NCBI GenBank assembly: GCA_963730935.1
Contig: CAVSTP010000004.1
Span: 768,001-832,000, forward strand
DNA length: 64,000 nucleotides
Source: an uncultured Nitrospiraceae bacterium
GTDB taxonomy: Bacteria; Nitrospirota; Nitrospiria; Nitrospirales; Nitrospiraceae
Reading direction: 5' to 3'
The position numbers were made by a program, and so were the translations under genes. The notes below the pieces were generated by a model that was given only the letters and a program-made list of their open reading frames with translations, ran no database searches and was not told where the DNA came from. Below, piece by piece: positions 1 to 64,000 of this stretch. Numbering within the stretch: position 1 is the stretch's first letter; each line of letters opens with the position of its first letter.

Positions 1-267
1 CACCTGAATGTCAGCGTCCGTCGCGTCATCATCGGGGACGTGAAGAACAGCACCTATTACGCGACCGTGTACCTCGAGAACAACGGCGTGGAGCGAACGG
101 TGGATGCCAGGCCGAGCGATGCCATCTCACTGGCCTTGCGGACCAGGGCGCCATTGTATGTCAGCGAAGATGTGCTGGCCCGGCGCAACACCGCCAATCT
201 CGAGTCATGGCTGGCCAAACAGGATGTGAAGGGCAGCAGTAAGCAGCCGGAAGTGCAGGAATCGTGA
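1..267 (+). CDS. Bifunctional nuclease (DUF151) family protein, 5' part outside window
   Basis: C-terminal motif TYYATVYL...[21 protein letters not shown]; frame open from the window start. Confidence 0.85.
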
Positions 268-298
268 TTCATTCGTTGTGAAGGAGCGCGGAAAGAGG

Positions 299-730
299 AT
301 GTCGACCTACTTACAGAAACCAGCCGAAGTGCAAGAGAAATGGTACCTCGTGGACGCCGAAGGCAAGACCCTGGGGCGGCTTGCGGCCAGGGTGGCAGGC
401 ATGCTTCGGGGCAAGCATCGACCGACGTTCACCCCGAACGTGGACATGGGCGATCATGTGGTCATCATCAACGCTGAGAAAATCCATTTGACCGGCGATA
501 AGATGGACACCAAGCTCTATCGCAGCCACTCGGGTTACCCGGGCGGCTTAAAGACCGCGACGGCCAAGCACGTGTTCCGCAAAGATCCAACGAGACTCCT
601 TGTCGAGGCGATTGAAGGCATGCTGCCCAAAACTCCTCTCGGCAACCACATGGCCAAGAAGCTTCGAGTCTATGCCGGCGCGACCCATCCCCATCAAGCG
701 CAAAATCCGGAAACGATCACACTGATTTAG
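299..730 (+). CDS. rplM: 50S ribosomal protein L13
   Basis: [45 protein letters not shown]...[12 protein letters not shown] at 299. Confidence 0.98.
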
Positions 731-745
731 AAGAGGAGAGACAGC

Positions 746-1138
746 ATGGCAGTCGTAACTGAATACGCAACTGGAAGGCGCAAATGTGCGATCGCCCGCG
801 CCTGGGTCACCGGCACGGCGGGTGATATCACCGTCAACGGCCAACCGCTCGAAAAGGCATTTCCCCCCCTCACGCTGCGGCAGATCATTCAACTCCCGCT
901 CGAGATGGCGGGCGTGTCAGGGAAATTTTCGATCAAGGCGACCGTTCACGGCGGTGGACCGACAGGGCAAGCCGGCGCGTTGCGTCACGCCATCGCCCGG
1001 GCGTTGGTGAGCTTGAGCCAGCCGCTCCGTGCCCCGCTGAAGAAGGAAGGTCTGCTGACCCGCGACTCACGAGTGAAAGAGCGCAAGAAGTACGGACAGA
1101 AGGGCGCCAGAAAGCGGTTCCAATACTCCAAACGATAA
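746..1138 (+). CDS. rpsI: 30S ribosomal protein S9
   Basis: YATGRRKCAIARA...GGGPTGQAGALRHAIARAL...LTRDSRVKERKKYGQKGARKRFQYSKR. Confidence 0.98.
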   Translation: MAVVTEYATGRRKCAIARAWVTGTAGDITVNGQPLEKAFPPLTLRQIIQLPLEMAGVSGKFSIKATVHGGGPTGQAGALRHAIARALVSLSQPLRAPLKKEGLLTRDSRVKERKKYGQKGARKRFQYSKR

Positions 1139-1157
1139 GACGCCTGAGCCGCATGAC

Positions 1158-1190
1158 AAAAAGGGAAGGCGTCCGGCCTTCCCTTTTTTT
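1158..1190 (+). terminator. Intrinsic terminator after rplM-rpsI (possibly bidirectional)
   Basis: AAAAAGGGAAGGC-gtccg-GCCTTCCCTTTTTTT hairpin with T-tract. Confidence 0.85.
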
Positions 1191-1227
1191 ATGTCTACAG
1201 CTATAACGACGCTGCAGCAAGAGAACC

Positions 1228-2301
1228 ATGAGAAAAATCAGGATTGCCATCGCAGGCGCCAGTGGTTATGCCGGAGCAGAGCTCGTCCGCCTGGTCTCGC
1301 TCCATCCGCATTTTGAACTGATCGCGGTCACATCGGAAAAATCCGCCGGTGCGTCGGTTGGCTCCGTGTTCCCAAGCCTGGCCGGCTTGGTCCCGTTGAC
1401 CTTTCAAGCTTTGGCTCCCGAGGCGATGGCACATCAAGCCGACGCGGTCTTTCTCGCTCTCCCTCATACGAAATCGTTGGAGCCAGTCGCCGCCTGCATG
1501 GCGACAGGGAAGTTCGTCGTAGATTTGAGCGCCGACTATCGCCTGAAAGATCCAGACACCTACGAACGGTGGTATCAAACGCCTCATACACACGTGGATC
1601 TGCTGAAAACGGCCGTGTACGGACTTCCCGAACTCCATCGCGAGGCAATAGCCAAAACGAAATTGGTCGCCTCGCCGGGGTGTTATCCGACGGCGGCGAT
1701 TTTACAATTAGCGCCGCTGTTCGCCCAGGACCTCGTGCAGGCGCACACGGTCGTCATCGACGCGAAGTCCGGGATCTCCGGCGCCGGCCGCAGTCCGGCG
1801 TTGCCCTATCATTTTCCCGAAGCGCATGAATCGCTGGAGCCCTACAAGATCGGGCAGCATCGCCATATTCCGGAAATCGAACAGGAACTCCACGCACTCG
1901 TGCAAGGGCACGCCGGCCCGTCGCCTGTCGGACCTGATACGAGCACCGTGGCCTTCACGCCGCACCTCGTGCCGATGAATCGCGGCATCCTGAGCACGGC
2001 CTATTGTCGCCTCAAGACACCGATGGCAGTCGCCGACCTGCGCGCCCTCTACCAAACCTTCTATAAGAACGACCGGTTCGTCCGACTTTCGCATGACGTC
2101 GTCCCCAATCCGCGGTACATCAAAGGATCAAACTATTGCGACATCGGCGTGTATGCCGATGCGCGCGCCGGCTGGATCGTGACCGTGGCGGCGCTCGACA
2201 ATCTCGTCAAGGGTGCGTCGGGTCAAGCGATCCAAGCGATGAACCTGATGCTCGGACTTCCTGAAGAAACCGGCCTAAGCGCCCCGGCCGCCTATCCCTA
2301 A
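1228..2301 (+). CDS. argC: N-acetyl-gamma-glutamyl-phosphate reductase
   Basis: IAGASGYAGAEL, VDLSADYRL, ASPGCYPT, DAKSGISGAGR, LDNLVKGASGQAIQAMNLM. Confidence 0.97.
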   Translation: MRKIRIAIAGASGYAGAELVRLVSLHPHFELIAVTSEKSAGASVGSVFPSLAGLVPLTFQALAPEAMAHQADAVFLALPHTKSLEPVAACMATGKFVVDLSADYRLKDPDTYERWYQTPHTHVDLLKTAVYGLPELHREAIAKTKLVASPGCYPTAAILQLAPLFAQDLVQAHTVVIDAKSGISGAGRSPALPYHFPEAHESLEPYKIGQHRHIPEIEQELHALVQGHAGPSPVGPDTSTVAFTPHLVPMNRGILSTAYCRLKTPMAVADLRALYQTFYKNDRFVRLSHDVVPNPRYIKGSNYCDIGVYADARAGWIVTVAALDNLVKGASGQAIQAMNLMLGLPEETGLSAPAAYP

Positions 2302-2331
2302 CCTTCCCCATCCAGCGATGCATACATCCGC

Positions 2332-3540
2332 ATGAGCCAGCACGACTCCCGAGGCATCGCGGCGCCACTGGGCTTTCGCGCCGCCGGCATGCATTGCGGC
2401 ATCAAGAAACCCGGCTTGCTCGATCTTGCGCTGGTCGTCTCTGAAGTCAGTGGTCCGATCGCCGGTGTCTTTACTACCAATCTGGTGGTCGCAGCGCCGG
2501 TGACGCTCGACCGTCAACATTTGCGGCATGGTCTCGCCCGGGCCATCCTCATCAATAGCGGCAACGCCAATGCCTGCACCGGCCGCCAGGGGATGGCCGC
2601 GGCACGCAAGACTGCAGCGTTCGTGGCCCACAGATTGGGCAGTCCCACTCATGAAGTCTTCATCGGCTCGACCGGCGTCATTGGCCGTGCGCTACCGGTC
2701 GACCGTATCGTGAAGGCGCTGCCGGCGCTGTTTGATCGCCTCAGCAGCCACGGCGGCGCACAGGCCGCCCGCGCCATTTTGACGACCGACCTCACAGCAA
2801 AATCGGTGGTGCGACGCACGCGCATCAACGGCCGGACTGTGACCATTGGCGGCATGGCCAAAGGATCCGGCATGATCCACCCGGACATGGCCACGATGCT
2901 GGGCTATCTCACCACCGATGCGTCGATCACTCGAACGGCGCTCCAACGGGCCCTCAGGCAGGCCGCCGACGCTTCATTCAATTGCATCTCCGTGGACGGA
3001 GACACGAGCACCAATGATACAGTGCTCTGTCTCGCGAACGGCATGGCAGGCAACCGTCAAATCCGGGAAGGCACCCCGGCATTCCGCCGGTTCGTGGCGC
3101 TCCTCAGGGAGGCCTGTCAACCGCTGGCCCTTGCCATCTGCCGCGACGGAGAAGGCGTGACAAAAGTCGTCAAGATCGACGTGACCGGCGCCGCCAGCGA
3201 GGTTCAAGCCCGTGCAGTGGCCCGCACCATCGGGACCTCCAATCTTGTCAAAACGGCGCTGTTCGGAGAAGATGCTAATTGGGGACGGGTGATGGCTGCC
3301 CTCGGCCGTGCCGGAGTGCCGGTCGACCCATCGAAGGTCAGCCTCTCGTTCGGAGGTGTACCGATGGTGCGCCGCGGGGTTGGCCTAGGGCTTGGCGCAG
3401 AACGGCGAATTGCCAAGGTATTTCAGCGCAAAGAGTTCACGATTACCGTGGGGCTAGGCCACGGATCCCACCGTGCGCATCTCTGGACGACAGACTTGTC
3501 CTACGACTACGTTCGGATCAACGCAAGCTATCGATCCTAG
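2332..3540 (+). CDS. argJ: Bifunctional ornithine acetyltransferase / N-acetylglutamate synthase
   Basis: NSGNANACTG, STGVIG, GMAKGSGMIHPDMATML, DGDTSTND, DGEGVTK, DLSYDYVRINASYRS. Confidence 0.97.
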   Translation: MSQHDSRGIAAPLGFRAAGMHCGIKKPGLLDLALVVSEVSGPIAGVFTTNLVVAAPVTLDRQHLRHGLARAILINSGNANACTGRQGMAAARKTAAFVAHRLGSPTHEVFIGSTGVIGRALPVDRIVKALPALFDRLSSHGGAQAARAILTTDLTAKSVVRRTRINGRTVTIGGMAKGSGMIHPDMATMLGYLTTDASITRTALQRALRQAADASFNCISVDGDTSTNDTVLCLANGMAGNRQIREGTPAFRRFVALLREACQPLALAICRDGEGVTKVVKIDVTGAASEVQARAVARTIGTSNLVKTALFGEDANWGRVMAALGRAGVPVDPSKVSLSFGGVPMVRRGVGLGLGAERRIAKVFQRKEFTITVGLGHGSHRAHLWTTDLSYDYVRINASYRS

Positions 3541-3563
3541 GGCCGATTTTCTTGAACCGAACC

Positions 3564-3592
3564 TTGTAAACACCTCCCCACTGTGCTAACGT
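3564..3592 (+). promoter_or_regulatory. Putative sigma70 promoter of the rpsB-tsf-pyrH-frr operon
   Basis: TTGTAA-N17-TAACGT with a TG just upstream of the -10 box. Confidence 0.45.
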
Positions 3593-3757
3593 TCCAAGGC
3601 TTCGGGCTAACGTTCCAGGCTCCCTCTTCCGCGAAAGCGAGAAAGAGGGAAATTATTAAAATATACATCGACGTCACTGACGTCGCTTGGCTTGAGAATA
3701 AGGGGGCGTGCCCCCTCGCCTGTTGGCGCTCTGCGAGCCTTGAGGGGAGGTGAAGGT

Positions 3758-4531
3758 ATGGGAGTCGTTTCGATCAAAGAATTGTTGGAAGCCGGCGTGC
3801 ACTTTGGTCACCAGACGAACCGCTGGAATCCAAAGATGAAGAAGTTCCTCTTCGGCGAGCGCAACGGCATCTATATCATCGATTTGCAGCAAACGGTCGC
3901 GAGGATGGAACAGGCCTATGCCTTCGTCCGTGACACCGTCACCTCGGGGCAATCCGTGCTGTTCGTGGGCACCAAGCGCCAAGCAGCGGAAATCCTACAA
4001 GAAGAGGCGGTCCGCGCCAACATGTTTTACGTGAATCAGCGCTGGCTGGGCGGCATGCTGACCAACTTCCAGACCATCCGGCGCAGCATCGACAAGATGA
4101 AGAAGCTCGAGGGCATGCTGGCCGATCCTGCGCAGCACGGGCTCACCAAAAAAGAAATCGCGCAGAAGGGGAAAGAGATCGTGAAGCTGCAGAAGTTTTT
4201 GACCGGTATCAAGAACATGCGCGGCCTGCCGGGCGCCGTGTTCGTGCTCGACACGCGCATCGAGCGGATTGCGGTCCAAGAGGCGACCAGGCTGGAAATC
4301 CCGGTCATCGCCATCATCGACAGCAACTGCGATCCCGACAACATCACGTATCCGATTCCCGGAAATGACGACGCCATTCGCTCGATCAAACTCATTACGT
4401 CGCGCATCGCCGACGCCTGCATTGAGGGCGCCCATTTGCGCACGCAACGCGACGAGGCTGAATTCCAGTCGAGTCCTGCCGGAGAGGACAAAGCCGCGAC
4501 CGCATCGCTGGCTGCCGCCCCTGCGTCATAG
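3758..4531 (+). CDS. rpsB: 30S ribosomal protein S2
   Basis: [59 protein letters not shown] before ATG 3758. Confidence 0.98.
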
Positions 4532-4590
4532 CCCCGGATCGAGCGACTGCACCACATTCATCACGTGTGAAGAAGAAGGATTGATGACGC

Positions 4591-5187
4591 ATGGCTGGAG
4601 CGAGTTCGTTAGTCAAGGAACTGAGAGAGAAGACCGGTGCCGGCATCCTGGACTGCCAGAAAGCGTTGCAGGAGACGGGCGACGACATCGACAAGGCGAT
4701 TGACTACTTGAGGCAGAAAGGCCTCGCCGCCGCGCAGAAGAAATCGGGCCGTGAAACAAACCAGGGGTTGATCCACGCCTATATCCACATGGGCGGCAAG
4801 ATCGGCGTGCTGATCGAGGTCAACTGTGAAACCGACTTCGTCGCGCGCAATGAGGAATTCAAAGGATTCGTGAACGATCTTGCGCTGCAAGTCGCCGCCG
4901 CCAAGCCATCGTACGTGAAGCGCGAAGATATTCCCAAGGACGTCGTCGACAAGGAGCGGGCGATCTACGAGGGGCAGGCCAAGGAGATGGGCAAGCCACC
5001 GGCCGCCTGGCCGAAGATCGTCGACGGCAAGCTGGAGAAGTTCTTTCAGGAAAATTGTCTGATGGAACAGGCGTTCATCAAGGACCCCGCCGTCATGGTG
5101 AAAGACCTGCTCGCCCAGAAGATCGCCAAGATCGGCGAGAACATGAACATCCGCCGCTTCACACGCTATCAACTAGGCGAAGCATGA
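4591..5187 (+). CDS. tsf: Translation elongation factor Ts (short form)
   Basis: [47 protein letters not shown]. Confidence 0.98.
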
Positions 5188-5909
5188 GCTCTGCAAAATA
5201 CCGGCGCATCCTCCTCAAGGTCAGTGGAGAGATGTTGGCCGGTGAGCAGGGCTATGGCATTCAACCGTCCGTCCTCGAAGGCCTCGCTAGCGAAATCGCC
5301 GAGGTCGTCAAACTCGACACCGAAGTCGCCGTCGTCATCGGCGGCGGCAATATCTTCCGCGGCATCGCCGCCAGCGCCACAGGCATGGAGCGCGCATCTG
5401 CTGATTACATGGGCATGCTGGCCACTGTGCTGAATGCGCTGGCGCTTCAAAACGCGCTCGAGCGCTCAGGCGTCATGACCCGGGTGCAGTCGGCGATCGA
5501 GATGCGCCAGCTCGCGGAGGGCTACATCCGCCGCCGCGCCATTCGGCATCTCGAAAAAAAACGCGTCGTGATTTTCGCGGGCGGAACCGGCAACCCCTAT
5601 TTTTCGACCGACACCGCTGCCGCGCTTCGCGCCATGGAGATCGGCGCCCAGGTCATTATGAAAGGCACGAAGGTCGACGGCATCTACGATGCCGATCCGG
5701 CGAAGAATCCCTCCGCCAAGAAATACGAGCACATCTCTTTTCTCTCGATTTTGAACCAACATCTCAAAGTCATGGACTCCACCGCCATTAGCCTCTGCAT
5801 GGACAACCAGCTCCCGCTGGTCGTGTTCAACCTAAAGATTCCCGGAAACTTCAAGCGCGTGGCCATGGGCGAGCCGATCGGCACGACCGTCACGGCCGAC
5901 AAGCGCTAA
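5184..5909 (+). CDS. pyrH: Uridylate kinase
   Basis: [51 protein letters not shown] overlap with the tsf stop. Confidence 0.98.
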
Positions 5910-5923
5910 TCTACGGAGTCGTT

Positions 5924-6487
5924 ATGTCAAACCCAGCTGCGATTCGCCAAGCCGTCACGGGAAAAATGGACGGCGCCCTCGAACATTTACGACGGGATCT
6001 GGGCGGGCTGCGCACGGGTCGGGCGTCCGTTGCCCTCCTGGACAACATCCGCGTCGATTATTACGGCACGATGACGCCGCTCAGACAAGTAGCCAATCTG
6101 TCGACCCCCGAGGCCAGGCTTCTTACGATTCAACCCTGGGAGCCGCAGCTCATCAAGGAGATCGAAAAGGCCATCTCCATATCGGGTTTGGGCGTCACGC
6201 CGTCGAATGACGGCAAGATCATTCGCGTGCCGCTGCCTCCGCTCACCGAGGAACGCCGCAAGGAGTTGACCAAAATCTGTAAGAAGCACGGAGAAGACAC
6301 GAAAGTGCACATCCGTGGGTTCCGGAGGGATGCCAACGAGGAGTTGAAGAAGCTTCAGAAAGATGCGAAATTGACCGAAGACGAACTGCGCAAATCGGAA
6401 GCGGAGATCCAGAAGCTGACTGATCAATACGTACAGAAGATCGACGACGCGATCAAGAAAAAGGAACAGGAAATCCTGGAAGTCTGA
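5924..6487 (+). CDS. frr: Ribosome recycling factor
   Basis: LRTGRASVALLDNIRVDYYG, PSNDGKIIRVPLPPLTEERRKEL. Confidence 0.98.
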   Translation: MSNPAAIRQAVTGKMDGALEHLRRDLGGLRTGRASVALLDNIRVDYYGTMTPLRQVANLSTPEARLLTIQPWEPQLIKEIEKAISISGLGVTPSNDGKIIRVPLPPLTEERRKELTKICKKHGEDTKVHIRGFRRDANEELKKLQKDAKLTEDELRKSEAEIQKLTDQYVQKIDDAIKKKEQEILEV

Positions 6488-6542
6488 TCGCCGTCCACGA
6501 CCCCCGTAGAACGCTGCAGGCTGGTCAAAACGTCCACTTTTT

Positions 6543-6572
6543 TCACCCGCCCAACCCCGAAGCGCCGAGACG
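6543..6572 (+). repeat. Intergenic repeat family R2 (TCACCCGCCCAACCCCGGCGCGCCGAGACGCGCC core)
   Basis: Related copies at about 7794-7930, 9537-9573, 12912-13220 (+) and 15661-15720, 17875-17920, 18020-18070, 18160-18203 (reverse). Confidence 0.8.
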
Positions 6573-6602
6573 CTTCATTCCGCGGGCGGCCGCTAAGTAA
6601 CC

Positions 6603-7712
6603 TTGCGACACACGACCTACGCCACCATCGACCTTGCCGCGCTCGCCTATAATCTCTCGCGGATACGAGGGCGCGTCAGCAACAACTGCAGCATCCTGGC
6701 CGTCGTCAAGGCCAACGCCTACGGTCACGGCGCCGTTGACGTCTCTCGTGCATTGGTGCTAGCGGGCGTGACACGGTTGGCAGTGGCCACCGTCCACGAA
6801 GGCATCGCCTTGCGGGAGGCCGGCATCAACGGCGACATTCTGGTGCTAGGCGCCCTTCTCGATACACATGTCCAGGAGCTTTTCCCGTACCGGCTGACTC
6901 CCGTCATAAACGAACAACGTTTGCTTCCACAGCTGGCCAAGGAAGCCGAAGCCGCGAATAAGCCCCTATCTATTCATATCAAGGTGGATACCGGGATGGG
7001 GCGCCTCGGGCTGCCGGCGTCCGAATTGATGACGTTTCTGGATGCCTTTCCACGATGGAAATCCCTCCGCATCGAAGGATTCATGACCCACCTGGCGGAC
7101 AGCGACGGAGATGATTCGAGCCATACCGAGCAGCAGCTGAAGAGCTTCCGCGGGCTCCTCGAACAAGTGGAACAGCGCGGGATGTCCGTCCCCTTCGTGC
7201 ATGTGGCCAACAGCGCGGCGATCATACGGTATCCGCAGTCGCATTTTTCCATGGTACGGCCCGGCATCATGCTGTACGGCTACCATACGCTGCCGGATGC
7301 AGTCCCCTGCCCCCAACTGCAGCCGGTGTTGTCGCTTCGCACCACGGTCATGCAATTGCGAACGATCAAGCCAGGCGAAACGGTCAGCTACAACCGAACC
7401 TTTGTGGCGAAACGACCCTCCACGATTGCCGTCTTGCCGATCGGGTACGCGGACGGATACAACCGCCAACTCTCCAATAAAGGCTTCGTCCTTATCGACG
7501 GGAAACGAGCCCCCATCGTCGGACTCATTTGCATGGATATGACGATGGTGGACGTGACCGACATCCCATCGGTCCGCGTGGGAGACAGCGTGACGTTGAT
7601 TGGCCGGCAGGGCCAAGAGGCCATCTGGGCCGACGAGATTGCCGGATGGACCGACACGATTCCCTACGAAACCCTCTGCGCCATCGGTTCACGCATCCCA
7701 CGCGTCTACTGA
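6603..7712 (+). CDS. alr: Alanine racemase
   Basis: AVVKANAYGHG PLP-lysine motif, HIKVDTGMGRLG, VRPGIMLYG, PIGYADGY, GLICMDMTM. Confidence 0.97.
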   Translation: MRHTTYATIDLAALAYNLSRIRGRVSNNCSILAVVKANAYGHGAVDVSRALVLAGVTRLAVATVHEGIALREAGINGDILVLGALLDTHVQELFPYRLTPVINEQRLLPQLAKEAEAANKPLSIHIKVDTGMGRLGLPASELMTFLDAFPRWKSLRIEGFMTHLADSDGDDSSHTEQQLKSFRGLLEQVEQRGMSVPFVHVANSAAIIRYPQSHFSMVRPGIMLYGYHTLPDAVPCPQLQPVLSLRTTVMQLRTIKPGETVSYNRTFVAKRPSTIAVLPIGYADGYNRQLSNKGFVLIDGKRAPIVGLICMDMTMVDVTDIPSVRVGDSVTLIGRQGQEAIWADEIAGWTDTIPYETLCAIGSRIPRVY

Positions 7713-7952
7713 ACTCCCTTAGTCACTCAATAAGAAGCGTTCGTCGCTAACAGACTAGTGACACACGAAGGGTGTCCCAAAAGGCCAGCGTTCTCACCCA
7801 CCCAACCCCGCGGTGCCGAGACGCCGTGTCTTCCCAGGTCTCACCCGCCCAACCCGGCATAGTTTTCACCCTCCCCACCCACCGATTGCTGCGCAATCGT
7901 TCTCCCGTGACGCGCCGTTCCGCGAGTAAGGCCGCCACACGGTTTTCATGAA

Positions 7953-8071
7953 GGATGTTCAAAAAGACTTGTCGCAAGGCCGCAGCGAGCGAAAGCCCGA
8001 AGCGTACAGTCGTTCGTACGTTGAGGGTTTGAGCGAGGCGAGAACGCAGCGAGAAGGCTTTTTCAACATCC
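7953..8071. repeat. ~120-bp MITE-like element, family R1, copy 1
   Basis: Terminal inverted repeats GGATGTTCAAAAAG ... CTTTTTCAACATCC; conserved interior CAAGGCCGCAGCGAGCGA...GTACGTTGAG...GAGCGAGGCGAGAACG. Confidence 0.85.
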
Positions 8072-8076
8072 GGCGA

Positions 8077-9477
8077 TTAAAAGGCGACTCGGATCGACAC
8101 GCCGCCGGTATGTAGCGTCGTCTTGTACAGTCCATTCACCGTCGGATTGCGGTTTCCCGTGATGGTCCGCTCTTCATATAGAGCAGCCTGATACGACAGA
8201 TCCAAACCGATCAGCTTGGTTTTCACGGCACCGATCCCCAGGTCCCCGCAGGGAATGAACCCGAGGAACCTACCCTGCTCTTTACAGACCAGCCCCACAC
8301 CGCCACCGACAATATTCACATCGGCCGAAGGACTCCCAGGGTCGAAGCCAAAATCGGGCATTTGCGATTGCTGATTCGTGTATCCGGCTCGAAGGGCCAC
8401 TTCCCAGAACGGCAGCGACTCCAGCGTCAGCCACTTGTATTCGGTTCCCAGCATCACCCCATAGGTACTCCGCCAATTCAGCGGTTGAGGAATGGTGCTC
8501 CCATTGGCCAAGTGCACGTCCAGATTCCGTACGGATTTCCAGCCGACATAATCCACGTCCACTTCCAGTTTCCATTCGCGCTCGCGGTTCCTGACGGGCC
8601 AGAGAGCCACTGCGCCGGTGATGACTTGAGGCAAGACGAAGGTCGCGGTCGCATCCGAGACCTTGGCTCCATTGGCCAGGAACGCTCCGTTCAGATGCAG
8701 CGTGGCCTGGCTGCGGTAGACGATCCCGATATTCGCCAGCGGCTTCCCGTCCGCATTCCTGATGGCGGTATACAATAGACTTGCGTTAAACCCCGCTGCG
8801 GTATCGGCACCGAACAACTCTACTTGAGACCCGGCAGGGATGCCGCCGCCACCGGGCCACACCGATTTACGTTCGACATGGCCTTCTCCGAAGAGTCCTG
8901 AAAACGTATAGATATCTGCGCCCAAACCAATCGAGAGATCTTCCATCAATTTATAGGCCAGCGTCGGCTTGATATCGAGCAGCGGCAGGCTATTGAAGGT
9001 TGTCGCCGTCCGAAACGGCCCATCGTTCGGCCATCGGGTGAGAGAGCCAAACGGCACCGTCACACCGATCCCGACCGTGAGATCACCCAGCGCCATCACG
9101 CCGAGATCTTTCAGGTTCGCCGTCACATAGAGATGCCCAGGCGGCGGCCAGGCGACACTGCCGTTGCGATCGCCGGTGGCGGTCGCACCCGTCGGACTGG
9201 TGAACGAGGTCGTCCCCCCGGAAAGCAGCACACCGGTCATGAACTCCACACCATGGAGCTGGGTCATGCCTGCCGCATTATAATGGAGCGCCGACGGGTC
9301 GTCGGCCTGGGCGGAAAACGCATTGCCCATTCCGCTTGCTGCCGTCCCCTGTCCTTGAATCCTTGGCACCTGCGCCAAGACGGGTTCAGAAGTCCCATTC
9401 CAACATACAAGCATGAGCACTCCAGATAGGGCGATGCGTACGAGAGGGAACGACCAGGCACAACCGGCTTCGCTCAT
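8077..9477 (-). CDS. OmpP1/FadL/TodX family outer-membrane channel
   Basis: Signal peptide, ASGMGNAFSAQADDPSALHYNAAGMTQL hatch motif, C-terminal Phe; AAGGAG RBS before ATG 9477. Confidence 0.9.
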   Translation of the reverse strand: MSEAGCAWSFPLVRIALSGVLMLVCWNGTSEPVLAQVPRIQGQGTAASGMGNAFSAQADDPSALHYNAAGMTQLHGVEFMTGVLLSGGTTSFTSPTGATATGDRNGSVAWPPPGHLYVTANLKDLGVMALGDLTVGIGVTVPFGSLTRWPNDGPFRTATTFNSLPLLDIKPTLAYKLMEDLSIGLGADIYTFSGLFGEGHVERKSVWPGGGGIPAGSQVELFGADTAAGFNASLLYTAIRNADGKPLANIGIVYRSQATLHLNGAFLANGAKVSDATATFVLPQVITGAVALWPVRNREREWKLEVDVDYVGWKSVRNLDVHLANGSTIPQPLNWRSTYGVMLGTEYKWLTLESLPFWEVALRAGYTNQQSQMPDFGFDPGSPSADVNIVGGGVGLVCKEQGRFLGFIPCGDLGIGAVKTKLIGLDLSYQAALYEERTITGNRNPTVNGLYKTTLHTGGVSIRVAF

Positions 9478-9574
9478 GTCATCTCCTTGAATCGTTGGCG
9501 TCCAATGCTTGAGGGTGTTCAAAATGCCCACTACCTCACCCGCCCAACCCCGGCGCGCCGAGACGCGCCCTTCC

Positions 9575-12451
9575 TCAGGTCCCTACTCGGAAACACGATT
9601 GGATGACCTGTTGTAGCTCCTCCACATCGAACGGCTTTAACAGGATGGCCTGCGCGCCGAGGCTGATCGCCTTGATGGCAGTGTCCTTGGCCCCGGACGC
9701 CGTCACCATGATGATCGGCAGCTGCTCATTCGATTGCCGGATCCGCCTCAGCACTTCCATGCCGTCCAGGGAGGGAATTCCGATGTCGAGAATCATGCCG
9801 CCAAACCTCCCGGACCCAACCGCCCTCAGCGCGCAGAGGCCGTCGGTTTCCGTTTCCACCAGATACCCCATCGCGCGGAGTCGGTCCTCGAGCAACTCTC
9901 GGATGTCCTTGTCGTCATCCACGACGAGGATGCGAGGGGGAGTCCCTGGTGCGGCGATGTTCGATTCCAGCGCGTATCGCAGGGGCAGGGTAAAATGAAA
10001 CTCCGCGCCTCCCTCTTCTGGCCGACGCGCCTCTATCGTGCCTCCATGCAGCTCCACGAGCGTCCGAACAATCGATAACCCGAGGCCGAGCCCTTTGGCA
10101 GCCGTCCTCGTCGCAGCAACCCTGAAAAAAGGATCAAAGACCTTCTCGAGGCATTCGAGCGGAATGCCGGGACCGGTATCGTTCACCGTCACTCCCGCGT
10201 GCCGATGATTCTCCTTGCCGACGGTCACCGTGATGCCGCCTTCCTCCGGCGTGAACTTCATCGCGTTCTGCACGAGGTTGATGACGATCTGCACCAGCCG
10301 GTCGCGGTCCGCCCAGACGAGCAGCGGCACGTCCGGGTACAGCCCTTCCAGCGTTTGCCGCTTGGCTAGCGCCAAAGGCCGGAGTTGCTCCACCACTTCA
10401 GCGACGCACTGTCCCAGGTCCAGTTCGGCCGGAACCAGTTCAAGCTTCCCAGTCTGGATCCTGGTGCGATCCAACAGGTCCTCGATCATCCGAATCAGCC
10501 GATCGGAATTTTCGAGCATCCGCGACAGATACCGTTGCTGCTTGTCATTGACGGCACCGGTCAGCCCGTCCAGCATGTTCTGCAGGAATCCTTTGATCGA
10601 CGTCATTGGCGTCTTCAACTCGTGCGACACATGGGAAAGAAATTGCGACCGGAGGCGGTCCGCCTGCTCGAGCTCCTTGGTCCGTTCGCGCACCTTGGCT
10701 TCCAATCCGACATTCAGTTCTTCGATCTGCTGATAGGCCGATGCATTGTCGAGCGCGATAGCGGCTTGATGAGCAAACGTGGTCATCAATTCGAGATCGT
10801 CCTGCGTGAGGCTGTGTTCCTGCGTCCGGTCGACGATCATGCTGCCCAAGATGCGGTCCTTCGTTTTGAGCGGCACCGCCAGCAGCGACTTTGTGCCGAT
10901 CAGCCGCAGCAGGCGTTGATTCTGCGGATGCATACGTGCGGCGTACGGCTGAATATCGCCGCTCAGCAAGGGCTTGCCCTGTAAAAGAACGGTGCCTTCC
11001 GGTGACTCCGGGTCCGTGACCGGCGTCTCGTGCGATCGGGCCAGCGCCTGGATCTCCGCTGGCACACCCACGACCCGCACGTCAGTGGTCACGCGGCGGA
11101 CCGGATCGTAGAAAGAGATCATCGCACGGTCGAAGTGCAGATCTCTGGTCAGCGTTTTCAGCACTTGTTCCAAGAGGGTTTCCCGGTCGAGCGTGGAGCT
11201 GAACAACAAGCCGGCGCGATGCAGCACCGTGAGATGATTGACGGAGCGGCGCAATTCCACGCGCGTGTGCTCCTGCTCTAAATACGCTTCGCGTAATTCC
11301 TCATGGCGGGACTCGACGAAGTCGACCTGCTCTTGGATCAAGGCCTCGCGGCGCTGGCTTTCTCTTCTCAACCGCCAATTGATCCACGTGCCCGCCAAGA
11401 GCACGGGAATCAATCCTGCGAGGAGGACTTCGCCCAGGCTCATGGCCGGATACAAGACACGCACCACCGCCGACGTCAGCGCAGCCGCGACCACCGCCCA
11501 GAAATAGCCGGTGAATTCGCCTCGTGACCTGTGAAGCGAGGGGCCGGATGATCGGCGCTTAGGTGTCTGCTGGGATTCAGCGACGGGATCGTGCTGATCC
11601 AGATGTACGGGCGATGGAACGGCAGCCTTCATCCGTGTCGCGGCTTGCGACAGTGCCGCCGGTAAAGACCACAAGCGCCGAACCCAACCGCCGGACGGCT
11701 CGGCAGTCCACCTAATGTCCCATTGGCACCAGGGATCGTCGTTGGCGATGCAGGAGGTTTCGGCGAGCGTGGCCGGAGCCAGTCCATGCACTTGGGCTGG
11801 GACAGCCGCCATGATGCCTTGGGCAGCCTGGCACATCACGTACGTGCAGCGCCGGCGGTAGGGTCCGAACTGGCGCAACGTACGATCGGAAAATCGCATC
11901 GCCAAAGTGGCGGATCGTGTCGTCACGCCGACGACGCGGCATTCAATGGAGCCGGAGGCAAACTTGTTGCCGAAATACGGAAACATGCCGTAGATCTGCG
12001 CCAGCGAAAACGGCCTGGCGAGGACCTGCATGATCGGCGACGCCTTCTCCATGCCTCCGCGAAAGACAAACTGCGGATCGCCGGAGATCCGTTCGCAGAA
12101 CTCGTACAGATAGGCCGTGAACTCATAGGAGTAGCTGTTCCACGCGTTTTTCAGGAAGGCCGGCGTGACGTGGTACACCGGGTCCTTGATCCGTTGGTTG
12201 AGGAGCACGCACAGCTCTTCGACCGCCTGCAGGCCGGCCGCTTTCCCGTGCTGCCGTGCCACCGACGTTTCCAGGTAGATGACGGTCGCGCGGAGACTCA
12301 TTCCCGTCAAATCACGGATCTTCTCACCCTGTTCGTCCACGCCGAACGGGCGAAATTCCATGTATTCTCGCTCAAGAATGGTTTGATATTTCGGATACAA
12401 AACTATTGTGGATGGACCAGAACGAAGATCTTGCGCCGCACGATCGTGCAT
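9575..12451 (-). CDS. Hybrid sensor histidine kinase (N-terminal ligand-binding-like domain, 2 TM, GAF, HisKA, HATPase, receiver)
   Basis: FLSHVSHELKTPMTSI H-box, NLVQNAMKFT, DTGPGI, GLGLGLSIV, ILVVDDD...ILDIGIP...KPF. Confidence 0.92.
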   Translation of the reverse strand: MHDRAAQDLRSGPSTIVLYPKYQTILEREYMEFRPFGVDEQGEKIRDLTGMSLRATVIYLETSVARQHGKAAGLQAVEELCVLLNQRIKDPVYHVTPAFLKNAWNSYSYEFTAYLYEFCERISGDPQFVFRGGMEKASPIMQVLARPFSLAQIYGMFPYFGNKFASGSIECRVVGVTTRSATLAMRFSDRTLRQFGPYRRRCTYVMCQAAQGIMAAVPAQVHGLAPATLAETSCIANDDPWCQWDIRWTAEPSGGWVRRLWSLPAALSQAATRMKAAVPSPVHLDQHDPVAESQQTPKRRSSGPSLHRSRGEFTGYFWAVVAAALTSAVVRVLYPAMSLGEVLLAGLIPVLLAGTWINWRLRRESQRREALIQEQVDFVESRHEELREAYLEQEHTRVELRRSVNHLTVLHRAGLLFSSTLDRETLLEQVLKTLTRDLHFDRAMISFYDPVRRVTTDVRVVGVPAEIQALARSHETPVTDPESPEGTVLLQGKPLLSGDIQPYAARMHPQNQRLLRLIGTKSLLAVPLKTKDRILGSMIVDRTQEHSLTQDDLELMTTFAHQAAIALDNASAYQQIEELNVGLEAKVRERTKELEQADRLRSQFLSHVSHELKTPMTSIKGFLQNMLDGLTGAVNDKQQRYLSRMLENSDRLIRMIEDLLDRTRIQTGKLELVPAELDLGQCVAEVVEQLRPLALAKRQTLEGLYPDVPLLVWADRDRLVQIVINLVQNAMKFTPEEGGITVTVGKENHRHAGVTVNDTGPGIPLECLEKVFDPFFRVAATRTAAKGLGLGLSIVRTLVELHGGTIEARRPEEGGAEFHFTLPLRYALESNIAAPGTPPRILVVDDDKDIRELLEDRLRAMGYLVETETDGLCALRAVGSGRFGGMILDIGIPSLDGMEVLRRIRQSNEQLPIIMVTASGAKDTAIKAISLGAQAILLKPFDVEELQQVIQSCFRVGT

Positions 12452-12537
12452 GACTGACGCTCCGTTTGCAGAGACGCGGGAGGCGTTAAGAGCGCCCGTG
12501 ACCGGCGCCCTCGGATGCGGACTGCTCTACTGCTTGC

Positions 12538-12846
12538 CTACTGTTTGATGGCCCGTTTCAGGGTCTTCTCCACGCTGGCGACTTTGGACACCAGGCGGCC
12601 GGAATGACCTTTCCGATAATCCACTTTTATGCTGCAGGAAATACGGTTGCAATCCTTTTTCATACGTTCATAGCACTGGCGCACGACGGCGAACACCTCG
12701 TCCCACTCTCCTTCGAGGACCGTCCCCATCGGGTTCAGCCGGTACGGCACGCCGCTTTTATCGATGATGTCCAATGAGCGAGAGACAAACTCGCTCACGC
12801 TCTCCCCCTTGCCCAAAGGGGACATACTGAATTCCAGCAAGACCAT
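12538..12846 (-). CDS. MTH1187 / thiamine-binding family protein
   Basis: EFSMSPLGKGESVS..., YRLNPMGTVLEGEWDEV, SIKVDYR. Confidence 0.9.
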   Translation of the reverse strand: MVLLEFSMSPLGKGESVSEFVSRSLDIIDKSGVPYRLNPMGTVLEGEWDEVFAVVRQCYERMKKDCNRISCSIKVDYRKGHSGRLVSKVASVEKTLKRAIKQ

Positions 12847-13031
12847 GCGGTTCCTTTCTTCGACCGTTACGAGGTGCCTTTGCTGCCTGTGGACGCCGCC
12901 CGTCTAACCTTCTCACCCGCCCACCCTGACCAATCCTTTTTCACCCACCGACCCACCGATTGCTTCGCAACCGTTTACCCGGGACGCGGGCTTGCCCGTT
13001 ACTCACCCACCCACCCCAGGCGATCTTTTTG

Positions 13032-13159
13032 CACCCGCCCAACCCACCGATTGCTGTGCAATCGTTCACCCATTTCACCCGCCCAACCCACCGATTGCTG
13101 TGCAATCGTTCACCCATTTCACCCGCCCAGCCCACCGAATGCTCCGCAATCGTTCACCC
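13032..13159 (+). repeat. Tandem 44-bp repeat (about 3 units) derived from family R2
   Basis: CACCCGCCCAACCCACCGATTGCTGTGCAATCGTTCACCCATTT exact at 13032 and 13076, degenerate at 13120. Confidence 0.9.
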
Positions 13160-13180
13160 GGTACCGCGCCTTTAACCTTC

Positions 13181-13837
13181 TCACCCACCCACCCCGGGCG
13201 CGCCGAGACGCGCCTTTTCCCGCTCATCGAGCCACACTTTGGGATACTGCACCTTGCCCAGCAGGCGGAAGCCATCCAACGCTTCCCGCAGCAGCGTGCG
13301 CCGTTTCTCGACGTCAGGCTCATTACTCTTCGCCTGCTCGCGCAATTGGCCAAGCCAGTCGACGAACGCCATGAACTCACTGTCCAAAATGCGCTCGAGA
13401 TCTTCCTTCATGAATCCGGACAGCGCCGGCGCCATGCCGCTCGTGCTGATCGCCACGCGCGCATGCCCTGCCTCGACAACCGCCGGCATGTTCACCGTGG
13501 AGGCTTCGGGATAATCGACGGACCACAACAAGATCTTGCGCTCGCGCGCCTTGGCGAACATCGAGCGGGCAAAGTCTCTGTCGCCGCGTATCATGTTGAG
13601 CACGAGGATCGCGCTTTCCAAATCGGTTTCACGGAAATGCCGTCCGCGATGAATGACTTTGGCGGACGCGGCCAATTGCTTCAACCGTTCGTGCAAGGTG
13701 GGAGAGATCACAATGACTTTGGCGCCGGCATCGAGAAGGCGTTGGGTCTTTTCTGCGGCCTCCTCGTCGCCGCCCAAGACGAGCACCACATAGCCTTTGA
13801 CGTCCAGCGTGAGCGGAAATCCAGGGTTCGCTGCCAT
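13181..13837 (-). CDS. Precorrin-2 dehydrogenase / sirohydrochlorin ferrochelatase (CysG N-terminal / SirC-like)
   Basis: FPLTLDVKGYVVLVLGGDEEA, LLDAGAKVIVISP, VAISTSGMAPALS. Confidence 0.85.
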   Translation of the reverse strand: MAANPGFPLTLDVKGYVVLVLGGDEEAAEKTQRLLDAGAKVIVISPTLHERLKQLAASAKVIHRGRHFRETDLESAILVLNMIRGDRDFARSMFAKARERKILLWSVDYPEASTVNMPAVVEAGHARVAISTSGMAPALSGFMKEDLERILDSEFMAFVDWLGQLREQAKSNEPDVEKRRTLLREALDGFRLLGKVQYPKVWLDEREKARLGAPGVGG

Positions 13838-13967
13838 GACAGTCCTCCAATTCCGAAACGAGGGCCATCATACAACAGAGCCTTTTCCAGGGTAAACCAT
13901 TCGCTCCCTTTTTTTGTGGAGGGTCGGTATAATGCAGCGCTTTTTACCACCATTTTCATAGAGGCCA

Positions 13968-14423
13968 ATGGCTGGATATAAATTCGGTGCGATCGGCATG
14001 GCCGGCGGCATCATCGCGCTCGCGGCCGTCGCGGCCTGGCTGGGCCTGGCGCACGTCTTCGACCCGAAAGGCGGAGAGGGCGTGATTGCGGGCCACGTGC
14101 TGATTTCTCCTGCGTTGGCCGATCAGGTCCGTCCGACCGACGTGCTCTTCGTGATCGTGCGGAGACCGGGAGGCACACCACGACCCGTGGCCGCCAAGCG
14201 CATTGAGAATCCGAAATTCCCTGTGCCATTCGAGATCACGAATGCGGATGTCATGGTCCAGGGTGCCGAGCTGCGCGGCATGGTCGACGTGATGGCCAGA
14301 TTGGATCGCGACGGACAGGCGGGACCGGCGCAGCCAGGCGACATCGAGGGACGCTACGCGAAGAATCCCACGCTGCCCGGCGGGCGCGACTTTGAAATTA
14401 TTTTAGACTCAGTGAAACAGTGA
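13968..14423 (+). CDS. Membrane-anchored protein resembling the CcmI/CycH C-terminal Ig-like domain
   Basis: N-terminal TM; ISPALADQV...LFVIVR...PVAAKRI...FPVPF...VMARLDRDGQA..QPGDIEG. Confidence 0.7.
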   Translation: MAGYKFGAIGMAGGIIALAAVAAWLGLAHVFDPKGGEGVIAGHVLISPALADQVRPTDVLFVIVRRPGGTPRPVAAKRIENPKFPVPFEITNADVMVQGAELRGMVDVMARLDRDGQAGPAQPGDIEGRYAKNPTLPGGRDFEIILDSVKQ

Positions 14424-14510
14424 ACGGAGATTTTGAGGTCAACTTTGAGTGGTTTGCCCTGGGCGATTTCTTTCGGTATACACACGTGTAACTAGGAGAA
14501 GCATCATTAG

Positions 14511-14629
14511 GGATGTTCAAAAAGTCCGCCCGCAAGGCCGCAGCGAGCGAAAGCCCGAAGCGTACGGTTCTAGGTACGTTGAGGGTTTGAGCGAGGCGAG
14601 AACGAAGCGGGAGGGCTTTTTCAACATCC
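14511..14629. repeat. ~120-bp MITE-like element, family R1, copy 2
   Basis: GGATGTTCAAAAAG...CTTTTTCAACATCC, near-identical to 7953-8071. Confidence 0.85.
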
Positions 14630-14630
14630 C

Positions 14631-15173
14631 TTAAGGCCCGGAATCGGCGTCCAACTCCATATTCCAATACAGGTAGTCCCGCCAGCTTTCCGGCGTATTG
14701 CGTATCCCGATGGTAATCGTGACGATGGGACTCCAACGAGGCTTCACGGGCCGCTTCATCAGCCGCATGCCTGCTTCCTCCGGCGTCCGGCCACTCTTGC
14801 GGTTGTTGCAGCGCCAGCAGGCCGTCACGATGTTCTCCCACGTCTTCCGCCCGCCCTTCGCGATCGGCACGACATGATCGAAGGTCAGTTCTTCCGTACG
14901 GTATTTGGTGCGGCAATACTGGCAGACGTATCCGTCTCTCGTGAAGATATTGATCCTGGAAAACTTGACGGCCCGGTGGCTGTCCTTCAGTCGGACCAGC
15001 TTGAGGAGCCGCATGACGGCGGGCAGCTTGAACGAGATCGAGACCCCATGGATTTCGCGGTCGTAGACCTCGAGGACTTCGACCTTACCTTGCCAGAGAA
15101 GAGCGATGGCTTTTTGCCAATGAACGACACGCAGGGGTTCGTACGTAGAGTTGAGCAGGAGGGTCATTTCCAT
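14631..15173 (-). CDS. HNH endonuclease (McrA-like, conserved type)
   Basis: LLLNSTYEPL, NIFTRDGYVCQYC, LTFDHVVP..KGG..TWENIVTACWRCNNRK. Confidence 0.92.
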   Translation of the reverse strand: MEMTLLLNSTYEPLRVVHWQKAIALLWQGKVEVLEVYDREIHGVSISFKLPAVMRLLKLVRLKDSHRAVKFSRINIFTRDGYVCQYCRTKYRTEELTFDHVVPIAKGGRKTWENIVTACWRCNNRKSGRTPEEAGMRLMKRPVKPRWSPIVTITIGIRNTPESWRDYLYWNMELDADSGP

Positions 15174-15336
15174 TCAATAACCTCATTCCCAACCGAGGCT
15201 CCTTTCGTGCGAAGGGCCTTGAATCGGTCTGGGTACGCTCGGCTATCTTCTATGCCATAAGATTGGGGCGAAATCAAGCTCTGGGGCCATTCTGCCGAGG
15301 ACGGATCGCCCCTCCGCATCCGATCCATGAGGCCGC

Positions 15337-15657
15337 ATGTCTGAGTTTATCACGGTGGCGAAAGTCGAAGAGATTCCTCCGGGCACCGGCAAGACCGTCG
15401 ACGTGAACGGAGTCTGGATCGCATTGTTCAACGTGGAAGGTTCGTTTTTTGCTGTCGACAATACCTGTCCGCACGCGGGAGGACCAATCGGCGAAGGCTC
15501 GCTCTCCGGCGAGATCGTCACCTGTCCATGGCACGGATGGCAATTCAACGTGCGCACCGGCCAGCGGGACGGCAATCCAAATTTCACGATCGCCTGCTGT
15601 CTCGTCCGTGTGCAAGATCAACACGTGCAGATCGCGCTGCCGCCCGACTTCCAGTAA
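15337..15657 (+). CDS. Rieske [2Fe-2S] ferredoxin (NirD-like)
   Basis: CPHAGG ... CPWHGW motifs. Confidence 0.92.
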   Translation: MSEFITVAKVEEIPPGTGKTVDVNGVWIALFNVEGSFFAVDNTCPHAGGPIGEGSLSGEIVTCPWHGWQFNVRTGQRDGNPNFTIACCLVRVQDQHVQIALPPDFQ

Positions 15658-15733
15658 CTCGGTGAAAGGCGCGTCCTCGGGGAAACGAATTGCGAAGCAA
15701 TCGGAGGGTTGGGCGGGTGAGATAAGCGTCCGA

Positions 15734-16192
15734 TTAGGCAGGCCCGAGGATGTTGGGCTTCGGTGCGGTTGGTGCAGCCGGCTCATCGGTTTCCGGCGGC
15801 TTCGGAGTGATCCCATCCGCCGGCAACGACGCGGCATTGACTCGCTTCAATGACAGATTGGCGTGCCAAATGAATTCGCGCTCGAACCACTGCCCGCTCG
15901 CGCCTCTGTCCCGCAGCTGCACGCGCACTTCATAGAGATCGCCGTCCACCTGCTTGACCCGCCACTCTCCGAGCCGCGCATTGAGCCCGCGGTCCTTCAT
16001 CGAGCGCACGTGCTCCGTCATGGCTTGCAGAATCGTCGGATAGCCCAGTGCCCGGTGCGTCTGAACCATCGCAAGCGCGTCGGCGCCGCGGCGGTCGATC
16101 ATCGGATTGATTGTCGGCGGCTTGGTCCAGACATAGTAGACTGTGCCCAGCGCCAGTACGCCGACCACAAGGTAATGGATAATCTTCACCAT
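15734..16192 (-). CDS. Hypothetical membrane-anchored protein
   Basis: 152 aa ORF with an N-terminal TM helix and typical codon use. Confidence 0.7.
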   Translation of the reverse strand: MVKIIHYLVVGVLALGTVYYVWTKPPTINPMIDRRGADALAMVQTHRALGYPTILQAMTEHVRSMKDRGLNARLGEWRVKQVDGDLYEVRVQLRDRGASGQWFEREFIWHANLSLKRVNAASLPADGITPKPPETDEPAAPTAPKPNILGPA

Positions 16193-16351
16193 CGACAGGC
16201 TATCCTTCGCGCATGAGGAATCGGACGCATATTAGGAAGCGGTCTCACGCCAAGTCAATCCAGCGGTTAATGCCTTGTATGAAAGAAAGTCGATATGTTA
16301 GAAAAGTACCCCCTGACAATTTCATGGCATTGATGAGGCCACGCCACACCT

Positions 16352-16798
16352 ATGAAGTTCTTTCTGTACGCCGATAATCTCCATCCGACTCAGCTCAAAC
16401 GACGGGCGCCCGAACACCAGTTCCAGATGCTGGCCACGCTCCCCGACCACACCATCCAGTTCTGCCGCTGGTCGTCCCAGTGGCGGTGCGGCCTCGCCAG
16501 CGTCGTACCATCCGCGGGCGAGAAGGCCTGGGGCGCGATTTTCGAGCTGACGGACGAAGACATCAAACTGCTTGATCAACTCGAAGACGACGTGCCTCCG
16601 GAAGCCTTTCGTCACGTGCAGGTCACCGTGCTCAATGAGGCCGGAGAAAAGATCCTCGTCACCACGCATGCGGCTAATCCGATCGGGAAGTTCAAGCCCA
16701 AGGATCACTACCTCGATTGGATCATCAAGGGCCTGAAGCATTGGAAGTTTCCGCAGGAAGTCATCGAGCAATGGGAAGCCTACCGGCCACGCTCATGA
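16352..16798 (+). CDS. Gamma-glutamylcyclotransferase family protein
   Basis: FFLYADNL, GLASVVP..GEKAWGAIFEL...LDQLE, PKDHYLDWIIKGL. Confidence 0.8.
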   Translation: MKFFLYADNLHPTQLKRRAPEHQFQMLATLPDHTIQFCRWSSQWRCGLASVVPSAGEKAWGAIFELTDEDIKLLDQLEDDVPPEAFRHVQVTVLNEAGEKILVTTHAANPIGKFKPKDHYLDWIIKGLKHWKFPQEVIEQWEAYRPRS

Positions 16799-16889
16799 CG
16801 GCGAGGAACGGGGACGAATCTCAAATCGCAAATCCCAGATTTCAACGTAGGAGAAGAGAGCGCACTTCAAATTTTAGATAGAGGAGCCT

Positions 16890-17216
16890 ATGCCAAAACC
16901 CAAATATCACATCGTCGTCTGCACGAACGCCCGACCCCCGGGACATCCCAAACCCTCGTGCGGCAGCGCCGGTTCCGCGCAACTACTGATGGCGTTTAAT
17001 ATGGGGCTGATGCAGCGCGGCGTGATGCCGGGCGACGTGCTCGTCAGCGGCTCCTCGTGTCTGGGTCCTTGCGAGCAGGGACCGACCGTCGTCATCTATC
17101 CGGACGGCACCTGGTACTCGAAGGTCACGGAAGCCGACGTCGCCACGATCCTCGACGAGCATATCAAGGGCGGCAAACCGGTGGCGAAGCTGAACCCCGA
17201 CGCCGTCTGGAAGTAA
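16890..17216 (+). CDS. Thioredoxin-like [2Fe-2S] ferredoxin
   Basis: HIVVCTNAR...SC...SSCLGPCEQGPTVVIYPDGTWY. Confidence 0.92.
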   Translation: MPKPKYHIVVCTNARPPGHPKPSCGSAGSAQLLMAFNMGLMQRGVMPGDVLVSGSSCLGPCEQGPTVVIYPDGTWYSKVTEADVATILDEHIKGGKPVAKLNPDAVWK

Positions 17217-17225
17217 TTATTTGCC

Positions 17226-17738
17226 GTGGCGCATTCAGCACACCACGAACATAAAGCCCACGCGCCTCGAAGCGTGGGCTGCATGGTCATTACCTGCAGC
17301 GATACCCGCACGCCCGACACCGACACCAGCGGACAACTGATCCAGAAACTCCTCCAGGAGCAAGGCCACACAGTCGCCGCCTATCACCTCGTCAAGGACG
17401 AGCCCGCACAGATCAAGGCCCGGATTACCGAAGGCACCGGCAACGATCAGGTGCAGGCCATCATTATCAATGGTGGAACGGGGATCTCGCGGCGGGATTC
17501 AACGTTCGAGGCCGTTGATGCCATGCTGGAAAAACGGCTGGACGGATTCGGCGAGGTGTTTCGCTATCTCACCTATCAGGACATCGGCTCTCCGGCCATC
17601 ATGAGCCGGGCCACCGCCGGCATCATCAAAGGCCGCGTGCTGTTTTCTACTCCGGGATCAGAAAACGCCGTGCGCCTCGCGATGGAAAAACTCATCCTGC
17701 CCGAGCTGGGCCACCTCGTCAAAGAATTGACAAAATAA
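17226..17738 (+). CDS. moaB: Molybdenum cofactor biosynthesis protein MoaB/MogA family
   Basis: ITCSDTRTPDTDTSG, NGGTGISRRDST, GFGEVFR, SRATAG, PGSENAV. Confidence 0.9.
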   Translation: MAHSAHHEHKAHAPRSVGCMVITCSDTRTPDTDTSGQLIQKLLQEQGHTVAAYHLVKDEPAQIKARITEGTGNDQVQAIIINGGTGISRRDSTFEAVDAMLEKRLDGFGEVFRYLTYQDIGSPAIMSRATAGIIKGRVLFSTPGSENAVRLAMEKLILPELGHLVKELTK

Positions 17739-17777
17739 AGGGCATGAGCGGGTAACCCCTGCTTCAGCGAGGGTGTG

Positions 17778-17845
17778 ACCGCATGGCCCTGTCGCTGCTT
17801 GGCTCCGCCAACTTTATCCGGCCCGGACTCCGTCCGAACGGACCT
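17778..17845 (+). repeat. Intergenic repeat family R3 (second copy at about 20587-20650)
   Basis: CCGCATGGCCCT(G/C)TCGCTGCTTGGCTCCGC...CCCGGACTCCGTCCGAACG shared between the two loci. Confidence 0.75.
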
Positions 17846-18313
17846 TCAAACAAGCGTCTCGCCATCGCCACCTGGGAAAAGGGCGCGTCCCGCCGCGCAC
17901 AGGGTTGGGCAGGTGAGAATGGCGACCGCAGCGACAGGCCTTGCACCCATCGCAAGTCGCAGGAGCAACCATCTACCTCCATAGGAAAGCGGGCGAGCTT
18001 GCAGAACTCTTTAAGGCGGTGCTCGCCTGGGCAAAGCGCACGTCTTGGCGTGCGCGGGATGGGAGGGTGAGAATGGCCGCAGTAAGAGATCAATCCAGCC
18101 CCGCCCTAAAGAGATATGAGCAAGCTTGGACGGGGATCATTTTCAGTGCTCGTCATTGGGTAAAGCGCGCGTCTTGGCGTGCGCGGGGGCTGGGCAGGTG
18201 AGAAGTCCGCACTTGGAGGTCGCTCAGCCCTGCCCCCAGAGACATCAGCAAGCTCGGAAGGAGCATTTTTAAAGTGCGTTGGCCGAGCAGAGAATGCCCC
18301 GATCGACAACCCT

Positions 18314-18748
18314 TTAGTCTTGCCCGATCTTAGGTTCGTCGTACCCCATCGCCGGCGGAATCTTCGACTGAGCGTATCGTTTGTAGTGGAGCAATAGGTC
18401 TCGCACCGAGACGACCCCGATAATCTCTCCGTTTCGTGTCACGCCAAGATGACGGATGCTGTAATCGCCCATCATGTCCTGCGCATCGTCGACCGGACGA
18501 CTCGCCTCGATCGTGCGGATCGGCGCCGTCATGATCTTCTCCACCGTCAACTTGCCGAGCGGCTTGCCCGAGGACACCGCCCTCCGGACGATATCGGTGT
18601 CGGTCACGATGCCGACCAACTGCTTCCCTTTCTTTACGAACAGCGAGCCGACACGCGCCGACTTCATCGTTTTCGCGGCGCTCACCACCGACGTCGTCGG
18701 GCCCACCGATTTGGGTTGCTTAGTCATGATGCTGGCGACTGCTGACAT
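18314..18748 (-). CDS. CBS-domain protein
   Basis: Two CBS repeats (VASIMTKQP...LVGIVTDTDI; VEKIMTAP...IIGVVSVRDL). Confidence 0.92.
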   Translation of the reverse strand: MSAVASIMTKQPKSVGPTTSVVSAAKTMKSARVGSLFVKKGKQLVGIVTDTDIVRRAVSSGKPLGKLTVEKIMTAPIRTIEASRPVDDAQDMMGDYSIRHLGVTRNGEIIGVVSVRDLLLHYKRYAQSKIPPAMGYDEPKIGQD

Positions 18749-18867
18749 GGTTCCCTCCTTTCAAAGAGTGTGATCTCGATAGGAAAGAACGTCGTCCTTC
18801 ATTCTATTCCATCGATTCGCTGTCATCTTACCAAAGAATTCCGTACAGTTGTTCACTCAAAACGAAA

Positions 18868-19800
18868 TCAAAACGTCAAAGTCCCCTCAATCACCATAAC
18901 GCACTGTCCGCCGACTTTTACTGAGTGAATCGCCTGTCCGTCGGATTCGATTTGCACGAGGATTCTGGATGGCCGCTCGACTTCGTACCCCTGCTCAATC
19001 ACGATCTCGATCTTAGGGCTCTTCTCCACGATGCCGTTCTGCACGAGATAGGCGCCCAACGCGCCGCTGGCGCTTCCCGTCGCCGGATCTTCCGGAATGC
19101 CGATGGCCGGCGCAAACATTCTCGAATGCACGTTCGAGAAGGGTTCCACGGTCATAGTCGTAAAAGCGGTGATGCCGTTCGCCCCGAACCGGCCGCACAA
19201 ATCGACGATGGCGGAGGGATCGGGATTGATGGAGCGTACGGCCGTCAAGGTGCGTATCGGCACGATCAACACGGGCAAGCCGGTCGACACCACTTCGACC
19301 GGCCATTTCGTATCTGTGATCGTGAGTTTTGGAATCCCCAAGGCCGCCGCCACTTTGTATAAGTCTTCGGTGTCTTCGATGCGCTCGAGAAATTGCGGTT
19401 CCGGCTGGGTCATGACGACGCGCATGACCTGGCCATCCCGCATTAGAAGGTCGACTGGAAACAGCCCGATGTTGCATTCCTGCACGACACGAGTCACAGG
19501 TTCTCGAGTGGCAATCAGACCCAGCTGCGCGAGTACATGCATGGTGCCCACGACTGGATGACCCGCAAAGGGAATTTCCTGGGTCGGGGTAAAAATGCGA
19601 AGGCGGACGACAGCAGCCGGATCCGTCGGTGGAAACACGAAAACGCTCTCGGAAAGATTCATCTCGCGGGCGATCTGCTGAAGCTGATCGTCGGTGAGAC
19701 CTTGAGCTTCGGTAAACACCGCAACCGGGTTGCCGCCGAAGGGCTGAGCCGTGAATACATCCGCTTGATAGAATTTCAGCGAGCGACGCTCGGCCGCCAT
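18868..19800 (-). CDS. PhzF family epimerase/isomerase
   Basis: DVFTAQPFGGNPVAV, AREMNLSESVF, EIPFAGHP, EDPATGSA. Confidence 0.93.
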   Translation of the reverse strand: MAAERRSLKFYQADVFTAQPFGGNPVAVFTEAQGLTDDQLQQIAREMNLSESVFVFPPTDPAAVVRLRIFTPTQEIPFAGHPVVGTMHVLAQLGLIATREPVTRVVQECNIGLFPVDLLMRDGQVMRVVMTQPEPQFLERIEDTEDLYKVAAALGIPKLTITDTKWPVEVVSTGLPVLIVPIRTLTAVRSINPDPSAIVDLCGRFGANGITAFTTMTVEPFSNVHSRMFAPAIGIPEDPATGSASGALGAYLVQNGIVEKSPKIEIVIEQGYEVERPSRILVQIESDGQAIHSVKVGGQCVMVIEGTLTF

Positions 19801-19902
19801 AATAGCGGGCACTCTAGGTCAAGAAACAAGCCCGTGTCAAACCAACAGTTTGTGGACTGTAAGACTGTCGGACAGACCTCGGAACGCGTAGAATGGCGCG
19901 GC

Positions 19903-20481
19903 ATGCCGACCGAATTTCGCAGGACGCTATTCATCGTTGCCGCCCTCAACCTCGCCTATTTCGGCGTCGAGTTCGCCGCCGCGATCGTCATAGGCTCAGT
20001 CTCGCTCTTCGCCGACTCAATCGACTTTCTGGAGGATGCGGCCCTCAATGCCCTGATCCTCCTCGCGATGAGATGGACCGCGCCCTATCGAAGCGCCGTC
20101 GCCAAGGTGCTTGCGGTCATCATCCTGATTCCTGGTCTCGCCACGCTCTGGATGACCTGGGAGAAGTTCGCCCTGCCCGTCCCTCCGGCGCCGCTGCCGC
20201 TCTCGGCGACCGGCGCCGGAGCACTGCTCGTCAATCTCACCTGTGCCGTGCTACTGGTCCGCTTCCAGCATCACGGCGGAAGTCTCGGTCTCGCCGTTTT
20301 TCTCTCGGCCCGCAACGACGTGCTGGCGAACGCAGCCATCATTCTGGCCGGCCTGGCGACCAGCGCGACGCAGTCGGTCTGGCCTGATGTCATCGTCGGT
20401 CTCGGCATCGCTGCAATGAACGCAGACGCCGCGGGAGAAGTGTATAGAGCCGCCGGGCAGGAAACCGACGCAAGAGCCTGA
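19903..20481 (+). CDS. Cation diffusion facilitator-like membrane protein (TM part only)
   Basis: LNLAYFGVEF...SVSLFADSIDFLED, SARNDVLAN, WPDVIVG. Confidence 0.85.
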   Translation: MPTEFRRTLFIVAALNLAYFGVEFAAAIVIGSVSLFADSIDFLEDAALNALILLAMRWTAPYRSAVAKVLAVIILIPGLATLWMTWEKFALPVPPAPLPLSATGAGALLVNLTCAVLLVRFQHHGGSLGLAVFLSARNDVLANAAIILAGLATSATQSVWPDVIVGLGIAAMNADAAGEVYRAAGQETDARA

Positions 20482-21020
20482 GGCCGACGGGCGTACGGGC
20501 TGGTTGATCTGCTTTGCTCGCCCAACGCGCACACCAGAATGTAGGCTGGAGGTGGATGGTCGCCTTTGCTGCCGCGATGGGTAAAGCCGCATGGCCCTCT
20601 CGCTGCTTGGCTCCGCAACTTGTTCCGTCCCGGACTCCGTCCGAACGAAAGGCCTCCTATGCGACATGCACGGTGGCGAGGGCCCCGTGCTTGCCCGGAC
20701 ATGTATCTTCTTCACCAAAAGATGGTAGGCCTTGCTCGCGACTTGCGAGAGGTCGCAGGCGAGTTGATGCGGTCGCAAGGCGACGGCGAGCACTGTTCGA
20801 AGTTCCATTTTGACGAAGTCATGAATGGAACAAGTTGCGGAGCCGAGCGGCGACGAACCCTGCGGTTTCACCTCTCGCTGGAGCTGAGTAAGGCCTATCA
20901 TCGGACAGCTTAGCGCGGTCGAGCCGAAGCGCGGAGCAGGAAGGGCTTATCGTCCCTCACTCACCTTGACTTGGCCGCCGCACGCCGCCTATTCTCAAAC
21001 GCCTTTTAGCAAGGAGCGTC

Positions 21021-21683
21021 ATGGCCCGCGAGCTTGAACTCAATGTCCGCCCCATCTTTTCGACTCCCCTGCTGGTGTTTTCCATTCCCGAGGCCGAGCG
21101 GATTAATGCCGATCTCAAACGGGCGGTGCTGGCGCGAGAAGCCTCCGAGCCCACCTATCACGACCGCGAAGTCATCGGCTGGTCCTCTCCTCACGATATG
21201 TCCATGATGGAATGGGCGAGCGGCCCGCTAAAGACCCTGTTCGAGTACGTGATCCAGGTAGCGACCCAGGCAACGGAGTACTCAGAACGCACCGGCAAGG
21301 CATCACAACGTCCGGCCTGGCAGGTGGTCGAAATCTGGGCGAATGTGCAGCGGTCCGGCGGCAGCAACGGCTCCCACGCCCACCCCGGCTCCTTCTGGTC
21401 CGGCGTCTATTATGTGGATGCGGGCGATATCTCGGAGACGGAAAAGAACGGCGGGGAACTGCAGCTCTTCGATCCGCGCGGCTGTCTCCCGCGCATGCTG
21501 GCGCCTTACCTGCGCTACGCGATTCCCGAACTGCACGACGCCGGCAACACGATCTCGTTCACTCCCACATCAGGCCAATGCGTGATGTTCCCCGGCTGGC
21601 AGTACCATGCCGTGGCTCCGTACATCGGCAAGGCGCCCCGCATCAGCATCGCCTTCAACCTGGATCCGATTCTTCCGAAGTAA
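21021..21683 (+). CDS. Putative 2OG-Fe(II) oxygenase (TIGR02466-like)
   Basis: IFSTP, WANVQRSGGSNGSHAHPGSFWSGVYY, MFPGWQYHAV, RISIAFN. Confidence 0.88.
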   Translation: MARELELNVRPIFSTPLLVFSIPEAERINADLKRAVLAREASEPTYHDREVIGWSSPHDMSMMEWASGPLKTLFEYVIQVATQATEYSERTGKASQRPAWQVVEIWANVQRSGGSNGSHAHPGSFWSGVYYVDAGDISETEKNGGELQLFDPRGCLPRMLAPYLRYAIPELHDAGNTISFTPTSGQCVMFPGWQYHAVAPYIGKAPRISIAFNLDPILPK

Positions 21684-21686
21684 ACG

Positions 21687-22925
21687 TTAGGCAGGCAGGG
21701 GTAAGGATTCGAACGACTGGACCAGCGGATTCCGCACATAGTCTTCCACGTAGTTCTTCAGCAGGCAGTTCCGCCACAGTAGCTTGTTCGCAAACTTCGT
21801 ATCGATCTTGTGCAGCACCGTGGCCTTCACACCAGTCTTCCTCATGAACTGCTCCAGCGTCACCCCGCCGATGTCGGTGTACAGGCCGCGGCCCGACTGC
21901 ATCATGCATTTCGGAATGTGAACGCGCTTGTGGCCGTTGACACAGCGCGCAATGTCGTCGAACGTCAACAGCACCGAGCAGTCCGAATCCCCGCCGAGCG
22001 TCGCGTTCGGCACCATCAGATACTTGGCGCGGTTCTTTCGGTACATGTTCAGCACCTTATACACGCTCTTCGCCATCACGACCGTGTCGCGCTTCTCCAG
22101 TTCGAGTGAATCGAAGGCGCTCACGATCCGCCTGCGGTTCATGAAGGCTGTGATCGGCGCTTCGGTCTGGATCGTCTGGATGTTCGGCAGCCCCTTCTCG
22201 TAGAGTCGCACCGCCTCCTCCGGCAGATATTTCCTTCCTCCGCGCATCAGCTCCGCCGTCGGATCTTTGATGCCGCGCACCGGCGTCAGACAGCCCATCC
22301 ACAGCACGGTCTTTTGATTGATCTTGGAGATCGTCTCCGCATCCTTCGACATCGTGTGCACGTCGAAGGCATAGAAGTTTGCCGAAGACACGGCCGGACC
22401 ATCCAAGACCTTCATCAAATGTTTGATCGAGGGGGCATGGGGCATGAGCCGCTGGCGGTAGTCGCTCAGCGTGATCACCGACAGCTCGAAGTTGATCCGG
22501 CCGGGAAAGCGGGCCGCCAGCTCGTGAATCTTGGGTACCTGCACGTAGCCGACCGTGAAGAACGTGATGTTCTTATCCGTGGAGGTCAGGAAATCCTCGA
22601 CCCATTCCATCGCCTTCGGGTGGAGGAACAGATCGGTCCATTCCATGTATTCGTTGCCGCCCAGACACCAGAACTGCATCGGATCCGTGGGCTTCCTGCT
22701 GATGTAGTCGAGGATGAACTTCCAATCTTCATCCGTCGTCTTGGGCGGATCGAGTGTTTCGCGATAGGAATGGTCGATCTCGTAGCAGAACTCGCACTTC
22801 ACCGGACAGGTCTTGCCGAGGCTGATCGGAATCTTCCCGCCTTCCATCTCGCGGACGAGCACCTCGCGGTAGTCCTTGTTCTTGAAGATGGGAACGGGCT
22901 GGAGGATGGGTAGTGCGGTCGGCAT
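21687..22925 (-). CDS. Radical SAM protein of unknown function
   Basis: CPVKCEFC (CxxxCxxC) near the N-terminus. Confidence 0.8.
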   Translation of the reverse strand: MPTALPILQPVPIFKNKDYREVLVREMEGGKIPISLGKTCPVKCEFCYEIDHSYRETLDPPKTTDEDWKFILDYISRKPTDPMQFWCLGGNEYMEWTDLFLHPKAMEWVEDFLTSTDKNITFFTVGYVQVPKIHELAARFPGRINFELSVITLSDYRQRLMPHAPSIKHLMKVLDGPAVSSANFYAFDVHTMSKDAETISKINQKTVLWMGCLTPVRGIKDPTAELMRGGRKYLPEEAVRLYEKGLPNIQTIQTEAPITAFMNRRRIVSAFDSLELEKRDTVVMAKSVYKVLNMYRKNRAKYLMVPNATLGGDSDCSVLLTFDDIARCVNGHKRVHIPKCMMQSGRGLYTDIGGVTLEQFMRKTGVKATVLHKIDTKFANKLLWRNCLLKNYVEDYVRNPLVQSFESLPLPA

Positions 22926-22977
22926 GAGGGCAGTTACTAGATTGACAGGCTTACAAACGCTTTGTCAGACTTTCTAT

Positions 22978-23253
22978 ATGGCTGAAGTTACCCAACCGGT
23001 CGCCGACGCCCTCCAAGTGCTCGGCCTCGATCTGCCGGTCTCCCAGGAGCAGCTGGAGATCAAACGCAAGGAACTGCTCCATATCTGGGATCCCTCCCGC
23101 TATGCGAACCTGACGAATAACCCCAAGAAATACATGCAGTCTTACAAGGAAGCTGAGGAAATGACGAATAAAATTGAAGACGCCTATGCGCTTCTCTCTT
23201 CCTGGATCGCCTCTTCTCCCAACAACCCTCCGAGTGGCCAAATTCTTGTTTAA
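22978..23253 (+). CDS. Small J-domain-like protein (WDP in place of HPD)
   Basis: ALQVLGL...KRKELLHIWDPSRY...AEEMTNKIEDAYALL. Confidence 0.65.
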   Translation: MAEVTQPVADALQVLGLDLPVSQEQLEIKRKELLHIWDPSRYANLTNNPKKYMQSYKEAEEMTNKIEDAYALLSSWIASSPNNPPSGQILV

Positions 23254-23254
23254 T

Positions 23255-25215
23255 TTACCCGACCCCGTGCGAGACGACCCGACTCATCCCCTCTTTGCCG
23301 TCCTCGCCTTCGTTCATCGCCACCGGCCAGGTGACTAATCCAGATACGCTATCGGACGAGCCAACCGTCTGCCGCTGCGCATAGATCTGCGGTAGCTTGT
23401 TCGTGCCGAACTTGGAGATATAGAGGAACACGTGCTCTCGGGCGTTCACGCGGACGGCCCAGGGCTGAAAATCGTTCTGATAGAACTCCTCGCAGAGCTG
23501 CATCGCATCGAGGCAGGAAATCCCCACCGGCTCGTTCAGCGTGTAATAGTAGTCCAGCGGCAGGTCGTACTCTTCCTGCTTGTGTATCGTGATGCCGAAC
23601 TTCTCCGGATTGCGCACCATCGGCGTATGCCGGTAGGCCACGAAGTAGAACAGCTCCACCGAATGGATCACCGGCTGGTTGTCGATGACGAACTGGCGCG
23701 TCTCGAGCGCCTCGTCCCGCGTCTCGCCGGGGAAGCCGTAGAAGGCCATCACGTGGTTCCAGATCCCCGCCTTCGCCGCCGAGTGTAAATTATTCTGGAT
23801 CACGCTCTTCTTCGCGTGCTTGTCCATGAGATTCAGCACCCGCTCGTTGGCCGATTCCATTCCATAGTAGAGCGTGCAGCAGCCGGCCTTGGCGGCGAGA
23901 TCCCAGATGGCCTGATCTTGTAAGGTCTCCTCGAAGCGGATCAGCGTCGTCCACTTGATGCCGACGTCTTGATCGACTAGAAGCTGCGAAACCTTTTTGA
24001 ATAACGCCGGCGGATAGGACTCGTCCGAGAACAGGAAGTGCCGGCACTGGTACTTGTCGCGCAACGCCTTCACTTGATCGACGACGTGCTGTGCGGTCAT
24101 CCCGCGGTATTGGTCGAAATAGCCCTGACCGTGATCGCAGAACGTGCAGCGGCCCCAATAGCAGCCGCGGGTCGCCAGATAGGGAATGATCCGCTCCGGC
24201 ACGAAGTAGTGATCGAGCGGGAAACCGTCGAAGTCCGGCAGCGGCAGCTCGGTCATCTTCTCGGTATGGATGTCCTTGTTCTGGTGCAGGCCGGTCGCAT
24301 CGCGGTAGATGAGGTTCGGGACGGAGGCCATCTCGCGCTGGCCGTTCAACGCCTCGATCAGCCACAAGAGCGCATGCTCTCCCTCGTAGAGGATCGCCGT
24401 ATCGAAAACGTCCGTGAAGAACCGTTCCTGCTTCGGCAGCTCTTCTTGCAACCGCGTGACCACGTTACCGCCGACCACCACGTGCACATTCGGGAACGTC
24501 TCCTTGATCATCTTGCAGAACGTCATCCCCGCAATCAACTGCATCTGCGTGCCGATCGAAATGCCGACCACGTCGGGCCGTTCCTTGGCGACCGACGGCA
24601 GCACGAGCTGATTGCAGATATCGCGGTAGATGTTCACCTGCTCGTCGTCGAGACAGGCCAGCAGTTCCTTGGAGACACCGGGCCGGTAGCCGAGGTTGCT
24701 CTCCATCGGATAGAACACGAGCGAGGCCGGATAGTAGGCGGCGGAGATGAACTGCATCGCCTCGCGGAAGGTATTGAGCGCGACATTCCAGCTTGTCCGC
24801 CTCGTAGAACCGTTCGCCACGGACAACGCGCTTGGCTTCCTCGGCGCGCGCCGCGAGGTCGAAGACATCGATGGTCATGACCTGCTCCAGCACAGGCCAA
24901 TTGACCGGCTTCCTGCTCCGTCAGTTCTCCCCGCTTCTCCTTCATCTGCAGCGACCTCAGCTGCATCGTCTGTCTCGCCCTGATCCAAACCAGGAACTCG
25001 GTCGTGAAGAAGTGGTCGTACATCTCGATGTTCACGTCCCGCTGGATCACCGTATGGCCGGCTTCGCGCAGCACGGCGGTCAGCGACGGCAGCGCCAGAT
25101 AGGGCGCCGTCGGCACCCATTCGGGCGGAAACAGCAGCATGACCTTGGAGGTCTTGCGCGCGCCGTTCTTCAGCGGAGTCAGACCGTCGATCTGTAGAAG
25201 TCCGCTATCGCTCAT
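23255..25215 (-). CDS. B12-binding radical SAM protein, paralog 2; reading frame interrupted near 24895 and 24785
   Basis: KVMLLFPPEWVPTAPYLALPSL (ORF 24634-25263) continues via ORF 24465-24893 into PDVVGISI...YLATRGCYWGRCTFCD (ORF 23255-24868). Confidence 0.85.
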
Positions 25216-25237
25216 GATTCTCCGAGTCTTACCCTCA

Positions 25238-25355
25238 GGATGTTCAAAAAGGTCTTCCAGCAAGGCCGCAGCGAGCGAGAGGGCGAAGCGTACGTTTTTC
25301 GGTACGTTGAGCCCTTGAGCGATGCGAGAACGCCGCTGTAGGCCTTTTCAAATCC
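25238..25355. repeat. ~120-bp MITE-like element, family R1, copy 3 (fills the gap between the two B12-rSAM genes)
   Basis: GGATGTTCAAAAAG...CAAGGCCGCAGCGAGCGA...CCTTTTCAAATCC. Confidence 0.8.
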
Positions 25356-25361
25356 GGCGCG

Positions 25362-27262
25362 TCACATTTTACCTGCTAATGTGGGTGACGCTCCCGACAT
25401 CTTTGCTGCGCTATATTGCAAGTCGGGCAGTTTTTTCAGCCCGAACCTGCAGATGTACAGGAAAATATATTCGCGGATGTACAGGCGTAAATCCCAGCCC
25501 GGATTGTGGTTCCGTTCGAATTCCTGGAACACCCGCTCCGCCTCTTCGATGCTCATGCCGTTTTTCACGGTGAAGTAGTAGTCGAGCGCCAGGTCCCACT
25601 CCGCATTCTTGTAGGCCGTCACGCCCCACCGCTCCGGATGCTTCGCCACGGGATTATGCCGGCCGAGATCGAACGTGCCGAACCCGAGCGAATGGACATA
25701 GTTCTTGTTCTGTTCGAGGAACTCGACCGATTGCCAGGCTTCCTCCCGCGTTTCGCCCGGGAAGCCGAAGAAGCCCATGCAGTGGTTCCAAATGCCGGCC
25801 TCCGCCGTGAGCTTCAGATGCTTTGTCATGATGTCGGTCGTCGTCGCCTTGTCCATCAGCTTCAGCACCCGCTCGACGCCCGATTCGTAGCCGAAATGGA
25901 GATAGCGGCAGCCGGACTGCTTCGCATCCTCCCACACGCCGTCGTCCAAGAGGCTCTTCTCGAACCGCATGTGGGTCGTCCAGAAGATGTCCATCTTCTC
26001 TTCGACCAATCCCCTGGCCAGCTTGCGAAAGAGTGCCGGCGGATAGGATTCGTCGGTAAAGTGAAAATGCCGGGCGCCGTACTTGTCTTTGAGGTACTGG
26101 ATGTCGGCGAGCACATCCTGGATCTTCTTCGACCGGTAGCCGGCGGTATAGCCCTCGCCGTGGTCGCAGAACTCGCAGCGGCCCCAGTAGCAGCCGCGCG
26201 TCGCGAGATACGGCAGCGTCCTGGTCGGCACGAAATACTTCTGGAGCGGCAAGCCGTCGAAATCCGGCGGCGGCAGCTCCGCCATGTCCTCGGCATAGCT
26301 CAGGGGCGACTCGTGGACGCCCTTGTCGTCCTTATAAATGGTGTTGGGCACGCTGGCCAAATCGCGCTTGGCGCCCACCGCCTCGACCAATTGCAAGAAA
26401 GCCGTCTCCCCTTCATAGACCACCGCGCTGTCGAAGAATTGAAAGAGCGGCGACTGGGGCAGCACGTCGCGCAGTCTCGTCACCGTGTTGCCACCGATCG
26501 TGACGTGGATGTTCGGGAAACTGCTGCTTGATCAGCGCGCAGAAGGTCATGGTGGAGAAGATCTGCTGCTGGAGGACAATTGAAATCCCAACGACATCTG
26601 GTTTCTCAGTTTCAATCACCGGCTTGACCAGCTGCTCGAAGACGTCCCGGTAGACATTCACTTGTTCGATCGTTCACCGCCTCGATCACTTCGTTCGACG
26701 CATAGACCTTGTAGGACAGATCGGTCTCCATCGGCGGCATGCAGATGCGGGCCGGCGAATAGACGAGCGAAATGGTCTGCGTGACTTCGCGGAAGACTTG
26801 AATCGCCCACTCTAACTGGTCGATATCGTAGAAGACTTCCCCACGGACAATGGCTTTCGCCTTCTCCGCCTTCTTGATCAGCTCGTCGATGCGTTGGCGC
26901 GTCACGTCGCACAGCGCCAGCTGCACGTCCATCTCCCAGTCGGTCAGCTCGCGCTTGTTCGCGAGCTTGCGCAGGCGGTCGAGCTGCTGGGGGACTTTGC
27001 GGAGGACTTTCTTCAGGAAGTCCTCGCTGAAGTACCAGTCCCACATCTCGAGATTGACGTCTTTCTGGATAACGGTATGGCCGGCTTTGCGGAGGACGGA
27101 GGTGAGGGAGGGAAGGCTCAAATAGGGTTCGGAAGGGAACCAATCGGGCGGGAAGATGAGCAGAACCTTCATCTTCCGGCCGCTCGCCTGGAAGGAGGTC
27201 TGGCGATGGAGCTGGATCAGCTCTTTGGAGGCCCGGTCGCCCTTCGAATACTCAATGCGCAT
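25362..27262 (-). CDS. B12-binding radical SAM protein, paralog 1; reading frame interrupted near 26668 and 26515
   Basis: KVLLIFPPDWFPSEPYLSLPSL (ORF 26612-27499), NVYRDVFEQ...PDVVGISI (ORF 26413-26661), YLATRGCYWGRCEFCD (ORF 25362-26483). Confidence 0.85.
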
Positions 27263-27340
27263 ACCGGTAGAAATCTCCCCCCTTGCGGCCTGTGAAAAAG
27301 ACAAGAATAAGAAAGAAAGCCAAGGGGTTAGGAATTGTGC

Positions 27341-27370
27341 ATTGTACGGGGGGTGGGGAAGGAGATGCAA
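27341..27370 (-). promoter_or_regulatory. Putative sigma70 promoter for the radical SAM genes
   Basis: Minus strand TTGCAT-N18-TACAAT about 80 bp upstream of ATG 27262. Confidence 0.5.
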
Positions 27371-27724
27371 GCGGGGCGGCCTGGTTCCCGTCGCTTGCCC
27401 GTGGCCTTGTTGGCTGCTGTGAAGTCTCGCTGGCGCTTGGCATCGAAACTTGTTCCATTCCAAGGGAACCTTGAATGGAACTTCGGACATCGACGCCACC
27501 TGCCAGAGCAGGACGCATCAGCGAGCCACACAGCAGAAACACAAGGCCAAATGGGCCGCGCAGGCAACCCGGCCCCTCCCCTCAAGTACAGGGAAGGGAG
27601 AGCGAATGAGAAATGAGGCTCATCGACCGCGCCCTTGGAGACCACTGCGGGCCGTCCTGTAAAGAAGTCACGTTTGCAATCCTCTTAGTTCCACTTAAAT
27701 ACTGCTTTTTGCTGAAGACTTGGG

Positions 27725-27753
27725 TTGACACATCCCGAGCCGAATCGTAGCCT
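27725..27753 (+). promoter_or_regulatory. Putative sigma70 promoter of the TIR-caspase-SLOG operon
   Basis: TTGACA-N17-TAGCCT about 60 bp upstream of the TIR start. Confidence 0.5.
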
Positions 27754-27815
27754 ATAGCCGGCCAATTTACTTAGCTATTTATGCGGTTTAAACTCACCTT
27801 AAAACGGAGAAGGAC

Positions 27816-28197
27816 ATGGCAGACAAGAAAGTCGTTTTCATCGCATTTGCCATCGAAGATCAGAGACAGCGCGATTTGTTGAAAGGCCAGTCTCTCCATA
27901 CTGATACTCCCTTTGAGTTCGTCGACATGTCTGTCAAGGAGCCATACGACAGCGGTTGGAAGGAACGGGTCCGCACCCGAATTAGGCGGTCGGATGGAGT
28001 TATCGCGCTTGTGAGCAAGAATAGTCTTAGCTCCAGTGGTGAAAAATGGGAGATTGATTGCGCTAGGGAGGAAAAGAAAAAGATCATAGGACTATGGGCA
28101 TATGGAGACGACAGAACACGTCCACCCGCGCTGGACGGCACCCAATTATCCCATAAGGACTTGGGATGGAAAAGCTAGCTTCATTAACGGCCTATGA
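27816..28197 (+). CDS. TIR-domain protein (ThsB / MTH538-like); probable frameshift near 28150
   Basis: VFIAFAIED, FVDMSVKEPY, WKERVRTRIRRSDGVIALVS, GEKWEIDCA (catalytic Glu); a plausible C-terminus IRTWDGKASFINGL* lies in another frame (28153-28197). Confidence 0.85.
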
Positions 28198-29155
28198 ATC
28201 CCATGAAAGTGCGCTTCTCGTTGGAATCGACACTTATGACCATTTAGACAACCTTGACGGTTGTGTAAGGGACGTCAGAGCATTGATGCCGTTACTTTCA
28301 CGACATGATGATGCCTCACTGAATTTCAATTGCCGGGAATGCACAACCAACGATTCCAGGGCAGAGCGACGAACTGTATTGGAATCAATCGACACTCTCC
28401 TCTCCCCGGGGGCTGATGTCGCCTTGTTGTACTTCGCTGGGCATGGATACAATGCTCCGCACGACGTCGTCCTTGCTACCCAAGATGCTCAAAATCCTGA
28501 TGACGGCGTGCCGCTTTCTACTATCCTTGCGAAAGTGCAACAGTCACCAATCCGTGAAGTGGTAATCATCCTTGACTGCTGTTTTTCTGGCGCTGCTGGT
28601 GGCGTGCCACAGCTTGGCATTAATGCCGCAACACTGCGTCAGGGAGTTGCTATTCTTTCCGCCAGCCAGGCGAATCAAACAGCTGTTGAAACCTCTGCTG
28701 GACGTGGTCTGTTTTCAACATACCTCTGCGGTGGGCTTGAAGGTGGAGCTGCTGATGTTTTAGGAAAAGTGACTCTCGCAGGTTTATATGCGTATCTTTC
28801 TGAATCCTTTGGCCCTTGGGATCAACGTCCGACATTCAAGGCGAATCTAGAGCGACTGCATGATTTACGACGGTGCACGCCATGGGTTCCCATGACAGTA
28901 CTTCGTCGGTTGCCGGAATTTTTCGCTGCGGAAGAACATATATACCCACTTGATCCATCATATGAGCCAGAAGCAGAACCAAAACATCCCGAGCATGAGG
29001 CTATTTTCGGCCTTTTACAGCAATGCCGAGCGGCTAAATTGGTTGAACCGGTGGATGCGGAACACATGTATTTTGCCGCCATGAAGTCAACGGGATGCCG
29101 ACTCACTCGACTCGGACAGCTCTACTGGAGAATGGCCAAGCAGGATTTACTTTAA
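28166..29155 (+). CDS. Caspase-like protease (peptidase C14)
   Basis: ALLVGIDTY..LDNLDGCVRD, LYFAGHG (His), IILDCCFSG (Cys); true start probably ATG 28203 with a one-base deletion. Confidence 0.92.
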   Translation: MEKLASLTAYESHESALLVGIDTYDHLDNLDGCVRDVRALMPLLSRHDDASLNFNCRECTTNDSRAERRTVLESIDTLLSPGADVALLYFAGHGYNAPHDVVLATQDAQNPDDGVPLSTILAKVQQSPIREVVIILDCCFSGAAGGVPQLGINAATLRQGVAILSASQANQTAVETSAGRGLFSTYLCGGLEGGAADVLGKVTLAGLYAYLSESFGPWDQRPTFKANLERLHDLRRCTPWVPMTVLRRLPEFFAAEEHIYPLDPSYEPEAEPKHPEHEAIFGLLQQCRAAKLVEPVDAEHMYFAAMKSTGCRLTRLGQLYWRMAKQDLL

Positions 29156-29657
29156 ATGGTCGTTGGAGTTACCGGACATCAAGACATTCCACCCGCCGCT
29201 ACAAAGTTCGTGAAGGATAGAATTGCCATATTGCTCTCCAAAGTAATTGGAAAGATTACCGCTGTTTCTTCTCTTGCGTCAGTGCGGATTAGTTCTTTTC
29301 GAAAATCGCGTTGGGACTGGGGGCAGAACTCCACGTTATCGTTCCCTGTGATAAGTACGAGTCAACATTCAGTAATGAACGGACGCTTAACCAGTATCGG
29401 AAATTATTGAGAGATGCAGGAAAGGTTGACGTACTCAAGTACAAAGGCCATTTATCTCGGCGTTCTTAGATGCGGGCCGTCACGTAGTTGACATTTCTCA
29501 GTTGGTGATTGCGGTGTGGGATGGCCTTAAATCTAGAGGAAAAGGCGGGACAGCTGACATTGTCCGATATGCGCGCCAACGCGACAAGGAAGTTGTCGTA
29601 ATATGGCCAACAGGAGTTGCTCGCATCAAGCAAACACGGCCTGCTAGCGTCAGGTAA
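29156..29657 (+). pseudogene. Short SLOG-superfamily protein, disrupted (frameshift plus TAG near 29282-29293, second shift near 29455)
   Basis: Reconstructed by hand: MVVGVTGHQDIP...SSLA-(G)AD*FFSKIALGLGAELHVIVPCDKYESTF...AFLDAGRHVVDISQLVIAVWDGLKSRGKGGTADIVRYARQRDKEVVVIWP. Confidence 0.8.
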
Positions 29658-29693
29658 CTCTAAGACATTTTTTACGCGGAGCGATGTTAATCA

Positions 29694-30785
29694 ATGAGTG
29701 TTGAACTTGGGGCATTACTTGACGACCTAATTGACGATAAATGGCGCAGACAAGTTGGTTTCTCTCCGGACTGTAGAAGCGTCCACATAGGGCATTATTT
29801 CAAGCACCAACATATTCCTTTTCCATCCCATAATCAACAGACTGGATACCCAATAAGGAATACCGTTTTGGAATAGAGCAAGAGTCGGTCTACTTAAGCA
29901 TTGCATGCTTACAGAGAGAGACCTTCGTGCGCCACAACAAACCTTGTTGGAAAAGATCCAATCAGCTCGTACTGAATGGAAGCAGGAAGGTCTTTTAGGC
30001 AAGAAGAGCGGGTTTGTGATTTCCATCGTCTCTGACAGACTTGCTCATTCAGTTCCTGATAACTCAGTAAAGACTCTCGCATTGCGTCTCTGTAGTTTAT
30101 ACCTGCTCGACGATGTCCTCCCGGATAAAGTCTTTTTGGATGACTTACTTTTGGAAATGCCTGGCCCTCTTAAAACCACTTGGAAATGGGATACGGGCGT
30201 AAATTACTTTTCAAGTCACGGAGACAAGAGGTGGTGGCAGGACCATCGGTTCCCAGGCGGTATGGCATTCTCGATCAATTCTATTGGGCATATGGTCAAA
30301 TCAGGCATTATGGCAAAACACATTTCCGATTTGGCCAAACTGATGGGTGCACCCGAACAAGGATTAAAGCCCACCCGAATCGATTCTCCGAGAAGACAGC
30401 CCTAGCTTATGCAAAGTTAATGATTGATAACGCCTCCGATGCCATATCCGGTCGCGTAACGGAGTTGTTACCACTTCTGGCTACTCTTCAAGAACTGCCA
30501 GTTGCAAAATGTCCAACAAAACTTCCAAAACTCGTGGAAGACAAGAATTTTTGTGAGTACAAGGGCTACTATCACACGGACTACACAATCCCATCCGAAT
30601 ATTTTTCTCCGGACGTCGAGCGCCCAAAAGGTCTTTGTCCGCATCGATTGGACTTTACATATTTATTCGATAATGACCCATTGAGCCCAGACAGGTTACG
30701 TTTGAAGGAAGGCGTTAGAGTTCGGGGCACTAAAAAGCAAAAAACAGTGACGAAGAGAGGAAAGGCACATGGGAAAAAGCTTTAA
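29694..30785 (+). pseudogene. Hypothetical protein split over three frames
   Basis: Consecutive + strand ORFs 29694-29876, 29905-30405 and the distal part of 30180-30785 read as one ~360 aa protein (WWQDHRFPGGMAFSINSIGHM; YKGYYHTDYTIPSEYF). Confidence 0.6.
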
Positions 30786-30985
30786 TCGTCAGAGATAAGT
30801 GCAGAGATTTCTTTCCCATCAGCAACGAGCCAAGAAAAGGGGAGAGGCTACTTTTCTAACTGCTTTGGGGAAGAGAAACGGTGCCAGGAACCATTTCGCG
30901 GCGCGTGGCGGACTGGTTTAGCGCTCTCTGGTCCTCTTTCCCCTCCTTCACACTGCGATAGACGTAAACGACTCGCCAACGTAGA

Positions 30986-31375
30986 ATGTCACGCTTGGGA
31001 ACCCTCATATGGACGTGCCCCTTGTGTGCAGGTAAAAGAAGTCTCATAGCTGAAAACCTCCACGCCTTTGCAATAGAGGACAGTTTCCCAGTCTCGCCAG
31101 GTCACAGCCTCGTGATCCCGAAGACACATGTTCCGACCTTATTTGATCTGTCCAACGAGGCATATGCGGCCTGCTTCGACCTGGCGAGTGTTATGAGAAA
31201 CCTTCTTCTCAACAAGTACAAGCCTGACGGCTTTAATATCGGAACCAATTGCGGAGAATCTGCCGGCCAAACAATCGCCCACGCCCACCTTCACGTCATC
31301 CCTCGCTACACCGGTGATGTGCCTAACCCTCGAGGGGGAATTCGTCATGTCATTCCCGGCAAAGGCTACTATTAA
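30986..31375 (+). CDS. HIT family nucleotide hydrolase
   Basis: CPLC, FPVSPGHSLVIPKTH, GFNIGTNCGESAGQTIAHAHLHVIPRY (HxHxH triad); exact start uncertain. Confidence 0.92.
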   Translation: MSRLGTLIWTCPLCAGKRSLIAENLHAFAIEDSFPVSPGHSLVIPKTHVPTLFDLSNEAYAACFDLASVMRNLLLNKYKPDGFNIGTNCGESAGQTIAHAHLHVIPRYTGDVPNPRGGIRHVIPGKGYY

Positions 31376-32408
31376 ATGATTGAGCCATTACTTGAGACGG
31401 TCAGTCGCATCATTCGCACTGGACAAAACTCCAATTCCTATAAATTTGCCCTCCTAAGGACCCTTGCCCATATAGCTTCGAGAGAAACGACGAACCCAAG
31501 GACCATATCAAGGGATCGCCTTGCAGAGTGTTTCATTGCCTTTTACTGGGATCTCACCCTGAAATATCACGTACGCCAAGGGACGAATCCGGACAAGGAT
31601 CCTCGAGTGATGCGGCTGATACGAAATTTGCACCTGATTCCAGAAAAGACAGCGTTGCAAGAGTTCGAGGCGACCGACGACTACAAGAAATTGGTGAAGC
31701 AAGTGGCCCGTGAAGCTTTCGATGATGTTATCCCTCGTCTACATACTGTTAGAGGGGGCGAACAGAAACCTAAGCTGTACGAGCAGGACGGAGACAGAAT
31801 CAGGATTGAAGACCGCACATTTGAGTTCCTAAAGAGTCATTCGCAAGTTATTACTCAGCTCGCAATCGTTCGCTGGCTCGGGTCACGGAGCAGTTCACTT
31901 GCTCCTAAGTAGCTTCAGAAAATCTAAGGTGAATACGAACGAAGGGCAACTTTACAGAAGGTTTCTGGGCCATTAAACAGGAAATATCTTGTATTGTGCT
32001 GCTCAAGTGGCTACAAGACCCCACGCTGATCACGTCATACCTTGGAGCTACATCCTAGAAGACAGGGCATGGAACCTTGTATTGAGCTGCGACAGGTGCA
32101 ACCGCAACAAATGGTTTTACCTTCCTCCTGAGAAGCCATTCCTCGACAAGCTTATCCAGCGTAACCAACTCCTAATCCAAGGTAATCTCCAGTCCTTTCC
32201 TAATGGGACAAAGATAAAGAGAGACTTCGCCGAATGGGACGCCCCCCGCTTGGACAAGCATATCCGGGAGTCCTGGCATAAGGCACAAGCAGACGGATTC
32301 AGAATTTGGCAGCCTTCTTTGGATAATAATGGGGGAAAGAAAACGGGATATTATGAATTTCGCGGCATGTGGCGGAGGTTCTTAGAACAGGAATCATGCT
32401 TCCTTTGA
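31376..32408 (+). pseudogene. HNH endonuclease-domain protein, frameshifted near 31870-31990
   Basis: N-terminal NSYKFALLR...FIAFYW; C-terminal YC...HADHVIPWS...AWNLVLSCDRCNRNK in the next ORF. Confidence 0.75.
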
Positions 32409-32890
32409 AAAAGAAACGAGCTTCCGCTCTCTTTGAGTCGTTCGGAAAGATTCTGGATGAGCTAAGACGTAGAGATATACTACGCAGTAGTAATAGCCCA
32501 ATCTCTGACTTTGCAGAGCTGCTTGTTTGCCGTGCCCTAAAGCTTGAGCGTGAGCCGCCGTCCACCAAGGGATTTGATGCGAAAGATCGCCGAGGCCGGC
32601 GGTACGAGATCAAAGGCCGTCGCCTGACTCCCTGGAACAACTCCCGCCAGCTTAGTGCTATTCGTGATATAGAAGGGGAACATTTCCAATTCCTGGCTGT
32701 TGTGCTCTTCGAGAATGACTTCTCGATTTGCCGTGCATGTGTTGTACCGGCAACTCTTGTCACGACCTCCGCGCGATATAGGAAAAATGTTAATGCGTGG
32801 ATACTCCATGCAAACGATAAGCTTTTCCAACATACAGATGTTAGGGACATCACAAATGAAGTGCGACGGGCCTGGCGCAATACCCGCTAA
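32396..32890 (+). CDS. PD-(D/E)XK-like nuclease (DUF6998-like)
   Basis: SDFAELLV...STKGFDAKD...YEIKGRR...RQLSAIR. Confidence 0.7.
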   Translation: MLPLKKKRASALFESFGKILDELRRRDILRSSNSPISDFAELLVCRALKLEREPPSTKGFDAKDRRGRRYEIKGRRLTPWNNSRQLSAIRDIEGEHFQFLAVVLFENDFSICRACVVPATLVTTSARYRKNVNAWILHANDKLFQHTDVRDITNEVRRAWRNTR

Positions 32891-33008
32891 CTCAGACTTC
32901 GTGGCGTAGCGGGCCGGCTCGTTCCTCGCCTCCGCCGTCCCCTCACCGCTGATCGCACCTCACACCGCGATGGACCTGCGCATCCGTAAAAAGTAGAATG
33001 CACCAACA

Positions 33009-33356
33009 ATGGCTAAAGCAAGACCAAGAAGTCCTTCTCTTGCCAATCGCCGACTGATTCGCGGGAAAACGGGTGGACGATGTCATGTGTGTGGTGGACC
33101 ACTCGGTAGAAACTGGCACGCTGATCATGTAAGACCGCATGCAATAGGAGGCACCTCTTTAATTGATAACTACCTCCCATGCTGTGGAATCTGTAATCGG
33201 GCACGATGGATGTCTGGATCGAAAGTGATCCGGCGACTGTTTATGTACGGAGTCGTAGCTCGAAAAGAAATACGAGCAGGGACTACGCTTGGTAAAATGT
33301 TTTTGAAGCAAGTGAAGAAACACGTTCTTGGCAAGAGACTGCGGAATAAGATGTGA
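33009..33356 (+). CDS. Small HNH endonuclease
   Basis: KTGGRCHVCG...WHADHVRPHAIGG...NYLPCCGICNRAR. Confidence 0.88.
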   Translation: MAKARPRSPSLANRRLIRGKTGGRCHVCGGPLGRNWHADHVRPHAIGGTSLIDNYLPCCGICNRARWMSGSKVIRRLFMYGVVARKEIRAGTTLGKMFLKQVKKHVLGKRLRNKM

Positions 33357-33774
33357 ATCGATCCCGGCAGCCGGCGCGTTCCTCGCCTCCCCGTCCGCCC
33401 CTCTCACCGCTCATCGCACCTCATACCGCGATAGACCCCGCCCACGTGAAAACGTAGAATGTCCTGGTTTCTTTGACCCCGGTTGGCGCCACCCGAAAGT
33501 GCATGGCTTGAAACCAGAAGTACGGCCTGAGTTGAATTGACCCGCTGACTCTTCATAAGCAGGTCGTATCATCTCAAGAAGTCATATAGCCTTGGTGGGC
33601 GCTTCCACATGAACCTTTCGCTGGCCTCTCCTGACTCACTGGGCAGAGACCGTGAGTTTCAGAGACGCTCAAAGAAGGAGGAATCGCCACGTGGATTCTA
33701 TTCGTCATGCGCTGAAAGAGATGCAGACTAAACATACTAATCCCTGAGTCTGCGCCGTATGAAAGGAGAGAGCC

Positions 33775-34839
33775 ATGAGACCAAGTACTCGCGCAGTCAT
33801 CGTGATCGCGGGCGCACTTCTGCTTGGTGTCGGATTGGCGGGTGCTCAATCCGCGCCAGTTGCACCCCCTGTTAGAAGTCCTGCGCAAGACGACCAGCCC
33901 GCGATCACTGAACAGCCAGCAGAGTCTCGTCCAACGACGACGCCGGAACGGGAAACGGCGGCACCGGACGAGGGCCGGATCGAAGATCGAGGCGTTCCAG
34001 TCAAGCCGCTGCTCGGCGTTCCGCCCACGGCCACCGCACCTCTCAAGCTTGTGGGGCCCACAGAGAATCTGACGAAGGTTATCAATACGCTCACGCACAA
34101 ACACAAGAGTCTTACAACCGTGATCACCACCGCACCGGGCCTGCAACTCACGCAACCGGTCGAGATTAGCATCCTCTTTATTTCGCCGTGGGGGACCAAT
34201 ACGCGCCTCACGCAACCCTATCAAAATAAATTCGGGAATCGTTTTGTCTACAACGATCCCGAAGGTGAAGGCAAACTGCGGCACCTGCGCATGGATATCT
34301 GGCTGACCGAGCCCAAGCCGGATGGCGGGCACTATAGCTACTCCATGACCTGGCAGGCGGATCTTGATCCGTTGTACGACATCACGGTCAGCCCGTTGAT
34401 GTTTACATTGGTGTCCGATTGCGACACTGTTCCTCTTGTGGGAACCCCGCTCGGCAATAGTGAAATCCGATTTCATTGGGCGGATCCAGCCATTTCTGAT
34501 GGCTGGTACAACTTGTCCTTCAACACCGTGAAAGGCAGGCCTGTGTCGATCAACCAGTTCGCCTGGTCGCGCACAGAATTGAGCGCGAGCGCCGTTGCCT
34601 CCATGAACCTCCATTTACCGGCCATTCTCTGGAAGGAACATGATCCCCATCTGGGGGTCGAATATGGAGGCTTACCAACGTTTTCCAAGGTGCCGCTGCC
34701 GGCCACAACCCAGGACTTCCAGTTCGCTTTATTCCCAGGTCAGCTATATCCCGGCCCGGAAGAAATTCGGGGCAATACATGCATCGCCCGACTCCAATAC
34801 AGGATTACGCGCATCCTCCGCACGTACTCCACTCTGTAA
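33775..34839 (+). CDS. Secreted hypothetical protein with Pro/Thr-rich N-terminus
   Basis: Signal peptide (LLLGVGLAGAQS), AGGAG RBS, 354 aa. Confidence 0.75.
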   Translation: MRPSTRAVIVIAGALLLGVGLAGAQSAPVAPPVRSPAQDDQPAITEQPAESRPTTTPERETAAPDEGRIEDRGVPVKPLLGVPPTATAPLKLVGPTENLTKVINTLTHKHKSLTTVITTAPGLQLTQPVEISILFISPWGTNTRLTQPYQNKFGNRFVYNDPEGEGKLRHLRMDIWLTEPKPDGGHYSYSMTWQADLDPLYDITVSPLMFTLVSDCDTVPLVGTPLGNSEIRFHWADPAISDGWYNLSFNTVKGRPVSINQFAWSRTELSASAVASMNLHLPAILWKEHDPHLGVEYGGLPTFSKVPLPATTQDFQFALFPGQLYPGPEEIRGNTCIARLQYRITRILRTYSTL

Positions 34840-34972
34840 GGGGAATCGAAAGGAAGAATCCAGATATGAAAGCCAACTAACAAGAAAAGGGGAGAGGCTA
34901 CTTTGCTAAGTGCTTGAAGATTTGGGAACCGGTGCAGGAACCATTTTGCGGCGCGTGGCGGGCCGTGTGATA

Positions 34973-35305
34973 TTACGCTGCCGCGTCATCAACCCCGGCA
35001 TGGCTGTATTTCGTGTGTTTCAATAGTGCGCCGGTCTTCCAATTGGCGTACGCGCCATAGGCATCCACGAGAATTCCCTTGAGTCCACTCGACTCTTCGA
35101 GCGCATACACAACCGATGAATCGTCCGGGTCAGACATTCCTTCGAAGCGGTGATGCTCGACAATTGTAAGGTCATCGCTTTTGAAAGTCCGGTCACCTGC
35201 AGTAAGCTGCCCGTCCTCTTTGGCAACCGTAAACTCGGTGGTGAATCCGCGCTGCCGCAACCCTTCCACCGCCTCCACCATGCTTTTGTAGACGTGAGTT
35301 GACAT
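34973..35305 (-). CDS. Conserved hypothetical protein (family often mislabelled phosphoribosylpyrophosphate synthetase)
   Basis: EAVEGLRQRGFTTEF, HRFEGMSDPDDSSVVYAL, KGILVDAYGAY; GGAGGAG RBS. Confidence 0.8.
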   Translation of the reverse strand: MSTHVYKSMVEAVEGLRQRGFTTEFTVAKEDGQLTAGDRTFKSDDLTIVEHHRFEGMSDPDDSSVVYALEESSGLKGILVDAYGAYANWKTGALLKHTKYSHAGVDDAAA

Positions 35306-35602
35306 TGCCACTCCTCCTTGAACCTTCTTGCTTCTTTAATAGTATGGGCCAGCGACACGAGGCAAGGGACTAGCGAATGCCCGAGAGTTAGAAAGCACAG
35401 AGGAAGTGGGAACATTCTCAATTTCGCGCAGTGTGGCGGGCCGGCGCGGTCCTCGCTCATCCCCTCACCGCTCATCGCACCTCACACCGCGATAGACCCC
35501 GCCCACGTGTACCGTATCCAAGCTTGCTCTTCGTGATGCATCCCTCCTCGGCTTTGCGCTAGACTGCCTCCATCAGTCTGCATTCTCAATCTGAGGCCTA
35601 GC

Positions 35603-36628
35603 ATGACAGAACCCCCCGCCGCGTCGGTCCCGCCTCATGCCCAACTGGTGCAGATGGGCACGGCGCATTGGATGTCGCATGTTCTTTACGTCGCTGCGAA
35701 ATTGAGCCTGGTCGATCATATGGCCAAGGGGCGGACACGAGTTGATGACCTGGCCGCTGTAACGAAGACTCACTCCGCTTCGCTCGGACGCTTCCTCCGG
35801 ACGCTCGGGCATCTTGGGCTCGTGACCGAAGACGGAGAAGACCGCTTCACGTTGACGCCGCTTGGTGAGGCGCTGAAGACCGGCGCGCCCGGTTCGGCGC
35901 GGGCAGCAATCCTGACGCTGGCAAGCCCTTGGATCACGAACGGATGGACACACTTACTCGAGTCGGTCCAAACCGGAAAGCCGGGATTGGACCAGACCCT
36001 CGGCATGCCCATTTTCGACTGGCTAGCAAAGCATCCTGAAGAAGCCTCGCTGTTCAGCGAGACCATGGTGAGTTTTCATGGAGCCGAACCGGCGGCAGTG
36101 GCCGCGGCCTACGATTTCTCCACGATGAAGACGGTCATAGACATTGGCGGGGCAACGGGGAATCTCTTGGCTGCGATTCTCGCTCGATATCCTGGCTTGC
36201 GCGGCATCCTGTACGATCTTCCGCACGTTGTTCGTGATGCTCCGGCCCTGCTGGAGGCTCGTGGAGTGACTGATCGTGCAACAATCACGTCCGGCAGTTT
36301 CTTCGACCGTGTGCCAAGGGGTGGCGACGCGTATCTGTTGTCGCACATCATTCACGATTGGTCTGAGGCGCAGTGCCTGACAATACTGGGCCACTGCCGG
36401 AGCGCCATGGCACCGTCCAGCCGCGTCCTGATCATCGAAATGGTCCTGCCGTCCGGCAATGCGCCACATCCCGGCAAGATGCTCGACATGATGATGCTCG
36501 TCGGTCCCGGAGGCCAGGAACGGACCGAGCCAGAGTATCGCACGCTTCTCAGCAAGGCTGGGCTTCGGTTGACCAAGGTCGTGCCCACGAATTCTGCCGT
36601 AAGCGTCGTGGAGGCAATGATCGCCTAA
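35603..36628 (+). CDS. O-methyltransferase (dimerisation domain + Methyltransf_2)
   Basis: VIDIGGATG, LYDLPHVV, GSFFDRVP, LLSHIIHDWS, GGQERTEPEY. Confidence 0.92.
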   Translation: MTEPPAASVPPHAQLVQMGTAHWMSHVLYVAAKLSLVDHMAKGRTRVDDLAAVTKTHSASLGRFLRTLGHLGLVTEDGEDRFTLTPLGEALKTGAPGSARAAILTLASPWITNGWTHLLESVQTGKPGLDQTLGMPIFDWLAKHPEEASLFSETMVSFHGAEPAAVAAAYDFSTMKTVIDIGGATGNLLAAILARYPGLRGILYDLPHVVRDAPALLEARGVTDRATITSGSFFDRVPRGGDAYLLSHIIHDWSEAQCLTILGHCRSAMAPSSRVLIIEMVLPSGNAPHPGKMLDMMMLVGPGGQERTEPEYRTLLSKAGLRLTKVVPTNSAVSVVEAMIA

Positions 36629-36983
36629 TTATTAAGCCGCAGAAGGAGCGACAAGAAGAAGGGGACACGGAGGGAGAGAAGGTGTCATCAACTATTTCGC
36701 GGCGCGTGGCAAGCCGGCGCGTTCCTCGCTTCCCCGCCCCGTTCCATCCGATCGCTCATCGCACCTCACACCGCGATAGACCCCGCCCACGTGAAACCGT
36801 AGAATATCCTCGCTTCTTCCATAGAAGTCAGACTCGAAAGGCGGTTAGGTCTTGCAATCCAACAAAACAGATGACGCTTTGAAAGATCTCGCTGAGAGGC
36901 AGACGATCGCAGGAGACATAGAAGCCGCCAAAGCAACTGCATCCCAAATCACCTACTTCAATTACCGGCGGCAAGTCTGGAGA

Positions 36984-37162
36984 ATAAGAAAGGGGACAGG
37001 CTACTTTACTAAGTGCTTGAATGGTCTTCCACGCTTCCTTAAGGTCGATTCTAACCTCAGTGCCACAGCGGTGATCGATCGCCACGAGTTCGTCCCAAAC
37101 GGCTGTTGTCGATTCACACACGTGCGCACCGCCCTCAATTCATGATCAAACAGGGCTCATCG
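36984..37162 (-). mobile_element. Truncated copy of the 3' end of the RAYT transposase gene plus its terminal repeat
   Basis: Near-identical (about 4 differences in 180 bp) to 41444-41624. Confidence 0.92.
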
Positions 37163-37506
37163 GGGATAAGAAAAGGGACAGGCTACCTTTCTAAGTGCTT
37201 GAAGAGTTTCGAAGTGGTGCCACCAACCATTTCATGGCGCGTAACGGGCCGGCTTACTCACCGCCCCTCCCAGCAGGACATCTTGCGGACTCCCCTCGTT
37301 GACGTCGTTTCTACCGCGCTCTGCATGCCGGTCTGGATTCGAAGATAAATTTGCCTTATCCTGCACGGCTAAACCTGCTTAGGGAGTATCTTCGTTGAGC
37401 TCCGACCCAGCGTTCCGATCGCTCTGTATCCGGGAGACACTTGCCTATCGAACCTAGGAGGTTGTTGAGACGACCTATGGAATGAACCGGTCAGGGGAGG
37501 TGCACC

Positions 37507-38445
37507 ATGAAGCTGAATAAGCTTGCAGGCGTGACGTTCGGGGCAGCAATCGGCCTTTTCCTTCTCGGATCAGAACGCGCGCTCACTCAGCCTCAGCAAC
37601 CACTCGTCGGTTCCGGATTTGACCTGGATTTTCACAAGAGACAATTCCCGTCAGGAATCCCCGTGGCAGATATCCTGCCTGTACCCGGTCGAAAGACGGA
37701 AAGCGGTCCCAATATTCCTCTCCCACAGGACCATTTCGATGTTACGACTGTCGGACCGGTGGAACCGATTCCGAAGATCGGCTTGCAGGGGTTGGTTCTC
37801 GCTTCTACCCAGCCGGATCTCGTCATCCGGGGGCTCAGTTTCACCCCGGAAGGGAAGGTCCGCTACTTCGTCCTCAACCTGAGTACCCAAGCCGTCGCCC
37901 CTCCCTTTGTCGTCGATCTACTCTACAACGGTCAGCGGCGCGATACAGTCAAACACAACGGTCTGCCTCCGCTCAGTCAACAACGCGTGGAGTCCTCATT
38001 GGCCAATCCGGGTGGCTGCGCAATTGCACAACTCCGTGCAATTGCAGATACACAGCAGACCGTGGCGGAGACGAACGAAGCCAACAACACGGAGGTGAAT
38101 TCACAAGTTCCACCCTGTCCCGACCTGATCGTCCACATCGAGAAGGAGGAGACGGACACGCTTCACTATCGTGCGAAAATCAAGGTGACCAACAAGGGAA
38201 ACCGAGCAGCGGGCAGACCGTTCATCGTGTTTGCCCGTGAATCGAGCGGACCGGCGGGCTATATCACCGTGCCGCCGGCAGAAAAGCGGATCGACGATCT
38301 TGAAGCAGGGGCAACCACGAGCTTTCACTATGGCGGCAATCATCTGAAGACGTCGGCGGTCGGCTATCATGCCATTGTGGACCGTTTTGACGACATCAAG
38401 GAATCCGATGAGACAAACAACAATGTTTCGAAAACGCTGCCGTGA
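37507..38445 (+). CDS. Secreted protein with two CARDB-like Ig domains
   Basis: Signal peptide; PDLVI...ADTQQTVAETNEANN and PDLIV...VTNKGNRAA...VDRFDDIKESDETNN. Confidence 0.85.
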   Translation: MKLNKLAGVTFGAAIGLFLLGSERALTQPQQPLVGSGFDLDFHKRQFPSGIPVADILPVPGRKTESGPNIPLPQDHFDVTTVGPVEPIPKIGLQGLVLASTQPDLVIRGLSFTPEGKVRYFVLNLSTQAVAPPFVVDLLYNGQRRDTVKHNGLPPLSQQRVESSLANPGGCAIAQLRAIADTQQTVAETNEANNTEVNSQVPPCPDLIVHIEKEETDTLHYRAKIKVTNKGNRAAGRPFIVFARESSGPAGYITVPPAEKRIDDLEAGATTSFHYGGNHLKTSAVGYHAIVDRFDDIKESDETNNNVSKTLP

Positions 38446-38744
38446 GGGAACCATCCACTAATGAATCACATCTGCGAGACGATCTTCGTCCCAGCTGCAA
38501 TTCGTATCTGCGGATGAATGAACCATTTCGCGGCGCGTGGCGGGACGCACGTTTCCGCGATTCTCCGCCTCGCTCCTCCTACCGGAGCCGCGCACGCTAC
38601 GCCAGCATTTTCACTGCAAAACAAAGTAGCCTGTCCCCTTTTAACCCCACACAGCACACATGGTCACTGGTTTCCACAACTGACTTGGTATATGTTCTGC
38701 GCCTGCGGTTTCAGAACACGACTTCATCTCAGGGGAGACTTACG

Positions 38745-39251
38745 ATGAACATCAGATACCTTATCCTGTGGCTAGCGCTAGGGCTGGTCACCGCCGGAGG
38801 CTGTTCGAAGGTGAAGGAGATGTACGAGGATAGGAGGTACGAGATCAAGGTACGCACGAATTTCGACGAGTCCATCGACTTTTCTTCGTTTCATACCTTT
38901 GCCCATTCGGGGATGACGGACAGAGGACGAAAGATCGCGGCCACTGACAACAAATCGCCCTTGAGGACGAGGATCAAGGAAATCGTCAACAAGCAACTCG
39001 TCGCCAAGGAACTTCGGCAAGTCGGCTTGGAAGACCGCCCAGACCTGCTCGTAGATTTATTGTTCGGCATGATGGATGCCGATAAATATCAGGAAGCCAC
39101 CTTGGTAGTGAATCTGGCTGAATCGTCGAAAAAGAAGCGGGTGTGGCAGGCCGTGATTACCGAAACGGTGGGAGAGAGCTTGGAGAAGAACTTTGAATCG
39201 GTCGACAAGGGAGTCGCTAAGGCATTCAAAGACTATCCCCCGGCCAAATAA
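38745..39251 (+). CDS. DUF4136-like lipoprotein
   Basis: Lipobox TAGGC, VRTNFDESIDFSSFHTFA, PDLLV, TLVVNL...VWQA, FKDYPP. Confidence 0.8.
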   Translation: MNIRYLILWLALGLVTAGGCSKVKEMYEDRRYEIKVRTNFDESIDFSSFHTFAHSGMTDRGRKIAATDNKSPLRTRIKEIVNKQLVAKELRQVGLEDRPDLLVDLLFGMMDADKYQEATLVVNLAESSKKKRVWQAVITETVGESLEKNFESVDKGVAKAFKDYPPAK

Positions 39252-39521
39252 AGAGAAGAGAAACGGGACATTCTGCTTTTTCTAATCCATAAGGAACCAT
39301 TTCGCGGCGCGGGGCGGGCCGGATCGTTCCTCGCCTCCCTGCCCCTCCCCTCTCCCTCACCGCTCATCGCACCCCTCACACCGCGATAGACCCCGCCCAC
39401 GTGAAAAAGTAGAATGTCATAGTTTCTTTCTCATGCTCGGCACTATGGCATCAGGAATTTTGGACAATCGCGACATAAGTTGATTCACGCGACGCCGGCC
39501 ATCTAGCTCAGAGAGACCACT

Positions 39522-40307
39522 GTGTTGGTGCACATCATCGCCGATTACGGAATGGGAGACCTCGCGTTCGCCGAGGTCGTCCAACGGATCAAGGTGCATT
39601 TGCCCGACATGGAACCAGTATTGACGCCTGTCCCGGCTTTCTCCACAATCGCGGCCGGCTTTTGCATCGCACAGATCGGCCTGCATCCTTCGCCTCCAGG
39701 TACGCTCATCTATCACAACGTGGCCCCGCGGGAAGACGATCCCGCCGCCCGTGCACAGAACGCCGGCGAGCGCCTCGCTTACGCACGTCTGCCAACCGGC
39801 GTCCGCGTGATCGGGGTAAACGCAGGACACGCCCTTTCCTTTATAAAGGATGTGGCCGAGAAGCTCCGCTGGGCAGCCTCTTCGGCCGAAGGAAGCCAGT
39901 TTCGATCACGAGATGTGTTTCCTCAAGCGGCGGCAGCCATTGCGCTGGGCCTGCCCGCCGCTTTGGGTAACGACCTCGATCCCGAAAGCATTCCTTCGCC
40001 TCCCGTCTCGGCGGTGGCATATGTAGACGGCTACGGCAACCTCAAGACGACCATTGCCTACGACCCGAATCGAGTTCGACCCGGCAAGCGGATCACCGTG
40101 CGGATCAACGAGCGTCAGCATGAGGCCACGGTCAGCGATGGGGCGTTCGCCGTGCCTCACGGCGAACTGGCATTCGCACCGGGCAGCAGCGGTTGGACGC
40201 TACGTGATGGAAGCAACGTGCGCTGGGTAGAGCTCTTCCTTCGAGGTGGGAACGCCTGGAATCTGTTCGACCGTCCGGCGCCAGGATCGTTCATCGCCAT
40301 CCACTAA
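39522..40307 (+). CDS. SAM hydroxide adenosyltransferase / chlorinase-fluorinase family (DUF62)
   Basis: IIADYG, SQFRSRDVFP.AAA, YVDGYGNLKT, PGSSG...VELFLRGGNA. Confidence 0.85.
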   Translation: MLVHIIADYGMGDLAFAEVVQRIKVHLPDMEPVLTPVPAFSTIAAGFCIAQIGLHPSPPGTLIYHNVAPREDDPAARAQNAGERLAYARLPTGVRVIGVNAGHALSFIKDVAEKLRWAASSAEGSQFRSRDVFPQAAAAIALGLPAALGNDLDPESIPSPPVSAVAYVDGYGNLKTTIAYDPNRVRPGKRITVRINERQHEATVSDGAFAVPHGELAFAPGSSGWTLRDGSNVRWVELFLRGGNAWNLFDRPAPGSFIAIH

Positions 40308-40608
40308 TGCGCCTATAGTCTTCACGTGTAGCCCTTTGATCCCAGATCTCAAAATAATCGGCATTTCACAGTTGCCAAAGAATGGTTGAGAGGAATCATT
40401 TCACGCCGCGTGGCGGCCGGCTCGTGCCTCGCCTCCTTGCCCGGACTTCACCCCTCACCGCTCCTCGCACCTCACACCGCGATAGACCCCGCCCACGTGA
40501 AAAACGTAGAATGTCTTGGTTTCTTTGACCGAAGTGAGACTTGATCCGGTTAGGTGAGATCACTTCCCGACGCGTCGAGAATTCTTACATGATAGGACTG
40601 ACAAGATC

Positions 40609-41421
40609 ATGAATCTAAGACTTGAAGGCAGAAGAGCATTAATCACGAATGTCACTGGGCCTATCGGAGCGAGCATTGCCCAAGCGTTAGTCCATGAAGG
40701 CGTTGCTGTCGCATTGCATGGGGATAAAGAGGAAGTGAGTCGTATTGTTAGAGAAATTATTGCGAACGGCGGGAGGGCCAGTTGGACTACTGGGGACTTG
40801 GGTACAGACGAGGGAGTTGCGCACGTCATAGATCGAGCCATGGTGGAATGCGGTGGAATCGACATTCTTATTCATAACAGTAAAGTGCTGCCCGAACACG
40901 GATGGTTACATCAGCCTCCTGAATATTGGAACGACTTGTACAATCAGAATGTTGTATCTCTTGTGCGCCTAGTACGCATGTTGGAGCCACATATGCGGCA
41001 ACGGGGATGGGGCCGGGTAATTTTAGTGCCAGGAGGAAGGCAGCGGCAAACCAATGATATAGCAGATCACTCCGTTACCGACGCTGCAAACATCAATGTG
41101 ACAATAAGTCTCGCTCATGAGCTCGCACGAACCGGTATTACGGTGAATACGATAACGCCGGGGGTCATTGTGACGAACGATTCGGAGCAGTTTTGGCGCA
41201 AAGTGGCTGAAAAGCATGGATGGACTGGTGACTGGAAGGAAATCGAAGAACGTCTCTGTGACGAAGTATTATATGGTCCTACCGATCGCCTCGGGCGAGC
41301 CGAAGACGTCGCAACCCTTGTCGCCTTTGTCGCAAGTCCGGTTGCCGACTTCATTAACGGTACAAATCTGGCTGTAGATGGCGGATACACCGCTGCTCTT
41401 CGGCATCTCGCAATGCACTAA
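40609..41421 (+). CDS. Atypical SDR-family oxidoreductase
   Basis: LEGRRALIT..GPIGASIA, GGIDILI, GITVNTITPG, ADFINGTNLAVDGG; canonical YxxxK missing. Confidence 0.85.
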   Translation: MNLRLEGRRALITNVTGPIGASIAQALVHEGVAVALHGDKEEVSRIVREIIANGGRASWTTGDLGTDEGVAHVIDRAMVECGGIDILIHNSKVLPEHGWLHQPPEYWNDLYNQNVVSLVRLVRMLEPHMRQRGWGRVILVPGGRQRQTNDIADHSVTDAANINVTISLAHELARTGITVNTITPGVIVTNDSEQFWRKVAEKHGWTGDWKEIEERLCDEVLYGPTDRLGRAEDVATLVAFVASPVADFINGTNLAVDGGYTAALRHLAMH

Positions 41422-41449
41422 AAGGAGAAAGAGTCATACCAGGATAAGA

Positions 41450-41468
41450 AAAGGGGACAGGCTACTTT
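41450..41468. repeat. Inverted repeat at the 3' side of the RAYT gene
   Basis: AAAGGGGACAGGCTACTTT, 18/19 complementary to 42155-42173; overlaps the stop codon. Confidence 0.9.
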
Positions 41469-42112
41469 ACTAAGTGCTTGAATGGTCTTCCACGCTTCCT
41501 TAAGGTCGATTCTAACCTCAGTGCCACAGCGGTGATCGATCGCCACGAGTCCGTCCCAAACGGCTGTTGTCGATTCACACACGTGCGCATCGCCCTCAAT
41601 TCATGATCAAACAGCGGCTCATCGAGCCAGTGCAACCAGTCGCTGGGCGTCTCGACAGGAATAGGATCACTCACGTGAGAAAAGCGCAGACGTGTCCATG
41701 GCCAGTCCAACACTTGGTTCGCTAGTCCTGCCCGAACCGGATTGCGGAGAATGTATCGGATCACGATCAAGAGATGATCGTCCTGCTGAATGGGAAAACT
41801 CTTGAACCGGCCCTCCCAGAGATGTCCATGGCTCCGGTAATGCTCGTGATATCGTCGGACATGGCTCGTCATCCACCACTGCATGAAGGCACTCACTGCG
41901 CCGTCGACAGCTGGCTGTACAACCAGATGAAAATGATTTGGCATGAGACAGACGGCCAGCACTCTGACCGAGAATTTGGTTCTTGCTTTGGCGAGAAGGT
42001 CCAAGAAGACTGAATAGTCACCGTCTTTGTGGAAGACAGTCATGCCTCCATTGCCGCGATTGAGTACATGGTAGGCATACCCGGCTACTTGTCCGCGCGG
42101 AATCCGAGGCAT
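41462..42112 (-). mobile_element. REP-associated tyrosine transposase (RAYT, Y1/HUH superfamily)
   Basis: MPRIPR...YHVLNRGN, CLMPNHFHLVV (HUH), GHLWEGRFKS, RYILRNPVRAGL (catalytic Tyr), RGRP tail. Confidence 0.93.
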
Positions 42113-42154
42113 GGGCGCGGACGGTACGCGAACCAGCATTTTCGATGCAAAGGA

Positions 42155-42173
42155 AAAGTAGCCTGTCCTCTTT
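42155..42173. repeat. Inverted repeat at the 5' side of the RAYT gene
   Basis: AAAGTAGCCTGTCCTCTTT, followed by a partial second copy GTGTCCCCTTTA. Confidence 0.9.
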
Positions 42174-42282
42174 AAATAGTGTCCCCTTTAAATTAGCTGT
42201 AACAAAGCGCCATAATTTAGCGATGGAATTCGCTTATCCGCCCCGAAGGAGCACGTCAGGAGTCGACTGGACATAAAGCTGT

Positions 42283-42891
42283 ATGGAGAACGTCATGAAT
42301 ACTCATAGCTTTGGGTACGGATTCACACTTGGAGCGGCTTTTGCTCTTTTCCTATCCCCTTTTGTGCTGTCTGCGGCAAATAAAGGCTCATCTTCACCCA
42401 GTCTGATCCCTGCCGAACGGGTAGCTGAGTATGTGCACAGCGTGATCCAAGCGGATCGGAGTGTCTACACGACCGAAGTTGTTGAACGAATGAAGACCCA
42501 AGGGATTGTGACTGCTTCCGAGAATTGGAGAGACACAGGAAAACTTCCTTTGCCGGTTCAGTTCTTGATCGAAGCGAGCCGGCTTATGGCAGACAACCCG
42601 AATGGCATTCGATTCAGGCTGATCAGCAGTTGGGCCATCAACAAAGAAAATATGCCGAGGACTGACTTTGAGAAAACTGGACTGTTGCAAATTGCCGTGT
42701 CTCCTGAGCGTCCGTATAAGGGGACGAAGACGGAACATGGCATTGAGTACTTTGAAGCACTTTATCCTGACATAGCGGTCTCCCAGAGTTGCGTCCGCTG
42801 TCATAATGCGCACCCTCAAAGCCCCAAAAAAGATTTCGGGGTGGGAGACGTCATGGGAGGCCTGTTGTTGAGCATTCCGGTCAGCCGATAG
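42283..42891 (+). CDS. DUF3365 / Tll0287-like c-type heme protein
   Basis: Signal peptide, ADRSVYT, LPLPVQF, CVRCH heme motif, GDVMGG. Confidence 0.85.
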   Translation: MENVMNTHSFGYGFTLGAAFALFLSPFVLSAANKGSSSPSLIPAERVAEYVHSVIQADRSVYTTEVVERMKTQGIVTASENWRDTGKLPLPVQFLIEASRLMADNPNGIRFRLISSWAINKENMPRTDFEKTGLLQIAVSPERPYKGTKTEHGIEYFEALYPDIAVSQSCVRCHNAHPQSPKKDFGVGDVMGGLLLSIPVSR

Positions 42892-43047
42892 CAAAATACA
42901 GCCAAGTGAGCACCGGGTCGGGAGTCTTTTCTGACTGACCCATTTCGTGGCGCGGGGTGGGCCGGCTGTTTCCCCGCCTCCCCGCCCATCCCCACCACTC
43001 ATCGCACCTCACACCGCGATAGACCCCGCCTATATCAAAAACGTAGA

Positions 43048-43494
43048 ATGGGTCGGCTCCGCATTTCCACTACGAGGCGTTTCTTGATTCCTGTTATTGT
43101 GGGCGCTCTCCTTGCTGTTGGGGTCGCAACACTGGCTAAGTTCACACACTTCGATGAAGACCGCAGCTTTTATTCCACTGTTCTCATCATCATCGCGTCA
43201 TATTATGTATTGTTCGCGATTTTAGACGGTTCGGGTCATGCCTTGGTGTGGGAACTGATCCTCGCCGTCGCGTTTTCGACAGCAGCGATCATCGGCGCAC
43301 TCTTTCTTCCCACGCTCGTTGGGGCGGGCATCGTTGCACACGGTCTCTTTGATCTTGTGCATGATGTTTTCATTGAGAATTCTGGTGTCCCGACTTGGTG
43401 GCCAAGCTTTTGTGCCAGCATTGATGTCTTGTTGGGAATCTGGGTGATTATCCTTACCCTTAACCGTTCCCGACCGTCATGCTCAATGCGTTAG
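43048..43494 (+). CDS. Hypothetical membrane protein (start uncertain, possibly TTG 43084)
   Basis: Several TM helices; FDEDRSFYSTVLIIIASYY, AHGLFDLVH, GVPTWWPSFC. Confidence 0.75.
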   Translation: MGRLRISTTRRFLIPVIVGALLAVGVATLAKFTHFDEDRSFYSTVLIIIASYYVLFAILDGSGHALVWELILAVAFSTAAIIGALFLPTLVGAGIVAHGLFDLVHDVFIENSGVPTWWPSFCASIDVLLGIWVIILTLNRSRPSCSMR

Positions 43495-43940
43495 AACTCA
43501 AAGTCCCCCCAGTTGCGCTCGTATTCCTGTTCGGCGCCCTGATGTGGCTTGCCTCTGCTTATTCTCCGTTCACCATCGCACTGCCTTGGCACTCGACGTT
43601 GGCCATTTGTATTGGCATTGTGGGACTCGCGATCGCGGGGGCCGGCGTCTTGAGCTTTCGCCGGGCGGAGACCACCGTCAATCCGCTCACACCGGAAGCG
43701 ACGACAACCATGGTCACCTCGGGCATCTACCGTTTCACTCGTCACCCGATGTACCTGGGCTTCCTGTTTGTTCTTGCTGGGTGGGCGATTTACCTCTCCA
43801 ACCTAGTGGACTTCATATTTCTTCCTCTGTTCGTGTGGTACATGAATCGATTTCAAATCATACCTGAGGAAAGAGTCTTGGGTGCCAAGTTCTCGCATTC
43901 ATTCACAGCGTACAGATCTTCTGTCCGCCGATGGTTATGA
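43479..43940 (+). CDS. Isoprenylcysteine carboxyl methyltransferase family membrane protein
   Basis: FRRAETTVNP, GIYRFTRHPMYLG, FQIIPEERVL, YRSSVRRWL. Confidence 0.9.
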   Translation: MLNALELKVPPVALVFLFGALMWLASAYSPFTIALPWHSTLAICIGIVGLAIAGAGVLSFRRAETTVNPLTPEATTTMVTSGIYRFTRHPMYLGFLFVLAGWAIYLSNLVDFIFLPLFVWYMNRFQIIPEERVLGAKFSHSFTAYRSSVRRWL

Positions 43941-44103
43941 TCGCGGCGCGGGGCGGCCCGGCTCGTTGCTCGCCTCACCGCTCCTCGCACATCACACCGC
44001 GATTGAACCCATGCTCCGCTTCTCTCCCCTCCAAAGTGTCATGTAACCAGCTCACCTCATCGATCGACTAGAAGATACAGCCATCTCACGATCGGAGGTC
44101 AGT

Positions 44104-44511
44104 ATGATCAGGCACATCGTGTTCCTCGGCGTCATCGCGATTTTCGTCCCCTCGCTCTCGTCTTCATCCGATCAGCTCGATTCCAGCGTGTATCAATGTC
44201 CGGGTCCTGCGGGTACCACCCTGTACACCAACCAGAAGCGACCGGGTTGTGAGGAGATGAGCCTTCCCGAGCTGACGATCGCGCCCCATCGAGGCGCCGC
44301 CATTCAATCTAGCAACGCGACGCTCTACGGATCACGCCCGTTCCCGTCTGACTGGTTCGACTATGCCGGATCAGTCGGTTCCTTCCGGAACCGTCTGACA
44401 GAGGGAGGGCTCTACGGCATGCAGGATTGGCTTGACTACGATGCGCCGATAGGCTCGATGCGTAATTCGCCTGCCTATTGGCCAAATCCTTATGGACTAT
44501 ACAGATGGTAA
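44104..44511 (+). CDS. Secreted hypothetical protein (DUF4124-like N-terminus)
   Basis: Signal peptide, VYQCPGPAGTTLYTNQ..PGC; internal repeat DWFDYAGSVGSFRN / DWLDYDAPIGSMRN. Confidence 0.7.
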   Translation: MIRHIVFLGVIAIFVPSLSSSSDQLDSSVYQCPGPAGTTLYTNQKRPGCEEMSLPELTIAPHRGAAIQSSNATLYGSRPFPSDWFDYAGSVGSFRNRLTEGGLYGMQDWLDYDAPIGSMRNSPAYWPNPYGLYRW

Positions 44512-44719
44512 AACGGCAAAGGGAGAAGTAACCGGGGAGACATTCTAGATTTCGCGGCGCGGGGCAGGCCGGCTCGTTCCTCGTCTTCCCTCTCCCTCCT
44601 GGCCCCTCACCACTCATCGCACCTCACACCGCGATAGACCCCGCCATCCCGCCGTCTTTGTGTAAACCACGCTTTCTTTTTACGAATCGACAGTCCCGCC
44701 GGCACCCGGCTGGGCTTTC

Positions 44720-44751
44720 TTATCCGCGGCGTGCCGCCTCGATTGCGGCGA
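44720..44751 (-). pseudogene. Remnant 3' end of a VOC-family gene (copy of 51149-51180)
   Basis: Encodes AAIEAARRG* versus AAIEVARRG* of the intact gene. Confidence 0.7.
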
Positions 44752-45619
44752 CAGCCTGCATGCACTCACTCACCCAATCGCTCAAAGACCTAACAGATTG
44801 AGGCGTCGCCCGTCTGACGCTCCCGCGATTGCTCCAACACTGAAACGACCTGTCTTCGGTGTATCTATTTCGATCCTGGGAATCTATTTCGATTCCCAGA
44901 TTCCATGCCTTCTTTAGCAACGATTGTTAAGCTTCGTCTGTCTCTAATCGACCCTTACCATTTTAAGGCGTTGATATCGCTGCTACAGCATTGAAGGCAC
45001 TTCGTGTCCAAGATTGGTCCAGCAGTTGCTCATATGTCCTTCAGCATGGGGCAAGGAAACAACGCCATGAGAAGCCTCCTCGATTACCTGCTCGTCCTCA
45101 TAGTGCGATTTGGTGCAGGGTCTGCGCTCGTGATGGTCAAGAATCTCTGTCCCTAGCGAGAGAACGTGGGAAAACAAGAAAAGGGTCGGGAGTCTTTTCT
45201 TGGGGAATAGGAAACGGTGTCAGGAACCATTTCGCGGCGCGTGGCGGGCCGGCCTGTTCCTCGCCTTCCTGCCCTCCCTCTTCACCTCTTCACAACTCAT
45301 CGCACATCACACCGCGATAGCCCCCGCCCACGTGTAGAACGTCTGGATCTCGACCGAAGTCAGACTAGAAATGCTGTCAGGCCAGTTTCGCGGGGGGGGG
45401 CGGGCCGGCTCGTTCCGGGCCTCCCCGTCCTCTGCCTGATCCCTCATCGCTCACCGCACCTCACACCGCGATAGCCCCCTCTTCGGTGTGCAAGAAAAAG
45501 TAGCCTGTCCCCTTTTAATCAGCGTGCAGCCTTGGAGCATTTCTCCTTTTCGATTGTTTTATGGCTTGCTCTCGTCTAGCTTAGAGTCTTGAGACTGAAG
45601 AATCGCTTTCGCTTATTAG

Positions 45620-45859
45620 GTGCTTATGATCAAGCGACGGACAACTAAGACAAAGCGAGTGAAGCGGGCTACGAAACCCGCAGGGTCGAAGGCAAGAGTC
45701 AAACGGCCCACTCGCCGTCCCAACAAACAGCTCAAAGCGAAAAAGTCCACGGGACTACGCTCCCTTAAGTCACGAAAGTCCAAATCCGGCCCGTCAGACA
45801 CAAGCTATCTGGCGTGGATTGAAATGACTGAGTCGCCCGAATGGTCGATTGCCAGCTAG
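45620..45859 (+). CDS. Small Lys/Arg-rich hypothetical protein
   Basis: 79 aa basic ORF filling the space between two R4 copies. Confidence 0.45.
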   Translation: MLMIKRRTTKTKRVKRATKPAGSKARVKRPTRRPNKQLKAKKSTGLRSLKSRKSKSGPSDTSYLAWIEMTESPEWSIAS

Positions 45860-46003
45860 TGGCCCTCGCCACCCCCCCCTTCCCGCTCCTCACCGCTCAT
45901 CGCACTTCACACCGCGATAGACCCCGCCCATGATGACGTGCGTTCAATTCCTTGAGGACTAGCGGGTGGTGTCATGGCGCTGGAACGTGCGGCCTGCGAG
46001 GTG

Positions 46004-49000
46004 CTAATTTCCTGCTTCCTGAGTCGAGCTTTCCGCCGAGTCGCCGCTTTTGCAGCCGGTGAATAGATTTGCAATCGCCCCAACAAGTTTCTGGCGTTTG
46101 ACGGTACCAGCGGTTCCCCCTTTCGTTCCGTACTCGGGATTTCCCGCTGTCCCTTTCACTGTGACGGTGACGGGCAACATGGTGAAACCGTCCGAAGCCT
46201 TCGCGAATTGATCGAGGCATGGAATCTTGACGTGGCTGGAGAAGGTAGGCCCGACTTTCGGTGAAAATTGAGCGTCGAGCTGGCCGTCCAGTCCGATCTT
46301 CCCTTCGGCCTCGATCGCATACATAGAGCCAATGGCGCGAGTTTGGTTCAGATGCATCCATCCATCCTTGATGTGAAGCTCGACATGAAACGTCTTGAAT
46401 TCTGCACCCTGGAACTCGTCGATGCGGGTGTGCTTTGCGAGGAGCTCCATCACGGGCGACTTGGCGAACCGGCCGTTTTCGACGTCGAACACTGCTATGC
46501 CATTCAGACTATTACGCAACGCCTCGCCCTGGCCCCGACCCGTTCCAGAGGTTGTGAACCTGCCGAGACCGGTTATTCGACCTCCTGGTTCGGTAAAGAG
46601 CGCTTCCGTGATAAGACCGAGATCTAACGCATTTCCTTTTGCGTCCCAGGTGATGTCTTGCTGCCTGTCCTTCTGCGCAATCGCGAATGTCCCCTGCACC
46701 GATCCTCCCGCCAATCCAGTCGGCTCCAGCGTCGCCTGCATACTGTGCCCGTCTCCTTTCGCGAGCAATCTTCCCGCTCCGATTGGGAGGTTCCGATAAG
46801 TCAGGGTCCCGATCGCAAGATCAACATCGATATCCAGCGGCAATGCGAAATCAGCCTTTGTTTCCTTTTTTAATTGAGGCGGTTCCCCAGGGGTGGTCTG
46901 TTGGATTGGGGTGTCGTTTGTAGGTGGCGCCAGTAACGCGGCGTACCAATCTGTGTCGAGCACCTCCACGCTCCCACGGAGTTGCAGGTGGGACCTGAGA
47001 CCCAAGCGGACCGTCCCTTTCATCATCACCCTGTCCGCCCGTCCCATCGGCCGCTCGGCGTTCATGGAGAGTTTCGCGATCTGAATCTCGTCTTCACTGC
47101 GTGTCACGAGGTGCTCGACATGAATTGTGGCCGGCTCAGAGCCGGCCCGACCTTTCACCGCGACCGTGATCGGTCCAACAGTTTCGCTTCCCTGGAAGAC
47201 GACCATTCCACCGGCTCGCTGTGCGACATTCAGCGCTCCAGCCACCACTAAGGGACCCGGCGCGCGGCCGGGAAGGATATCGAGGAAGTCGACGAAGGGC
47301 TGGCTATCCCACTCCTTCACCGTCACGTTCACGGATGCGACCGACGTCGTGGTGGCTTCGGCAATCAGCGGCCATCGGCCGCTGATCAGCAGGGTACCCG
47401 TATTGGTACCGGCAGATTCCATGCTGACCTCGATGCGCTGGAGGTTGGCCGTTGCCCAGGCGCTGTCTAATTCCATCTCGGCCAGTACACCGAATGTCTT
47501 TGTGATCTTGTGAGTCTTATCCAATCGTATGCGCAGCTTCACGGCTCGCAAGTCAGCCTGGAGGGTCAGCGGCTGGTCCGGGCCTGCCCCAACGACTCGA
47601 ACATCCCCGGTGAGGTTGCCTCCTGAAATCATTCTATGTTGCCGTTCCGTTAATAGACCCAGCCGGGCCACGAAGTCGCTCACGTCGGTGGTGTTGACAT
47701 CGAGCGCGAGGTCCGTCGCACCTCCAACATCGGCCGATCCGGTCAGGCGCACCTGCGCGAGCTGTCGGTTGCGGTCCAGCGCTCTGATCGCCCAGGAGTC
47801 GACGGACATGCGCGAGCCGCCGGCAATGGACGCACGAATTTCGGTTTCCAACGTGACGGGAACGCTTGAATGCTTTGTCCCGCGCTGGAATGTGACTCGG
47901 TCCACATCCACGCGGCCGGCGACGGCGATGTCATCGATGCCTTTGAGGCGGACCTTTACGTCAGTGTCAAGCACTCCACCACGGACCCCAGCCAACACTT
48001 GACTGCCGGTCATGGTGATCCATGGACGGACCTGATGCATTCCCAAACGGTTGACACGAAGGTTCAGGGTGATTTCTTCCGCCGCTACACCCGAGTTGGA
48101 GTCATCATTTTTCTTTCCCCGCACGAGGCTCAGCACGAGTGGCCGATCAAGCGCGACCGTGACGACGGGCCGCTGTCCCTCGACCGCCTGGATGCGCATC
48201 CGATCCAGCCGGAGGAGCCGCTCTGTTCGGGCCAGCTTGCCGGTCTGCTCGATCTCGAGATTCAACGGTGGCGCATCGGACGCCGTCGCCGGCATGTGCA
48301 GCTGAAGACCGCGGTTACGCAGATCGACTTTCCACTGTACCTCGCGTTCGTCTACCGCGAGTTCGGCATGGCCATCGATCTGCCCCCGTGCGATGGTGGT
48401 CTCACTCCACAGTGCAAGCAGCAGATTCAGATTCTCGCCGGGCAAGCCCGTAAGCGTCATGTTGCCGCTCAGCGCGGTGAGCCCCGCCGGATCGCCGAGC
48501 CGCCATTGGCCGGTCGCATGCAGCACCGCGACCTGTTTGTCTTTCAGGCTGACCGTCGTCGTCGCTGGGTCAAGTTTCAGCTGCTGCATATCGGTCAATC
48601 TCGACTTCCATTCAGTGACGAACTGTAATGGTCCTGTGCCGGTCCGTCCGCTCCGCTCACTGCTCATCTGGATTCCGGTGCCCTCGACACGGCCTGCCAC
48701 GTCCACGGTCGCCCCATGGTCGTACGTCGAGATGACGAGCCCGCCTTCCAACCGGCCGGCCGCCACTTCCCGCAACGTGTGGCGGCCCAGCAATGCGAGC
48801 CATGGACGGAGATCCCGGATGTCTGATGGAGCCAGGCGCAGAGACAAGACAGCCGGCTGGGGATCCGTCTCTCCCCGTCCCGTTTCTTTCTCAGGCCGAT
48901 CGAGATCGAGCACAACAGGACGATCGAGCGCTCCCGATAGAAGCGTCCTTCCCCTATCGATAACGTTGATGGTCAGAATCTCCATGGTCACGACCATCGT

Positions 49001-50095
49001 GCTGGAATCAAACGATCCAGCGTGTTCTATCGAGAGCTCGACCGGCGGACTCGCCTCGCTTTCGCCGGATCGGAATCGTACATCAGAGCCGGTCGCGTTC
49101 ACTTTCACGGACGTCCGGCTCCCCTCGTTGTGCACGTGGACTTGGGCATTGAACCGGCCCGACTGCACATGCGGACCGGGGGCCTCGCGCAACCAGAGAT
49201 CGAGGATGTCGCCTCTGACGTCTGTCCATATTAGGGAGGCATCGGTCACGGTCGGGCGAGTTGCCCCGTTCGTCTCACCAGTCAAATCAATCGTTCCTAG
49301 TTTCGTTCCGGCGCCGCTGATCGCGAGGTGGGAAGCAGCCTTCAGACTCTGCGATGCAGGTTGATAATTGCCGGCGAGCGCCTGCTCAACCTGGACGACT
49401 TCAGGATCGGCTGGATCGAGGTTGCCAGCGCTGGTTCTGAGGAGGACGTGGTTCAATCCGTTCCACGTTATTGAGGTGCCGTCGGCCGCGATTTCGACGG
49501 GCAGATTGAGGTCGAGTGTGCCCAACAGGTCTGGTATGCCCTCGCGTTCTCTCAGAAAACCGGTTCGGATCGACACGTTCCCGGACTGTCCCGGTCCGAG
49601 CCGGTTCAACATTGCGGAGACCCGCCCCGTGATCCGATGGTCGGCCTGCTCGACGATCACTGTCAGGTCCTCCAAACGAGCCCTTTCGATGGCCACCAGG
49701 GCCGGGCGCGCCCGCGTCTGCCCATTCTCCGCTTCACGTGTGCCAGACGCCATCAACGTCATGTTGATCCAGATCTGGGCCCGCTGCAGTTCGAAGTCGT
49801 CGATCCGCGGTATAGCTCCTGTCATGAATGACCACCACGCGGCGCGGAGTGTGAGCCGTTCTGCATCGATCGTGACTCCCAACATGGGATCCTCGTATCG
49901 GAAGCCCTCGATGTGGAGCAACCCACCAAGCGTGAGCATGCCGTCGCGGACCTCGAACGTGGCTCCGGTGAATTTTGCAGCAAGAGGGACAATAACGTGA
50001 CGGAAGCTGTGTGGCGTCTGCAAATAGACGAGAAGGCTTCCGAGCACAATGAGCGTGACCAACAGAACGAGACCGAGTTTTTCGACTAGACGCAT
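46004..50095 (-). CDS. Large AsmA-like protein
   Basis: 1363 aa, N-terminal TM, beta-rich body, AsmA-type C-terminus (SLNGIAVFDVENG...IKDGWM...IEAEGKIGLDG...PVTVTVKGTAGNP). Confidence 0.8.
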   Translation of the reverse strand: MRLVEKLGLVLLVTLIVLGSLLVYLQTPHSFRHVIVPLAAKFTGATFEVRDGMLTLGGLLHIEGFRYEDPMLGVTIDAERLTLRAAWWSFMTGAIPRIDDFELQRAQIWINMTLMASGTREAENGQTRARPALVAIERARLEDLTVIVEQADHRITGRVSAMLNRLGPGQSGNVSIRTGFLREREGIPDLLGTLDLNLPVEIAADGTSITWNGLNHVLLRTSAGNLDPADPEVVQVEQALAGNYQPASQSLKAASHLAISGAGTKLGTIDLTGETNGATRPTVTDASLIWTDVRGDILDLWLREAPGPHVQSGRFNAQVHVHNEGSRTSVKVNATGSDVRFRSGESEASPPVELSIEHAGSFDSSTMVVTMEILTINVIDRGRTLLSGALDRPVVLDLDRPEKETGRGETDPQPAVLSLRLAPSDIRDLRPWLALLGRHTLREVAAGRLEGGLVISTYDHGATVDVAGRVEGTGIQMSSERSGRTGTGPLQFVTEWKSRLTDMQQLKLDPATTTVSLKDKQVAVLHATGQWRLGDPAGLTALSGNMTLTGLPGENLNLLLALWSETTIARGQIDGHAELAVDEREVQWKVDLRNRGLQLHMPATASDAPPLNLEIEQTGKLARTERLLRLDRMRIQAVEGQRPVVTVALDRPLVLSLVRGKKNDDSNSGVAAEEITLNLRVNRLGMHQVRPWITMTGSQVLAGVRGGVLDTDVKVRLKGIDDIAVAGRVDVDRVTFQRGTKHSSVPVTLETEIRASIAGGSRMSVDSWAIRALDRNRQLAQVRLTGSADVGGATDLALDVNTTDVSDFVARLGLLTERQHRMISGGNLTGDVRVVGAGPDQPLTLQADLRAVKLRIRLDKTHKITKTFGVLAEMELDSAWATANLQRIEVSMESAGTNTGTLLISGRWPLIAEATTTSVASVNVTVKEWDSQPFVDFLDILPGRAPGPLVVAGALNVAQRAGGMVVFQGSETVGPITVAVKGRAGSEPATIHVEHLVTRSEDEIQIAKLSMNAERPMGRADRVMMKGTVRLGLRSHLQLRGSVEVLDTDWYAALLAPPTNDTPIQQTTPGEPPQLKKETKADFALPLDIDVDLAIGTLTYRNLPIGAGRLLAKGDGHSMQATLEPTGLAGGSVQGTFAIAQKDRQQDITWDAKGNALDLGLITEALFTEPGGRITGLGRFTTSGTGRGQGEALRNSLNGIAVFDVENGRFAKSPVMELLAKHTRIDEFQGAEFKTFHVELHIKDGWMHLNQTRAIGSMYAIEAEGKIGLDGQLDAQFSPKVGPTFSSHVKIPCLDQFAKASDGFTMLPVTVTVKGTAGNPEYGTKGGTAGTVKRQKLVGAIANLFTGCKSGDSAESSTQEAGN

Positions 50096-50378
50096 GGTGC
50101 GTTGCCCTACGTGAGAGACGGGAGCTTACCAGGGCGGGAACACCGACGGAAGGATGAATCTTCGCGGGTGAGGTCAGTTGAACTGATGAAAGTCGTAAGA
50201 CCCGAAGAAGTTGTTTAGGGCATAGCGCCGAATACGAAAGCAAATGGTGCCAGGGACGGCGCGGGCGGGCCGGCCCGTTCCTCGCCTCCGCGTCCCTCCC
50301 CGCTCATCGCGCCTCACACCGAGATAGACCCCGCCCACGCGAAAACAAGGGGGCGGGAGTCTTTTCTTGACACAACCC

Positions 50379-50900
50379 TCATTGACTACCAATGGGAGTG
50401 AACTTCATATCGTCAAAGGTGTCATTGATGGTCTTCCACACGGCCGCTTCTGATTCATGGATCTGATCTGTAGCGGTTGGTGAATCCTGGGCTCCCCTCA
50501 TTTCTCCCAATTGAGGATCCGCATATTTCCACCGTCGCGCGATGCCGTTCGCGTCGTACAGATACCGCACCATATTTCCATCGATCCGCCACTCACAGAT
50601 CTCGCTCCCTCCGCCCTGCGCGATGCAGCGGTCTGGCGGGCCTCTCTCTATGATCCGAGTGTCTTTATATTGCCCGAGCCATTTGTCAAACTCCTCGGAC
50701 AACGCCCGGCGCTCACGATCTTGCGTAGAGGCGCATCCCATGACGGCTGCGAGAATACCCGCTCCTAGGAGCTGCAAAGCGAAGGCTCGGGAAGAGGATA
50801 GAGAACGTGACTGATGTCTGCTCGATGACACAGGTCGTTCCTCGGCTGAACAAGATCCTTCAATACAGAATCGCGTCACCAGCAACCGACACGGGGGCAA
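50379..50900 (-). CDS. Hypothetical lipoprotein (start probably downstream of 50900)
   Basis: Lipobox-like ILAAVMGC, FDKWLGQ...RGPPDRC. Confidence 0.6.
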   Translation of the reverse strand: MPPCRLLVTRFCIEGSCSAEERPVSSSRHQSRSLSSSRAFALQLLGAGILAAVMGCASTQDRERRALSEEFDKWLGQYKDTRIIERGPPDRCIAQGGGSEICEWRIDGNMVRYLYDANGIARRWKYADPQLGEMRGAQDSPTATDQIHESEAAVWKTINDTFDDMKFTPIGSQ

Positions 50901-51148
50901 GATAAAGGGGACAGGCTACTTTGCTAAGTGCTCAATATGGGCCCGGAGCCATCCTCGGGACGTCGCGGGTCGGCCCGATGCTCGGCTCCCCGCCCCCTCA
51001 CCGCTCATCGCACCTCACACCGCGATAGCCCCCGCCATCCCGGCGTCTTTGTGTAAAACGCGCTTTCTTTTTACGAATCGACAGTCCCGCCGGCACCCGG
51101 TGATGCTCCCACCGGGCTTCCTGGGAATGTACGCTTGGAAGATCTACC

Positions 51149-51631
51149 TTATCCGCGGCGTGCCACCTCGATTGCGGCGATGTCGATTTTTGTCATCTCC
51201 ATCATCGCATCGAAGGCGCGTTTGGCGGCGGCGGGATCCGGATCAGTTATCGCTTCCGTCAGCGCCACCGGCGTAATCTGCCAGGACAAGCCCCATTTGT
51301 CCTTGCACCAGCCGCACGCACTCTCTTCGCCGCCGTTGCCGACGATCGCGTTCCAGTAACGATCTGTTTCTTCCTGGTCGGCGGTTGCGACTTGAAACGA
51401 AAACGCTTCATTGTGCTTGAATGCCGGTCCACCATTGAGCCCAAGGCAGGGAATTCCCAATACGATAAACTCGACTGTCAACACATCGCCTTTCTTGCCG
51501 GACGGAAAGTCTCCCGGTGCTGTGTACACCGCGCCAACGGATGAATCGGGAAACGTCTTGGCATAAAACTGTGCCGCCTCCTCGGCCTCGCCATCGTACC
51601 AAAGGCAAATCGTGTTCTTTGCTGGCTTCAT
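51149..51631 (-). CDS. VOC family protein (PhnB / 3-demethylubiquinone-9 3-methyltransferase-like)
   Basis: TICLWYDGEAEEAA, LNGGPAF, DQEETDRYW, CGWCKDKWGLSWQI. Confidence 0.93.
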   Translation of the reverse strand: MKPAKNTICLWYDGEAEEAAQFYAKTFPDSSVGAVYTAPGDFPSGKKGDVLTVEFIVLGIPCLGLNGGPAFKHNEAFSFQVATADQEETDRYWNAIVGNGGEESACGWCKDKWGLSWQITPVALTEAITDPDPAAAKRAFDAMMEMTKIDIAAIEVARRG

Positions 51632-52006
51632 ATCACTTCTCCATGTGATGAGCCGCCCGACGACGGAGTAAATCGCAGTCGGACATCAGCTCCACGAATC
51701 GATTGCGCTAGGATGATTACTGGAGTCTACTCCATGAAACTGGGAAAGAAAAAGGGGACAGGCTACTTTTCTAAGTGTTTAAATAATGTTCAGGAAGCAT
51801 CTGTCGGCGCGTGACAGGCCGGCTCGTTCGTCGCCTCCCCGCCCCCTCACCGCTCATCGCACCTCACACCGCGATAGACCCCCGCCCACGTGAAAACGTA
51901 AAATGATTGGATTTCTTCAACCGATTTTCAGCGTACCCCTCTGCAAATTGCGCGGTTCAGCCGATCTTGCTACAGCGGATGGAGCCAAGGTGTCTTCTTG
52001 GCCATG

Positions 52007-52552
52007 TCATTGGTGTATGGCATGCCCAACCATCATGCCAATGCTAGTTTTGCCGGTCGGCAATTTGGCGCCCTCGGGCCATAGTGAAAAGATGATTCCG
52101 TCGGTCTTGGCAACCGTGTCCGCAAACTCCTTGGCCTTATCGGGGGACATATCCAGTATCTTGATGTTCCCTATGACGCCCTCCACGGAATGATCATGCC
52201 AAACCTTTTTCCAAACCTTTTTGGGAAGGACCTTCTCGTCGCGAGTCACAGTCTTGGCGACAATGTACTCCACTCCGATGAGTTTCGCGTCGTTGTCATC
52301 CGTCTCGTAGAGAAGACACTCAATGAACGGCTCAGGAGAGACGATCTTGCAATAGTGATGGAATGGCCCTCGTACCTTACCATCGATCAAGTGCGGGGCC
52401 GTGACGTGGATGACATGCCCGTCCGCGGGAGTCGCTTTCGCGGCAGTTTCCGGTGCAGCTGGGGAGGCAGGAGGCGACTCTTGAGCTTGTGAAAGTCCCA
52501 CCGCGATTACAAGGATGAAACAAGAGTTTAGAATGCTCAGTGTCTTTGTCAT
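52007..52552 (-). CDS. DUF1264 (OBAP-like) secreted protein
   Basis: Signal peptide, PFHHYCK, ECLLYE...AKLIGVEY, WHDH. Confidence 0.8.
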   Translation of the reverse strand: MTKTLSILNSCFILVIAVGLSQAQESPPASPAAPETAAKATPADGHVIHVTAPHLIDGKVRGPFHHYCKIVSPEPFIECLLYETDDNDAKLIGVEYIVAKTVTRDEKVLPKKVWKKVWHDHSVEGVIGNIKILDMSPDKAKEFADTVAKTDGIIFSLWPEGAKLPTGKTSIGMMVGHAIHQ

Positions 52553-52923
52553 GGCACCCTCCTTTCCTAAGACAGGTACTCCAGCTTACGAAAACAGCAC
52601 AAGACAGGCAAATGCCTGCAGCGCGGTGGGAGCGCACAGCGGTTTCCTAAGCCTTTCGGATAAGAGATTGTGCTTCTGCGGCTCAACAGCCTGGGAGAAG
52701 AGAAACGGAAATTCTACTTTTTCGCGGCGCATAGCGGGCCGGTCCCGTCCTCGCCTTCCCCCCTCGCATGCCCATTCTCACCGCTCAGCTTCTTCACACA
52801 GCGATAGCCAGGGCCCGACCTGGACGTAGCATCTCTCGCTCTCGTGATATATGATTCGCACGTCGCTAGAGCAGACGTGCGGCATGTCATCGTGTTCGTG
52901 CTCGAAGGAAAGGATATGTTCCC

Positions 52924-53736
52924 ATGAATCCAAACAAAGCACTTTGGGAAAAAGGCGACTTTACTCGCATTGCGGAGACTATGAGAGAGAGCGGAGAGGC
53001 ACTCGCCAGGGGACTCGGCATCACACAAGGGATCAAAGTCTTGGACCTCGGATGCGGCGATGGAACAACGGCATTACCTGAGGCGAGACTCGGAGCAGAC
53101 GTGTTGGGTGTTGATATCGCGAGCAACCTGGTTGCGGCTGGGAACAAACGTGCACAGGAGCAGGGCCTCACGAACTGCAAGTTTCAGGAAGGCGATGCGT
53201 CCACTTTGCACGAATTGAAAGATGATACGTTTGATCTTGTCGTGAGCATTTTTGGAGCCATGTTCGCCCCAAGGCCGTTTGATGTGGCCAAGGAGATGGT
53301 ACGCGTGACCCGGCCCGGAGGTCAGATCATTATGGGGAACTGGATTCCCAACGATCCGACATTGGTCGCACAAATCTTGAAAATCAGTTCCTCGTACTCG
53401 CCCCCACCGCCGGAAGGCTTCGTCAGTCCTATGACGTGGGGAATCGAAAACACCGTGATCGAGCGATTTGCAGGCGCGGGGATTCCAAAAGAGAAGATCT
53501 CTTTTGTGAAAGACACGTTTACCTTCAACTATTCCGGCACACCATCCGATCTGCTTGGTGTATTCAGAAGATACTATGGGCCAACCATGAATGCGTTTGA
53601 AGCGGCAGAAAAGAATGGTCGGGCCGGTAATTTACAGAAGGAGCTGGAAGTTCTGTTCAATAGTCAAAACACAAGCCCACGCAAGGATGCCACTTCTATT
53701 CCTGCGTCCTTCTTGCGCGTCACTGTTTGCGTATAG
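52924..53736 (+). CDS. Class I SAM-dependent methyltransferase
   Basis: VLDLGCGDG, FDLVVSIFGAMFAP, VTRPGG, YYGPT. Confidence 0.93.
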   Translation: MNPNKALWEKGDFTRIAETMRESGEALARGLGITQGIKVLDLGCGDGTTALPEARLGADVLGVDIASNLVAAGNKRAQEQGLTNCKFQEGDASTLHELKDDTFDLVVSIFGAMFAPRPFDVAKEMVRVTRPGGQIIMGNWIPNDPTLVAQILKISSSYSPPPPEGFVSPMTWGIENTVIERFAGAGIPKEKISFVKDTFTFNYSGTPSDLLGVFRRYYGPTMNAFEAAEKNGRAGNLQKELEVLFNSQNTSPRKDATSIPASFLRVTVCV

Positions 53737-53929
53737 TGGCCCAGAAAACCTGAGTACAAATCAGGGGCAGTTCTTGACCTTGCACCTCGGACGAAACCGA
53801 TAGACGGGACTGAACAACCATTTCGCTACGCGTGGCGGACTTGTCTCTAAACACTGCCGTCCGCCACCTATGGGGTCTATGCTAGGGAATACAGAACCAG
53901 TCAAGAACCGAGGGACAAAGGGTGATCTG

Positions 53930-54493
53930 ATGAATCAACAATCTCGCAATGGACATACTCACGGCTGGACGAGACTGGGCTTCTGTCTCGCTGTCCTGCT
54001 ATGCGGAGCGGCTATCGGATCTGCAGAGGAAACGCCAGTTCCTCCGCCTCCAAAAGACACACCGCCTCTAGAAGGTGGTGACGTGCAGGAGCGAGGCGTC
54101 ACAAAGGGCGACGTTGGGAATTTGAAGGACAAAATGCTTCAGCAGAAACTTCAGCCTCAGCCAGGAGGAACTCCTCCCCCACAGCTCTGCCACACCGAGA
54201 CTCGGATGATGACGCAGTGCAAGTGTTTCAATCAGGCGGAGTGCCAACCGCTTTCGGCGCTGTTTCCCAATCCCTGCCCGCCGGGCAGCCAGCATTGCGA
54301 ATTCGTGCCGATGGCACGAGGTACCCTGCCTCCGTTGCCACCGAATCTCTGTGGATATCAAGTGCCTTGGACCTTCACCCAGTGCTCGTGCCACAACCAA
54401 ACCGAATGCCAATTACTCTCACCTTTTTGTCCTGGCTCCTGCCCAGCTGGAAGCCAGAGCTGCAATTGCACACCCTTACGTAGAGGAAATTGA
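53930..54493 (+). CDS. Secreted Pro/Cys-rich protein with two internal repeats
   Basis: Signal peptide; LC..TQCKCFNQAECQ..CPPGSQHC / LC..TQCSCHNQTECQ..CPAGSQSC. Confidence 0.75.
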   Translation: MNQQSRNGHTHGWTRLGFCLAVLLCGAAIGSAEETPVPPPPKDTPPLEGGDVQERGVTKGDVGNLKDKMLQQKLQPQPGGTPPPQLCHTETRMMTQCKCFNQAECQPLSALFPNPCPPGSQHCEFVPMARGTLPPLPPNLCGYQVPWTFTQCSCHNQTECQLLSPFCPGSCPAGSQSCNCTPLRRGN

Positions 54494-54731
54494 TCGGATG
54501 GAATGATCGCCTGAAATAGCCGTGGCCTTGCCCATGCTGCCGTATGCGCAAGAAAAAGGCGTCAGGACCATTTCGCGGGGCGGGCCGGCGCGTTCCTCAC
54601 CTCGCCCATCCCCACCGCTGATCGCACCTCACACCGCGATAGACCCCGCCCACGTGAAAACGTAGAATGTCCTGCTTCCTTCGACCGAAGTCAGACTCGT
54701 TGAGAATGCAACCCTCAGAGATCATGCAATC

Positions 54732-55568
54732 GTGAGCCGAAAACTCGAACTGATTCGTGAGGAAAAGCTCTTCCGCCTGCTGCCGGGCAGGACGAAGCAC
54801 AGCCGACTGGAGGCCAGCGGGGTCGCGCTGATCGACGACAACACAGCACTGGTGGTATTCGACAATCTCAATCACGTGGCGCGCATCGATCTTTCGCTCA
54901 AACGCCATACAAGCAACGCGCTTCTACCCGCGCCAAGCCTGGGATCGGGATTCGAGGACATCGGCATCGATCACCGGCACCGCCGGGTATTCTGTCTCAT
55001 CGAGTCGGTGGAGGACTGCGACGGACTCCTCCGCGGATTTGTCGCCGAGTACGATCAAGGCGGCCGGTTCATCCGCTGTTCTCGACTTCCTGCCCGCCTG
55101 GCAAAGGCCAACAAGGGCTTCGAAGGTCTCGAGCACGTGTGGCGGGGCAGCCGGGAGTATCTGTACGCCCTCTGTGAGGCAACTCCCAAGCTGGGCAAGG
55201 GGCGCATCGAGGTCTTCGTTCGCGCCCGGAACAGCGAATGGAAGGCCTCGCACCGTATCCAATTGCCCCAAAAGGCCGAGTTCGAGGACTATGCTGCAAT
55301 GTCGTATCGCGCCCGGAAGCTCGCCGTGGTCTCCCAGGCTTCCGCCCGAGTGTGGGTTGCTGAGATCGATGAAAAGGCCCGTGCGGTGGTACCGGGGTCG
55401 CAGGCCGTCTACCGCTTCCCTAGCAAGCGCTACGGCAACGTCGAGGGAATTGCCTGGCTCGCTCCGGACACCCTGGTAGCCGTCTCCGACCGAACGAAGA
55501 AACAACAGCCCGATCGCTGCTCAGACAAGGATCAAAGCATCCATCTATTTCGGATCCCAGCGGGTTAA
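54732..55568 (+). CDS. Hypothetical beta-propeller-like protein
   Basis: Repeated EASGV / GFEDI / GFEGL / NVEGI blade motifs. Confidence 0.7.
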   Translation: MSRKLELIREEKLFRLLPGRTKHSRLEASGVALIDDNTALVVFDNLNHVARIDLSLKRHTSNALLPAPSLGSGFEDIGIDHRHRRVFCLIESVEDCDGLLRGFVAEYDQGGRFIRCSRLPARLAKANKGFEGLEHVWRGSREYLYALCEATPKLGKGRIEVFVRARNSEWKASHRIQLPQKAEFEDYAAMSYRARKLAVVSQASARVWVAEIDEKARAVVPGSQAVYRFPSKRYGNVEGIAWLAPDTLVAVSDRTKKQQPDRCSDKDQSIHLFRIPAG

Positions 55569-55692
55569 GGAGCAAGAAAAGGGGACAGTCTACTTTTCTG
55601 CATGAGAAAAGGTGTCAGGACCCATTTCTCGGCGCCTGGCGGGCGGCTTGTTCCCGCGAGACAAACGCATGGATTGAAGGAACGGAACGACG

Positions 55693-56658
55693 ATGCCTCC
55701 ATTTCCAAAGCCATCATTTAGTTTTTCTTACCAAGTACAGACTGAGATCACAGCGCTTCGCCGTCACAAGGCAAAACCAGACCGGTTGATTCCCACCAAG
55801 ACCACAAATCGTCTGCTCCTTGCGACCTGGAATATTGCCAATCTTGGGGTGCAGGAGCGGCGCAGCCAGGATTATCAACTGATCGCCGAAATGATCAGTT
55901 GGTTTGATATCGTGGCTATTCAAGAAGTGAATGACAATCTCATCGGCCTTAGAGGAATTCAACAACATCTGCCTACGATGATGCGCACGCTATTTTCCGA
56001 CGAGGCGGGTAACAACGAGCGAATGGCATTTATCTATGACTCCACAAAAGTCACCCTGCGAGAAAAGGTTGGAGAGATCGCCATTCCTCCCAGTGAGAGT
56101 CGGTACATCACACTGCCGGGCATTAACCAGAAGTTTGATGGGTTTGATCGCAATCCTTACATGGCTGCGTTTCAGGCAGGGAATTTCCAATTCCTGCTCA
56201 TCAATGTCCATCTTTACTATGGGAGCGATTCAGCAGTATCGATGAACCGTCGAAGTTTAGAAACTTTTGCCGTGGCTCGGTGGGCGGACAATCGCAGAAA
56301 GAGTCCCAACTGCTACTGCCAAGACATCATCGCGCTGGGGGATTTCAATCTTCCAAAAACCAAGCCAAACGATCCGATCTTCGATGCTCTCACAAGTCGC
56401 GGCCTTCACCTCCCTGAGCATACGTCAGAAGTTGGATCGAGCATCGCCTCTGACAATCATTATGACCAAATTGCCTTTTTCCCTGGTCAGACAAGCCAGG
56501 AGTACACCGGCAATACCGGCATCTTCGACTTTGATACTGCAGTGTTTTCGACATTATATGGCACAAATCCCAACCCGAATCAGAAGCAACAATTTTTCGC
56601 TTATGTCCGATACTATCTTTCGGATCATCGCATTATGTGGGCGGAATTCAGGACCTAA
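55693..56658 (+). CDS. Endonuclease/exonuclease/phosphatase family protein
   Basis: ATWNI, DIVAIQEV, NVHL, LGDFN, YDQI, SDH motifs. Confidence 0.92.
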   Translation: MPPFPKPSFSFSYQVQTEITALRRHKAKPDRLIPTKTTNRLLLATWNIANLGVQERRSQDYQLIAEMISWFDIVAIQEVNDNLIGLRGIQQHLPTMMRTLFSDEAGNNERMAFIYDSTKVTLREKVGEIAIPPSESRYITLPGINQKFDGFDRNPYMAAFQAGNFQFLLINVHLYYGSDSAVSMNRRSLETFAVARWADNRRKSPNCYCQDIIALGDFNLPKTKPNDPIFDALTSRGLHLPEHTSEVGSSIASDNHYDQIAFFPGQTSQEYTGNTGIFDFDTAVFSTLYGTNPNPNQKQQFFAYVRYYLSDHRIMWAEFRT

Positions 56659-56880
56659 CGATTGTCCGCGGTCGTTTTGCTCCTTGAAAAGAGAAAAGGG
56701 ACATTCTACTTTTCCAGAAAGACCCATTAACAACCATTTCCCGGCGCATGACGGACCGGCTTTGAATCACTACCCTCTCCTGACCGATCTTTCCATCGCG
56801 TCAGCAATAATCAACGATGGCTACATCAGTTTCATGACTCGCCATCATCCAGATCCTCTAATACTTTCCACTCGCCATCC

Positions 56881-58041
56881 CTAGAATGGCATAAACTCGA
56901 AGTTCTGCGGAACAACGGGAGGCACCTCTATTTTGGGACGTTGAGGAGGACCAGGCGGCGATGGCCGTTCCCCGAGCGTGACATCAAGTGTGTGTGCCTC
57001 ACCATCTCGATGGACCTTGAGCGTAACGGACTGCTCCGCTTTCAGTTGCTTGAAGACCTTGGCATACTGCCCGCTAGTCTTAACGTCCTGCCCATTGATG
57101 CTCACGATAATATCCCCGCCCAAGACCCATGGTTCTCCCTCAATGGTCACATCCAATTCACCGGCGCGGAGTCCGACCCTTCGGGCGGGACTTCCTTCTT
57201 CTACATCGATGATGAGCAAGCCCCCTACAAGAGGCAACGCAATGAGATTGCGCAATTCGTCGGTCACAAATTTTCCTTTAATGCCTAGCCAAGGTCGGAT
57301 CACGCGGCCATGGGCCCGCAGTTCTGGCAGAACAGCTTTCACGGTATTGATCGGAATGGCAAACCCGATGTTCTGCGCTCCCAGCAAAATGGCGGAGTTG
57401 ATGCCGACCACGCGGTCCTCCGAATCGACGAGCGGACCGCCGCTGTTCCCGGGATTAAAAGGGGCCGTCGTTTGAATGACCCGGTCTTGGAACACTTCCT
57501 GTTTGGTCTCAAAGAGTTTGCCGAATCCACTTACAATGCCTGTTGAAAAGGCATAGCCAAGCCCAAACGGATGTCCAATAGCGAGGACTTTTTGGCCGAT
57601 TTCGAGTTTGTCGGAATCCCCAAGATGAGCAGGAGCATATTGCCCTTTCGGGAGGGTGACCTGGAGCAAGGCGACATCGGTTTGCGGATCGCTTCCGATC
57701 AGCTCTGCCGGCAGACGAGTCCCATCATGTAATGTCACGGTGATTCCAGCTGCTCCTTCCACGACGTGTGCATTGGTGACAATTGCGCCTCTTTCATCGA
57801 TCAGAATCCCGGAACCGAGACCTTTGTCCGATGCGTGAGCGATGTGATGGGAGCTGACGTAGGCTGAGGCCACCAAGACGGTGGATTTCGCCATCTGCTT
57901 ATAGACCCTCACGCTGTTCACTTCCTCCGGCGTGACCAAGGCGGCACCGAGCAAGCTTGGTATTCCCGTGCAGACGGTCAGCACTAGACAAGCGACAAAC
58001 CAGCTAAGGAGCGAGCTCATAGAATTGCAGCACTGTCTCAT
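56881..58041 (-). CDS. HtrA/DegP-like trypsin protease with PDZ domain
   Basis: VTNAHVV, TDVALL, NPGNSGGPL, C-terminal PDZ; AAGGAG RBS before ATG 58041. Confidence 0.93.
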   Translation of the reverse strand: MRQCCNSMSSLLSWFVACLVLTVCTGIPSLLGAALVTPEEVNSVRVYKQMAKSTVLVASAYVSSHHIAHASDKGLGSGILIDERGAIVTNAHVVEGAAGITVTLHDGTRLPAELIGSDPQTDVALLQVTLPKGQYAPAHLGDSDKLEIGQKVLAIGHPFGLGYAFSTGIVSGFGKLFETKQEVFQDRVIQTTAPFNPGNSGGPLVDSEDRVVGINSAILLGAQNIGFAIPINTVKAVLPELRAHGRVIRPWLGIKGKFVTDELRNLIALPLVGGLLIIDVEEGSPARRVGLRAGELDVTIEGEPWVLGGDIIVSINGQDVKTSGQYAKVFKQLKAEQSVTLKVHRDGEAHTLDVTLGERPSPPGPPQRPKIEVPPVVPQNFEFMPF

Positions 58042-58305
58042 CGAGGTCTCCTTCCTTGGAGAACAAGGCGGGTGGCATCTTAGTACACAGTCGCGCCAAG
58101 ACTCGAAAAGGTTACACGGCATGAGCTACATTTTTGGTTTCTGGAGGTCTTTGGAGTTGGGAACCTATGGCAGTTCCCTGTCAAATCCTGCAGATATACA
58201 TGTGATGCGTGGCGGGCTGGGTTAAATTTGTGGGACCGATGAGGTTTTACGTCCGAACCAGAGAGGTCGCTCTTTATTCACCGTGCTCAATCGCGTGTGT
58301 AGTCC

Positions 58306-58725
58306 CTACGGGCCATTCACCCACCACTGAAGTTTCAATCGGGGCCGGATGTACGGGATGCCCCATGACCGAATAGAGAGCCGCCAACAATGATCGCTGC
58401 CGCCAATGACTGCAATGAATGTGCGTTCGTCAATCCATTTGATGTCCTGAAGCAAGAATGTTTCGTACATCCAGCCGAGCCACCGACACGATATCAGCCG
58501 CAAGGGCTCTTTGCTGATGAAGGCGAAATTCGTGATCTCTTCGAACGGGCAATCGTAATCGGTGATGAGAATGTAGCCGTCCGATGTCTCGAACTGGCTT
58601 AACAATACGTACCCGGGCAACGAAAGCTTGGTACGCTTGCCATCCAAAAACAGGCGGGAACGGAGTGGCCAAGTCTCATATTCGCCGTCGTGCTTCTCCA
58701 GCGTAAATCGGTTGATCGGCTTCAT
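58306..58725 (-). CDS. Hypothetical protein
   Basis: 139 aa ORF adjacent to an R4 copy (ITDYDCPFEE motif). Confidence 0.65.
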   Translation of the reverse strand: MKPINRFTLEKHDGEYETWPLRSRLFLDGKRTKLSLPGYVLLSQFETSDGYILITDYDCPFEEITNFAFISKEPLRLISCRWLGWMYETFLLQDIKWIDERTFIAVIGGSDHCWRLSIRSWGIPYIRPRLKLQWWVNGP

Positions 58726-59097
58726 ATATCAATTATAGCGAGAGCATGGCGGACCGGCTCGTTGCTCGCCTCTCCGCCACCTTCACCGCCCATCGCACCT
58801 CACACCGCGATAGACCCCGCCCCCATGAAAACGTAACATGTTCTGGTTTCTGACGCGTGCCGGACCGGTCTTATTGCCTGCTCTCCGTTGAACCTGTCCT
58901 TTTCACTCGCTGACATACAATCATCATGCCGGTTTTATCTTTCCTTATGCATTGACAGGGGAAACGTACTTACTGTCAATTCTGACAGTTTCCTTCGACC
59001 CACTCAGTCCTTACACTTCGTACGCATCAGTTTATATGTTGCTCTGAGATGTTCGTGTCCGAGTTGAGCGACACACATTAAGAGAGGAGACACTCTC

Positions 59098-59520
59098 ATG
59101 AGACGACTTGTTGTATTGCTGTTTTCAGTTGCGATGGTATCAGGCGCTGTCGCTGCCAGCGCCGAAACGTCTACACCGACCGACACGCCTCCCGCCAAAC
59201 TGATCGTGGACCCTCCAGTTCCTGACCTTCTGGCTCAGGGCATCGTCTGGATCACGTGGCGAGCGGAGAACGTAAACATCGGACCGGAGTCCGGCAAAGA
59301 CGCCCTCAACGCATCTCCACGGGTTGGACATCTGCACATACACGTTGACGACCTGCCATGGTTGTGGGCGCACATGAGTACTGCCCCGATCGACGTGGCC
59401 TTGTTGCCGCCCGGCCCGCACAAGATCAGAATCGAATTGGTGAATGCCATCCATCAAGGCGTCCCCGAGCAGTCAAAGACAGTGACGTTCACCATTCCTG
59501 AGGGAGCGCATCCTCACTGA
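59098..59520 (+). CDS. DUF6130-like secreted protein
   Basis: Signal peptide, PPAKLIVDPP, SPRVGHLHIHVDDLPWLWA, LPPGPHKIRIEL. Confidence 0.8.
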   Translation: MRRLVVLLFSVAMVSGAVAASAETSTPTDTPPAKLIVDPPVPDLLAQGIVWITWRAENVNIGPESGKDALNASPRVGHLHIHVDDLPWLWAHMSTAPIDVALLPPGPHKIRIELVNAIHQGVPEQSKTVTFTIPEGAHPH

Positions 59521-59569
59521 AGGTCGTGGAAACTCTAGCGCAACGTCTGGCGCAAAGGCGGGATGTTGG

Positions 59570-60484
59570 ATGGTTGATATCGGCCCGATACTTGTAACCG
59601 GCGCAGCGGGTCAACTCGGGGCGGTTGGCAGAACCGTGACTAGCCTTCTCCTCGATAGAGGTATTCCGGTTCGCGCCATGGTCCGCCGCGAGGACGAGCG
59701 GGCCGCTGCTTTGCGAGCCGCAGGCGCCGAGGTGGTGGTTGGAAACCTGCTCGAACCGGCCGACGTCTATCGAGTCGTGAAAGGCTGCCAGCGCGTCTAT
59801 TTCAGTATGTCTGTGTCTCCAGGGTATTTAGAGGCGGCACTCATCATGGCGGCAGTCGCCCGGGAAGTCCGGGTCAACACCCTGGTCAACATGTCTCAGA
59901 TGACTGTCTCGCAGATGAGCATCCAGAACACAACCCCGAGTCATCAGCAGCGCCAGCACTGGCTTAGCGAACAGGCGTTCATGTGGTCCGGCGTGCCAAT
60001 CGTCACCATCCGGCCAACCATGTTCCTGGAGAGCTTTCTCCCCCTCGCAGGTCCCACGATTCGCGACCGTAGCCGCATCGAGCTGCCATTCGGACGGGGC
60101 AAGACTTCTCCGGTTGCTGCGGCTGATGTGGCCCGCGTCGTCGCTGCCGTCCTCTCTCACCCTGGGCCGCACATCGGCCAGATATACGAACTCACGGGGC
60201 CTCGGTCGCAGGACATGCACGGGGTCGCTCGGGAATTCTCAGATGCACTGAACCGAGACGTCACATACAGTGACATCCCACCAGAGGATTGGGATCGGCA
60301 TCTACAAAACCAGCAAGTGCCGGAGCATCTCGCCCTGCACCTGATGACGATGGCCGAGTTGCACCGAGCCGGTCGGTATGACCGGATGGCTGACGGCGTG
60401 CAGCTGGTGACTGGCCTGCCAGCAATGAGCATCCGGGAATTCGTGTCGCTTCACGCGGATAAGTTCGGCGGTCGTCGATCTTAA
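59570..60484 (+). CDS. NmrA-like NAD(P)H-binding protein
   Basis: ILVTGAAGQLG, VRAMVR, IRPTMF, VAAADVARV, YELTGP. Confidence 0.9.
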   Translation: MVDIGPILVTGAAGQLGAVGRTVTSLLLDRGIPVRAMVRREDERAAALRAAGAEVVVGNLLEPADVYRVVKGCQRVYFSMSVSPGYLEAALIMAAVAREVRVNTLVNMSQMTVSQMSIQNTTPSHQQRQHWLSEQAFMWSGVPIVTIRPTMFLESFLPLAGPTIRDRSRIELPFGRGKTSPVAAADVARVVAAVLSHPGPHIGQIYELTGPRSQDMHGVAREFSDALNRDVTYSDIPPEDWDRHLQNQQVPEHLALHLMTMAELHRAGRYDRMADGVQLVTGLPAMSIREFVSLHADKFGGRRS

Positions 60485-60796
60485 CGATCACTAATAAGAA
60501 GTCATCAGGAACCATTAGGAGGCGCGTGGCGGCCAATCTCACGGTCTTCCCCTCTGCGATGGACTGAGGCGATCCAGCGAAGTAGAATATCCTCCGCTGC
60601 CGCACCTTTCTTGTTCTCATCGCACCGAACTCTGATGTGCATGGAGGCTGTCATGAGGAGGACGTTCGTCATTTCGCGGCGCGTGGGGGACGGCTCGTTC
60701 CTCGCCTCCCCGCCCTGCTCGCTCATCGCACCTCACACCGTAATAGACCCCGCCCCACGAAACATGTCCTAGATTCTTCGACCGAAGGCATGACAT

Positions 60797-61090
60797 TTAC
60801 GTCAGCTCACCGACAATCCCACGAAACTCGTCCTCGGTAAAAGCCTTCACCGTCTGCGTTCGGAGATTGCCTTGCGAGCCAAGCCAAAGTAGATGTTTTG
60901 CAAGAGTTGCATCATTGGGCACGTCGACAATGGCCAACATGTCATATGATCCCGTAGTGAGATAAAATGCTTTGATTTCTCCGCCCATTTCCTTCAGCTT
61001 CTTCCTTCCAAGGTCGAGGCGTTTTGCTGATTCTTTCACGCTACGAATACCCTGATCTGTCCACTGTGACTGGATTATATAAGTAGGCAT
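60797..61090 (-). CDS. GYD-domain protein
   Basis: WTDQGIRSVK, FYLTTGSYD, GNLRTQTVKAF; AGGAGG RBS. Confidence 0.9.
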   Translation of the reverse strand: MPTYIIQSQWTDQGIRSVKESAKRLDLGRKKLKEMGGEIKAFYLTTGSYDMLAIVDVPNDATLAKHLLWLGSQGNLRTQTVKAFTEDEFRGIVGELT

Positions 61091-61406
61091 GTGTGACCTC
61101 CTTTGAGTCAGGTTGAAGATGAGGATCGATTGTAGCAGGGTGCCTAGCAAGAAAAGAAATCGTGGCAGAAACCATTTCGCGGGCCGGATCGTTGCTCGCC
61201 TTCCCGCTCCCTCCTCTCACGGTTCATCGCACGTTACACCGCGAGGGGTGGAATCAGTGGAACCAATAGAAATCGGGCAACTAAACCAGCTGCAGATCAA
61301 GCCGTTATAACAATTACCCTGGCACGCTCTTTCTCAACAGAAATTGCTTCAGACAATTAACTCTGTTACTACATTCCCCAATTGTAGTGAGTCTCTTCGG
61401 CAATAC

Positions 61407-61757
61407 ATGAAAAGAGCTATCATTCTGACGAGTATTGTTCTCACAGCGTGTTCTGCAACAGTTCCTGCGACTATGAAGATCGAAAGAAATCAAATCCTGC
61501 GAGGATCTGCGAGCGGGAAGGTAGGGAGGGATGCGGTTATTTCCGTGAACAATATCGAAGGTCTGTCCTGCGCCGGGAAGATGTTTGTTCCGGTCACCGA
61601 AACCACTACTGAAGGCACAATCCAATGTAGCGACAAGCGGAAAGGGAATTTTACCGCGAATGGTAAGGGCGACTCGTGGGCGGGAGAAGGAAAACTGAAC
61701 GATGGATCGAAATTCTTAATTTTGCTTGGAACGAAGAGGACACCGCTAGAGTACTAA
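61407..61757 (+). CDS. Hypothetical lipoprotein
   Basis: MKRAIILTSIVLTAC lipobox; CSDKRKG, GEGKLNDGS. Confidence 0.75.
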   Translation: MKRAIILTSIVLTACSATVPATMKIERNQILRGSASGKVGRDAVISVNNIEGLSCAGKMFVPVTETTTEGTIQCSDKRKGNFTANGKGDSWAGEGKLNDGSKFLILLGTKRTPLEY

Positions 61758-62056
61758 AGCGCGACGCCCTATCGGTTCTCCCGGAACAAGAAAAGGGGAC
61801 AGGCTACTTTTCTAACATATTAAACAGCCATTGCTCGGCGCGTGGCGGAGCCGGCTCGTTCCTCACCCCGCCTCCTCAGCGCTCATCGCACCTCACACTG
61901 CAATAGATCCCGCCCGAATGAAACTAGGGCGTAGAGCCATTGACTCTCTCCTCTAACTTCATCAGAATTTGCCTTTCGCTTCATCATTCATTTAACAAGG
62001 TTTTCACAGCAGTTATCGGAGATTGGCAGGTCCTGGCTCAACAAGGAGGAACTACC

Positions 62057-62239
62057 ATGGGGAAAATCGTTGAGTGCGCCAAGGTTGATCCATCGTCCGG
62101 ATGCACACATGTAATCAGGGGCACCACCGAAGAGGAAGTACTCAAGAAAGCCGCGGAACACGCAAAGCAGCATGGAATTCGAGAGGTCACCCCGGAGCTC
62201 AAGGCTAAAGTAAAGGCAGCAATCCGAGACGAGAAGTAA
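62057..62239 (+). CDS. DUF1059 small protein
   Basis: C...GC...GTTEEEVLKKAAEHAKQHG; AGGAGG RBS. Confidence 0.85.
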   Translation: MGKIVECAKVDPSSGCTHVIRGTTEEEVLKKAAEHAKQHGIREVTPELKAKVKAAIRDEK

Positions 62240-62534
62240 CCTTTCCCTCAAGCTCTCTATCAAAGCTTGATCCGGCCCGCCTCGCTAATGGAGGAGTGGG
62301 GGGGCCGGCTTGTCGCTCGCCCCCCTCACCGCCCATCACACCTCACACCGCGATAGACCCCGCTTACGTGGAAACAAGAAAAAGGGACAGGCTACTTTTC
62401 TGATAGAGGAGAGAAAGGTGGCAGGACCCATTGCGGGGCTCATCCCTGACGTAATGGATACGCTTTTCCATTTCCGCTACACTGCGTCAACATTGCCTAA
62501 TGGTTACACCAAATACAGCTGCACGTGAGAAATC

Positions 62535-63068
62535 ATGATTAATCGACGCTTAAAAGTGCTCGCTTCGATCGGTCTGGCTGTGGGAGGCGTCCTCGGCATG
62601 GCGGGGACGTTCGCCCCGTCTGCGGCTCTCCGCGGTCTCGCGTGGGGAATCGACGGTGCTGCTCTCGTGATGGCCGGCGCGATTCTGACCGTCGTGTTCT
62701 ACAGAACGGGACAGGACCTCGTGGCAGCAGGTTTTCTGGTCTTCGCCATTGGAGAAGGCATCATTCTGTCGGGCGCCGCGATGGATCTCGAGACCAGCAT
62801 TCCGTCATTTGGAGCCGGAAGCGTTCTCTGGGCGATGGCCCTTGCGCTCATCAGTCTTCCGCCTGTCTTTCCTTTTCTCGTACGAACACTGGGGCTGATC
62901 GCGGCGAGCATGTTCGCATCGACAGCGCTACAAATCTTCTCCGGCGAGCATCTCACACCCGTCTCGTCCCCCTTGCCCTTTTTCGCGTATCCCTTCTTCA
63001 TTGCCACATTCGTCGGCTGGATCTGGACGCTCTTCAACATTCCTGGCCCGCTGCCCCCAGAGGGATGA
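62535..63068 (+). CDS. Hypothetical multi-pass membrane protein
   Basis: 177 aa with about six hydrophobic segments. Confidence 0.75.
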   Translation: MINRRLKVLASIGLAVGGVLGMAGTFAPSAALRGLAWGIDGAALVMAGAILTVVFYRTGQDLVAAGFLVFAIGEGIILSGAAMDLETSIPSFGAGSVLWAMALALISLPPVFPFLVRTLGLIAASMFASTALQIFSGEHLTPVSSPLPFFAYPFFIATFVGWIWTLFNIPGPLPPEG

Positions 63069-63376
63069 TGTTGCGAGGCGTGACGGACAGGCTCGTTTCG
63101 TGCTTCCCCGCTCTCTCACCTTCGTCACACCTCACACCGCGATAGACCCCGCCCACGTGAAAAACGTAGAATGCCCTGGTTTCCGAAGGCAGGACTCGTA
63201 CAGGTGTGAAAAGTTACTGGAGCGCTTAGCTTTTGTGGTTAAAACAATTCGTCTTGATTATGAGAAAGGTACCGAATCCTTTCCCGTAACCCTATCTCTC
63301 AGATTAGGGATTACCTATTGCCATGGATCAGAACCATCCATGATGATTGGTATGCGATTGAACGTTCTTGAACCAG

Positions 63377-64000
63377 ATGCCTTCCGCCGAGGTCGCCATG
63401 TATGGAGACGAGGCTCTTCTGTCGATCAAGACTCGAAATCACAACTGGTCGATCGCGGGTGTTCTTGGCCTACTCATCATCGCCGCTCTCGCCAGTATTC
63501 CTCTCACACTAACTGTCCTCCATAATCGAGAATCTGATGCGCTGGTCATCGATATGGCCGGGCGTCAGCGCATGTTGCTGGAACGGTACATGAAGGAGTT
63601 GCTGTTGGCCGGCCAAGGTGTCGCGACGCACCATCAGGACACGCGGGCTCTGCTCGAGCAACGTCTTCGTGTCCTGGTGGACGGAGGTTCTACCAGTACT
63701 CAGTTTGGACCGCCCGGCATCGTGTCACTTCCCGCAGCTCCGACGGCAGAAATCCGTTCGAAACTGCTTGACCAAGAACGCCTCTTGGCGAAATTCACGA
63801 ACCTTGCCGAAGCCTTTCTCGCGCAACCGATCGCGACGCGCGAGAGCATCCGCAACGAACTCCTCGAGGACAATATCGCCTTGCTCACCACGGCCAATGA
63901 CGCCGTGGCGCTTTTGACGCAGCAGTCTGAAGCGCGCCTTCAACAGCTGATCCGGTGGGAGGTCGTGGTGGTCCTCCTGGTCGTGACTCTCGCCAGTTTA
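63377..64000 (+). CDS. Membrane sensor with PilJ/NarX-like periplasmic domain, runs off the window end
   Basis: Hand translation: TM1 (IAGVLGLLIIAALASIPLTLTV), DALVIDMAGRQRML P-box-like motif, TM2 (EVVVVLLVVTLASL); absent from the ORF track because it has no stop in the window. Confidence 0.8.
   Translation, partial: MPSAEVAMYGDEALLSIKTRNHNWSIAGVLGLLIIAALASIPLTLTVLHNRESDALVIDMAGRQRMLLERYMKELLLAGQGVATHHQDTRALLEQRLRVLVDGGSTSTQFGPPGIVSLPAAPTAEIRSKLLDQERLLAKFTNLAEAFLAQPIATRESIRNELLEDNIALLTTANDAVALLTQQSEARLQQLIRWEVVVVLLVVTLASL

Follow-up and report, generated by a model that had tools for sequence, protein, structure and literature searches.

A co-oriented cassette array of integron-like layout associated with TIRYT-type Y1 HUH transposases at a fixed chromosomal locus in Nitrospiraceae

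The chromosome of an uncultured Nitrospiraceae bacterium (genome G000) carries an array of ~95 kb in which unrelated genes are separated by co-oriented sites. This site-bounded array is real and by the tests run is no integron, which holds even if another enzyme is responsible. As judged by comparison of related genomes, the unit of gain, loss and reordering extends from one ~20-bp core to the next in a fixed orientation, and the right end of this unit bears a terminal inverted repeat (TIR), the left end often a promoter-like sequence. We lean toward reading the array as a cassette platform of integron-like kind, resident at a fixed place in the chromosome, that would be driven by TIRYT-type Y1 HUH transposases acting on single strands. 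That it is a second, independently evolved integron-type system, in which a domesticated HUH Y1 enzyme (RAYT group 1/TIRYT) would excise and reinsert cassettes at a TIR-fused ~20-bp site to give ~100-kb accessory-gene arrays with promoter-bearing sites at one locus in one family, seems to us an evenly balanced proposition.

The window (the whole 64,000-nucleotide stretch of DNA analyzed) holds the left flank and the left part of the array:

23255..27370, - strand: conserved left flank, a radical-SAM gene pair by which the fixed locus is recognized in relatives
27816..30785, + strand: variable block at the far left, with genes for a TIR-domain protein, a caspase-like protein and unknowns, ~48% GC, with the first site at its end
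30831..63183, + strand: portion of the cassette array that falls in the window, with 32 full or partial sites in one orientation; the array extends to ~C4:894,000
45228..45248, + strand: consensus copy of the ~20-bp exchange core from site comparison, with a type-2 TIR directly to its left

A 20-nt core (≤3 mismatches) occurred 21 times between 32954 and 63126, 21/21 on the + strand, and shuffled controls gave a mean of 0.00 matches (100 shuffles). An earlier sequence-only reading had reported about 24 cores, all on the + strand, plus about 9 partial copies; the strand was borne out and the core count came to 21 at ≤3 mismatches, while its total of ~33 agrees with the 32 full and partial elements of single orientation that we counted. 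Its statement that the repeat is absent from 1-30.8 kb also held, as zero copies of the 20-nt core (≤3 mismatches) were detected there. It had taken another sequence as the core; the longest-lived part is instead the ~20-bp core CATTTCGCGGCGCGTGGCGG. A Pfam scan of 65 chosen window ORFs matched most of the cargo that had been named (HNH, O-methyltransferase, CARDB, SDR, Tll0287, 3-dmu-9_3-mt, HtrA, GYD and DUF1059); the SAM_HAT/DUF62 match was present yet below cut-off, and the sole match for the proposed EEP nuclease was MnuA-nuclease, also sub-cut-off. An Rfam scan of 27-64 kb gave 0 matches, and the site matched neither plasmids nor, as an exact 21-mer, viral contigs.

The array continues to about window position 126 kb (C4:894k), and therefore the transposase gene lies near its left end rather than at its center, where it had been placed. 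All of its sites (59/59) are on the + strand, and its genes are found on both strands (60 on +, 38 on - by an in-house ORF caller). A scan of the G000 genome placed 51/61 matches at the array locus, all on +, with ~10 weak or isolated sites outside in mixed strands; hence the repeat is concentrated and co-oriented, and neither random dispersal over the genome nor the REPIN-type dispersal in both orientations was seen. Co-orientation was also found in relatives (G047 49/49, G048 59/59, G023 15/15, G006 20/22, G228 33/33; contig C6 of G048 repeats part of its C4 and was omitted from all later counts) and in 70/70 multi-site metagenome loci. The array occupies the same locus, with different cargo, in G047, G048, G001, G046, G009, G340, G150 and G414, and the site is distributed over one family and one neighboring family. 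Polar growth was seen in G000 and G047 and was not significant in G048 and G006. Replication-fork bias was considered as the cause of co-orientation and found no support in the outliers, the strand-to-skew relation of the array recurring in 1/6 strong outlying sites (a small sample with weak local skew). Sequencing runs gave a best DNA share of 0.36 and no RNA holder, and were kept out of the evidence.

The fullest copies are non-coding elements with terminal inverted repeats, and most copies retain only the core, which stays conserved while the remainder of the element decays. Two features illustrate the intact form:

39259..39426, + strand: representative full element, in the order TIR, core (~39298-39318), pyrimidine tract, the core of the sequence-only reading, promoter-like sequence (TAGACC-17-TAGAAT), degenerate inverted TIR
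33432..33460, + strand: match to a Sigma70-like promoter in an intact element, judged from the sequence and from next-gene orientation

Further Sigma70-like matches lie at 30959, 32971, 36777, 39387, 40483 and 43020.

Comparison of arrays located the exchanges at the sites. Site pairs with a common neighbor gene shared it on one side only in 118 cases vs both sides in 2 (2/120), and on metagenome contigs 83 pairs were one-sided vs 1 two-sided. The non-coding flanks change partner inside the ~20-bp core with cassette-specific sequence on either side, the left flank tracking the upstream cassette (62% vs 2%) and the right flank the downstream cassette (78% vs 0%). A right neighbor was kept in 6/66 cases across a site vs 13/36 without a site between, so that gene order is not conserved across sites. 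Blocks shared between genomes preserved their orientation in 178/180 cases and ended ≤60 bp from a site at 75/178 left and 109/178 right ends vs 5-9% of positions per genome. Gene order is largely shared between G000 and G047 (30/37 orthologues collinear), and much of their difference consists of indels. Two cassettes have their relative order swapped in G047:

53824..54573, + strand: one cassette, given from site to site, with a 96% identical counterpart among different neighbors in G047
55628..56739, + strand: example cassette with a nuclease-like gene, 94% identical to a G047 cassette

Only 42/159 complete metagenome cassettes matched the six compared genome arrays, so the pool of cassettes is large. 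Narrowing of the crossover by rare variants was uninformative (sharing at core positions 0-12 in 0/90 downstream and 3/106 upstream pairs). The compared genomes are kin, and therefore p-values overstate. The cassette-array part of the original proposal has good support; none of the three outcomes named there as refuting it occurred.

The transposase gene, its terminal repeats and a partial duplicate of it lie within the array:

41462..42139, - strand: intact TIRYT-type Y1 HUH transposase of 225 aa (PF01797, E 8e-14; H69-F-H71, Y129-x-x-x-N-P)
41446..41468, + strand: terminal repeat at the 3' end of the gene, of TIR type 1, with the GGGGACAG motif
42154..42173, - strand: 5' terminal inverted repeat of the gene
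36989..37153, + strand: direct duplicate of the transposase 3' end plus TIR (99% identity, at a distance of 4.46 kb), after which come a further TIR and a site

The enzyme is of TIRYT type, with probable placement in RAYT group 1, subclass 2.1. It is the only PF01797 match in G000, its top fold match is 4er8, it has a C-terminal extension of ~90 aa with helices and no HTH Pfam match, and it scored 72.9 bits against NF047646 (the NCBIfam REP-associated tyrosine transposase), under the cut-off of 80. Identity to the G046 copy at the three codon positions is 0.78/0.87/0.48. The inverted repeats flanking the gene contain GGGG[AT][CG]A[CG], the motif that the accessible text of PMC6006769 gives for flanking repeats of TnpA-Y1 subclass 2.1. 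The gene is oriented opposite to the sites in G000, G001, G046, L060 and G162.

A TIR abuts the core at 105/220 sites (control 1/219) and an additional TIR lies further left at 29/220. Four TIR types are found at sites and each also occurs beside a TIRYT gene, be it of G000 or of a relative, whereas the type belonging to the resident gene abuts the core at 0/220 sites. TIRs of this gene and of three related TIRYTs abut or precede about half of the sites. Because four TIRYT TIR types sit at sites, the suggested RAYT link is stronger than first thought, although the part of the enzyme itself is argued from circumstance. No TIRYT match was found in G047, G048 or G023 (genomes 82, 76 and 89% complete); the large arrays of G047 and G048 lack one and are each contiguous. 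Among seven flank-bearing loci picked by site, one had an intact gene and two had fragments. Conversely, G502 and G219 have a TIRYT at the array locus and zero sites, no site lies near six TIRYTs of 61-71% identity at other loci, and 79 TIRYT loci, mostly of other phyla, showed TIR pairs or dimers and no arrays. Three candidate generalizations found no support: that arrays are a general TIRYT property (52 loci with a defined 3' TIR gave 8 lone copies at a distance, 4 in direct and 4 in inverted orientation), that the core derives from the TIRYT 3' end (118/200 shuffles reached the score; 85 genes), and that array TIRs are specifically of 3' type (outer flanks were alike for 5' and 3', 12/69 vs 14/57).

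We infer that TIRYTs catalyze cassette movement. The enzyme would bind single-stranded DNA at or beside a TIR and nick two sites of one strand, the joining of which would release a circular cassette for strand transfer to another site, mostly close to the left end. TIRYT relatives cleave and rejoin single-stranded sites in vitro, as given in the accessible parts of PMC3333891 and PMC8266576. Old distal sites would wear down to the core, the same reactions would leave behind the truncated direct copies of the transposase 3' end as by-products, and arrays would outlast loss of the transposase gene.

A TIR-bounded MITE could instead have spread locally in a plasticity zone where host homologous or microhomology recombination between its direct copies deleted and swapped the intervening genes, TIRYTs having seeded the repeats without moving cassettes; we consider this rather unlikely. 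The full element has a TIR at either end and could fold arm to arm, TIR repeat families including dimers and clusters are known (PMC3733652, in its accessible part), arrays persist without a TIRYT, the locus collects TIRYT genes even without sites, and indels make up much of the G000-G047 difference. Against this, the change of partner takes place within only ~20 bp, flanked on either side by cassette-specific sequence, the core stays conserved as other parts of the element decay, and a fork effect finds no support as the cause of co-orientation, the skew relation fitting 1/6 strong outliers (few, and with weak local skew). A stretch of ~20 bp is short for RecA.

Decidedly doubtful is a true site-specific cassette system in which another recombinase (tyrosine or unrecognized) acts in trans on the core, TIRYT elements merely homing beside the site. 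Arrays without a TIRYT, a resident TIR type that never adjoins the core, TIRYT 3' ends that do not account for the core and the 13 PF00589 matches in G000 all speak for such an enzyme; however, Pfam showed no recombinase gene at the locus among the chosen ORFs, the closest PF00589 matches, ~60 kb to the left, are short fragments, a TIRYT TIR is fused directly to 105/220 sites, and the site is limited to one family and one neighboring family. A search for Y2 transposases matched 0/5 genomes, with controls equally blank. That the array is a classical integron, or a CALIN, whose attC sites are atypical is scarcely credible and largely refuted, for despite the similar architecture (cassettes bounded by co-oriented sites, in a fixed locus whose content varies between strains) and the IntI genes elsewhere in two of ten genomes (G005 and G046, over cut-off and away from the array, by 2.6 Mb in G046), G000 has no IntI (best TIGR02249 86 bits vs a cut-off of 265), the attC end motifs RYYYAAC and GTTRRRY were found together at 0/58, 0/48 and 0/54 sites, so neither a nearby intI nor canonical attC end motifs are present, and cargo genes lie on both strands.

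Integrons are the textbook platform for stockpiling and shuffling unrelated single genes. If the TIRYT reading is true, an HUH-based equivalent would be a new route of accessory-genome turnover that intI/attC searches miss, and RAYT group 1, the largest group and one without a known substrate, would gain a host-beneficial function. Why hosts keep RAYT-type transposases is an open question (10.1101/119735 and PMC6006769, in their accessible parts) that would become testable, and the locus provides a single defined enzyme, an exchange window of ~20 bp and >200 natural site variants.

Our literature search, mostly of openly readable papers, found no description of such an array and TIRYT/TIRtron named in just two works. 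Sedentary chromosomal integrons and CALINs have a fixed locus, co-oriented sites, mostly single-gene cassettes of strain-specific content, an eroded older distal part, an enzyme gene close to one end and opposite in strand, and arrays that outlive the enzyme. The locus resembles them in these features of layout; unlike integrons, it lacks IntI and attC motifs, its sites are fused to TIRs, its genes run on both strands and many of its sites contain promoter-like sequence. IS91/ISCR gene capture, pdif modules and Bacteroides rAID arrays likewise achieve HUH-based capture or cassette arrays without IntI, and use Y2 or tyrosine recombinases and other sites. TIRYT/TIRtrons (PMC3733652), TnpA-Y1 subclass 2.1 (PMC6006769) and RAYT group 1 (10.1101/119735), as far as the accessible parts of these papers go, share with our locus a Y1 HUH gene bearing Y-x-x-x-N-P and a C-terminal extension, inverted repeats with GGGGWSAS on either side of it, and further TIR copies that lie elsewhere; the TIRs described are single, dimeric or grouped with function not shown, and cargo arrays, a fixed platform and cassette exchange are not described there. 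REPtrons, REPINs and BIMEs have the fold of the transposase found here (4er8 top match), and in the accessible text on them cleavage and rejoining of single-stranded DNA was shown and capture of flanking genes suggested (PMC3333891, PMC8266576); their REPs are GTAG-tagged hairpins spread genome-wide, whereas the site described here is concentrated at a single locus and in one orientation. Of the same subclass is TnpA_REP (2.1) of prochlorosin loci, where full genes and C-terminal fragments lie amid co-oriented gene clusters and diversifying recombination was proposed, with no TIR association found by its authors and with a post-submission note withdrawing the causal claim (10.1101/2020.03.09.984088). 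The prochlorosin system diversifies one gene family, whereas here the cargo is unrelated and the point of exchange has been mapped.

The 20-nt motif by which the sequence-only reading had defined the repeat matched 21 times in the window at ≤3 mismatches, somewhat below the ~24 copies it had counted, and its statements that all lie on the + strand (21/21) and none before 30.8 kb held; 100 shuffles of the sequence gave 0 matches. The whole source genome (G000, 4.05 Mb) contained 24 copies, the 21 in the window plus contig C4:536317(-), 738064(+) and 837482(+). The genome-wide scan that reading had proposed bore out clustering at one locus: a profile built from the left module of the element gave 69 matches (2 in the reversed genome), of which 59 fell in C4:798.8-894k, 59/59 on +, and 10 elsewhere. 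A second site profile gave 51 matches inside the array, all +, and 10 outside. As the profile matches span C4:798.8-894k, the array is ~95 kb long and the window covers its left third; the co-orientation described earlier stands, the 32-kb extent does not. Gene order common with more distant relatives picks up again only at window ~175-182 kb. By our own ORF caller, the 57 inter-site intervals held one gene in 30 cases, none in 10 and more than one in 17, and the cargo genes are miscellaneous.

Conservation among 220 anchored sites from 12 loci is maximal at positions -5 to +15, the ~20-bp core. A representative full element is as follows.

Window 39259-39426: terminal inverted repeat (TIR), core CATTTCGCGGCGCGTGGCGG, pyrimidine tract, the 20-nt motif, degenerate inverted TIR

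Intact copies carry a promoter-like TAGACC-17-TAGAAT that may act as a promoter; the following gene is on + at 21/25 such sites and at 58/114 other sites.

To the left of the array are two unrelated repeat families, a 44-nt tandem unit and a 126-nt repeat with three copies (window 7864-8071, 12938-13160, 14504-14629, 25232-25357). A TIR-domain (ThsB-like) gene and a caspase-like gene (27816-29155) lie within the leftmost low-GC block and resemble an anti-phage defence module. The source genome also has a second repeat family (CCTGACTGG ... GACACCCCTTCCCAAGGGTGG), which occurs in small co-oriented groups, adjoins several outlying array sites and has two copies ~1 kb from tyrosine-integrase matches; possibly it is a second mini cassette system.

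C1:178659: second-family copy
C3:20805, 22146: second-family copies
C4:273535, 426525, 533392, 534152, 535662, 536439: second-family copies
C4, near 738020: degenerate second-family copy
L006:4147-4570 (C4:736147-736570): integrase fragment beside tRNA-like sequence, with the outlying core C4:738064 and a downstream ORF ~1.5 kb away

The core is present in 16/32 other genomes of the genus. The site motif was found in 22 of the 401 phylum genomes searched (the source genome, 19/87 of its own family and 2/41 of one other family) and in none outside these two families. Orientation is fixed: sites lie on one strand in relatives G047 (49/49), G048 (59/59), G045 (10/10), G023 (15/15), G228 (33/33), G046 (11/11), G006 (20/22), G009 (5/6) and G414 (3/4), and an inverted duplication with sites and one cassette (L035:123-10164) accounts for the sites on - where G006:C44 begins. 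Metagenomes gave 127 loci, and in 70/70 multi-site loci all sites were on one strand. The locus is also fixed, as scored where the left flank was assembled: the array starts to the right of a shared radical-SAM gene pair in G047, G048, G001, G046, G009, G340, G150 and G414.

Shared blocks between genomes kept the same orientation in 178/180 cases, although the compared genomes are kin, not independent, and the cassette counts give pattern, not exact significance. Block ends fell ≤60 bp from a detected site at 75/178 left and 109/178 right ends, against a background of 5-9% of positions per genome. As intergenic sites could make block ends mere gene ends, site-pair and flank tests were added. 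Inter-genome site pairs had the downstream cassette alone in common 54 times, the upstream alone 64 times and both twice, so that 118 one-sided against 2 two-sided pairs support the proposal that genes are exchanged at repeat boundaries; against metagenome contigs the values were 42, 41 and 1. Non-coding DNA left of the core tracks the upstream cassette (62% vs 2%; unrelated pairs 1%), and DNA right of it the downstream cassette (78% vs 0%; unrelated pairs 5%). The sites are thus cassette boundaries. An orthologue's right neighbour was retained in 6/66 cases across a site vs 13/36 without a detected site. The longest collinear subsets were 30/37 (G000-G047), 7/19 (G000-G048), 10/18 (G000-G006) and 3/11 (G047-G048); close relatives differ mostly by indels, and more distant pairs show true reordering. 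A homologue (82%) of one G047 cassette sits in G000 away from the array, flanked by two co-oriented sites.

The transposase gene of the array is as follows.

Window 41462-42139(-): Y1 transposase, sole PF01797 match in the genome, HuH and Y-x-x-x-N-P both retained

The fold nearest to its predicted structure is E. coli TnpA_REP (4er8), and its differences from the G046 copy are mostly at third codon positions. Inverted GGGGACAG repeats flank the gene on both sides, which passages of PMC3733652 and PMC6006769 give as the mark of TIRYTs; it therefore belongs to a known family, the TIRYTs. The array's TIRs are of four types, each of which borders a TIRYT gene either in G000 or in a relative. TIRs are fused to sites, directly abutting 105/220 (three types: 79, 20, 6; control 1/219); a further TIR lies more to the left at 29/220 sites, 18 of those 29 being of the resident gene's type. 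The transposase 3' end is copied 4.46 kb away (165 bp, 99% identity); coding-end duplicates occur at 7/85 other TIRYT loci, 9/9 in direct orientation, one being a whole-gene duplication. A 5' fragment (~aa 1-31) is joined to a site at L001:8327-8419 (C4:838324-838419), and similar fragments occur in the arrays of G006, G009 and G228.

Three (L313, G502:C276:8478-12471) and two (L328, G219:C1:1299814-1303501) stacked TIRYT genes with differing TIR types and no sites occupy the array locus, which is therefore a TIRYT hotspot. Other TIRYT loci of relatives (L029, L031, L034, L027) have 2-4 co-oriented TIR/end copies spaced 1-7 kb, like mini-arrays. On a contig titled Pyrinomonadaceae (L060:3130-6805), a 72%-identical TIRYT with a direct 3'-end duplicate and one site reflects horizontal transfer or misbinning.

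Intact elements are concentrated at the left, with rho -0.54 for G000 and -0.30 for G047, the clustering in G006 and G048 being not significant. G047 shares 17% of the G000 array at 30-70 kb, 65% at 70-90 kb and 42% at 90-130 kb. The intact TIRYT, which opposes the sites' direction, is ~2.6 kb (G046), ~7 kb (G001) or ~14 kb (G000) from the left flank; at ~14 kb in a ~95-kb array, the RAYT lies near the left end, contrary to the earlier claim that the array is centred on it.

The TIRYT is the likely catalyst of the array, and we modestly favor a mechanism in which it would excise and reinsert cassettes. TnpA_REP is described, in the portions of PMC3333891 and PMC8266576 consulted, as cleaving and rejoining ssDNA sites. 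We infer that such a single-strand cut-and-join enzyme would require both sites on the same strand, which would account for the strict co-orientation. Several findings weigh against linking the enzyme to the array. No TIRYT match was found in G047, G048 or G023 (incomplete genomes), and the gene is missing from the G047 and G048 arrays, both contiguous. Elsewhere, six close TIRYTs are not accompanied by a site; at the array locus itself, G502 and G219 carry TIRYTs yet no sites; and no arrays were seen at TIRYT loci of other phyla. The resident gene's TIR type was not seen adjoining the core at any of 220 sites, and an attempted derivation of the core from TIRYT ends was not obtained. Host recombination between MITE copies is a tentative alternative to TIRYT catalysis, and movement of cassettes by another recombinase is an unlikely one. 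A classical integron, for which the sequence-only reading had looked to an intI with canonical attC sites, is highly improbable: IntI was above cut-off in 2/10 genomes and below it in G000, and attC end motifs were not found at the sites.

The nearest precedent comes from prochlorosin clusters, among which genes of subclass 2.1 and C-terminal fragments occur, in a study whose causal claim was softened afterwards (10.1101/2020.03.09.984088). Group 1 is the largest RAYT group, its role left open in the part of 10.1101/119735 consulted. The literature covered, mostly titles and abstract openings, describes no such array; the TIRtron tables of PMC3733652 may list clustered TIRs, which would affect its novelty. 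In the way it works the array resembles an integron, yet it fails two tests that define integrons (IntI, attC). Matched to no known system, it is a real, site-bounded, shuffled gene array.
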